A stretch of DNA of 64,000 bases. Origin: Oikopleura dioica. Lineage: Eukaryota > Animalia > Chordata. Location: the NCBI GenBank assembly GCA_907165135.1, contig OU015567.1, forward strand, positions 3,100,001 through 3,164,000, read 5' to 3'. This document shows, piece after piece, positions 1 to 64,000 of this stretch. How positions within the stretch are numbered: the stretch's first letter is position 1; every line of letters starts with the position of its first letter. Below the pieces are notes generated by a model. That model was not told the DNA's origin. It was given only the letters and a program-made list of their open reading frames with translations, and ran no database searches. Position numbers and translations under genes: made by a program.

Positions 1-3000
1 CACCGTTCATTATCAGCGCAGTTGTGGTCAGCACATGGAAGAGGTTCGCCAGTTCCTGGCTGGCTTCCGGCTTCACAAGTAAAGCTTATATCCGGTACGC
101 TTCCGAACGGGAAAGTGTAGCCACTGGAGAGCTCTCCGTTGTCACCGAAGCAAACGTTGTCTGGGTCAGGACCAGTCCATGCCCAAGGAGCATCACATCC
201 ACCCCAGCCATCATCATCGCAGACAATCCATCCCAAGTCTGTTTCCCATCGGATTCTTCCGAGCCATTGATGATCACTTGGACATTCATAAAGGTCCTTG
301 CCATTGTATGTGCCACATGCGACGCAAGACCCGATGCCGTTCCAGTTTACGTAAAGAGATGAACAGCAGCCAAGATCGGTTTTAGGGGCATCCTCGAAAC
401 AGTTAGCAAGTCGGTTATCTTCGTCTTCTCCGTCGAGGCAGTCCGCAAAACCGTCACAGAATTTGTGCTGGAAGATGGGTCGAATAACATCGACAACATC
501 AGGCTCAAGGCACTTGGATCGTGGTTCCATTGGATGAGTGTCTTGCTTGTTTTCGCAGTAGAGGGCGTATCCCTGCTCGGCATCGGTGGTTGTGAGGAGG
601 GGATGAGGAGAGTAGCTTCGGCCGTTGACAAGGGTGAATCCGCTGTACATGACGTTTGAAGATGGTTCGAAGGGATGACCAGTGTCGATCCAATCACTCT
701 CGCTGATATCTCCTACATCGCCACCGGTGATGTAATTGGCCCAATCTGGCCGATCCTGCTCGTGGAGATAGCCGATAGCGTGAAGGAACTCGTGGTGGAT
801 TCCGCCGACGCTGAGGCACCAGTTAGGGAGTCGAAGTGCTTGCCAGCCTGGCTGAATTCCGCTCACGCCATTAGTACAGCCGCTGCAGACACCGACGTAT
901 GACCAGCAACCAGAGCCGTTTGAGGTTTCACCAGCAATGTGGACACCGACGTCGTATGAGAAGGTTGGATCATAAACGAACTTAAGACAACCCATGGCAA
1001 GGGTGAAGTCTGCAAGCTCATCGTGAATCTGCTGCCAGCTCTCAGCAGGAACAGTGTCTTGGATGGCGTATGGAACGACGAATCGACCATCAGAGTCAGT
1101 CTCAGACCATTTCGTTGCCCAGGTGACCAAGCCTCTGCCAGTTGGGGCAGTATGGCCGGCGTTTTGGTCAACATTAAGTCTGTCAGCATCGTAGCCGAGC
1201 TTGACAAGAGCATCAACTTGCCAAGGGGCAACAACGAGATCGCCGTACTCACCCTGGTCACCGTGAGCTCCTTCTCCATTTTCATCGCTTGTGTCCGGTC
1301 GGTTAGCAATATCACCTGCTTTACGTTCACGTGCTCCTTTGGTTTGCGAGGCCTAAAAATTTTAAATTATCAATCGCTTGGCATTAAATTGATTTTAAAT
1401 TACTCTAGAAAAAACATTTTAGATTAAGAGGTTCACTGCCATTAAATTTATATTTGTGGTCGAAAAACGTCAGCTCATCAATTCAGGAGATATCGAATAC
1501 TATCTTTTATTAATGACCCATTTATCAATATTTTTTAGTTAATGTTCGACGACTGTTTAAAATGAGGGACTTTTTGTAATTTAAATTATTTTACTAGTAA
1601 CTTACTAGTAGTAAGGACAAATCTTTTCGTTAATCTGAATTCTATCAATTTCCTCAGAAAAAGCAACCCTATTTCAAATAGGCTATTTGATTACGGAGCA
1701 TGATTTTTTGAGGAAAAATACTGCGGCTCTCTTACATTACAAGTAGGTGGCTCAGTTGGTGGCTCAGTTGGTGGCTCAGTTGGTGGCTCAGTTGGAGGCT
1801 CAGTTGGTGGCTCAGTTGGTGGCTCAGTTGGTGGCTCAGTTGGAGGCTCAGTTGGTGGCTCAGTTGGAGGCTCAGTTGGGGGCTCAGTAGTAGTAGTTGT
1901 CGTTGTAGTCGTGGTTGTTGTTGTTGTTCCGTCGCAAGGGCTGTTGACTGGGTCTCTGCACTCACAGGTGTATCCAGTTCCATCAGCAGTGTTGACGCAT
2001 CGTTCGTTATCAGCGCAGTTGTGGTCAGCGCATGGAAGAGGTTCGCCGGTTCCGGGTTGATTGCCACCTTCACAAGTAAAGCTGATATCTGGAACGGATC
2101 CGAACGGGAAAGTGTAGCCACTGGAAAGCTCTCCGTTGTCACCGAAGCAGACGTTGTCTGGGTCAGGACCAGTCCAGGCCCAAGGAGCATCACATCCACC
2201 CCAACCATCATCATCGCAGACGATCCATCCTAAGTCCGTCTCCCATCGGATTCTCCCGAGCCATTGATGATCACCTGGACATTCGTAAACATCCTTGCCA
2301 TTGTATGTGCCACATGCGACGCAAGATCCTTGACCGTTCCAGTTTACGTAAATAGATGAACAGCAACCGAGGTCGGTTTTTGGGGCATCCTCAAAACAGT
2401 TAGCAAGTCGGTTATCTTCGTCTTCACCGTCGAGACAATCTGCAAAACCGTCGCAGAATTTGTGCTGGAAGATCGGCCGGATAACATCGACAACGTCAGG
2501 CTCGAGGCATTTCGATCGCTTCTCCATTGGATGAGTGTCTTGCTTGTTTTCGCAGTAGAGAGCGTATCCCTGCTCGGCATCGGTGGTGGTGAGGAGGGGA
2601 TGTGGTGAGTAGCTTCGGCCATTGACAAGGGTGAATCCACTGTACATAACGTTTGAGGATGGTTCGAAGGGATGGCCAGTGTCGATCCAATCACTCTCGC
2701 TGATATCTCCTACATCGCCACCGGTGATGTAATTGGCCCAATCTGGCCGATCCTGCTCGTGGAGATAGCCGATAGCGTGAAGGAACTCGTGGTGGATTCC
2801 ACCGACACTGAGGCACCAGTTGGGGAGTCGAAGTGCTTGCCAGCCGGGCTGAATTCCGCTCACGCCATTAGTACAGCCGCTGCAGACACCGACGTATGAC
2901 CAGCAACCAGAGCCATTAGAGGTCTCACCAGCGATGTGGACACCGACGCTGTAAGAAAAGGTTGGATCATAGACAAACTTGAGACAACCCATGGCGAGGG

Positions 3001-5063
3001 TGAAGTCTGCAAGCTCATCGTGAATCTGCTGCCAGCTCTCAGCAGGAACAGTGTCTTGGATGGCGTATGGAACGACGAATCGACCATCAGAGTCAATCTC
3101 AGACCATTTCGTTGCCCAGGTGACCAAACCCCTACCAGTTGGTGCTGTCTGGCCAACGTTTTGGTCAATATTCAACTTGTCAGCGTCGTAACCGAGCTTG
3201 ACCAGAGCATCCACTTGCCAAGGCGCAACAACGAGATCGCCGTACTCGCCCTGGTCACCGTGAGCGCCTTCGCCATTATCATCGCTCGTGTCGGGTAGAT
3301 TCGCTACGTCTCCTGCTTGACGTTCACGTGCTCCTTTTGTTTGTGAGGCCTTAAAGATAAATTTTAAAATCAAACGTCTCATCTAGTGATTTCACCCAAG
3401 CCTGTTTATAGGGACTCTTGTTGATATTTCTAGTTAGAATTATAAAATTATCGTTAAGGCAGATCAAGAATTTTTAATCTTCATGGAAAATCTATCGAAA
3501 AATTCAGTAAAAAAAGAAACCTATTTGATTTTTTTAAATCAATTTTCATCCTTCTTAGACTTACTGTCTTATTTATAAAAAAATTATTTTTCTAGACTCC
3601 TAAATCTAGAGTCTTCGTGTCCGAAGTTTCTTATAGAGCGGTTTGATGAATTTGGAAATTCGAAGATTTTTCCACGTAACAATCAATAAGTCCAATAAAA
3701 AATGTGGATTCCTTACATTACAACTTGGTGGTTCAGTTGGTGGCTCAGTTGGCGGCTCAGTTGGTGGCTCAGCTGTTGTTGTTGATCCGTCGCAAGGGCT
3801 GTTGACTGGGTCTCTGCACACACATGTGAATCCAGATTTATCAGCAGTGTTGACACATCGTTCGTTGTTAGCGCAATTGTGGTTAGCGCATGGGTAAAGT
3901 TCTCCGCCTCCTGAGCAATTAGCTAGACGGCCATCCTCGTCTTCTCCGTCGTAGCAGTCACTGAAGCCGTCGCAGAATTTGTGCTGGAAGATGGGTCGGA
4001 TCACATCGACTACGTCTGGCTCGAGACACTTGGATCGTGGCTCCATTGGATGAGTATCGTGCTTGCCGTCGCAGTAGAGAGCGTATCCCTGCTCGGCATC
4101 GGTTGTGGTAAGGAGGGGATGTGGAGAGTAGCTTCGGCCGTTGACAAGGGAAAATCCGCTGTACATGACGTTGGAAGCTGGTTCAAAGGGATGACCAGTG
4201 TCGATCCAATCACTCTCGCTGATATCTCCAACATCGCCACCGGTGAGGTAATCTGCCCAATCTGGTCGATCCTGCTCGTGAAGATAGCCGATAGCGTGAA
4301 GAAACTCATGATGAATTCCACCGACGTTCAGGCACCAGTTAGGGAGTCGAAGTGCTTGCCATCCGGAATGAATTCCGCTCACGCCATTAGTGCATCCGCT
4401 GCAGACACCGACGTATGACCAGCAACCAGAGCCGTTAGAGCTTTCACCAGCAATGTGAACGCCGACATCGTAAGAGAAGCTTGGATCGTAAACGAACTTG
4501 ACACAACCCATGGCAAGGGTAAAATCAGCAAGTTCATCGTGGATCTTCTGCCAGCTGGACGACGGAACAGTGTTCTGGATTGCGTATGGAACGACGTATC
4601 TTCCATCGGAGTCAGTTACGCTCCATTTTTGAGCCCAGGTGACCAATCCTCTGCCTTTTGGAGCAGTCTGGCTAGCGTTCTGGTCGATATTAAGCTTGTC
4701 AGCATCGTAACCGCGCTTGACAAGAGCATCGACCTGCCATGGGGCAACGATGAGATCACCGTACTCGCCGGTGCTACCGTGAGCGTCAGCTGGTCGATCC
4801 GCCGCTCTTGCAGGAGGACGGCTGGCGGAACCCTTGTAAGGATTCCATTTTTTTCTGGCCGAGACCTAGATATATTTTTAAAACGAGGTATATTTTTTTT
4901 TCTTTTTTTAGGAGTTAAAAATTATTTAATTAGTATCATTTTAATCCTTGTACGGACGCAAGGGTTGTCAGTTCACAAAAATCACTTTATCTCTCAAAAA
5001 AAATAATTCGCTTCTTTTCTCTCTTCGACTTACCGTGGCCAAAATGGCCGTTGACAGCTTCAT
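1..5063 (-). CDS. Secreted astacin-family (M12A) metalloprotease with at least 3 tandem modules (propeptide-astacin-LDLa-[Cys/Trp domain]-EGF-Thr/TEPP linker); 3' end runs off the window
   Basis: Exons 5063-5034 (MKLSTAILAT), 4865-3717, 3349-1736, 1352-<1, joined by phase-0 GT-AG introns. Each module has HEFLHAIGYLHEQDRPD (HExxHxxGxxH), an NVMYSG Met-turn, an EYGDL propeptide motif, CDGFxDCxDGEDE (LDLa) and an EGF-like repeat. Confidence 0.85.
1744..1887 (-). repeat. 12-bp coding minisatellite (about 12 copies, TEPP) next to a poly-Thr run
   Basis: ggctcagttggt/ggctcagttgga units on +. A 4-copy version occurs at about 3726-3773. Confidence 0.95.
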
Positions 5064-6741
5064 CCTGAAAATTCTTTTCAGGCGCTGCTTATGGTAATTA
5101 CGATCGGGGTTATATACGCATCGTGAAGCACTGGCGGCGCTAGAACCGTGCGAGTCGAAACGATGTTATCATGAGTCGCGGACCAAAAATTTTCTTTCCC
5201 TAGATTAAATGCGTTCAAGATTTGTTTATCTTGAATTATTCTTATGCTGGTTCATTTATGCTCAATATGAAGATGTCTTTATTCATAGAAACAATCATTT
5301 TATAAAAATAAAACTTTGAAGGTATATGAAAAGATAAATTGGAAGAAATATGTTGTTTTTGTACTCTTCTCAAAAAACTTCGATTTCTTTGAGCCATAAA
5401 GACGTGGAGGTCTTGCACTGGAGGATTAACTCGACAATCGTCAAATACTATAATAATAAAGTTCTTAAAATCGATCTAACACAAAACGTTTAAGCACGAT
5501 CTTGAAAACATGATGTTGACGGTTTCGCAATCTCTCGTTATCTTCGTCGTCATGCACCTCGTGTTAACTTATGTTGTGATTATCTGAACAAAGTTGATGC
5601 CTAAACACTTCCATTTCGAAATGAGTCTGGGGTCGAGAAATTGTCCATTTCTTCATAAAAAAATTATCATGAAAGTCTCCAATTCAGTCTTAAAATAAGG
5701 TTCCAGCGAGTTCACAAAATAACGATAATGAAAATTGGCGTTCTGTTGAAAAGTTCTCTGAGAGTTTCAAATTTTTGGTTGAGTTCTCGGGTATCTTGAT
5801 CGTTTCAAGAATTTGAAATTGAAATGGTTGTGGTCTTCACCACCAAACTTCGAGATTATACCCTGTCCTTGTTGAGTATGGCTGATATCGGGTTTTCTCA
5901 ACCGTTATCGGACTGCAAGGGGAAGCGTTTTTTGGTGTTATCAACCTTTGGTCCCGTTGCTCGCTGCAGGATTTTGATCGCTAAATTGTCTGATACTAGA
6001 CACGTTGCCAGACGGCTATGTTTTCAAAATTCAGTGAGCGGTTAAGAATTAAAGGCGAACGAAACAAAAACATAGAAATAAATACAGAGAAACATAGTGG
6101 TCCGAAGTACATCAGAACTGCCAGACACCATAACAAACGAAAATCGTTCTACTGTATTTTTCTTTAAACTACAATTTTTGAAAAATTAACAAATTTTGTT
6201 TGAAAATGGAGAACTTGCACTTGACTCTATCAGTCTTGAAATAGAAGTCTCTCAACTTGACTCTTCTGATAACGGGTACTTTGTGGTATTTTATCTATTC
6301 TGTTATCAGGAGGACTAGAAGGTTTGAGTTTTCTTGACTCAAGACATTCTTGAGACTACGATGATAAAAAACGTTAATCAACGTAAAGAGGATTGAATTG
6401 TTTTAACTCTTTTCGAAAGGGTTTTATCACGAAAAAAGCTCGATTAAGAAAATGGAACCACGCAGCAAAAAAACGTTAAAAGTCAAAGCTCTATTTTACC
6501 CGGAACGTACGTCTCCATTCCATGGTCAATTGGCTCTTGACGCTGATTGGCAGCGGAAGCAATTCGACCCGTACCATTTTTGTCTTGCGTGGCTCCAACA
6601 TTATCCCTAAGCGTGAAAATTCGTCAAAATGTCACCCGCGCCCAGAGTTGCTATAAAAGCATTTGGATCCGCTGGAATGGTATACCATTCACGATCGAAA
6701 TACTCGATCTGAAGAGTAACTCAAACGAAAAAAACTTTATC

Positions 6742-9563
6742 ATGAAAGTGGCGTCAATTATAGCCGCCACGGCTAGAGCGCAGCTTCTAATTGACCAAGA
6801 TTGGAGCAATAATGCTGTTTACAACCCAGGTATGAAAAAAGAAAAAAATTTTGGAAAATTCGTTTGTCAGTAATTTTTAGTTTTTGACGGTATTCTCGTT
6901 TCTTTCAATAATTATATCACATTATTTATCTCACATAAATTATCCGTAAACAATATAAAAAATAAAATTTTAATGTCAAATTTTATTATTTTTTATTTAA
7001 CTCCAAAAAAAGCGAATCAATAATTCAGGCCAATGTGAAACCACAACTAACCGCCCACCATTCGCCAAAAGCGACGTTTTTCAAACACGTTGGTTCCGCG
7101 CTCCAGATTCCTCGGTCGAAGGAACTGTTTCCAAGGTCGTCTTTATCCAGCGCTTCCAAGAGCGACTCTGTGGCATGGTTCGCAAGAAGTTTTCATCTCT
7201 CGGGAGCCGACAGCTTCGACGAGCTCTTCGAAACGATGACCTCGCTGAGTCGCAATTTAGTCCAATCGACGATCCAGATCTTGTCGATGAGTTCGACTTG
7301 GTCGTCAATTCTAGAAGCGTCGGAATGCCGCTTAACTTCAAAAGCGTCGAATTGAGATGCATTGGAGACTATTCTGATGGGGTTTGCGAGAGGCACGCTT
7401 TCAGACTTTGCTGTCCATCTTTAGAAGCTGCGAAAATAGTTACAACTCAAGCGCCAACAACTCAGGCGCCAACAACTCAAGCGCCAACAACTCTTGGAAC
7501 AGGAAGCATTGTCAACAATGGTGAAATCGACTTGTTCGCTCATGATTGGCTCAATACCCCTACTGTCGAGCCTGATTGTCCTATTCATGAAGACGGTGTC
7601 GCTCCATACGAACCGTGGGAGACGTTCGAAACGAACTGGTTTGCTGGGATGACAAACTGGGTGCAGCATTTGGACACAAATTTTCTGAATGCTGCTTGCG
7701 ATAGCCTTAGAATTAGCAGCAAAAAGTCTGAATCAACAAGAGTTTCGATTCCTTCTCTGTTTGGAGTAAAGTGCATGAAAGTTGACGCGGATAACGGAGT
7801 ATGTGAAGAAGCTCAATTGAAATTCTGTTGCCTTGCCACCGATCCCACCACAACTACCACCACTACAACAACAACAACCACTACCACCACAACGACGACC
7901 ACTCTCGATTATAGTAGCTCGATCATCAACAATGGTGACATCGATCTTCTGGCTCATAATTACATCGAAACTCCTATCATCTACCCCTCTTGCGAAAACG
8001 CGTACGTAGGGTCCGGGCTCCCGGAAGACTGGCAAGCATTCGAAACAAGCTGGGGCGGAACCTTTCCCATCACAATGATGTCTGTAGCTGCCTCGCAAAG
8101 CATGCGAGATTCTTTCTGTCAAGCTGCAAGAGAGAATGAATTGTTTGTTGATGGAGAAGCAAGAATGTCCGCTCCAACTTGGCTCGGGATTAAATGTCTA
8201 GAAGCGAATCCTGATGGCTCTTGTGCGTATTTCAAGCCTAAGTACTGTTGCGATCCAATTGCAACTACGACCACATCTACAACAACAACATCGACAACAA
8301 CCACTACGACTACCACCACAACAACAACTCTCGATTACAGTAACTCTGTTGAAAATGATGGATCAATCGACCTCGCAGCCCATGATTTCCTCCAAACGCC
8401 TATTATCTATCCTACTTGTGACAACGCATACGAAGGATCAGGTATTCCAGAAGACTGGGAAACCTTTGAAACAAGTTGGGCTGGACCTTATTCTGGAAGA
8501 CAGATGTCTGCTCTCGCTACGCAAAGTGTGAGGGATGCCATGTGCGGGGCTGGTAGAGAGGATGCAAATCTTGTTGATGGCGAGACTAGAATTTCTGCTC
8601 CGAATTATTTCGGCATTAAATGCCTTGTCGCTAGCTCTGATGGCTCTTGCGAATCATTCAAGCTCAAGTTTTGCTGCGCTCCTCTTTACACAACAACCAC
8701 AACAACAACGACAACTACAACGACTACTACTATTGGAACGGGAAGTGTTCTCAACGACGGTTCAATTGACTTCACCACTCATGATTTCCTCAACTATCCA
8801 ACTATTGAGGTCAACTGTGAAGCTACCTACCCTGGGGAAGGATCTGGCGATGTTGAAGAATACCACTCATTTGAATCTGTTTGGTTCGATGCCGCAGCTG
8901 GCTGGTTGGGTCAGCTCTCGTCTGATGTCATGGAAAATACTTGTGAAATCATCCGACAGAATGATGGTGTAAATGGCTGGACTGGTATCGCGAGAAATTC
9001 TCCTCGAGCGATGGTTCCAGTCTTTGCCGGAGTTTCCTGCTACCAAGCTTCTGCTGATGGAGACTGCCAGATGGCCAAGGTGAAGTATTGCTGCCCCGCT
9101 TTGGTGACAACTACAACCACTGTCACGACTCCGACAACTGAGACACCAGAAGGCTCCGGCTCGGATCCAATCTCAATCAATGAAGTTGAACTCCTTATCA
9201 ACTCTTGGGTTGAGGACAAACTCGCACAGGCTAAAACTGATTTCCCAGGATTCAAAAAGCTCGGCAAAGCCACCCGACATATCAACAAAATGAACAAAAT
9301 CATCAGAGTAAGTTTATCAAAGCTATTTTTCAACTCAATTCATCCTTTAGAAACTCGTCAAGAAGAACCAACCGATCGAATGCGCATCAGCTAAGAGCAA
9401 GAAATCGAAGCGAATGGCCGAAACTTACGTTACAGAAAATTACATTTCCCCATTTTTGGATATCCTCGCTGATCACAAGGTCTGTGACGTCTATCCCGCT
9501 TTTGATTCGCGTCTCACTCGAGTCAACAAAGCCTTCGTCAAGATCTTCAGAAAGCTCAATTAA
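6742..9563 (+). CDS. Secreted mucin/oikosin-like protein: 5 Cys-rich CysD/WxxW-like repeats separated by poly-Thr linkers, basic C-terminal domain (about 859 aa)
   Basis: Exons 6742-6829, 7029-9307, 9351-9563 (GT-AG, in frame). Signal-like N-terminus MKVASIIAATARA. Repeats end in FRLCC/LKFCC/PKYCC/LKFCC/VKYCC. TATA-like ctataaaa at about 6651. Confidence 0.75.
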
Positions 9564-9689
9564 GAAAAGAGAGCATTGATTATTTGAATTCCGAAATACT
9601 GTAATTTATCATGTGAAATAAACAACGGAAGAAAAATCGAATCCACTATTCGAAATTCTATTTATTACAAAATCTTAATCTTCAGGGGC

Positions 9690-10545
9690 CTACATAGCAG
9701 TATGAGTTTCAGGAATGGTGTCAGTATCGGGAACGGGGTCTTCTGGGAAAGGATTTGCTGTTGTTTCATCGGTAGTTTCATAACTTTGGTTTCTATTGCA
9801 GGAGAGGCGAGTTAGCCGAGAAGCAAGCCCGACAATCAAGCTCATACAGATCCCTGAAAGCAATTAGATTATTATCTCTCGACTCTTTTTTACCAATAAT
9901 TCCAACAATGAGAGCCCAACCAATTTGAGCATCTGGCTTGTCGTAATCCTTTGAGAGCCATACCGCTACGCCAGTAAAATAAATTAGTGCTCCAATCACC
10001 TGACTAAATGGGGTTCAGAACTCATCTTTGACAAAGTTTATTTTGAAGTTTTAGACCCGCTCCTAACTGCTCCAGCTTTAGATAATCGACCCTTGTTGTC
10101 AATGCCAATGAGAACAAACCCTAGTTGATCATAAGCTGAAATCTTAGTTTGGATATTTTTTACCAATAATTGAAAGAAAAACGCCGCCGGAAATCGGAAC
10201 AATTGTCCAAAGCTCATTCTCAAACTCTTCACTCGTCTTGACAATGCAGTCAGGCTCTGGCTCCGGCTCGGGAACAGTATCGTTCTCTTCATCACTGAAA
10301 ATCTTTGAGATCAAAGAATCAAGTGCCTAGTACCTGGCATCAGCACTAGATTCAAATTCGCTGAAACAGTTTTGGAAAATCCCCGTTGTCTCTCCTGTTG
10401 GAAAGCTTATCCATTCGGGAAACGCAAAACTGATAGAAAGAAGTGCAGTCGATACAAAAGCCAAGACCTGAATTCAACATCTTACTGTATGTAAAATTAC
10501 TGTATGTTCCTTCAATAAAAGCTCTTTCTTTCCAATTTTCCCCAT
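9690..10545 (-). CDS. Claudin/PMP22/EMP-family tetraspan membrane protein
   Basis: Assembled MGKIGKKELLLKEHT|VLAFVSTALLSISFAFPEWISFPTGETTGIFQNC...; W..G[IL][FW]..C signature; last TM QIGWALIVGIIGICMSLIVGL. One internal junction is unresolved. Confidence 0.65.
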
Positions 10546-11134
10546 GCTTCTTTTTATCAATCTCTAACGCGCCTAAATACTTAAAAAGCAGGACCGCCCG
10601 AACTTTCTGTTATAAAAAAAAACTTTCGATTCTCTTCAGCTTTCTCCTGATGAATGGTTGTTATGTGGCCTCGCTCTCGACAGGTTTTGAAGCAACTCGC
10701 ACAAACATAAGAACTCATTCAACTTTGAAAACAATTCCGCGTTCCGTCCGAACGCGAGCCAGCTCGCTGAGAAGAATTTCAAAGTTTTCTTAGCCACTTC
10801 AACAAAATGCGTCTTAATCCTTTCAAGCACTTAAAATATTATTTATATAAAGCCGGTTCTCATCTTCAAGATCAACGATTTTGACGAGCAGTGCAAAATT
10901 TCCAAACTTCAAAGCAATATTTATTTGAGCTCTCTTTCAAATCCTGACTCAGGTTTTGTGCACAGGTGGTCGAAAACAGATTCTGACCAGCAGGTGCTCA
11001 GAACTAATGCCTTCCGCACAGCATGATGCTATCCATCTTATCGTCTTCAATCAGTGCTCCTCTCTAGCACCATCTATGAATTTCCCTACCAGATATAACA
11101 AGAAGATAATTCGTAAAAGAAAGCAGCAAAGAAA

Positions 11135-11743
11135 ATGCCAGAAGCAAATTTTTACAAATTCTTGGTGATTCCAGAGCCAGACAACCCAGCAAAAAACTGG
11201 CACTTTTTCATAAAAACGCTGAAATTTGATTCAATACCCGGTACCTTTTGGGAGTATTCATGTGGATGCTGCATCAACTTCCCTGCCGCTTCCATGCCGA
11301 AAATTCCTGGCGCCGTACTCAATTGCAAGGGTGGGAATAAAGTGAAGAAAATAACCTCATTCTGGGCAAAAGAAGATTCTCCGAAGACGAGCCATTATTC
11401 CTGCCCAAAAGACCCGAAGTTTCCAAATCATCTTCAAAGAATCGTCAACCGACTTGCTGCTCCGCGTCCGGAGTACCTGTTCCTGGCGAAATCTTTGTTG
11501 ATTCCAGTTCAAATTCCCGAAAACCGAATCGAGTACAAGAAAGAACGACAGCTGCCAGAAAGTCTTCGACAGTCTCTTGAGAAGGAAAACAAGAAAACGA
11601 GTGAAAAAGGGATGACGGACGAACAACTTGAAGATCTCTTCGCTCGAACGCACAAGAAGAAGCAGAAAAAGTCGACGAAGAAGCCAAACAAGGGAAAAGC
11701 TCCAAACAACATCCGAAAGACGAAAAAGCCTGTTAAACTGTAA
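11135..11743 (+). CDS. Hypothetical Lys-rich protein (202 aa, single ORF)
   Basis: Open frame in AT-rich context followed by aataaa (about 11790). No recognisable domain. Confidence 0.35.
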   Translation: MPEANFYKFLVIPEPDNPAKNWHFFIKTLKFDSIPGTFWEYSCGCCINFPAASMPKIPGAVLNCKGGNKVKKITSFWAKEDSPKTSHYSCPKDPKFPNHLQRIVNRLAAPRPEYLFLAKSLLIPVQIPENRIEYKKERQLPESLRQSLEKENKKTSEKGMTDEQLEDLFARTHKKKQKKSTKKPNKGKAPNNIRKTKKPVKL

Positions 11744-12356
11744 TTATCTGAACATCAATAAGAATTGCTGAAACATATCAAGAAATGTCAAAATAAATTA
11801 AAAGATGGATATTTTTTATCGTTGATGATTTCTTTATTTTACGAAAATATTGTCGGATAAGGATCAAATAAAAAGCAATACGTTAGATCATTTACCCTTT
11901 TGAATTAATCTAATTTCGAGAATTTCTCGAAGAGTTGCGAATCTTCTGGGCCGCGTCATCTTAGAGCGCTTTTTTGCTGCGCTGTACCGTGACTCAGCTC
12001 GAAAATGACTGAGAACCGCGCAATTTCAGTTTTTTCGTCTTTTTTTTTTGCTTTTTTCAAACTTGCTCATAAAAACTGATTACTTGACGATTACTCGAAG
12101 AGAAAAAACTCAGAGATTCAAAAATAAATCAGCCAATTTATTTAAAAAAATGTTTTTTTTTGTCAAATTACTTTGTGTCTCTGTCTTTGCGCGTTACAGT
12201 CAAATTCTTGCTTCAGTTTTCTCGCTCGGGAAAGAGTATTTTTCAGATAAATCTGCTCATTTAGCACTTTTTCTAAAACAAGCCTTTTTTCTAGATTGGT
12301 GCATTTATTTTCAACTTCGCCAGAAACTGAATTGAAAACAGTCAAAAGAGAGAAAA

Positions 12357-15377
<3,021 letters not shown>

Positions 15378-16037
15378 AGAAACACCGCTTCAGTTCGCCA
15401 CCAAGTTCAAATACCACCACCATCGTCTCACAACGTCGCTGTTATTGAAAAAACAACATTGCTCTAGAATCTAACTCTACTTACTCTGTCTCCGTTAATC
15501 TTTTTTCCCTTCTCTTGCGTACATTCGATTGATAAGTCTATTTGTTAAAAACCACACATGTTTCTTAAAAGAACGTATTTTATATATTTTAAAAACAAAG
15601 ATAAAGAAATAGAGTACAACCGAAACGGAAAAAAATTGTTGTCTCTTTCGAATTATTATTTCATCCTGCAGGAATCAGTAGCATCTTTTAGATCTCCAAT
15701 TAGCTAGTACCATGTTTCAGGGGCAGGCATCATAGCTTCAAAAGCCTTTACTTACTGAGAGCGTCGCTATGTTAATTTTCGAAGGAAAGCTAATATTGAA
15801 GTCTGACCCCTTATTTCGCGGATTATTTCTAATTTTCCACTGATTCTTCAAACCAAGATAATTAAGTATCATGGTATAAGCCTTCATCTTTTTTCCTGTG
15901 CAATCTTTAATTTTCATAACCTTAGTTTTTTGCTAAACACTTCTAGTGCAACTGTTACATGTATGTTCAATCAATAATTAGGCAAAAATCAACATGTAAG
16001 AATGAAAAAGAACCCAATAATTAGATAGATTTTAAAG

Positions 16038-17517
16038 ATGTTAGTCAATGGTCCGGCAATTCCTATAAGCGGAAATGAAGTGCGCGTTTTGTCGACTCCA
16101 AACGAGTTCTACGATCAGCTGATTCAGAACATTGCTGATGCAAAAGATCGACTGTTGATAACTTCTTTGTACATTGGAAATGGAGAGAAAGAAGAAAAGC
16201 TGTACCGGGAAATTGAGAGATTTCTTGACAGAGGAGGCCACGCCACGATTATCGTAGATCATGGACGTGGTCTTCGAGGCGATAAAAAATCGACTTACGC
16301 TCGCTGCTTACAGATGTACAAAAAATACTATCATAATTTAACTCTTGGAGTAAGTATCGCTATAGCTAGACTTAGTTGAAGTGAACCAAGGTCTTTTTGA
16401 CTCTTGTTAATTATGTTTTCAGTATTTCTACTCGCCTCTTGTTGAACAAAGCAAAATCGTCAAAAGAATCAGCCAGCTTCAAGAAACACTAGCAACGCAA
16501 CACACCAAAATCTACCTCGCTGATGACCAGCTCATTCTATCCGGTGCAAACTTAGAAACAGCCTATTTTACAAACAGACAGGATCGATACATACAGGTAG
16601 ACACTTCGCTTCTCACAGCACGATTATCATTCGCCATTCAGTTCTCAAGCCGTAAGCTTGGAAATTACTTCTCCAGACTCGCGGAAATCATCGCAAAACA
16701 TTCTTATTTGATGGGATCGCCTGATGAAGGCCTGAACGATGCCCGAAAAGTGGATTTTTCAACCTTTCGAGAAGAAGTAAACGCTCTTCTTGGCGAATAC
16801 GACGGTCAGATGAACGAGAATGCTTCTCCTGAACTCGATACGATTTTTCATCCGAGTGTTCAAGCCGGCTGGGCCGATGTCAGATCAGATGAGCATTTAT
16901 TGGAAAGTGTTCTCTCACAGTAAGATCGAAAGTTACTACATGATGGCTAATTTACTCTTTCAAGATTGTCAGAAACCGATCAAATGTACTTCTGCTCTGG
17001 ATACTTCAATCCTCCGTCGCCCCTTTGCGCCGCAATTTCAAATACGAAGGCTTCTGTAGAACTTCTATCAGCTGATTGCCGAGCGAATGGATTTTACAAG
17101 GCCAAGTTTCCAAAGAGCGGCATTACTCCGGCGTACCAGCTTTTTGCTGATCACATGCTTGAGGAACTAGGAGACAAGGAGTTGAATTATAATGAGTGGA
17201 ATCGAGACCAGGTACACCTTTTTTAGTTCAATTTCCGAACAAAATTTTAGTGGACTTTCCATGCCAAAGGAATGTGGTTCTACTCATCCTCTTCTTGCTT
17301 CGCTGCTTCTATTGGTTCCTCTAACTTCTCGCACAGAAGCTACTTGAAAGATCTTGAAGCCGGAGGCCTTATCGCAACCGAAAACACTTCCCTTCAAAGC
17401 GCCCTTGACGCGGAACGCAGTAGAATATGGGCATACGCTCATGAAAGAAACACTAGCATTCAAAAAATTCCAAACTGGGTTCGAAAAGTTGCCCCTAGAT
17501 TAAAAGCCTTCTTCTGA
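16038..17517 (+). CDS. PGS1: Mitochondrial CDP-DAG--glycerol-3-phosphate phosphatidyltransferase
   Basis: VRVLSTPNEFY...SLYIGNGEKE; two HKD-type motifs (QHTKIYLADD, WTFHAKGMW); IGSSNFSHRSYLKDLEA. Five or more short introns. Confidence 0.9.
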
Positions 17518-17597
17518 ATGTGATTCAAAAACTGTAGAATTCTGAAATAAAGACAATTCTTTATTCTTTCACCCATTCATTTTGTCTGATATTTAGC

Positions 17598-18543
17598 ATG
17601 GGAGAGAGTACAGAAACAGATCAGATACTGGTTGATCTCGCACAGAGTGTGATTTTCTTCGGAACTGGGATTCTATTTGGTTATCACGCTTTTGGAAAGA
17701 AAAATGCTTGGTGGAAGAAAAAGTCGAAGAAGCGTACAGTTACTGAAGGAACCGAAGATTCTGAATTTGAAAGCGACGAAGAGGTATCAGTTAAAGTCCT
17801 TATATCTTCGTTTCTTGCCCTTTTCGTCATTTGCGAAGATAAATCAACTTGCCATAGAATCCAAGCAAAACATTTTGTAATAGAATGAGTCGTTTCCTTC
17901 GCACTGTCACATCTTTGATTTCCCTCCCTAGTCGTCTTAATTCTATCGTAAATCGTTTTCCCGGGCGGCTATTTTTTTCAGGTGGATTTCCTCCCGTTTA
18001 TTTAACGTTTTCTATTCAGTGGTCAGATGTTTCCGATCCATCAGACTCCGAACTTATGGGCGATCCAAACGACGAGATCATCCCTGGCGAAGAATACAAG
18101 ATGGTTCTCTGCGTTCGAATGGACTTGAAGATGGGAAAGGGCAAGATGTGTGCCCAATGTGGCCATGCTGCTGTCGGCGCTGTCAGGACTGCCAGTATGC
18201 GCGTGCCCAATCAGCTCCGAAGATGGGAGCGCTACGGCCAACCTAAAATAGCGCTCAAGGTAATTCATCAGACCTCTTGTAAGCTATTGACTCAAGTGAT
18301 TCAGGTGCCGACTGAAGATGAAATGGACATTTTGAAAGCTAAAGCAATGTCACTCAACTTAAACTTTTGCGTAATCAAGGATGCAGGACGAACACAGATC
18401 GCTGCGGGCTCGAAAACTGTTCTTGCGATCGGCCCTGGACCGCAATCTTTAATAGGAATGGAGCTAGAAAATTGAAAAATCCCAGAAGTAGTCAAAAAAA
18501 GCTCTTAAAAGACCAGTGTACCGGACATTTGAAGCTTTTGTAA
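17598..18543 (+). CDS. PTRH2: Peptidyl-tRNA hydrolase 2 (Bit1)
   Basis: N-terminal TM; YKMVLCVRMDLKMGKGKMCAQCGHAAVG; DAGRTQIAAGSKTVLAIGPGP; ends LIDQCTGHLKLL* via GA-AG intron 18456-18511. Confidence 0.95.
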
Positions 18544-18640
18544 CGAAGATTATGTACATTTAGGACACTTTACTGCAATTAAACTGAACTAGAATTTTTT
18601 TAAGTTTATCTTTTAGTTGAAACAAGCTTTTTCAGATGAA

Positions 18641-21461
18641 ATGGGTTTGAAAAAGATCTTTCTTCGTTACCACCCTCCGGGGATCACTCTTGAGTACACT
18701 AGGCAAGGAGAAGAGAAGAAAAAAGAGATAGATCTTTATGGTAATATTGAGGATTTTCGCCTTTAGTTAGCCTTTTGGATGTTTTTAGAACTCAGCCCAG
18801 ATGACTAGGGTTTTTCACGGGAACGGCGCGGTGCGCTCCGGGCCTTCCACCGCCAAAATCGAACTCTTATTTTTTATCAAAAATGAAAATTTAAAGTATC
18901 AAAAGTACTAATTAAAGGTCGCAGATTCCAAATATCGAATTTTTATTCTATATAAATGTCAAATTATGCCGAAAAATCACTTTTTGCACAAATTTTCTTA
19001 CTTTTCTCCCGGAGTACATCAAAATACACCTCTGATTTTGAGATATGATTGATAATAGACCTTTATCACTTATCTCTCAAAAATTCAGAATTCAGCAACA
19101 TTCAGCAGATACTCAAACTGAGGTAGAGTTCAAATTTAATTGCCTCAACTTACTTTTAATGTAGCTCCTCCAATTTAATCATTTACCCCATACAACCATA
19201 TATTTTTAGAATTCTTATGAGAAGATCTAATGCTTTAATATGGCCGATTTTCGACTTATATCGGATTTTTATCGGTTTCGGTGTTTTTACTCATCATATC
19301 CTGGTACAATCGGACCTTTTTTGGAAACATTTTAAAAAGTCTATCAGGACAACCTATGAACCCGCACACCTAAACTAACAGATGTCCTGCAATTTTCGGA
19401 CATTTTAGGGGGTCGGAACGTTTGGCCGAGCACCACATGATAGACTGAAATCCCGAAAATTTTACAGTCCGGGTAAAATATTAAAGCTTGAAGCGATGAA
19501 GGTGCTTAAAACTCATATTAGTTACTCAACTTTGCTGTTCATCGCCTAAAATAGCACTTTTTCTATGGTTTAAACTTTATTCAAAATTTGACAAAAATCC
19601 GATTATCTCGAAAAATTTCCGATATAAACCGGAAATCAGAAAATCGGCCGTATTAAAGCACTAGATCTCCTCGTGAGGATTCATAAAATATATGGTTGTA
19701 TGGGGTAAATATGTAAATTAGCGGAGCTACATGGAAAGTAAGTTGAGGCAATTAAATTTGAACTCCTCCTGAGGGTTAACTAATCGGAAGGGCCTGGGCG
19801 CGCGCTTATTTACAGAGCGCCCGGGGAGCAGTCCGAACCTTTTTGCTCAAGGTGACAAAATCAGGTGGTTCGATGCTGGAATCCGGGGATTTCCGATTTT
19901 GGTATTTTTGGAATCAGCGGGTCAAATTTAGTGTCCAGTGTGAATTTCAGAAACATAGCATAACTTTGAAATTCCCGTGAGAAACCCTACAGATGACGAT
20001 GCGGCAAGAATCGCGGAACAGATCATTGAAAACGAGAGACTTTTAAGTCCGAATAAAAAGAAAATGATCACAGACATGATCGAGAAGATACAGTCGAAGC
20101 TTAGCGAAGAAACAGATCATAAGTTCCATCTTGTCAGAAATATAAAAGTAAGCCCTTTATTCTCCGGATAATATGAATGATTTGCTATCTAGGCTCATCT
20201 TTTACCTATCACCAACGTCGCCTTCAACAAGTTAGCGTCCAAGTTCGCCACTGCCTCTTACGACCGGACATGCAAAATTTGGGACACTGAAACCGGCAAT
20301 CAGCTTCATTCATTAGAGGGCCATGATAACGTTGTTTATACAGTCGCATTTAATCTGCCATTTGGGGATAGGATAGCGACGGGGTCGTTCGATAAAAGCA
20401 TAAAAATTTGGTCGACAGAAGACGGACGATGCTTACAGACTCTTACAGGGCACGGAGGAGAGGTGGTCACGCTTCAATTTTCGCCGAAAGGTTAGTTCGC
20501 TTCCTGAGTCAGGAACTGGACTCGGTTACCTGTGCAGAAACTTGAGTACGGGTACAACCTTTTCAATCTACTGTAGAATTTTAGGCAGAGCCTTCAAGTT
20601 GTAGCTTTCATTTAAGGACCCTTACTGAGGTTGCTTAGCCCTGGCCAGGATTCTTGAGTGTAATTCTTATCGAAATTAAGGTAATTTCCTTGCTTCTGGA
20701 TCCATGGACACTACCGCTAGAATTTGGGATATCGAGACGGGCCAAGAAATCGCAAAAATGGACGATCACTGCGGCGAAATCATTTCAATATGCTTCAACT
20801 TTCAAGGAACACAAATTCTAACGTGCAGCTTTGATCAGACGCTAGGAGTTTGGTCGGCAAACAACGCGAGTCTGGGCAAGCGACAGCTCAAGTTGATAGG
20901 ACACACGGCGGAAGTGTCTGCCGGCAAGTTTAACTTCAAAGGCGATTTGATTCTCTCCGGCAGTATGGATGGGACGATGCGTTTATGGCATTCAAGTAAG
21001 AGCTTCTTCTTTTTGTCTATTTATTACATTTTTCCTAGTTTCCGGAAGTATTCTAGCAGTCTTTCAAGACTTTGAAGATGAGGTACTCGATGTAGCCTTT
21101 AATTTGGCAGGAACACTCGCTGCTGGATGCACTGTCAATGGAAAAATACGCTGCTTTGATGTCTGTACTAAGCGAGAAACTGGCAATTTCGACGATCACC
21201 CTGAAGACGAAATTTCAAGAATCGTCTTTAGCCCCAGTGGTAATCGTTTGCTGACTGCATCTGTTGATAATAACGCCAGGTATCGTACGCTATTTCGTTT
21301 CTTCTTCTCATTTTCCCCGTAGAATTTGGTGCGCCAAGACCGGGCGGCTTATTCAAACTTTGGAAGGACACACACAAGAAATTTTCAGCACCACCTTTTC
21401 GTACGACGGCAAAACTATCATCACCGCCAGTAAAGACAACACTTGCCGCATTTGGAGATAA
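18641..21461 (+). CDS. DAW1: Dynein assembly factor with WD repeats (WDR69/ODA16), interrupted by a hAT element in exon 2
   Basis: [19 protein letters not shown]; [13 protein letters not shown]; [11 protein letters not shown]; [26 protein letters not shown]; ends [11 protein letters not shown]. Confidence 0.9.
18806..19989. mobile_element. Non-autonomous hAT-type DNA transposon (1184 bp)
   Basis: TIR TAGGGTTTTTCACGGGAA / TTCCCGTGAGAAACCCTA (17/18 match). 8-bp TSD CAGATGAC at 18798-18805 and 19990-19997. No transposase ORF. Confidence 0.92.
19115..19775. mobile_element. Degenerate foldback/MITE nested in the DAW1 hAT element
   Basis: About 150-bp imperfect inverted arms (about 19115-19265 vs 19615-19775), e.g. 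gagttcaaatttaattgcctcaacttacttt and its reverse complement. Right end reads GAGGG-TTAA. Confidence 0.6.
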
Positions 21462-22197
21462 AAAAAATATTCGAAATAGAGCCAAAAACTACTCTATCTT
21501 CCAGCTTATTCTGAAACAATTCACCTGCGAACTACTGTACCTTTTATATTTTTTAGAACTAAAATATATATTTATTTTTTCATTTACCCAGTTAAGGCAA
21601 GAATTCTGTTTCCTGAGAGAATTCTTGAGATCGGAAAATAGGTAATTAGTAATTACATCTTCAATGGCATAAAATGCATGTATCAACCCTAAAAATCTAG
21701 GCCGGAAACTCACCTGCATCTTTATTAGGCCTTATAGATTCAAGTCGCTAACGAGCAAAAGCTATAAATTCTAGCAAAATTCAAGCAAGAAGTCAGACAA
21801 AAAGAGAGGAAATAATGAGCAATGTTTTTGAAAACTCGAAACTTGTCGTAGTAATCGATGTTGAAGAGATCGGCGAAGATTTCAATGAAAACAACACATG
21901 CGCTAATCCAGTTGAGTTTTGCCTCAGCTTCACCGTTTATCTGATACTTTTGATGTACATTCTTGTCATTCTGTCAGAGCAAGAGGGGATCAATGAGTAC
22001 TTCAGCCAAGTTTCTACTCTTTTCTAGTGAATCGAAATTTCTGAATTACTAAGACCATCAACTTTGCTAAATCCTTTTTCTTCTGATCTTGTTAAGCGTC
22101 ATTCATTGTTAATAAGCTTCACAACGCCATTATAACAACGCGTATCAGATGACAGAAAATCCATCTGGTGCTTCCATTCGAAAAAAGTAACCTGAAA

Positions 22198-22536
22198 ATG
22201 GCTCATAGAATAGAGATTCTTCCAAACTCGAGAACTGCACCATACTCCGAGGAGCAAAATCAGTACTCAGAACGCTTCCCTCTGCTCCGGACCAAAATCC
22301 ACCAGAACCCTTATCCGTACACAATTGAGCTTATTTTTCTGACCCTATTTAACCCATTCTTGTCTATCTACGGCTGGATCTCGAGCAGAAGAGTGAAAAA
22401 TGCCCTCCAAAACAACTCCAAATTCGAGGCGATTCAATTGAGCCTCAATCTTTATTTATATCTTGTCGCTTCTTTCTTGGCAACCGTTGCCTTTTACTCC
22501 TCAGCGATTGGGGTTGTTTTTCTGCTTTCGAAATGA
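22198..22536 (+). CDS. Possible CD225/dispanin (IFITM-like) membrane protein
   Basis: MAHRIE...IFLTLFNPFLSIYGWISSRRVKNALQNNSKFEAIQLSLNLYLYLVASFLATVAF: two hydrophobic segments flanking an S..V..AL.....A...S loop. Pattern match by eye only. Confidence 0.4.
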   Translation: MAHRIEILPNSRTAPYSEEQNQYSERFPLLRTKIHQNPYPYTIELIFLTLFNPFLSIYGWISSRRVKNALQNNSKFEAIQLSLNLYLYLVASFLATVAFYSSAIGVVFLLSK

Positions 22537-22939
22537 GAGAATAAAAATATTGAAATTTGACAAAAAAAGAGAACTTATCTAACCGTATTTGTGACCTTTG
22601 AGATTTCTGGAGTGCGTGATAGCAAGATACAAGTTCTAACCATGATCTTACAACTTTTGTTCTGAGCAAATAGCTCCATCTTTCCAAGTTTCCACCGAGC
22701 AAATAATTCTATCGTCTGATCTTTTATTTGCGTTTTTGTGAACTCGGCAACGACTAGACCATCAAGTTTACATTGCAAAAGCTGCAAATACAGTAACAGA
22801 CTATTATGCAATCAGATTCAATTTTTTTTTTCACTTTTTTATTTGAGGAATGAGTTTTTGCAGGGGGAATTAAGGAGGTTAGGAAGACAATAATTATTTA
22901 ATAATGTCCGGCGACGAAAATCTCGAGTCGCATAGTTCT

Positions 22940-24074
22940 TTACCAGTAGGGGACAGAGTGGAGGATGGCCTGCTCGGTCATCTCGGCCTTGGAAAGCGTA
23001 TCGACGTTCTTGTCCAAGTCGGATCCAACCCAGGTCTAGAAAATGACTGAATACGTGAGGAGGAGCTTAATTCTTACGTCGAGGATTGGGGTGATGAGCT
23101 CTCGGTTCTTGTCGGAAGAGAACTCGTCCCAGATGTTGTTGAGGCCAAGGTGCATATCGTGGTTTTCTTGACCCTCAAGTCGACCTGAAGAAAAATTAAT
23201 CATCACAAAAAGTGTTATTCATTGTACCATTTCCGTCAGCATCGTAGATATCGACAAGGGTGGAGCCGACGGTGGAGAAGAATCCGGCGAAACCGCGCTT
23301 GAACTCGTCAAAGTTCAATTGTCCATCGCCATCTTGATCGAGCTGATGGAACTGGCTGGCAGCGTATCGACCCATGAGGTTGAAGCTGGGGTTCTTGTCA
23401 AAAGTAGCGGCGGTGACTTTCTTGCCACACTCCCAGATGATGTCGAGATCGACGTGCGAGCCAGTGGTGCACATGTGGAAGGCGTCGTCCATCGCTTTGT
23501 CGAATTTGCCATCCCACCAGGGCTGTCGAATTCGGAGCGTTTACGTTTCTCCGCGATTTTCTTGCGGAAGATCCGCTGATTTTCTCCGTTTTTCCGCGCT
23601 TTTCTCCGATCCTCCGATCGTCCGATTTTCTCCGTCGCGCGGAGCTTCCGCGATTACCCGCTACCCTTTTTCTCTACCCAATCAGAAGAGCGGAACACCC
23701 TTTAATTTCGTCTTTTGAGCAAAAATTTCGGCGGATCATCCGCGATTCTCCGCTCCCTTTTCTCCGCCGCAAACCGGCGGACTTTCCGCGCGGAAAACGG
23801 TGGATCTTCCGTGAAAATGGCTGCGGATTCTCCGCTTAAAAATAGCGGAGAAAAGCAAACGCTCCGAATTCGACAGCCCTGCATCCCACTAGAAAGTTTA
23901 CTTTAACCCGAACGAACAAATTGTTCTCTCTCTTACCGATTTAAGGATGCTGTCAGCATTTTGGGAAATCGCACCAGCATTGCTCCAGAAGTGAGAGTCT
24001 GCTGCGACGAGGTCTCCAGCGATGCCGGAGTTAGCAGCAGAGGCGGTGGCGAGGATGGCAGCGGTAAACTTCAT
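22940..24074 (-). CDS. Secreted EF-hand Ca-binding protein, paralogue A (MITE at the exon 2 boundary)
   Basis: Signal peptide MKFTAAILATASA; EF loops DQDGDGQLNFDE and DADGNGRLEGQE; degenerate DLDKNVDTLSKAE; ends HSVPYW*. Four exons. Confidence 0.8.
23518..23881. mobile_element. hAT-type MITE (364 bp)
   Basis: Perfect 25-bp TIR CAGGGCTGTCGAATTCGGAGCGTTT; 8-bp TSD CATCCCAC at 23510-23517 and 23882-23889; interior rich in TCCG/CGGA. Absent from paralogue B. Confidence 0.95.
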
Positions 24075-24519
24075 TGTCAAAAAAGTTTTTTTGTTTGTTT
24101 GTCAACTGCTTGTTGATGAATAAATGCGAAAAAACGGTGATTTTTATATGGGAAAATCTCGCAGTAGAGAGTCGATTTGAGCGCCGATTAATGGCGCTAA
24201 AGTTAGGTTCAGCAGGGTTCGTAGGAAAAGTAGTTAATTGTTCTGATTTTAATGATAATGAAAAATGGCTCGCTTAGTTGCCTCTCTTGATTTTGATGAA
24301 TTCGAAAAACCTTACAATATTTTCCGCCGGAAAGTATGCGGTCTATTCAGCATAATATTTCTGATAAAAATAAGATTAATCGTTGAAATAATCGTTAAGC
24401 GTTTATTTTTATGAATATCAGCCGAATTGTAGGTAACATGTATGATGCTAAAGGATTTACAGGCAGAAATTTGGATAAATAATATCGTCAGGTATCGTAT
24501 CTTCCGTCTTTCATGAATT

Positions 24520-25310
24520 TTACCAGTAGGGGACGGAGTGAAGGATGGCTTGCTCGGTCATCTCAGCCTTTGAAAGAGTATCGACGTTCTTATCCAAATC
24601 AGATCCGACCCAGGTCTATAAAATTATTGATTCTCTGGTAAAGGCCTTAGTTCTTACGTCAAGGATGGGAGTGATGAGCTTTCGGTTCTTATCGGAGGAG
24701 AACTCGTCCCAGATGTTGTTCAGGCCAAAGTGCATGTCATGGTTTTCCTGACCCTCAAGGACACCTGAAAAGAAAATGCTTCAGGGCGATGTAAAAATGG
24801 GCGGCTCTTATCACCGGTCAAAAAGAAAAAAACTCACCGTTTCCATCGGCATCGAAAATGTCGACAAGAGTAGAGCCAACTGTAGAGAAGAAGCCGGCGA
24901 ATCCGCGTTTGAACTCTTCGAAGTTCAACTTTCCGTCGCCGTTTTGGTCGAGCTGGTGGAACTGGCTGGCAGCGTAGCGGCCCATAAGGTTGAAGTTGGG
25001 GTTCTTGTCGAAAGTTGCTTTGGTGACTTTCTTGCCACACTCCCAGATGATCTGTTGATCGGTGTAAGAACCGCTGGTGCACATGTGGAAGGCATCGTCC
25101 ATCTCTTTGTCGAATTTGCCGTTCCACTTAAAATCAATATAAAAACTATCTCTTTAGGATTTCTCTTACCGATCTGAGGATGGCATCAGCATTTGCTGTC
25201 AGTTTACCAGCGTTTTGCCAGAAGCTTCCGTCCGCAGCAATCAAATGAGCAGAAATATCGGCTGAAGTAGCAAAAGCAGAAGAAGCGAGCAAAGCTGAGG
25301 TGACCTTCAT
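24520..25310 (-). CDS. Secreted EF-hand Ca-binding protein, paralogue B (uninterrupted)
   Basis: MKVTSALLASSAFA; WNGKFDKEMDDAFHMC; DQNGDGKLNFEE, DADGNG; same four-exon structure and C-terminal VPYW* as paralogue A. Confidence 0.85.
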
Positions 25311-25985
25311 TTTCGACTTGTTTTTAAAAAGTGAGTTCGTAGCTGCTCTGGTGGCTTCATTTATGGCCAGTTTTGCCGGGCGCTAGAGGTCTATTGCTAG
25401 AATTTAAGCAAGTTGCAATTTGCAAGTGGAAGGTCCAAATCGGCGAAGGTTATTTGGGTTCGCTTCGAGAATCTTCGACCATCTTCTTTCAAGCCAGAGA
25501 TAGCAAACTTGCTTTTGCAAATAAAAACTCAGACATGGCGCAAGTCTGAGGATAGCGCTACTGAGTAGCCGAGAAAGCAGACTCTTGGCAAAAGACGAAA
25601 AAAATGAGAGAAAAATCACACAACAGGGTTTCGTTTTGGCCCTTGTTGACGATTTTCGCATTGGAAAAATGGCGATCGCCCAAATCATCAGTAAGGGTTC
25701 AAAATTAAGAAAAAAAAATCAGAAAGTTCAATTTATATTTTTAGACAATTAAGCTTCTTCTCTGATAAAGCAATACTTAATATCTAATTTATGGTCCCAA
25801 AAATATTCGTATCATTTTAATCTTTATCGGCTTCAATCATCGGTCACAGGTTTTTCTGAAGAAAAATGCTAGTCAAACAGTTCAATCGGGTTCGTAATTT
25901 TACTCGTTTGTGAAAGCGCCCGAGGACAACCGAGCCCCACAAATGGGGACTTTCCACAATTCGAATTCCTTTCCCTGTACAGTAG

Positions 25986-28900
25986 AAATTCTGGAGTTTG
26001 AACTCATCAAAAGTCCTCACAGTCCTGATCCCTTCAATCATTGGCCTTCTACTCGTAATCGCCCGTCAATCAGTTCCATCAAAAGAAAACCGGAACCTTG
26101 AGTTTCAGCCCTTTCGCCCAAACAACCTTTTTGCCCGACGATTCAAAGATGCCAACGACTTCGAAATTCTGTACACTCCGAAGACCGAGTTAACCGAAAA
26201 CATCATTCATTTGCTATCAAAAGATCTTGAGGAGAATCTGATGGAATACGACTGGTTCGGTAATCCTGTTCAAAACGGCACGACCTTCACCCCAGTTGAC
26301 TTTCCCGACGAGCAGTCTATGAGAGCGCATGTATCAGAAGTTGATACTGATCTTGCCAAGATATTTGTCGGCGTTTCCTTTGATTCCTTGGGAACTGATG
26401 GATTGGAATTTACGGTTCACACCATTCCAACTGGTAAGTTCGCATTTTCTCAACCTAGAAGAGCTTATGTAACCCCCATCCATAGCTGATGCAAGAGGAA
26501 TGCCAGTGAAAGGCCTGTGGAACGGCTGGCTCACTCAACGAAGCTCTCCCTCAGTACTCGGAAAATCCTTCGGAAACTCGCTGTTTTCTGAATCTGCTGA
26601 TGGCGCAAACCAAATTTACTACACTGAGGGATTCCTTGCTGTCCAATCTTCCATCAACCAGAACTATCTGAAGCTTACCACGGACATTCCACCCGAAAAC
26701 GTCGAATTTCTACAGCAAGAAAGCAGAACTGTCTCGAGCGATCGATTCCATGGAGTGATGCAGCAACAGCTTCCGCTCATGTTCCTCCTCTCCCTGGCCC
26801 ATTTCATGCAGCAGACCGTCCATTGCTTTTCTTCGCATCGGGAAAGTAACAGGCTCAAGTACTTGAAGATGCTCGGCATTTCAACACATACGATCATGGC
26901 GGCCTATTTTAGGATCAAAGTTTGAACTTTGTCTTTATTTATTGGCCATAAGCGGTAGTTACCTTCGCTGACCCTTGACGTGAACCATATGTAGTTTACT
27001 ATTGATGTAAAATTGCCACAACAATAACATAGCTTCTACGAGAAAAACCGGAGCATAATAATGCGTAACCAAAAATATGAAACTACTTCAACTTTGAAAA
27101 AGCGCAACGATCGTGATGTATGCACTCGCAACGGGGCTTCTGGCGACCATGCTTACTGCTGACATCAGCAAAAATGGAGCAGTACTTGAACACGTTGGAT
27201 TTTCAGCTGTCTTTGGGCTTCTTCTTTGCTACGGATGCTCAGTTCTCAGGAGAGGGACCAATTTTCGAATTGAATCGACTCAAGCTGAAAGTTCAAAATT
27301 CGAACCCTTGTCAGTTTATGTCAATTCATTTCGAAACTATTCAAGAATTCGGCGTCCGCTGCATCTGCTGCTTCTGCCATAATCTTTTTCCTCTCTATCC
27401 CGCATGGCTACATTTTTACGTCGTGGAAAGATATGCATATTCTGGTCAAGGAACCCGGTTGAACTTTGTCCTATAAGAAACGGTCTAGAGTCGTGGAATG
27501 CGCTGCTTATCAATCTGCGGTTGTAAGAACATGATTTCAGCAAAACGCCGGGCCCATGAGGGAATTTCGTAATTTTTAATGCTCGTTCGGGATCGTTTTT
27601 TTCAACCAGGGAAAAAGTCTCTTCTCGCCCTGAATCCGCCTGTTTTACTCGCTCTTGGTTGCGACATCATCTGCCACTTTGAAAAGCTTAATCTTCCCCT
27701 CTCCATCTTTCGAAATCTTACCCGCGAAGTTTCAAGGGATGACCCGATTGCGCTGACGGACATTTACAACTTACTTCTTTTGAATATGCTCTTCTACATG
27801 GCAATCACGTGGTTGGTCGACACGACCAAAGATGAACGAAATCGGGTTTTGTCGATGACGATCGAAAATCGCCGGGAGAAACAAAAATGCAGCTCCGAAT
27901 GGGGCTTCAAAGTCGAGAAAGTAACGAAGATTTTCGACGAGAAAGATGATCAGTGCGCGTTGAAAGATATTTCCTTCTCCACCCCATCTCGTGGTGTCAC
28001 AGCGCTGATTGGTACTAACGGAGCAGGAAAATCAACAACAATGAAGCTTCTCGCTGGTTTTTTGTCCCCAACTCGAGGAGAAGTCCACGACGCTGGTTTA
28101 GAAGTCGGCTATTGTCCTCAATACAACGTCACGTGGCCTGGACTGACTGTCAAAGAACACTTCATCTACTTCAACCAGCTTTCCAACGCCAAAGGAAAAG
28201 TCGAGCCAGAAGGAATCGCTGAAGATGTCCAGCTTAAAGAAAAACTCAACTCTAAGCCCGATGAGCTTTCCGGAGGAATGCTGAGAAAGCTCACTTTTGG
28301 AATTGCCATGTCTTCGAAGCCAAAGCGAATTTTGCTCGATGAGCCGACTTCTGGACTTGATCCGGTTTCGAGATTGGAGCTTTGGGAAATTGTGAAGAAT
28401 CTCGGACAGAACACAGGAGCGGATTTATTTTGAAAAAAAGCCCCCAAATTTGATAATTTAAGACCTAATTTCAGCAAAGATAAAGCACTTGCTGATAAGC
28501 AAATAAAATCCGACTTAGCGGTTTTGCTGACGACCCACTACATGGACGAAGTTGATGAACTCGCCAAAGAGGTCATTATCCTAAAACAAGGCCAAGGAAA
28601 TGGTCAGTCTTTTTTCTCTCAAAGACGTCGCAATAAAAAGATTAATCATAAATATCCCACCGGGGCATTACTTTCTCAAAGCGCGGACTGAGCTCACCTT
28701 CTGACACGCGCTATAGTAAAAATGATTCAATTAATTAAAGCTGACCAAATTGAAAGTCATAAACAAGGGTAGGTATCAAGATGTCAGCTGCTCATTTGGG
28801 CGGATCACAAGTTTCTCTTTCGACAAGGCAACGGGTTATAATTATTACCGGGCAATAAATCAGATAATTTAATCTTCTCAGCGTTTATTCTTGATCAAGG

Positions 28901-31825
28901 CTTTTACGTATGAAGACTTCTGTACGAATTATATGCATTTTAACCCAAAAATAAGACAGAAAAAACGAATTTAGGATCATTAGAGTCGTCACTTTCCTCC
29001 TTTGGCACATTCAAATCAGAAGGAAACAGCATTATCTTTACACTAGAAGACCCGAAAAACACCAAGAAAATTATCCAAAAGCTGAAGAACCTCAAAAAAG
29101 ATGACAAAATTTCCAACGTGCGACCAATTTCTCCATCCTTATCCGACTTATTCGCGACGAACAATGACTTTGAGACCACAAATCATCAAGAACTCTACTC
29201 GAAGATCAAGAAAATCACGAGTGAACCATTAACTTCTCCTTTTTCAAAATTCCTCCGTTCGGTTCAAAAGTGTTTGATTCTCGCAATCCGGGAGATCAAA
29301 ATCCTCGCCCTTCAGCTAGTCATTCCTTGCGCGATGGTCATTGCCACGGTCAATCAGCTGGGAACCACGACTGATCGCCTCGACCAACCGAAGATCTTTT
29401 TCTCCGATGTTTTGAAAGAATTGTCGATGAACCCGGCACAAATTATGCAAAACAAAACGAAATTACTTTTCCCCGGCGAGCATTACCACGGCGCACCTGC
29501 AGCATTATTTTGGCAGCAGAAAAAGGTGTTCGAAGAAATGATGAACAACACTTTTTCAGTCGCGCATGCACCGTTTCATGTTCATCCAACAAACAATCCC
29601 GTGGCAAAAGGACCTGGCTTGTATTTTGCTGGGGTTACGCTAGGTTCGTCCATTATTACGTCAAGTTTTCAGAGAATTTTAAGTCAAGAGGGTTCGGACG
29701 AAAGTAACTCGGTAAAAGGATATCGCTTCGTTATCTTAAGTGCCACTTCATAAGTTGTATAAACTAAAAATTGCGTTAGTAAGTTACCTACTTTGACGAC
29801 TATTTTTGATGAAAAAAGATATTTTTTCTTAGCATCGATAGTTTTTTCTTTTAAAATTGCGATAAAACTACAACAATTACTGCTGAAAAGGCTTAATGCA
29901 ACCGGTCTAGAGTTACGTAACTTGATTTTGAACCAAGTTACCCGTCGGAGCAATATTCTCGTAAATAATTCAATAATACCTTCTTTTCTAGTGTACAATT
30001 GCATCATTGGCCTGATGATGACCGTTGCTCCGTTTGGCATGAATGCCGTCTCCGAACGCGTCTCCGGCTTCAAGTTCATGCAAGAACTCGTTGGTCTTCC
30101 GAGAAAAATCTTCTGGGCTGGGCATTATTTCATCACCATTGCTAAATTTGGAATCCTTCTCTTCTTGACGATGCTTCTTACAAGTTTCTTCACTGATAGC
30201 CATGAAGATTTAGACATGCTCAGTGAGAACTTTGGAGCGCTGATGATGCTTCTCTTTGGCTTTATTCTAGCGCATACGCCGATAAGCTTCATTATTGGGC
30301 GATTTTCTAGCGATTCAGCGAAATACGTCGGCGACCACTGCAATTTCAATGTTCTAGTGACGATGTTCACCTTTTTGACTGTCTTGACGATTCGTCTTTT
30401 TGATGACAAAAATCTGAGCAACAATCTCAACCACCTGTTCATGCTGATTCCAAGCCATAATTTTGCGATGGGCCTTTTCGATCTCTACGTGAATGAAAAT
30501 CTCAGAAGATTTTGCGTCGGAGACTTTCCTGAATACGGACCAAGACAAGTCTGCGAAGCGGGATTAGTCGATATTGCAGAGGACATCTGGAGCTTCGAGT
30601 ATTTGGCCGTGGGAAAATACGTTGCGATGCAGTTTTTGCTGATTCCGATCTATTTTGGAATCCTTGCTTTTCTTGAATGGCCGAAAAAGGTGGAAATGAA
30701 GGAAGAAAGGGAAGATTCGAATTCATTGAAAATCGAAAAATTGAGGAAAGGGGACATTTTAAAATATGCTTCGATGGAAATCAGAAAAGGTAACTTTCCT
30801 AAAGAGCGGTGAACCCTGCTGACTTTTTGCATTTTAGGAAACACCATGTGTTTGCTTGGGCCAAACGGAGCAGGGAAGACGACCCTTGTGAAGATACTCT
30901 GTGGACTTAAGGATTTCGATAGTGGCTCCATTTCCGTTTCCGGCAGATCTTTTACTCCCAAGAACATCGCCGTATGTCCTCAATTCGATAGTTTGATGGA
31001 CAAATTGACTGCAAATGAAACCTTGGCGATCTTGTGCTACTCGAGGGGAATTTACGGTAAGTGGTCAAATAAGGGCAACTCTATAAAAACTTTTACGATT
31101 TTTGATGATGTTTGATTTCCGGCTAATCGCTTTGAATTAATTTTATTATACCGGGCCCGGTCAAGAATAATCACGGTCAATTACAAAATTATCTCAGAAC
31201 TGGAAGTGATCGATTATGCTCTTGATCTTCTGGGAATCGGAAAATTCAAAGACTACCAGACGAAGAATCTCTCTGGAGGAACAAAGAGGAAGTTGTCAGT
31301 CGCCTGTACGCTTATCAACGACCCCGACGTTTTCATTCTCGATGAACCTACAGTAAGATACAATCAATGCGATTTTATGCTTCATCCTTTTTTTTATAGT
31401 GCGGCTTGGATCCTAGCTCACGAGTTCAAATGAAAAAGATCTACGAAGTCCTCCAGAATGACAATAAAATAGTTCTCGTCGCGACACACACGATCGAAGA
31501 ATGCATGGCACTTCGAGCTGGAGTAACATTTCTCAGCAAAGGCGAAGTGAAATTTCAGAGCTCCGATGTCTCTTCTTCCCTGGCTCAGTTTGATCAGAAG
31601 ATCTCCATTCTCGCGAAGTCACTGCCAGATGAAATCAAAGATTTCTGTCAATTCCGCAGAGAGATCAAACTGACAAAGAAAGACAGTCGATTCATTTTAG
31701 AATCACCTTCGAATCTATCTCTTGAACTCTGGGAAATCCTTGATGATTTACAAAGTAAGCAAAAAATCGAGCACTATGAGTTCTCAAGCCCAGATCTTCA
31801 AAAACTGTTCCTCAATGTTCTTTAA
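25986..31825 (+). CDS. ABC transporter, subfamily A (full-size, 2 TMD + 2 NBD); true start probably slightly upstream (about 25669)
   Basis: NBD1 [41 protein letters not shown]2 [25 protein letters not shown]|CGLDP, ATHTIEE. ABCA-type [14 protein letters not shown] and [16 protein letters not shown]. Confidence 0.88.
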
Positions 31826-31974
31826 TAAATTTCTTGTCTTTTTTATCAAATCGTCATTTTCTTGTCGCTCTCTTTTCTTTATGTTTGCTTTATCGAAAAG
31901 GCGCGAACTCGTTTTTCCCCTTTCTTCGTAAATCTGCTCTTTTCTCTTCAAAAAAGAGAGAGAAAGACGAGAAA

Positions 31975-34900
31975 ATGGCAGACCCCGGAAATGAGGGGAT
32001 GGAGAAAATGATCCCTCTGATCAACAAACTGCAAGATGCGTTTCAGCAAACAGGGCAAGCACTTGACATTGATCTCCCCCAAATCGCAGTTGTTGGAAGT
32101 CAATCTGCAGGAAAATCATCAGTTTTGGAAAACTTTGTTGGAAAAGATTTCCTCCCTCGTGGCTCTGGAATTGTCACGCGACGGCCGCTAGTGCTCCAGC
32201 TGATTAACAGTCCGCAAGGGGAGTGGGCAGAGTTTTATCATGCAAAAGGGAAGAAATTCACGAGTTTTGACGATGTACGACAGGAGATTGAAGACGAGAC
32301 TGACAGAATGACCGGGTCGAACAAGGGAATTTCTGCCATCCCAATCAACCTGACAGTCTATTCTCCGAATGTTCTCAACCTCACGCTTGTTGATTTGCCC
32401 GGAATGACGCGAGTTCCAGTTGGTGATCAGCCAAAAGACATCGAGCAGCAAATTCGAGACATGCTTTACCAATTTATTACCCGAGATTCATGTCTTATCC
32501 TCGCTGTGTCTCCCGCAAATTCAGATTTGGCCAACTCCGATGCGATGAAAATCGCCAAAGAAGTCGACCCGGAAGGGCTGAGAACAATCGGAGTCATCAC
32601 GAAACTAGATCTGATGGATCAAGGAACCGATGCAAAGGAAATTCTTGAAAACCGTCTGCTCCCTCTTCGCCGAGGATTCGTCGGTGTCGTCAATAGAAGT
32701 CAGAAAGACATTGATGGTAAAAAGGATATCAAAGCCGCGATGCAGAATGAGCGTAAATTCTTCATGACCCACGCTTCTTATCGACACATGGCGGATAGAA
32801 TGGGCACACCTTATCTTCAGAAGGTCTTGAATCAGCAGCTTACTAATCATATTCGTGAAACACTACCAACTCTGAAGCAGAATCTTCAAAAACAGCTTCT
32901 CTCCATGGAAAAGGACGTGGCAAAGTACAAAGGCTTCCAAAATAACGATAAAGGCCGCCGGACAAAAACAATGCTTCAAATGGTCAATCAGTTCTCTACC
33001 AACTTCCAGCAAGCAATTGAAGGTTCAGGAGTTACAGTATCTACAGACAGCCTCACGGTTGGAGCGAAAATCAACAAACTCTTCCATGAACGCCTCCCAA
33101 TTCAAATTGCCGAACGAAAGATCGAGGAAAAATCGCTGAGGAGAGAGATCAAAGTTGTTATTCAGAATACAAGAGGAGTCCGCAGCGGCTTGTTTACTCC
33201 AGACATGGCCTTTGAACGAATCGTGAAAGAGAGGATTGAGGAGCTTTTGACAGCGCCACTGAATTTGGTCGATAATGTTACGAATGAGATTCTAGAGAGC
33301 TCAAAGCTGTGCTCTCAGGTAACGAAAGATTTCGAAGCAATAGCAATCAATGATATCTTTAGCATATGGCTTCGTTTCCGATGCTTCACCAAGAAGTGGA
33401 AAGAATCGTAAACGAGCATATCCGAGAAAAAGAAAGCGACTGCAGAACCCAGGTTTTAAGAGATTTTTTTCAATGATTGATTGAGTTTATTTTTAGGTCG
33501 AGCTGCAAATTAACTTTGAGCTTGCGTATATCAACACTAATCATGAAGACTTCATCGGTTTTCACAACGCATCTTCGTCCGAGAAGAGCAAGAAGAAGAC
33601 CGGAATGAATCAGGTCATTCGACGGGGATATATGAGCATTGACACTGGAGGAGGGATTAAAAAAATGAAAGGCAAATTTTAATTCATAAAAATATCTTTT
33701 GAGTCTTTTTTAGGCAATCAATACTGGTTTGTTTTGAATGCTGAAAGTTTCAGCTGGTTCAAAAGTGATGCTGAGCAAGACAAGAAATACATGATCCCGA
33801 TGACTGACGATCTTAAAGTTAAATCAGAGAAAAATGAGAGCATGTTCGGCAATACTACCATCAAATTTACCCTTTTCAGGTGACCCAAAGTGCTGTTACA
33901 AGAGACAAACAAGGTTTTTTTCTAGCAATGAGCGAAAGAATATTTACCAAAACAGCACCAAACTTGATATGATTGTTGGATCTGATGAGGAGCTTGAATC
34001 TTGGAAAGCAGCTTTTCTAAGAGCCGGGGTTTATCCTGAGGTAAGATCGACGGAATCCCGGGAGAAAATCGATTTGATGCATTTTTAGTCCCAAAGTACT
34101 GTAAGTACTGTTCAAGACGATGATGATATGGACGGAACAATAACTGGGGCAGATCCTCAGCTAGAACGACAGGTTCTGAAAGAATATGAACTTTTCTTTT
34201 TACTATCTTTCAAGGTCGAGCAAATCAGAAATCTTGTCGACTCTTACATGCAGATTATCATGAGAACACTGAAAGACATGACTCCTAAACTGATTATGCA
34301 TTTGCTTGTCAATGAAACCAAAAACTTTATCGCCGACGAGCTCCTTGCATGTCTCTATCAACAGGTAGTCTTTTATCTTTCTGTAATACCATTTTTCATA
34401 AATTTTTTTAGTGCGACATGTCTGCTCTCACAGAAGAATCTCCTGCAGAGGCTGAAAGACGAGACGAGCTCTTGAAACTTCATGCGTCTCTCAAAGTAAG
34501 TTTCCTGAGTAAATACTATTTAAGAATTCTTTCAATTTTTAGGAAGCGATGAAAATCATTAATGACTTCACCGCAAATACCCAGTATCAAGCTCCACCAC
34601 CACCAGTCGACAACTCCTGGATGGCGAGCTCAAAATCATCTCCTGCTCCTAAACCTGCTGTCCAGCGGCAGGCATCAAAACCATCACCAAAAGCCCCACC
34701 TAAGGTACTTTTTGTCAAAAACCCTAAATTCTACTCCAATTTTAGCCTCCAGCTCAGAAAGCCCGTCCGCGAGCAGCGCCAGTTCCACCAAAAGCAGCCC
34801 CTCAGATGACGCCACAACAACAGCAGCAAACGATGCAGCCGATGATTCCCCAACAGCAACCGATGATGCAACAACAGCCCATGATGCAGCCCATGAACAT

Positions 34901-35024
34901 GCAAATGCCAACGATGCAACAAGCCCAACAAGGGCTAAGCATGATGAATACGATGAGTTCGATGATGGGGCAAACTCAACAGAATCAGCAAAATAGCTCA
35001 AATCCACTTGATTTCTTTAAATAG
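31975..35024 (+). CDS. DNM: Classical dynamin (GTPase-middle-PH-GED-Pro-rich) with a Met/Gln-rich tail
   Basis: [27 protein letters not shown]; PH domain ([14 protein letters not shown]); [15 protein letters not shown]. First coding exon 31975-33318. Confidence 0.95.
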
Positions 35025-35073
35025 ACATTTATTTCTGGAAATATATAAAAATCCCAGTCATTATTGAAGGAAA

Positions 35074-36043
35074 TTAAGCATCAATGAGCATTTTTCCATT
35101 CGGCTGAGATCTTCCTGGAGCGATGAAGCAAAGAGAAAGGACTGATTCAGCCCCATCCCTGGCAGTTTTCGGCTATGATTCTATGTTTTTCTATAATTCA
35201 TCCATCCTAACCTTTTCGCAAGGAACCCCAGCAGTCATATCAGTATCGCAGAATCCAGGGCAAGCGGAATTTATCAGAACATTTTTGCCCTCAGAAGCCG
35301 CTTTTTCACCGTAAAGCCGAACGAGATTGTTAACCAGTAGCTTCGACATGTCGTAAGCTTAAAAGAAAAGTTCAGTTTTTAGTTGTATTTCTCCGAATAC
35401 CAGTCATTGGCGTTTGCTCTGGACTTGGCCAACCATCAGCTTGAGCCTGAGATGGGTTTTTCTGATCTTCGATAAATCTCTTTGCAATAATATCCAATTC
35501 GTCAAAAGTTGTTTTTGCAAGTGTAGTTCTAAAGAATTATTAATGGATAAGGGGATCAGAAACTTACGAAAATAGCTTTTGTCCATAATCAAAGACATAA
35601 TTTCCCTCGAAAACGTTTGGATTCGGATTCAAATTGAGCATTCCTCTAAGTCCAAAGACGCTGGAAAGGCATACGATTCGAGCTTCCTCGCAAGCAAGAG
35701 GAAACAGTGATTTTAGAGCAGAGGAAATTCCGAAATAATTGACATCGATGGTCGTTTTGATACTCTCAAATGATTTGTCATTCCCTTCTGGCGCCACACC
35801 CGCGTTCAAAACCAAAATATCATAAGAAGACGGTCCCATCTTCTCTGCAAAACTCAGCACACTCTCTTCGCTGGTTATATTTAGCTTTTCGACTTGCAAT
35901 TTTTCACCGTTCTCTATTTTCGGGAATTTCTCCGGGTTTCTCGCTGTCGCGACAACTTTTTGAACATCTTTCTCTTCAATCAAAAGTTTGACGCATTCGA
36001 GCCCGATTCCGCGATTTCCGCCGACGACAATTGCAGTTTTCAT
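35074..36043 (-). CDS. Carbonyl reductase-like short-chain dehydrogenase/reductase
   Basis: MKTAIVVGGNRGIG, ILVLNAG, SS, catalytic AYDMSK (YxxxK), INSACPGFCDTDMT, PKTARDGAE. Four exons. Confidence 0.88.
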
Positions 36044-36706
36044 TTTTTGAAACTCAACTTCGAGCAATTCAAAGAATTCAAAAATCGATGGGCGAAATGA
36101 AAGATAAACAGAAAATCGGCGTTTGCCATACATTGAAGCTGACTTACGTAATCATCTACATAAAATAATCGTAAAAACTTGATTTCATTTATTCAGAGAG
36201 GTAGAATAGTGGGGAAAATCGTTGATGTCAATTGTTGCTCTTCTAGGGCTTTCTCTAGAATCACGCTGAATTCTTGCTCCTTCAAAGATTCTTTCATCAT
36301 CGAAAAAAGTGCTTTAGCGTGGAGTCGCTGGAAAAGCAGAATCGTAAAAAGCTCAAAACGCATCGTTCTGGAACTTGACTTTGAGAAGTGAGAAAAAATA
36401 GCAAGGTTGAAAAATTGCGATTACATCGTTTTATGCATCAAATTCAATTGCAAATGCCAGGAAGAAGGGCAATTATCTAAGGGTCGAAAGAGGTTTGCTT
36501 CAAGTTCAAATTGGCCATCTTGTTGTCCTGGTGAAATTTGCTCCGCTACAGTTTATCGTGGATCAGGAGGTCAAGCTCAAGAATAAACGGTTGATCGAGC
36601 GGTGGTTGATCTACTACGGCATTAAAGTAATCCGAGAGTTCAAGAAATTCGCTCCGTATAAACGTCGAAGATCGTGAACTCTTCCTCAAAATCAAATTTC
36701 TCAAAA

Positions 36707-38728
36707 ATGAAATTCTTTTTTATTTTCATAATTTTTGTTTTTGGGGAAAGAGAAGTACGGGCAGACGATTTCTACGATTGTGGATTTTTGACTGAGTTTA
36801 ATGAAGACTTAAAAACTGTAGAGATTTCATCTCCTGTCGATCCTCTTTCTGCTGTTAGTAACTCGAGCTTGGGAACATATCCAAGAAATGCATATTGCGA
36901 ATGGATTTTTCTCGATCAATGTGCTGATGGATTTCATATTCAAACTTTGCGATTCGACATCAACGGTACTTTTTCTTCAAAAAATATAATGTATAAATAA
37001 AATTTTTCTCAGGCGCTCGGTACTGCCAGGATGATAAGCTTCACATATCAAATGCTCATCGATCCTTCAACAGTACATTCTGCAATCAAGATTTCGAGTA
37101 CGATTACGATGGCAAGATCACTCTCGCAAGTTTGTTGAACGAGACAGTTGGTGGGAATTTGGAGGCATTGGATGCTCCAATCTTTGTTCCGGGGGATCAA
37201 CTTAAAATTGTCTTTGAAAGTGATCATTGGGGAGAGATGAACGAAGGCTTTCATCTTCTTGTAACCCCCGGTATTGAAAAAATCTAGAAGCTTTCTTATA
37301 AAAATTAATAGAAAGAAAAGATGTGGATTGCAAACATGCTGAGATCGAACCTGTTTGCGTTTGGCCGTATAAAGAGGGTGACGAACAGATTTTCGAACGA
37401 AAAAATATAAAGGAATCTACATTTTTCAGACATGATAACGGAAAGAATAATATTTATTCTGCTCGTTAATCGTTCGTTTCCCTCTTTAGATGATGAGTCT
37501 GTAATAATGGAAGCGTGGAATATCGGTTCTCAAGACAAATTCACCCCGTATTCCATTTTCTCGGATATTTTTGAAAAAGAAGATGGCGTCGATGATCTTC
37601 ATTTTCGACGCGGTTGCGCTGAAAGATGTCGAGATACTCCTGGTTGCTTCAAATTCAAGTTCAATGGACCAAACACTTGCCAGCTTCGCGGACACAAAAT
37701 TGATAACCGAGATTATGAAAGCTTCGGTAATCAAATTTTTAAGTCATCAAAAGTAAAAATGAATCTAGCTCTTACCGGTAAAGACTGCTCAGAACCGCCG
37801 CAACTTCTTTGGAGAGACTTCAAAACTGAGTCAATTGTTTACTGCTTATTTTATCACGCCGGAGACGCGAACAAATTCAAAAATAAGCTGATCAAGAACA
37901 ACGGTGTTTTTCTTAAATGGGTAAGCCTCAAAGAAGTCGTGATGATTTCAACAAAATTTTCAGAATGTTTCGGATGCAGGAAAAAGAAGAAGAATGTCAA
38001 AAAAGTGGACCTTTGAAGTCGCAACTGATAGGGAATCCTCGAAAGGAACTTGGTACAAATTTGAATCCGTCGTTTATTACCGCACATATCTCGTCGGAAT
38101 CGAATCTAGCGCCAGCGAAAGACAGAAAAAGCAAGGAATGGACGAAGCCGAGCAACTATTTTTTCTCACCACTCAAGTCATTCAAAATTTCATCGATAAT
38201 CTTTGGATCGGATCGAAGACTGAAGTTCTCAAAACTGAGGTTCCAAAATTAACAGTAGATGAACTTTCGCATTTTCCCGACAAATTGGATCTGGTCGAAA
38301 ATTCGCCAAGCGAAGAAATGATCAACTCATTCTCCAAACTCGAAGATATCTTTAAAACGAAACCAGAAAAAGAAAAGAACAAGAAGAAAGCAAAGAAAAT
38401 GGAGCAATTCAAAAAAATCATTGATAAATTTTCCTGGATGTTCGAGAACTCGTCTTCTCCTTGCGAAAACTCAGCCTTATCTGTTTTCGGGACAAAAGAA
38501 TGGAAATCGCCGAAAATCAGCACTGAAAACATTTGTGAAAGCTTCGTCGCCTTGATGGACTCAACTGTGGCTTTTTACGATAATCATGTTTGCTTGGATC
38601 AAATTAATTTTGACAGAAAATCGAAACGAAGAAACAAAAACATCAAGTCTGATGTGAAAAGATCAAAGAAAATTTTCAATCGATTTCTCGAAACTCTTGA
38701 ATGCACTGAACGATTGTCTATCAACTAA
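36707..38728 (+). CDS. Secreted CUB-domain protein with PAN/apple-like motif and basic helical C-terminal domain
   Basis: Signal MKFFFIFIIFVFG; CUB (YPRNAYCEW...FDING...CQDDKLHI...IVFESD...GFHL); CAERCRDTPGCFKF...TCQL; last exon to 38728. Middle junctions partly uncertain. Confidence 0.65.
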
Positions 38729-39089
38729 AATCGTCAAATATTCTCACTTTTCCCCATTATCATATCTGTCAGACTATATAATAAATAAATCCTGAATTTT
38801 ATTAAAGAAAATTCAATTGTGACCTCTTGGAATCAGGTCGTAAGCGTTTATTCTGCGCTCATCGTGGAAAAATACCCAGAGCACCTTAGATGACGTAAGT
38901 TCACCAAAAAATGATGACATCGGTAAAAGGCCGAGCCGGTTTTAAGAAGCCGGAACGAATCGGGCTGAAATATCATGGAAACGTACTATAATGATGTCAC
39001 TCTCTGCTCCCCGCCCTATAAAAAGAGAATGAACTTTCAGCAAAAATCATTCTAGCTTAACTGAATATCAGCTAACTAGGCAAAGAAAA

Positions 39090-40326
39090 ATGAAAGTTTC
39101 TCCGTTTGTAGCCATTTTCGCCAACTCAAGCAACGCCGATTTCTTCAAGTTTTGGGGAGACGCCGATGTCTTCGCCTACCAAGTACGCGAATCATTTCCA
39201 AGACCTGGCCTCGGAAGGCGATTTTTGAAAAAATACGATGAGGTGCAACAAATCGTGAGATATTTCCAACTCGCTGGAGTATGCGAGTCTTCAATAACTT
39301 CTCCAACGCACGAGCCAGCCCAGAACTTCGACGCTGTTTTTGACAGCCGAGCCAGCCCATCTACGAATATTGAAGCTCTCGCCAATCTTCTAGAGCGGTG
39401 GATAGAGTCGTACGCTTGTGTGGACGATTCGGGCGCTGATGATTACGAAGCAGTCCAACAATCTCTTCTCGAGATGAGAAAAATCGCCAAGAAACCCGCG
39501 AATCAAGACCAAGATGTTTCTTATCATATTTCTGAAGAGAAAATGACCTACAATCAAGCTCTGGCCTACTGTTTCGCGCACGACATGTGGCTTGCCGACC
39601 CTCAGAACTGGGAAGAACAAAGCGAAGTTATTGAGAACATGACGATCAGCAATTATGTCTGGTTCGATTCATGGAAAGCGCGTGAAAACGAGTGTTGGGT
39701 TCAAAAATACTTCTCCGCCTCTGGGCCAGGTGGTGTCGTCAAAGAGGGTCTCTGGGCTGGAGCAGTAGACTGTAACGACAAGAACTATGCAATTTGCCAG
39801 AGCGGGCAGATTCGCGTAACAGCAACTACCACAACTACAACTACGACTACTAAGACTTCTACAACTACGACCACTGAGCCTCCACCTGTAAGTTTACATA
39901 TTCAGAATATGATATTCTGTATTTTTGAATTTTTCCTAAGGAAGTTTTCAGAAAATCTGTGTCGAGTTCCGAAATATTGGTACTATGCAAGTGCTTTTCG
40001 CAACCGCCCAGGAAAGATGCCAAGAAATAGGGGGTGATGTATCTTTTTTCAAAAGCGAAGAAGAGCTCACAGCCTACCACGCTGCTAAAAACGGCCGACG
40101 CGAGTGGCTCGGAATCGAACGTAAAAATGGAAACCAATGGTTTCGCATGGACGGCTTTGAGAGCACTGTATACAACTGGAACGATGGTGAGCCTAATGAC
40201 GCCCACAGCGATGAAAACTGCATCGAAAGCTTCGGATGGGAGAAGTGGAACGATATCTCATGCGATCATCATCGTCTCTTCTCTTGTCGAATCGAAACAA
40301 CTGTTCCTTTCAATCAAGAATGCTAA
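39090..40326 (+). CDS. Secreted C-type lectin, copy 1 (helical domain, short CTLD, poly-Thr, EPN-type CTLD)
   Basis: Exon 1 39090 to about 39887 (…TEPPP|GTAAG); exon 2 with WLG, EPND, WNDISC; stop at 40326. Confidence 0.88.
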
Positions 40327-40384
40327 AAAACTCTTCTGAAGTAATTTTAATAAATGAAATTTCTGAAAAACTCTTTTTTTTTTC

Positions 40385-40948
40385 ATCACTCAAGTCATTC
40401 AAAATTTCATCGAAAATCTTTGGATCGGATCGAAGACTGAAGTTCTCAAAACTGAAGTGCCAAAATTAACAGTTGACGAACTTTCGCATTTTCCCGACAA
40501 ATCGGATCTGGTCAAGAGTTCTCCAAGCGAACAGATGATCAACTCATTCTCCGAACTCGAGGATATCTTTCAAACGAAAATAGAAAAAGAAAAGAACAAG
40601 AAAAAAGCAAAGAAAATGAAGCAATTCAAAAAAATCATTGAAAAATTTTCCTGGATGTTCGAAAACTCTTTTTATCCTTGCGAAAACTCAGCTTCGCCTG
40701 TTTTTGGGTCAAAAGAATGGAAATCGCCAAAATTCAGCAATGAGAACCTTTGTGGAAGCTTCGTCGCCTTGATGGACTCAACTATGGCTTTTTACGATAA
40801 TCATGTCTGCTTGGATCAAATTAATTTCGACAGAAAATCGAAACGAAGAAACAAAAACATCAAGTCTGATGTGAAAAAATCAAAGAAAATTTTCAATCGC
40901 TTTCTCGAAACTCTTGAGTGCTCTGAGCGATTGTCTATCAATAATTAA
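40385..40948 (+). pseudogene. Orphan duplicate of the CUB gene terminal exon fragment
   Basis: Highly similar to 38165-38728, frame still open (TQVIQNF...CSERLSINN*), but in-frame TGA at 40364 and no upstream exons. Confidence 0.6.
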
Positions 40949-41321
40949 AAATCCTGAAATATTCTCACTGTTTTTCATATTTATTATCATATCTGTCAGA
41001 CTATATAATAAATAAATCCTGAATTTGATTGAAAATAATTTGATTCTGACCTCTTGGAATCAGGTCGTAAGCGTTTATTCTGCGTTCATCGTGGAAAAAT
41101 ACTCAAAGCACCTTAGATGACGTAAGTTCACCAAAATATGATGACATCGCGGTAAAGGGCCGAGCCGGTTTTACGGAGCTTAAAAAACGAATCGCGCTGA
41201 AATAACAGCGAAACGTACTATTATGATGTCGCTCTCTGATCCCCGCCTTATAAAATGAAAATGAACTTTTTGAAAAAATCATTTTAGCTCAACTGAATAT
41301 CAGCTAACTAGTCAAAGAAAA

Positions 41322-42529
41322 ATGAAAGTTTCTCCTTTTGCAGCCATTTTCGCCAGCTCAACCAGCGCGGGTTTCTTCGAATTTTGGGGAGAAGCCAATC
41401 TCTTCGCCTATCAAGTACGCGAATCTCTTCCAAGACCTGGCCTCGGAAGGCGATTTTTGGAAAAATACGATGAGGTGAAACAAGTCGTGAGATTTTTCCA
41501 ATTCGAGGGAAATTGCGAGTCAACGATTACTTCTCCAACTCACGAGCCAGCCCAGAGCTTCGCTGCTATTTTTGACAGCCGAGCCAGCCCATCTACGAAT
41601 ATTGAAGCTCTCGTCAATCGTCTAGAGTGGTGGATAGAGTCATACGCTTGCGTAGACGATTCGAGCGCTGATGATTACGAGGCAGTCCAACAATCTCTTC
41701 TCGAGATGAAAAAGATCGCCAAGAAGCCCGTCAATCAAGACCAAGATGTTTCTTATCATATTTCTGATGAGAAAATGTCCTACAATCAAGCTCGAGCCTA
41801 CTGTTTCGCCAACGACATGTGGCTTGCCGACCCTCAGAACTGGGAAGAACAAAGCGAAATTATTGATAACATGACGATCAACAATTACGTCTGGTTCGAT
41901 TCATGGAAAGCGCGTGAAAACGAGTGCTGGGTTCAACAATACTTCACCGCTTCTGGGCCAGGTGGGTTCGTCAAAGAGGGTCTCTGGGCCGGAGCAGTAG
42001 ACTGTGACAACAAGAACTATGCGATTTGCCAAAGCGGGCAGATTCGCGTAACAGCAACTACCACAACCACTACCACAACAACAGCTACTTCTACTACGAC
42101 AACAGAACCACCACCCGTAAGCATACTCTACATTTACCAAATCATCATTTCCACATTTAGAAAACCTGTGTCGAGTTCCGAATAATGAATCCATCAGTTT
42201 CGTTTTGGAGCGCTGAGGAAATTTGTGAAAGACAAGGAGGCCACGTTTCATTTTTTAAAAACGAAAGAGAGCTCGAAATCTACAAGGCTGCGAGAAATGG
42301 TCGAAAAGAGTGGCTCGGAATTATTCGACAAAATGAAGATCAATGGTTTTCCATGGATGGTAATGATTACCCTGTTTTCGATTGGAGAGACGGCGAACCG
42401 AATGATAACAACGGTATCGAAGATTGCGTCGAGACAGACAACAGAGGATGGAATGATAAACGATGCGATGTTAATAATTTGTTCTCCTGCCGAATCGAAA
42501 CAACCGTTCCTTTCGATCAAGACTGCTGA
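41322..42529 (+). CDS. Secreted C-type lectin, copy 2
   Basis: Exon 1 41322-42117; exon 2 with EPNDNNGIEDC and WNDKRC; stop at 42529. Confidence 0.88.
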
Positions 42530-42802
42530 GAAGCTCTTTTGCAATGATTTTAATAAATGACATTTCTAACCGGAACTTATTTTCTTTCTTCGCTCATATT
42601 CTTGAATAGTTCTTAGAAGCGTATTCAAAATGGCATTCACATTCTTTCGAAAACCGGATTAGTTTCGCAACCGCGGTGACATTAGGTCGGATCCTTCAAA
42701 ACAAAAAATGACAGTTGCAGAGCTATAAATAGAGCTCCATCAAAAGATTGTCCGATTTTTTCCGATTTTTTTCCTTGTCTGGAAATACTCTAGAAAGGAA
42801 TA

Positions 42803-43234
42803 ATGAAAGCCATCTTTGCTGGATTGATACTTTTTGCTGTCGAAACTGCGGCAAAGAGAGAATTCACGGCTTTCCAACTTGCTGTTCGTCAAGAGAGAAG
42901 TACCTTTATATAAGCCAAACTGATTCAATAAAAAAATTAAGGGGAAACTGCCAAGACAATGATCTGCGACGGCGTTCCCGTGTTCGATGAAAACATCGAC
43001 AATGGTGAGTTCCGTCTCTGTTTTCGAAAATAAACTGAAAAACAAGGCCTACTTTGGCACTGCAAGAAAATGCCCCGCGTCAAACACATGGAGCGCGGCT
43101 GGTGCCGACCTCGCTGCGCGGCTCGGAAAACTAGCCGCACTGGTCCGAAGCGAATAAGATGCGACAAAGAACTTGGATGGGTGAATAAGGCCGACAATTC
43201 GATCATTTCACCCAGCGATATTTTCTGCTCCTAA
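42803..43234 (+). CDS. Small secreted basic Cys-rich protein (sushi/CCP-like fold possible)
   Basis: Three exons give MKAIFAGLILFAVETAAKREF...MICDGVPVF...LLWHCKK...WCRPRC...IRCDKELGW...IFCS* (6 Cys). TATA-like ctataaata at about 42723. Confidence 0.7.
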
Positions 43235-43372
43235 AATTCAACTTTTCTACTGCCATTAAAATTCAAGACAAAACGTTTTTTCATTTTTGATTTTTATTAC
43301 AATGATAGATTGATACTTTTACTTGGCAAAAGAACAGTAATTATAAGATACCTACAGACATCGCAATCTCTT

Positions 43373-44565
43373 TCAAAAAAGGGCTCCACCAGTATTTCGT
43401 TTGTGTTGGAATGACCCTATGCCGTACAGAACTCCGCCCCCGCCGACTGAAAAATTCAATAAAAGTGTTCAGAAAACCCGTCTTACGCATAAACATTGAG
43501 ACCAAATTTCCGATTCCAAAGCACATCGCAACAAAAAAGATCGCCAGTCCGACGTAAAGCAATGCTCGAAGCCACCATCTCATTTTCGAAGCAATCCAGA
43601 GAGCTGCTTTCAGCGGTTTCGACTGAAGATATGTTAAAGACTGAAAAAAAACAGAAAAACAACCTGAGAATTTTTGAAGAGAAAAGTAACTTCGATGACA
43701 AAAATCAATATGGCCGAAACAACTTGCGAAACACCGCCAATGATGCAAGGAATGAAATTTGCGAGTGACAAAAAGCACCAAATTGCAGAGATTCCAACAC
43801 CAACTGCTCCAGCAAGTGCTAAAATATTCTTGACTTATATGATTTTAACAGATAGTCAGAAAATAAGTCATGCTGTTTAAAAATTAAACTTCAAATGCTT
43901 ATTTGCATTACGTTGTTGTTGTTGCTTTGTTTTGTCACGACTTGTTGCTGATAACGTAGAATCTATTTATTATCATTAAACGTCTGCTTGCCAGTCCTTG
44001 CTGGATAATTTTCAATTCAGCAATTTGTAAACTTGTTCGAATCGCACTTGAGATAGGCCTGCGCTCGCATTTTGATCCTTTATTAGCAGAGTATAAGTCG
44101 TAATTTTAAATATTTTTTTTTGAAATCATGAAATATATTGAAATTCATGAAGAGAGCGATTCCCAAGAAAAAGGATTTGTCGCAATCAGAGTGTCCGAAA
44201 ATCAGAGGAGAGAGAATGAAAAGACAGACGCAATAGAACTTGTGATTTTTCTTTCCGTTCTAGCGATCGGTAAATTGATTGACACTTAAAACATTAAAAA
44301 ATAATTTATTTAGCTATTCTTGGTATGATGATTTATCTTTTGATAGAAAATGATGCAGTTGCGTGAGATCATCCGAAGTGATGAAAAATTCGAAGAAAAA
44401 ATTTTTCATATTAGTATAATTACTGTCATTTTAAAACATAATAAACGAGCCAGACAAAATAGAAGACGAAGATAACTTACAGAGTCCTTTAGCACCCCAT
44501 TTGACAAGCCAAGGAACTTGGGGTTCTCCGGCATCAGAAGATTCTTGATTTTCTGGGTCTACCAT
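43373..44565 (-). CDS. CACFD1: Calcium channel Flower homologue
   Basis: Exon 1 MVDPENQESSDAGEPQVPWLVKWGAKGL|; exon 2 from 43818 SLAGAVGVGISAIW...GVSQVVSAILIFVIE; WWLRALLYVGLA; GVLYGIGSF. Resembles the Flower PW.LK.G.R.L and GVLYG motifs. Confidence 0.7.
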
Positions 44566-44782
44566 TTTTTCTCACTTTATCCTTTTCTTTTTTTTATAAA
44601 AATGTGGATTTCTCTGCGAGTTTGCGTTTCTCACGTTGAAGAGGAAAAAACCAGGATCGGTTTGCTATTTGAGCAATTTGACTAATACTAGCTGGGTGAA
44701 TCAATACAGGGGCAAACACAGAATCGATTGCTTCAAATAGGAAGATGACGTAAAGGAACGAATTGGTTATAATAATAATTTA

Positions 44783-46002
44783 TTAGCGGCTTTGAGAAGA
44801 TTCAAGCAGTTGAATCTTCGCATGGAATTTTTCGCTGAGAAGGGCGATATCTCCTGTGAGATGTTGGCACATGTATTTCGTTAGCACGGGTTCTTCTAGT
44901 CCAGCTAGATCTCTTATTTCGGCATTACAGTGATTTTTGTATTGTTAAAAAACTTGATAAAAGACCGAATCCTATAAATTCCCACAAACAGAAGATCTTC
45001 AAGCGTCAACTCCGGCCAGCGAAGAGACTTTTCTTTTTCGTGAATTTTCATGAAGGTGCCCGCGGGCGCAGAATAACAAGCTCCTAAGGCGGGTGGAAAG
45101 AGGATGGTAAAAATCACTTTACCTGAACAATAAGTAGGAAACATGTTGATTTTTGGCCATTCTTTTTCATCAATCAACCATTTTCCTTTTACTAAAAAAG
45201 TGAGTTTGAAAGAGCTCAATTCTTATGGGATGACTTACGGACAGGAAGAGTGTTCTGAAGTTTTGAGAAGCCACAATTGATGGAATCCGGAACTCGCTCA
45301 ATTTCTGGATCGTAAAAAGTATCTTGGTCAATAAGTAAGATTTCTTGCTCAGGGTGATGCCCGAAACAGGTGTTAACGAATTCATATGCTTTACTTGAGC
45401 TCAAGAATTTGTATTTCTGGAAGGGTATCGACAAGTTATCTGAGCTCTTTCCTGATGCAGTCTTCTTTGCCAGATTTTTATAGGTATCATTGTAGGTTCC
45501 GAAAATGATGTCTTCTGGGTTTTCTCCGACCAAGTCTTAAAAACGCCCTTACAAGTCGATTCTTTCAAATCTTCCCTTTTACCTGGAACAAAGTCATCCT
45601 CTTCATGCTTCTTTCCGACCAGAAATCGAATTTGGTGACCAATTCTTTTTGCATAATTTCTCCAGAGATATCTCACAGACGAACTTTCAAAAGAACTTTT
45701 CACCAAAATCAGGGGATTTTCCGATCGCTCCGGGCAGGACAAAAAGCTCCCAAGAAATCTGTTCTCAGAGTCTGAGTCTGCTGCTCGCGGATGAGCAAAT
45801 TTCGCCGGAATTTTCGGATAGCAAGTTGGATTGTCGAGCGACGGGAAGAAGAGGCATTCTCTGCGGCGGTAATCGAGCGAAAAATAGCTTTCAAATGATT
45901 TAATTATCCTTAAATATTCACTTACAAAACAATTCCAGCGGAATAAAAAAGACCGATCAGAAGAACTATTCGTTTGGCGATTCCATTCGTTCGAGGGAAC
46001 AT
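44783..46002 (-). CDS. GT31 family beta-1,3-glycosyltransferase (B3GALT/B3GNT-like), type II membrane protein
   Basis: N-terminal TM (RIVLLIGLFYSAGIVFYF); LILVKSS...R..WR...IRFLVG; DIIFGTYNDTYKNLAKKT; DxD-like LIDQDTF; KW..FPTYCSG; LEDLLFVG. Confidence 0.8.
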
Positions 46003-46739
46003 TTTTCTCTTTTGTAATTGCGCTTCATTTTATATCATCTCCCGACTCTGCATTCTAGAAAAAAAAATCATCGTTATTTGCGAAAATTTATTAGATAGAG
46101 AATGTCATTCCTAGACCACTGTAAAGTTGTTGCCCTGCTTTTTTATATAAAGTGGATATTTTTTATCAAGTATTGACGTTCTTAACACTTGACTTTCTCT
46201 CTGTGCCTCTCAGACTCAGTTCTCTTTCTTTTGTCTAGCTGTTTGTACTTAGCCAGGGCCCAAGGCTGCTGGATTCAGTATTGATCCCTTTTGAACTTGA
46301 CCTTTGTCCTAATTTGAGACTGGAGCAAATTGAAAGCCTTAAACCTAATTAAGATTCGTCAGCATCTCTTGTCATATTCCCAAAATCAGAGCGCCAAATG
46401 GAAAGCATCAATTTTAACAACTTCTCTCTCTTATGTCCTTCGTAAGGAGCTTAACTTCATCAATAAAAAAGAAGGATAAGGACAAGTTCATTCAATTCCT
46501 CTCTCAAGTTTTCAACCTACCTGCCATAGAATGCTCTGGAGGAAAAAAAAAAGCGCCAGGGGCACTTTAATCAAATTGCGAATAACGACAGCCTTTGAGG
46601 GATCAACCACTTCCTTTTGTCCCTTCGATTCAAGGATTTGCGTTTGAGAATTCTTTTCTTTTTAAAAATTTATGTAGGAGACGAAATAGGAATTAGGAGT
46701 CGATAGGAAAATCTAACATTTATTGACAGTTATTCTTAT

Positions 46740-49700
46740 TTACAGCTGAATAAAATTTCCAATCGAAGCAGTTTTGTCTTTTTCCCGGTCAATGAGGATC
46801 TTGGTTTTAAAAATGTTATTTTAGCTTTTAAAAGTCTGTACCTTTATAGTGTCTGAAGCGATTCCATCAAAGATGTTCTTTTGGGTTCTTGTGTTTTGAG
46901 AAGGGTCTGGTGATTTGTTGATTTCAAGGAGGAAAACGTTGTTTTGTTTGTCGATCATGAAATCGGCGCCGAAGAACTCGAATGTGTTGGGTCTTTTTGG
47001 GCTTTGGAAGATCGAGGGGCGAGTCACCTGCTGATTGGGTTTGAAAGCCTTCCTGAGATACGAGTAATCCTCCAAGCTATCCCTCACCACCTCTCTTAGA
47101 ACATCCTTCATCGCTGGGAAAATCCTCTCTCGCCAAACATCCTCTCCTTCGTTTTTCTCCAAAAGCCAGGTGCGAAACGTCTCATTTGACCAAATACAAC
47201 TTGACGGGATAAACTCATGCGGTCCTTTTTGCGCGACCGATCTTAGCTTTGCCAAGCGCTGGCCGCTCATTTCCTCGAGCATCGACATTGACTGTTCTTC
47301 TTTGAGGAGTTCGATTTCGTGTTTGGTTCGTTTCAGGTTGCCGACTTGGATGGAGTGATTGGTAAGGTGAATGAATTCATCGAAATCGTCAAGAGAAAAG
47401 TGCTGTCCGGAAAATCTTAAGCATTTTTCTTTGCTTGGACAGCTGGATGACTCTTATTTACCTTAGATAACTTCCATCGTAGATATAGATATCTAGGTTT
47501 TCGTCTGTTCGATGCAGCATGAACCACTGCCGAATGTCAAATTTCCGCTTGTGGATCAACAAAGGTTTTTCGATGTATTTTTGAACCATGACCGGAAAGT
47601 ATTCTTTGTCAGCATTGTCCGAGATTATATTTTCAATGTGCTTGCAAGACAGTTTTTGGGTGAAATCAACGAAGACCTACCTTGAGAACTTCTGAGCATT
47701 GATTGGTGACTTTGATCCCTCGACCGCGTGACGACAAGCAGGGCTTTGTCAGAGGCTAAACAGCTCGTAATCAACGCAATTAAACAGTGTTTAAACTAGT
47801 TCCGAACTTGCTCTGAATTTATAGCTGATATGAACTCCTTCCTTGACGATCCAAATATTTTCCTCTTCACAACTTTCTGAAGTCACATGTTTTTGAATCT
47901 CCTCGAGGTCGCCTTCAAGAAAATGATTATGTAATCGGGTCTTATTCGATTCAACCTGTCGAAATTTTGATGATCTTTCCGGTATATCGAGCATTGAGGA
48001 AGAATTTTTCGAGCTTTTTCCACTTTTTCGAGTCGGCATTGAAATTATCAAGCTGCGAAAGGGCAAATTTGATTTGATCATGAGACCTTCAAACTGTTAG
48101 AAATCTTCTTTTCAAAACAAGAACCTGTAGTTGATAGTGTAGTTCTCAGTTGTATAAAGCGCGAAGGATCTAAGCAGGCCCTTATAAACAGTTGTTTTGA
48201 CGTTTTTCATTTGATCATCAGTTGTGTCTTCGGCTAGAACAGTTTCTTTGAAATATGGTGCGGAGGCCCCATATCGTTTTTGGATCGTTTCGGTTAGGTT
48301 TTGCTTATGAACGAATGTTGTTCCTTCTTCGAAATGATTTATAATGGTCGAAGATGAAAAGTTGTCGTAAGAGACGAGACCTTTCGAAACATCAACTGTT
48401 GCGAAAAATGCGATTTTCGGGTCCTCTGATTTCAGTCGGGCATCTTTTGAAAGGATGAACAACTCATAAGTCAGGAATTTTTGAGTTCTTCGGGAGTTGT
48501 CTCAAAGAACCGATCTAAGACAGAAACCTCAAGCTGTCGCCACCCCTTTCCTAGTGCATCCGTTGCCTCATCTACCGCGTGTTCAGTCATAGCAAGACTG
48601 TAATACCTAGGGAAAATCACTAATAATTCGACTTTTTTCTGGGCTTAGTAGGGTGGGCATATAATACAGTTTTAGAAAGCCCAGGAGCTGGAGATCATTT
48701 TGACTATTGATAGTGGGGGGTGATTTCGTACCCTGAGGGCATTTAGGTACCTCTGAAGTCCCGAAATCTGGCCAATTTCGGAAATGGGGATTTTCGAAGC
48801 CCTAACTAAGCTTTTGAAGGGCTGCCTACTAGCCCAGATTGTAGCTCATGCTCTGGCGGTCATTTTGAGCCCAAAAAAACCTGGGAGGGGGGTGGGTCTG
48901 GGGGGAGCTAGAGGCTCTTGAAGTTTGGGAACTAGTCAGGAATCGAGCACTTTTTCCCAAAAAGTTCATGATCTGTGTTACAAATGCCTTACAAAGACTA
49001 TTTATAGATGTTTATTCATTTAAAAATGTTATAGATGTCATTTGGGGTCATCTTATCGGAGTTTTCTGAATTTCTCATAATCCTTGACCAAAAGTGACCT
49101 CAGATGACCCCAAATGACATCATTAACATTTTTAATGAATAAACATCTATAAATAGTCTTTGTAAGGCATTTGTAACACAGATCATGAACTTTTTGGGAA
49201 AAAGTGCTCGATTCCTGACTAGTTCCCAAACTTCAAGAGCCTCTAGCTCCCCCCAGACCCACCCCCCTCCCAGGTTTTTTTGGGCTCAAAATGACCGCCA
49301 GAGCATGAGCTACAATCTGGGCTAGTAGGCAGCCCTTCAAAAGCTTAGTTAGGGCTTCGAAAATCCCCATTTCCGAAATTGGCCAGATTTCGGGACTTCA
49401 GAGGTACCTAAATGCCCTCAGGGTACGAAATCACCCCCCACTATCAATAGTCAAAATGATCTCCAGCTCCTGGGCTTTCTAAAACTGTATTATATGCCCA
49501 CCCTACTAAGCCCAGAAAAAAGTCGAATTATTAGTGATTTCCCCTAGTAATACCCCCTTTCTCGCCGAGAAATGTAGCTTTTCTTGGAGGCTTTCCGCTT
49601 TCGTGTGGCAGCTTTGTCGATCCATCCTCGTGATTCAAGCTCTTTTTCAAAAGGAAGACGACAGGTCCGTCGGTCGAAGATTTCGTTCTTATCTAGAGCA

Positions 49701-50100
49701 TTTTCCAATCTTCTGTAGTACCCTTGTTCAGTGTTGCCTTACAAAAAGCTCAGAAAAAGAAAGGATAAAGATAATAAGGTTATTCTTATAGACATTTTGA
49801 ACTTTGGCCTTTGACCTTCGAAGTAATCGCATCCTGAAAGAACGAGGCTCTAGAACTGATCCCAGGTGACTTCGAAGCCGAATTTCTCAGTGAATTGGAT
49901 CTCCTCAGCTTCACTGAGTTCTCTCCATTCTTTTCAAATTCGACACTTCTGCTCAAGTCGAGTTTCCCGACACACCGGCCAACTGACGGTGTTCTTCGGC
50001 GCATCAGCTTGGTGCTGCCAGGATTGCTTTGGCGCTCGAACTCTTCATAGCGCTGCTCGATTTTTTCTTCGAAAATTTTGTCGTAAAAGCTTGCCAAGCC
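46740..50100 (-). CDS. Tubulin monoglycylase-like TTLL3/TTLL8 (5' end uncertain, about 49740-50230)
   Basis: LESRGWIDK; WIVK|P..SRGRGI; [11 protein letters not shown]; KFDIRQW; HLTNHSIQ; FEFFGADF; LLEINKSP; final exon [19 protein letters not shown]. Confidence 0.85.
48608..49546. mobile_element. Foldback hAT-type element (939 bp), about 445-bp near-perfect inverted arms
   Basis: Ends TAGGGAAAATCAC / GTGATTTCCCCTA; arms 48608-49053 and 49102-49546 with a 48-bp spacer; 8-bp TSD GTAATACC at 48600-48607 and 49547-49554. Confidence 0.97.
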
Positions 50101-50805
50101 ATCTGAAATGCATTTCTTATACTAGTATGAACTTCTCAAACTTACTGATAAGTGAAGATTTTTCCTTGTCCTTTTTCTTCCCTCCGACAAATTTTTTGAA
50201 TCTCTCGAAAGAAGAACTCGTCACATTCATTTTTTTCGAACTTTTATGAAAGAGCTCTTTCTGATCGAGAAAAGTGCTAGCGACGTGGATTCAAAAGGGG
50301 TGTTTCTTGACTTGCGAGCTCTAACCTTTTAAGAGTTATTGCTGACTAGATGTTGCCACAACCTGCGGCTAAAGAAAGGTGGGACCACCAGGCTTAGCGA
50401 AGAAATATGGGCTACTCTTGTTAATTTTTCCTGCAGAAGATTTAGCTTGTCAATATTTTCAAAACTCTATTTTCAAGAAAAGGGCACATTTTGGAAATCA
50501 TCAACAAATTTATTCAAAAAATGTGACATCAGTTAATACAGTCAGGCAACACGTAAAAAGACGCTTTTCCGCCCTACCAAGTAGAATTGTGCACTTCATA
50601 TGTCAAGTCATTCTTCTCCTTTCATTGTTGGTACTGGGGACTGTTGTTTTTTTTTGACTGCATCATGATTGATGAGCCGTTTATGCGGGATTAAATACGA
50701 GATAAGGAAAACTACAAACTACGAAAAGATAAAGAAAAGGGGGCTGAATCGTTGTCATAAGAATTGCGTTTTGTCCGGTATCCAAAGTTGTAGAAGATGA
50801 CTCAT

Positions 50806-53153
50806 TTAAAACACCATAGCAAGGAGGACAGCATTGAGAGCAAAGAAAATCTGCGCAACTGAAGCTCCAGAATCAGTGGGAGTCTCTCCGGTGGGAGCTG
50901 CGGCGACAGCCTCAGTAAGATCATCAGAAGAAACACCAGCCGCTTTGTTGCATGATCCAGAGCTGCAGTACTCAGTGCTGGAGTAGACGTTGTTGAAGCC
51001 AGGCACGAGAGCGGATGCACCAGCGCGCTCACCCTTGTGGCAATCTCGCTTCATGTTGTAGACAGCTTCTCCATTGACAGTGTAGGAAGATTGGGTGGTG
51101 ACACAAGAGGTGTAAGATAGATCTGGGCAGTTCTCGGCCTTTTCTGTAGACAAAACGGTGTAGCATTTGTCTTCTTTATTGGTGTTTCCGGGATCGGTTT
51201 CGCACTTGAAGCACTGCAGAAGTCGTGCTGTTTGAGTTTGAATCTCAAGGGTGGTCTCGTAGGCGGCGACGTTGCCATTGCAGAGAGTGCCATTAGAGTA
51301 GTCACAGACTCGGTTGGTAACTGCGACGCCATAGATATCCTCCGCAGCGGTGCTGCTGTCAATCATGAGTCCATCCTGATCACACCCTCGCTTGACGTAC
51401 CAGTTGTATTGTGTAGCGGGGAGCTTGCCATTCACAACGCTTTGCTTGTACTTGTAGGCAGAGACAAAGCATCTACCGGTGCAAGAGCCGGAAGTTCCAG
51501 TAGCGGTAGTGGATGAATCCTGAGTTGGTGTGAAAGTCTGCCAGCAGAGAGCGTTGTCTTTGTCCTTGACTGAATCGTAAGTTGGCTCACCGGCGTTGAC
51601 ACCGGAAATAGTTTCGGAAAAGCTGCTCTCGCAAGAGAAGCAATCGAAAATTTGAGCGGTGGACACGGTGGATGCTCGGCCAGTGTTACCATTAGCAGTG
51701 GTCGATCGCTGATTTTGCTGCTTGATGTCAGTCCATCCCTGTGGAACAACATAAGGATCGGCAATACGTTGCTCGCCATCGGTAACGCCATCATCGGGAT
51801 CAGGAGTGCATCCTCTTTTGGCAAAGTAAAAGTTTTCTGAGGCGTCTTCGCCAAGCTTGTACGCAGCACTGACAGATGAACAGCTCAAGGTTTTGCATCG
51901 GACGCGGCCAGTGGTTTTCGCATTTACGCAGTCGTTGGTATTATCAGTGTTACCAATTGGAGTGACGCATTGGAGACATTCAAGCTCATCAAAGATGCTG
52001 TTTGAATAAGAAGGAGCATCGGGCTTGCCAGATCCATCGGGAGAGCTAAACTGGACCGTAAGTGGTCGGATATCGTATTGAGTTGACGAAGTGGCGCTTC
52101 CACTTGTTAGCTGGAAAAAAGTTTGAGTAGAAACATCATTGTCCGGATACTTTGCATTATCTTTTGCTTTAGACGCAGAATTTGTGGCAGCGTAGAATCG
52201 AACATTCATCATTGCGTTGCTAATTGATCTTGTGTTACCGGTTAGAGCTTCACCGCTGTCTGTATTTGGCGTTGCGAGATCATCAGCGCCAACGCAGCCT
52301 CGCTCGATAACTATCCAATTTGAGGTTGTTACTCCTCTGGTATCCTTCGTTCCGTATTGGAAAGTCTTTGTGTAGCAAAGACCGGTTTCACTTGGAATAC
52401 AGTATTTTTCAGGATTAAGACTTGCACTTGAGTCAGTTGCGAAAGTGTTCGAGCCGGATGGATTCCAGCATGGCATCGTTACCTCAGAAGCCTGTCCAGG
52501 ATAGTTTGAAAATTCTTGAGAACCATGGCAGACAAGACAACGAGTTTCAGTCTGGACTTGAATGCTAGAAGTACTGACAGTAGGATCAGTAGCTTCGTCG
52601 TCAACAAAGTCATCTCGACCGTCCATTGCAAAGAATTGGGCTCCGTTTTCGTCAGTTCGGGCGGTGAACAAAACATTCTGACCCTTGTCAGATCCTGTCA
52701 GCTGGTACCCCTTGACACCGTCGTAGTGCTCGAGATCAACTCGGTTTCCATTGGCGATCTCTGACTCGGCGACCGTTCGACGAACACCATAGAAAACCTT
52801 GTTGTTCATGTCTTTTGCTTCAAACATGAAGAAAGTTGCGACACAATACTTCTCAACCTCATGTGAGTATCCGGGATAGCCATCGAGATTGGCAACAGGA
52901 GAAGCCTGAATATGTTACTCAAAACTTAAATATCAATCTTTAAACTTACGGTGTTTGCGTTGATACAAGGAATAGTACTCGAAGCATCAGCCAGCGCATC
53001 TCGGGCAGCATCTTCATTTGCGGCGACATTGATATACTCACAAACTAAGCAACCGTCGATACCTACGCCATTACCATCATCGAGTTGATAATGACCTTCA
53101 GTTTTTGAAAAAGCATAGGAAGAGCTTATTCCTAAAAGAGGAAGAAGCTTCAT
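50806..53153 (-). CDS. GPI-anchored protein with about 5 tandem Ly6/uPAR (three-finger)-like domains
   Basis: Exons 53153-52950 and 52905-50806. Signal MKLLPLLGISSSYA; repeated C..C ... C ... C ... [KE]RGC ... CN pattern (e.g. LQCFKC...KRDC...YCSSGSCN); C-terminal SGASVAQIFFALNAVLLAMVF*. Confidence 0.75.
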
Positions 53154-53718
53154 TTTGGCTGTTGTGCGATCAACTACGGAACTCGCTCGATTTTATACCG
53201 TCTCTGGTGGCCATGGTCACGAGCATGGAGACGGTTTCTAGCTGCAGTTTACTTTAACTGAAACGAGCAGATTCACGAACTTGAGCGCGTTCAATGCCAA
53301 AACTTTCATTGTTACTGTATCTAATTCTGCGAAAGACAAAGATCAACCGGCAAAGTGCAAGTTCTCCCAAGAAAAAAAATGCAATTTTGTTGTTGCGACG
53401 GAAGTCTATTATGTATTGAAGAAGATTCGAGAAAGTTTTGGTTGCAAGATTTTAAATATTTTAATTCTAATTTTAAAATTCATTGTAATAAGGTCATGGA
53501 GGTTCATACTAAAGCAAAAATCTGCCGGAACTTTCGGTTCGTAAGAATAAGTCCTCACAGCGCTCAAAAATCGATCTATCCCGGAAGATATTTGATACAT
53601 CCTTCAAAATGTGCCACTCTTCCAAATCGAGAGATGAGCTAAAACAAACAGAGAAAAATCAAAATAAAAATCTTTCTTTTCTCGATTTTGACATTTCATA
53701 AACGGTACTTTTTGGAAA

Positions 53719-55785
<2,067 letters not shown>

Positions 55786-56031
55786 GCCATCAACAACAAT
55801 TACCAATTTGACTGCCAAAGAAATAAACTTGACAAATGAAATGCAAAAACCTCTAGAATATGTTCAGCAAACAGAAACAGAAAACGAAAACTCGTTGAGT
55901 GGGCGTATCCCAAGGTCGTCCACACATATTTGTTCTGATTTATTTTTGCTCAAAGCAGATAATTCGACTTGACTGCCGGGCTTTGAGGAAAAAACGCAAG
56001 TTTATTGGCAAAATTTAACGGGAGAGAAACA

Positions 56032-57308
56032 ATGGAGAATCCATCTGTTGTCGTGAAAAAAGCAGAAGGAAAGGAATTTTCCTGCGACTTGGTTATTGAA
56101 GACCGGCCAGTGCCAGAAATTGACGACGGTAGATCTTCTTTTTCTGATTCTATTTCTTTAGTTTTTTTTAGATGATGTTTTGCTCGAAAAGGGATCGGTC
56201 GGAATTTGCGGCTCTGATGTTCATTACTGGACTCACGGTAGAATCGGCGATTTCATCGTCAACGAGCCCATGATTCTCGGTCACGAAGCTTCTGGAAAAG
56301 TAATCAAGGCCGGCAAGAATGTCAAAAATCTGCAAGTTGGCGATCGTGTCGCCATCGAACCTGGTTACAACTTGGAGGCGGACGACTATGCGAAGAAGGG
56401 AAGATATAATTTGTCAGATGTCTTTTTCTGCGCGACGCCTCCGGATGATGGATGCTTGATGAAGTATTACAAGCACAAGGCAAACTGGTGCTACAAGATT
56501 CCCGGTAAAAGAAATGACTCATGAATATTCCTTATTATTTTCGCTAGAAAACATGAGCTACGAAGAAGCTGCATTCATCGAACCCCTGTCTGTTGGCATT
56601 CATGCTTGTCGCCGGGCGAACATCACTCTTGGAGATACTGTGCTCATCACTGGCTGTGGACCTATCGGCCTTGTCTCTCTTCTCGTTGCTCGAGCGATGG
56701 GAGCTTCGAAGGTGCTTATGACGGATATGAACGGAGAGAGGTTGAAGAAAGCCATTGAATGCGGCGCCAGGTAAAATTGAGAAAGAAAGAGATTGTTTTT
56801 AGAAAAATTTCAGTGAAACGATTCAAGTGACAAGGGAGCAAACTCCCGAGCAAATCGCTGAAATTGTGGAAGAAAAGCTCGGCGGAAAACCAAATATTAC
56901 CATCGAATGCACTGGAGCTGAGTCTTGCATTCAGGTTTTAGAAAGAGGGAGATGAGTGTTTTCTGATTTCTTTAGACTGGAATTTACGCGACCAAATCAG
57001 GCGGATGTCTTTTGCTAGTTGGATTGGGCAAGGAAATGGCGAATCTTCCGATTGTCAATGCTGCTGTTCGAGAAGTTGATATCCGAGGGGTTTTTCGATA
57101 TTGCAATACCTGGCCTATTGCGATCAACATGATTTCCTCAGGTGCATTATTTTTTTCTTTGATATTCTTTTATTCATTTTTAGGGCAAATCCATGTCAAA
57201 CCGCTGGTAACCCATCGATTCGAACTGAAAGACGCACTCAAAGCCTTCGAAACAACTCGCCGAGGAGAAGGAGTGAAAGTTATGATCAAGTGTCTGCCAG
57301 ACATGTGA
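56032..57308 (+). CDS. SORD: Sorbitol dehydrogenase
   Basis: [52 protein letters not shown]. Lacks the structural-Zn Cys cluster, as vertebrate SORD does. Confidence 0.95.
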
Positions 57309-57879
57309 TTTCCTGATGTTCAACTGTTCAAGAATAGATTTCTTTTCGAGTATCGACAGCGGTTATTTGTATAAAAAAGAAGGCGTCTCATCGTCGCCTA
57401 TCGATCAGAACTCTATTATTCGGTTTCCTTTCGAAAACGAGCTACTTCCGGGAGTGGCGACTGCGGCTATTCTTCCGGTTTCGTGGCTACTGGCGACGAT
57501 TATCTTTTTGGCAGAGTTTTTTGCTCACTTCGGTTATTGAATTTCTTGAATAATTTATTGATACACTGTTTCCAATATCGTATTATCAAACTTGAACTAT
57601 ATTTTTTCGAGTTTCTTTAGGTGTTGAATAAAATTGACAAATCTCAAACCATTTTGTAGGCAGCAGCTTCAGCTGTCAGCACTGGCGCCGCTCTGGAAAT
57701 TCAAAAGGAAGCGATTATTTTAACATTTGCTAATGGCGCCTATTTGACGCCATAGCTGTGAATTCACTCATCTTTATCAATCAAGTTTATATCCAGCTTA
57801 TAACCAGTGATTCACGCAAATTTAATCGTCATCCAATAATTAAAAATCCAGAATTGGCGTCAATCTTTTTTCCTAGAAC

Positions 57880-58597
57880 CAGAGTTTGAAATGCTCGCAA
57901 ATGCTCGCGAGCGAAAAGAGCGAGAGCAAAAATTTATCATTGCTCTGAGAGCAGGGGAGCGGGAGCATGAAAATGAGTTGGCTCGAGAGCCAAAAGAGCA
58001 CGAGCCCGAATTTGAACCCGCTCGCGAGCGCAGAGAGCACGAGCGCATATGTCAGAAATGCTCGGGAGCTAGACGAGCGGGAGCGGCTGCTCTCGTGCTC
58101 GCCATGGAATTGACTCACGAGCGGCTCGCGAGCAAAATTAAAAGAATAATTTTTTCGCATAATTATTCACTTTCATAAATAAATTTCTTTGAGGATCTAT
58201 TTTTGGTGCTTTTAGTTTTATGTAAGCTTCATTAGGTCCGTAATCTCGGCAGCAGAATGCGAAAAGCCGAATGTAAACAGATAAAACATGCCCACCGCGA
58301 GGTGCTAACTCCTGTGACAGGGACTCATATGGAATTAGTCACGGGGCCGCCGAATCATTTGAGACCCTTGAAGGCTGCTCGCGAGTCAGTTTTTTCAGCT
58401 CGAGAGCCGATCGAGCGAGAGCACAATTCGACCAGTGCTCGAGAGCCAAGAGAGCGAGAGCGCGAAATGAAATGCGCTCGCGAGCGCAAAGAGCGCGAAC
58501 TCTGAAATAAATGTGCTCGGGAGCACAAAGAGCATCATGCTCGTGCTCGCTCGCTCTCAAGAGAGCCGCTCGCGAGTCACGAAAATTTCAAACTCTG
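57880..58597. mobile_element. hAT-type MITE (718 bp) with dense subterminal GAGC/GCTC arrays, intergenic
   Basis: TIR CAGAGTTTGAAAT / ATTTCAAACTCTG; 8-bp TSD CCTAGAAC at 57872-57879 and 58598-58605. Confidence 0.93.
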
Positions 58598-61500
58598 CCT
58601 AGAACCATGCTGGAAATCGCTCATTCAGCTTTGAAAACAAGTCTGGTAGGGGTGATGAGCTCAAAGAGAATAAATTATTAATCAAGTTGTCACGCTTCCC
58701 TTTAGTTAAAGCCAAGCAATGGTGTTTAAAAAATGACAGCTTCTAACTTTTTTCTCACCAAATGAAACACACTCAATTTTCGCTTCAACTGAAGAAGTCA
58801 GCCTTTTTTATGTTTTTGGAATGGGGAAAATACAAAAAAGGCGGCATCTTCCTTTAGAATTAGCGCCAAGGTCAGACAATATGGGTTTTTCGCACAATCT
58901 CGAGGGCATCTAAGTATTTGTATCCTCCTCGCTGATCAAGCCACTTGGCGCAGTTGGGCACACAAGTGGTCGCCAAATGTGTCCGCCAAGTATGCCCTTA
59001 GGTGAGAGTTGCTCCTTACTGTAACTCCTCTAGTTCAGAGCAAAGGTAGTAGTTTATAGTTTCTTTGCGCCAGGTTTCAGCAGGCGGAAGCGCGCATTTC
59101 CACCATCGGCACGGGCGTACAATGGATCAAAAGCGCCGCAGGCACGTGTCACTAGAAGGTGTCAAAAAGATAAATTTATTAAACCTGGCATTCGCGGGCA
59201 ATTTCTTTAGTTCCAAGCCAGTCGGAACAAATTACAGGTGGACGATGAAACTACAGGGAAAATGACTCGTTACGGGTCGTTCTCTTCCTTGATTTCAACT
59301 TTTCAAAAGGAAAAACGTAACTAGAAAAAGCAAGCTTCTAGTAAAAATAAACAAAAAAGTCTATTTATAGCAACCTTTCTTTGACAAATGATGCGTTAGA
59401 GTTATGATTAGTCTTATGAGCGTATATTAGTGACATCCCCTAATTATGGCTGACATCCGGTCGCGTAGAGTCTTTGCTGGTCAGCGGTATTTTTGAAAGA
59501 GCCGCTTGTCAAATTTGTTTCCGGAGAGGGCGCGTAATATACACACTTTATCGCCACTTGTTTAATTATAGCACTTGATTACTATTTTTGAACCGTAACA
59601 AGTCTGATTTTTCTGTGTATTTCGAGAAGCCTTCAGGCGCCGACCCGAAGCCCTGAACAAAGCCGATTCTAGCACGGGTCTGTCCGGCGCCGTCGTTTTT
59701 CCACTTTCGCCTTTTTGTGCTGACAAGTTTTTCGCCATCAATCTTCTTGTAGAGTTAGATCCTGGCCACTTCTGCGCGGCGAGATCAAACGAAAAGGATC
59801 ATCCGAGGCGACGAGCATCCTGGCCTTGTATATTTGCGCCCTCTGTTGTTCGGAAATTGAGCGATTATGGAGCCGCCTAGAAATACTGAAGAAAGCCATA
59901 AAAGTTCATTTGTGAATACAGTTTTCAACAATCAAGGGCGTGCACCAATCAAAAAGCTTCGATAAATGTCTCGTAGACAGTTTGTTGTGCAATGTTTTAA
60001 TGAAGCCCTATTCCTATCAAAAATCTTGGTTCATTTGGTTTGATATTATTTGAATTCAATGAAGAAGAACTTGAAGTTTCTAAAATACAAAAGAGCTCAT
60101 TATGAGGATTATCTAATGATGTGGCCTAAGCTTCCGGGAAGTGCCAATGTCGCAGACTCGTGGCGTCCCTGCTCAAAGGGCACCATTCTGCTCCACCGCC
60201 AATTAGAGGCGACGCGCGGGGCGCGATCCCTCTGATTAGAGTGTCGATTTATCTCACCAAAGCCTATTCAGGGCAAATGATCAGGCGCCGAAAAAACTCC
60301 ACCGCCGCGGCGCCGCAATGTCCTAGAAGAAGTCATGGTACATGCGCGGCGCACCATCGAAGTTGATTTCCGCCAACTCTGCTGAATTTTCTTAAAATAG
60401 CGGGGAAAATCGACTTTTAATGAAAGCGAGATTTTCGACCAGAAAATGTATTTTGCAGAAATGTCTCCCAAAACGGATTACCACCGATTTCCGGCTGATC
60501 CCTTTTTGGTCGATTACGCATATCTATTCTCTGGCTAAAAGCCCCTTTTCCGGAATAAATAATACACCCTCCTGTTGAGTGATAGATTCGCCACGCATCA
60601 GCGGATTGTAACAAATGGGCGAAAATATAAACTCGAAAAAGCCTATTTAGCAAACGGGAGGCTCCACGGAGCAGACCGGAAGGAAAGGGGAAGAATTCTG
60701 ACAAGTGGCACAGGTATTAAGACAAATTTCAAGAAGGAGAAGCGTAAAATCGGATTTTCTGGAATGGGCAAAATATGACAGTACAAACAAACAGTACAGG
60801 GGTTGAGAGTAAAAGTTGCACGAAAATTGGTTCACTGGCATAAAGGGGTTAAAAGTGAAGGGTTGAAGATCAGGGGTTCAAAAAAAGAAATGACAAAAAA
60901 CAGGTTAAAATGGATAAAATATGATTTTGAACAAGTATCAAAATACCCAGCCAAGTTGAAGTTTACACAATACACGATAAAAAACATAGTTTTATGATTA
61001 TGATTGGCAAAAGTCATTAGAGACGCGAAGTCGGTTCCGGGAGGAAACGAGACCTGGAAGTAAACGGGCTTCTTATCGGAAGCAGGAAAAAATAAAAGTC
61101 ACGACGCGCTCACACTCTCAAATTCGCGCGAGACTAGTGACACCGAAAATAATTACCGTCGTTCAAATTTGTCAAAGTCAAAATCTATCGAGGAAATCTT
61201 CCAACAAATTCAAGGGGGTCGTTTTAATGATCAAATAAGGGCGTCACCATGGCAAGTTTTTTATAAAACTCTTCTTGAAAAGCTGGTTTTAAAGATTTCA
61301 TTTTTTTTTGAAAATAAAAAGTGGGAATTCTAGTCGGATTCTGCCATTTTGAAATTCATCCCTCGCGTCCAAAGTGACATAAACTCACGTTTCGATGCCT
61401 GTGCGAGGTCCCCTGCATCAGGAAAATGCCATTTTCGCCGCCGCATTATCACCTGATATCCCGCCGCGCCGTCGTAAATCGGACACACCAGCGCGACGCC

Positions 61501-64000
61501 AGCCATGCCACCAGTAGCATTATCAGCCTCGCTGACGGAAATTCAAAATCAAATGACACCAGCAAGACACCTTAACATTTTAGATGATGTGGACTCCAGA
61601 CGCAGAAAATATCCGTAATTATCGAATTTTGACGCTTCTTTTCTTCTCAAATCAAAAACTCAAACCCGACTCAAGAATTCTATGGTCAAAAAATTCTAGA
61701 ATAATAGTTATTCCAGCCCCGGGAAACCCGTTCTGAAATCCCACTTCTTTCTGAGAAACGAACAGACAGATCAGTGGGATTACCAGAAAAAGTTCAGCAA
61801 GATTAGCGCAACAAGAGGGAAATGCCAACTTGTTGGTAATTCTTTCTCATGATTACTTCATAGAGCAAATGCTCATAGGTGAGTCCTCAATCCAGAAAAA
61901 GTCAAGGGAAAGTCGGCTGGATCAGAAGAGACAGCCTAAAGATATCCCGGTTGTCAATAAAAGGACAGAAAATCTCTGGGATAAAGGCGAAGGTTTACTG
62001 TGGAATTACGCTAAAATCACAATTAATGCCGCTCAGTGGCTCTTTTTAGTAAAAAAATAAAAATAAAATATAATAACAAAAATTTTATCATGGATTGTAA
62101 AAATTTATTCGTGAAGCCGCTTCGCGGCTTCGTTCGAAGAAAAGCCGCTATGCGTCTTTAAATATAAGCCCTTTCTGACCCTGACTCAGGTTTTCTACAC
62201 AGATTGCAGAGCCATAGAATTAAAAGATATTGACACCATTTTTTCTCAGTATAAAGCTATTTACGAAAAGAAAATCAGCTGTGAGATCAGATTGCGCGTA
62301 AATATCTAAATTATGACATTGTAACGAGTAAATCATGGTTGGCGGCTGCGCGCAAGCCTAAAATAGCCACGCGGACGTAAATCAGACGAGATTACGGGAA
62401 GAGTTTTGTCATTTACGGGCGATTCGGGTGTGAGGCGAATAATTGCCAAAAATAGCAACAGAGCTTCCGGATAACAAATCCTTCAATTATTCGTTTATTT
62501 GGAAAAATCAGAAGGCAAAGGACCTGAAAGGATCAATTTATTCTAATGAAAATCGGGGGATTCTGAAACAGGCTCGGAAAAAATGAAGATAAAGGAGAAA
62601 AATTAACATATTTTTATGTTTTTTTTATTGTTAAATATTAAGAAGCTTTAGCAGTATCCTTATAAGATAATTCGAATAAAGAGTCGTTACAGTGACACCC
62701 TTATTGCCCTTTTTAATTGATGCATTGAAAGAATAGTTGTTCAAAAAATTGCCCATCTGTTCGATCCGCTCATCCCCTTTGTTCGCAACTCCTCCACCGC
62801 CGATCCGATTCTTTTTCCGGCAACTTTCGAAAAGGACACTCGAATGATTGTTTTTCGCGAAACAAAGTCCACTTCCGAATGTAAAGTACTTAGCGCTGAA
62901 AAGAGTACTTTCAGACGGAAGGGTCCGAAATCCTAACGGAAGGAGGGATTTAGCGCGACAAAGTGGAAAACTACACACCACTCTTTTTTACTTTCAAAAG
63001 GGGGTAGAATTCGTTTATCAAGAATTTTAATCGTTTTATTGAAATAGAAGGGCCTGAGAAAGCAAAAACTAAATAGTACTATACGATTGTTAATTTTTTT
63101 CTTGCCAGACTTGCTGGAGTCGTTCTGGTGGTGAATTCGTCAACTCAGGCTTGATCGAGCCAATTAATTCACACTATAACGATACCTGAAGATTGGAGAG
63201 AGAAAGAGGGCTTATTGATCAAGTTTATTCCCTAACGCGAAGAAAAAGTCTCAGGACTCGGTGGCGCGGAATCCATCACCAATTGATAGGGGCGTCGGAA
63301 CGGCGCAGTTTTCAGCCATTATTTTTATTTTGTTGTTAATTAAATTACTATCAAAAATACTACTTAATCAAAATAGCCTTCTGACACCCTTAATTCCCTT
63401 AATTTTTGGAGAAAGCCGGAAAATTTCCAGAAAAATCCCGCGCGAAACAAATTTATTTCATCACAGGAATGAAGCTCTATCAATATGACCATAAGTTCAG
63501 TAACTGATAGTTCACACGAGTAAGAAATAATGCCCCGGAAACTATTTGGATAAGACCCGACAACCCGTGTCCGTCTCTTTGTCTTTTTTCACCATGCTGT
63601 CGCTCGCATTTTCCCAGCTGGAATACAATTCTTGTCCTTGAATACTCAATACTTATTTTTTGATTTTGATTGTTGCAGTTTTTGGCGTTCAATGGAAAGT
63701 CCTTTCTCAAGCTATTCAATTTCCGGAGCTTTCTACAAAATTGGACATGAATTTCGTCCCTGCTCGAAATGGAATTTAACAATAAAAAAGCACAATCCAT
63801 TTTGCTCGGATTAATAATGATAATTTTATGCGGTAAGGTAATGGTCAAAAAAAATTGATTCCCTTATTTATGAAAAAATTTCTGATGAAAAGGCCGAAAA
63901 TGATAATTGCTGCATTTTCATCCAATATTTAGAAAATCGAAGAAAAAAGCCCAATAAGAACTTTATCGATACAAGTTTGTCAATTTTCTCAGACCATAAT

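Follow-up and report, generated by a model that had tools for sequence, protein, structure and literature searches.

Removal of transposons from transcripts by splicing is an established concept, represented by maize Ds, by introners and by the MITE introns of Fritillaria. The maize Ds/Ac elements, which belong to the hAT superfamily, were reportedly seen by Wessler and colleagues in the late 1980s-1990s to be spliced from exons, using donors and acceptors located at or close to the element termini, and this splicing is said to result often in small in-frame changes and leaky alleles. Introners are DNA transposons that give rise to introns (Huff et al. 2016 Nature; Gozashti et al. 2022 PNAS, PMC9860276; Gozashti et al. 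2025 PNAS, PMC12130899). Terminal inverted repeat (TIR) transposons represent approximately 82% of the classified introners, and 33 introners are already on record for a TARA MAG of Oikopleura sp. (PMC9860276, PMC12130899). In the appendicularian Fritillaria borealis, according to Henriet et al. 2019 (Curr Biol, as reviewed in PMC11282704; follow-up PMC13326754), a modified U2 spliceosome excises MITEs that have inserted in genes, and the benefit proposed is the neutralisation of transposon damage.

The window analysed here is a stretch of 64,000 nucleotides of Oikopleura dioica DNA (contig OU015567.1, positions 3,100,001 to 3,164,000). Four elements within 40 kb, E1 to E4, were present where the initial annotation had placed them, with slight corrections of their ends, each bordered by a perfect 8-bp target site duplication (TSD) and by YAGRG inverted termini. 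The termini were TAGGG at both ends of E1 and E3, CAGGG in E2 and CAGAG in E4; short TIRs beginning with YARNG and TSDs of 8 bp are both characteristic of the hAT superfamily. TSDs of 8 bp were also observed in other copies in the genome, namely 12 of 13 in the E2 family, 4 of 5 in the E1 family, and the single additional copy fetched for each of the E3 and E4 families. As first noted, the four families have no interior in common (BLASTN with word size 7 returned no similarity between families). Element sizes ranged from 364 to 939 bp and convincing coding capacity was not seen, the genome-wide domain search covering the hAT transposase domain (PF05699) only and the scan of ORFs those other than the short ones of E3 and E4. 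Copy numbers were low and represent lower bounds (about 5 for E1, about 12 for E2, at least 20 for E3 and about 25 for E4). The identity of 97–99.5% within subfamilies points to young families. These data support the four elements as genuine hAT-type insertions. The possibility that they are chimeric joins or mis-polished long-read sequence is very improbable: the published assembly of this size is Nanopore-based with merged haplotypes, but the perfect 8-bp duplications at 4/4 sites, the intact TIRs and the many dispersed family copies with their own TSDs argue against such an origin. We propose that five non-autonomous hAT-type DNA transposons, one of them nested in E1, inserted recently and independently of each other in the Okinawan O. 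dioica genome, where transposase-bearing hAT copies are still present. Three of the four elements lie in coding exons, as first described: E1 and E2 each in a second exon, of DAW1 and of an EF-hand gene respectively, and E3 in a TTL-family gene. The in-frame paths suggested for them (a change of 0 aa for E3, −4 aa for E1 and +2 aa for E2) are correct as arithmetic on the sequence.

E3 (48608..49546) is a 939-bp foldback with TAGGG ends and the TSD GTAATACC. Its 419-nt arms are complementary at 417/419 positions, and the presence of 2 differences only indicates a young element. At least 20 full-length relatives exist in the genome, with 76–89% identity. The exons of the host gene, a TTLL3/8-like member of the TTL family recognised by ORFs and a PF03133 match, lie around the element on the reverse strand (46821..49738). 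E3 is in the middle of an exon, inside a 106-aa frame which is open after in silico removal of the element, and 78 nt upstream of the next donor. The candidate new intron covers 947 nt on the reverse strand (48607..49553), with the donor GT at 49553-49552 in the upstream TSD copy and the acceptor AG at 48608-48607, made of the last base of the element and the first base of the TSD. Its excision restores the frame exactly, with a 0-nt change, at a predicted exact-removal junction 49554^48606; the acceptor tract is 71% pyrimidine. According to our simulation, a scarless GT-AG fit of this kind is expected in approximately 0.02 of random exonic insertions.

E3 would act like an introner: its TSD starts with GT in the sense of the gene, and the ...CCCTA at its terminus would form, with the adjoining G of the TSD, a pyrimidine-rich TAG acceptor. 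With these two sites, the element and one TSD copy can be removed exactly from the transcript, as an intron of 947 nt, and the long hairpin would draw both splice sites together. E3 could be spliced out scarlessly as a newborn intron. The likeness to introners lies in this geometry, in which a TIR/TSD element brings one splice site and the TSD the other, so that both exit exactly from the mRNA. In the window it was found at E3 only. Introner families possess many demonstrably spliced copies, whereas here a single scarless case, in families of 5 to about 25 full copies, was seen in genomic DNA. The likeness to Fritillaria is that of a second appendicularian in which splicing would neutralise transposon damage, the same benefit as that put forward in the initial annotation. 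The Fritillaria introns are in most cases of the AG-AC or AG-AT type, with cleavage at the ends of the element, whereas the sites proposed here are GT-AG (E3) or alternative YAG acceptors (E1 and E2); non-GT/AG introns amount to only about 11% in O. dioica, as opposed to the mostly non-canonical MITE introns of Fritillaria. Compared with maize Ds/Ac, a plant system with experimental RNA evidence, the Oikopleura elements belong to an animal and are known here from genomic DNA. The empty site of E3 was not found by protein word searches with the flanking ORFs, which returned no match, and a scan of JGI metagenomes with the 64-aa piece adjoining E3 also gave no match.

E1 (18806..19989) is a composite non-autonomous hAT-type element of 1184 bp with the TIR TAGGGTTT[T/C]TCACGGGAA. 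Its TSD, CAGATGAC, is at 18798..18805 on the left and 19990-19997 on the right, and is present as a single copy in wild contigs. In correction of the initial annotation, it consists of an element of about 533–540 bp, whose genomic relatives are about 533 bp long and 97% identical, and of a nested fifth element of about 645 bp (approximately 19124..19768) with a TAGAG terminus and inverted repeats of 135–158 nt. On the forward strand, DAW1 exon 1 (18641..18740, M...IDLY plus 1 nt, by translation and wild contig alignment) ends at the donor GT 18741-18742. The native acceptor AG at 18787-18788 is followed by the first 9 nt of exon 2 (segment 18787..18797; AACTCAGCC, encoding (E)LS(P)), and the insertion point is 17 nt downstream of this acceptor. 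The proposed cryptic acceptor, CAG 19990-19992, is in the right TSD and is followed by the rest of exon 2 (segment 19990..20147) up to the donor at 20148. The exact empty site was recovered in wild ENA metagenome contigs which are approximately 90–98% identical to the window. At least four wild contigs are empty, two of them aligned and the others deduced from ORFs which read through the site uninterrupted (...ELSPDDD...). E1 is a derived insertion, absent from these wild relatives. The predicted junctions are 18740^19993 for the rescue and 18740^18789 for the native acceptor, the latter running into the stop TAG 18806. The tract of the proposed acceptor is only 43% pyrimidine, and the native acceptor is intact and stronger. 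The rescue path removes ELSP, which aligns with DLGP/DLTP of two solved DAW1 chains (one entry each).

E2 (23518..23881) is a 364-bp MITE-like hAT element with the TSD CATCCCAC at 23510-23517 and 23882-23889 and a TIR whose first 25 nt are perfect (CAGGGCTGTCGAATTCGGAGCGTTT). The host, EF-hand gene A, is on the reverse strand, with an exon 1 of 46 codons encoding a signal-peptide-like N-terminus (23937..24074). The native acceptor AG (23890-23889) and 7 exon nucleotides, TGGGATG in gene sense, precede the element (segment 23882..23890), so that E2 lies 7 nt past the native acceptor of exon 2; paralogue B and a wild contig both bear out this position. A cryptic acceptor CAG has been proposed in the E2 terminus (AG 23524-23523), after which come CCCTG, the TSD copy and what remains of exon 2 (23229..23524). 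Its use would insert Pro-Trp, with predicted junctions 23937^23522 for the rescue and 23937^23888 for the native site. One aligned wild ENA metagenome contig, also from the set 90–98% identical to the window, shows the exact empty site; E2 is likewise a derived insertion, absent from wild relatives. A look-up of the exact 98-aa EF-hand ORF of the window gave no match. Between window and wild sequences, EF-hand exon 2 shows 8 synonymous and 2 non-synonymous substitutions, and this predominance of synonymous changes suggests that the host genes were under constraint until recently.

Unlike introners, neither E1 nor E2 makes up a self-contained intron, and both correspond to alternative-acceptor scenarios. 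In both, the branch region is followed by the intact native acceptor and then by the element, the proposed acceptor is 0.37–1.2 kb further on, and a weak distal acceptor must outcompete the native site, the use of which would lead to a premature stop. Because they are weak, the in-frame distal acceptors (−4 aa and +2 aa) would be at best minor routes. The E1 and E2 alleles are most likely recent and damaging or hypomorphic. The whole reading that we favour, with five recent hAT insertions of which E3 is introner-like and E1 and E2 most likely damaging or hypomorphic, has in our estimate a probability of about 0.45.

The initial annotation went further and suggested a general rule, in which exonic insertions would routinely be rescued in frame by hAT termini (…CCCTA, …CAGCCCTG) acting with a permissive spliceosome in O. 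dioica. All three alleles would then be functional, and both intron gain and small variants of proteins would have a standing route. An in-frame path does exist in 3/3 cases of the window. A random exonic insertion would show such a path with a probability of 0.157 (E1 type), 0.394 (E2 type) or 0.087 (E3 type), jointly about 0.005, under the criteria of the initial annotation, which were chosen after the three cases had been seen. Among six further candidate exonic copies, from the E1 and E2 families covered by this comparison, 0/6 showed rescue under strict and 2/6 under loose criteria, approximately the chance level, which was 0.26–0.36 for the loose criteria (simulated rates of 0.09–0.12 strict and 0.2–0.36 loose). 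Permissive enumeration of donors and acceptors was rejected as evidence, since nearly every insertion then obtains an in-frame path. Of the four exonic cases with the best support, three (E1, E2 and the USP copy) are at 17 nt or less from a splice site, where about 22% would be expected for a 152-bp median exon; the catalytic Cys box is nevertheless interrupted by the USP copy, whose distal end has no AG nearby. Approximately 8 of the 20 family copies examined were in ORF-like sequence, with no depletion relative to a genome which is roughly one-third coding, and this fits tolerance or extreme youth alike. Such a rule is also favoured by the 11% of non-GT/AG introns in O. dioica (PMC8008620) and by the splicing of MITE-derived introns in the related F. 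borealis (Henriet et al. 2019, as reviewed in PMC11282704). Against it stand the intact and stronger native acceptors of E1 and E2 and the loss of ELSP, a conserved DAW1 motif. The rule is unlikely: the hAT insertions are real and E3 has the form of an exact GT...AG intron, but no in-frame excess was seen among the six further copies.

All searches were run exon by exon, and those made for transcripts with exon pieces recovered genomic ORF fragments alone. No Pfam match was obtained with ten half-ORFs from the flanks of other copies of the families. A codon-usage score trained on the long ORFs of the window was too weak for exon calls (the true DAW1 exon scored −2.4), and the exon status of L032, L033, L039, L042 and L005 was therefore assigned from ORF length and a modest codon bias only.

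It is also possible, though still unlikely and only slightly less so than general rescue, that the three exonic insertions are simply recent loss-of-function alleles, which are heterozygous or have risen by drift in a laboratory culture of small size, with coincidental in-frame paths. The wild contigs show empty sites only (at least four for E1, one aligned for E2), the element families are young, and a loose search yields some in-frame path for nearly any insertion. The published assembly (64.3 Mbp, 19 scaffolds) derives from one laboratory-culture male with 3.6% heterozygosity and merged haplotypes (PMC8008620), and if the window belongs to it, it represents one haplotype of a single generation-47 male. 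However, a scarless fit like that of E3 is expected in only about 2% of random exonic insertions, and the joint value of about 0.005 is low even allowing for the post hoc choice. Moreover, DAW1 and the tubulin-modifying ligase are probably needed for cilia and sperm, so that homozygous nulls should be costly.

A broader interpretation, which we regard as tentative and somewhat doubtful, is that introns are at present actively being born in Okinawan O. dioica. Several unrelated hAT-type families would hit exons at an approximately random rate, and splicing would neutralise them, some as exact new introns and others through shifted acceptors. If this were true, intron gain, rarely caught in the act among animals, and small protein variation could be watched live in an animal that can be cultured and has a generation of 4 days. 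Should E3-type insertions be spliced, O. dioica would offer a chordate kept in the laboratory, with a short life cycle and with both filled and empty alleles segregating, in which one could measure directly what newborn introns cost, how efficient they are and what becomes of them; public RNA-seq exists for the published Okinawan strain. If they are unspliced, the window records a hAT burst damaging genes in a laboratory line, a matter of importance for users of the gene models of the assembly.

The fourth element, E4 (57880..58597, 718 bp), is intergenic, about 570 nt past the stop of a dehydrogenase gene, with the TSD CCTAGAAC at 57872-57879 and 58598-58605 and the TIR CAGAGTTTGAAAT. Its family comprises about 25 full copies with 91–98% identity. 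No TIR matching those of E1, E3 or E4 was found at the transposase loci fetched, and the E2 family could be linked to a hAT transposase remnant. A 1580-bp member of the E2 family (C3:1858915-1860494) keeps the hAT dimerisation domain PF05699 (28 bits). In addition, a hAT element of about 6 kb, with about 7 copies carrying the hAT dimerisation domain, has a TIR which starts with CAGGGTGTC and has its first 9–13 bases in common with that of E2.

All four hAT-type elements reported in the initial annotation were confirmed in the sequence, each with an 8-bp target-site duplication (TSD) and a YAGRG-type end. E1 occupies positions 18806–19989 (TSD CAGATGAC, terminus TAGGG), E2 positions 23518–23881 (TSD CATCCCAC, 25 perfect terminal bases, terminus CAGGG), E3 positions 48608–49546 (TSD GTAATACC, terminus TAGGG) and E4 positions 57880–58597 (TSD CCTAGAAC, terminus CAGAG). 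The absence of a common interior was borne out, as no similarity was detected between the four families. E3 is a foldback with arms of 419 nt each, matching at 417 positions. E1 is composite: its relatives elsewhere in the genome measure approximately 533 bp and are 97% identical, and it harbors a nested element of about 645 bp (approximately 19124–19768) that has separate inverted repeats and ends in TAGAG. The motif CTGAGG is repeated, and the insert has no clear TSD. The relatives of the insert form inverted-repeat pairs 3.4–4.3 kb apart (C2:3931822-3935382 and C4:7864226-7868676, on two other contigs), which suggests a larger parent element.

The genome searched contains 64,281,565 bases in 19 contigs, the window being G000:C5:3100001-3164000. 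The published Okinawan assembly OKI2018_I69 comprises 64.3 Mbp in 19 scaffolds, with a gene every 3.7 kb, median exon and intron sizes of 152 and 49 bp, 11% of non-GT/AG introns and a heterozygosity of 3.6%; it was made, with haplotypes merged, from a single male taken at generation 47 of a laboratory culture (PMC8008620). The families number at least about 5 (E1), about 12 (E2), 20 full-length (E3) and about 25 (E4) copies, and perfect 8-bp TSDs were present at nearly every copy read. The E2 subfamilies are 98–99.5% identical and the E4 copies 91–98%.

Scanning the genome for the hAT dimerisation domain yielded ten matches. Seven were in an element of about 6 kb with 8-bp TSDs and a terminal inverted repeat (TIR) starting with CAGGGTGTCAAATCGCGG, in which internal tandem repeats are present and the domain comes last in what looks like a multi-exon gene. 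About seven copies of it exist, with 88–98% identity among those compared: 3493–9565 of the fetched piece L063 (G000:C5, about 13.844–13.850 Mb), 2494–8431 of the piece L064, C1:636914, 641782, 732634 and 737494, and C4:393172. Another match lies inside a 1580-bp member of the E2 family (C3:1858915-1860494, TSD TAGTAGAC), a remnant which ties this family directly to hAT transposons. E2 also resembles the 6-kb element over the first 9–13 bases of the TIR. No TIR matching E1, E3 or E4 was found at the transposase loci fetched, and these three were classed as hAT-type solely from the length of their TSDs and the terminal motif. The 1580-bp copy and an 820-bp copy at C3:1855680-1856499 (pieces L043 and L042) share the identical TSD TAGTAGAC; the pair looks like one insertion locally duplicated, followed by differing internal deletions. 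C3 (2.9 Mb) may be a Y-specific scaffold.

As proposed, three of the elements lie in coding exons, E1 in DAW1, E2 in an EF-hand gene and E3 in a TTL-family gene, whereas E4 is intergenic. The identity of DAW1 is indicated by the next exon, collinear with residues 90–188 of the solved chains 5nnz and 5mzh. The acceptor tttttAG precedes exon 2, whose first base is 18789, and E1 begins 17 nt downstream. The proposed path would use a CAG in the downstream TSD copy (19990–19992), 1.2 kb beyond the native acceptor and with a pyrimidine tract of 43% versus 71%; it would remove four residues, ELSP, which align with DLGP and DLTP in two solved DAW1 chains (one entry each). The native acceptor is intact, and its use leads to a stop, TAG being the first element codon. 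A word search with a piece of exon 2 gave three ORFs on wild contigs, two of which read ELSPDD uninterrupted, and the alignments of the wild contigs ERZ17293588 and ERZ27264819 span the insertion site and show CAGATGAC only once. The main start of DAW1 is overlapped by a short upstream ATG (ATGAAATGGGTTTGA, four codons, 18630–18643), which lies directly 3' of a tttcag, a possible trans-splice acceptor.

E2 is inserted 7 nt past the acceptor ctttctAG of a secreted-looking, minus-strand EF-hand gene (Pfam EF-hand); the tandem paralogue has its intron at the same position. Splicing to a CAG five bases in from the distal end of E2, 0.37 kb beyond the native acceptor, would add two residues (Pro-Trp); the native acceptor is again intact, and its use leads to a stop after about 52 codons. 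The ORF fragment P0001, found in a large protein search, comes from an ENA metagenome contig about 97% identical to the gene, which at the E2 site lacks the element and shows GTGGGATG once. The single-copy empty sites in wild relatives indicate that E1 and E2 are derived and that their TSDs are genuine. The differences between the window and the wild copies are mostly synonymous, so the genes were constrained until recently. The two EF-hand paralogues are in tandem (22940–24074 and 24530–25310, minus strand), with four exons, about 210 aa and identical intron positions; E2 has no counterpart in the second. E2 and its duplication amount to 372 nt, a multiple of three, and retention by itself would keep the frame. 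The wild contig L069 (ENA ERZ27290471 k119_699658), orthologous to the E2-bearing EF-hand gene, reads ACG at about 47–49, where the window has the start ATG (24072–24074), which may reflect a different start, a variant or an error.

The in-frame outcomes of 0 (E3), −4 (E1) and +2 aa (E2) proved right on recomputation, and the paths of E1 and E2 carry a mechanistic problem, the intact native acceptors upstream of the element. We simulated 20,000 random insertions per element into the long ORFs of the window. Under the criteria of the initial annotation, the chance probabilities were 0.157 for E1 (alternative-acceptor type), 0.394 for E2 (whose CAG at −5 is always present) and 0.087 for E3 (GT within −8 to +5, AG within ±5, in frame, no stop), or jointly about 0.005, low figures tempered by criteria drawn from the same three cases. 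Among six other E1- and E2-family copies with reconstructed empty sites in long ORFs, one certainly and five probably or possibly exonic, none satisfied a strict criterion and two a loose one, against a loose chance of 0.26–0.36; these six show no excess of in-frame rescue. If the windows are made permissive and any G[TCAG] donor is allowed, nearly every insertion has an in-frame path, which makes a rescue on paper weak evidence. The certain case is a 533-bp E1-family copy (C1:15789309-15789841, L004 1501–2033, TSD TTCATATA) in a minus-strand ubiquitin hydrolase gene. It interrupts the exon that encodes the catalytic Cys box (GLTNLGNTCYMN|AIIQ), 13 nt upstream of that exon's donor, and the UCH domain carries on in the next exons. 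The sole in-frame canonical path, from a GT inside the TIR, would delete AIIQ. Of the four exonic cases with the best support, three are no more than 17 nt away from a splice site (about 22% expected), and about 8 of 20 examined copies are in ORF-like sequence, indicating no depletion. Both observations lean toward tolerance, and also fit extreme youth in a small laboratory population. Of the general tolerate-by-splicing route, the three in-frame paths stand as arithmetic, but the out-of-sample copies do not support it, and a general rule of in-frame splicing rescue for exonic hAT insertions is not established.

E3 lies in a poorly conserved linker of the TTL-family gene (PF03133). With the element removed in silico, the site falls in a 106-aa open frame, 78 nt upstream of a 65-nt GT-AG intron predicted from the change of frame between one ORF and the next. 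For E3, no relative came up in two protein searches or in one metagenome scan. Read in the direction of the gene, the upstream copy of the TSD is G|GTATTAC, and the last bases of the element, TTTTCCCTA, are followed by G; removal of the candidate intron 49553–48607 (GT...AG, acceptor tract 71% pyrimidine) would restore the reading frame exactly. About 2% of random insertions give a scarless fit of this kind. In maize, exonic copies of the hAT element Ds were known to be spliced out before the introner work. Transposons that make introns, with one splice site of their own and the other provided by the TSD, are established (Huff 2016). They were found in 5% of the eukaryotes surveyed, are mostly TIR elements, and the surveys include an Oikopleura sp. 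MAG and the tunicate Styela clava (PMC9860276, PMC12130899). In the appendicularian Fritillaria borealis, according to the account in a review, the majority of introns are MITE-derived and a modified spliceosome takes them out, which has been read as a way to neutralise the damage done by transposons (PMC11282704). E3 is like the intron-making transposons in that the TSD copy would supply the GT, and the element end plus G the AG; judged from the genomic sequence, it is a good candidate for a newborn intron of a kind already known.
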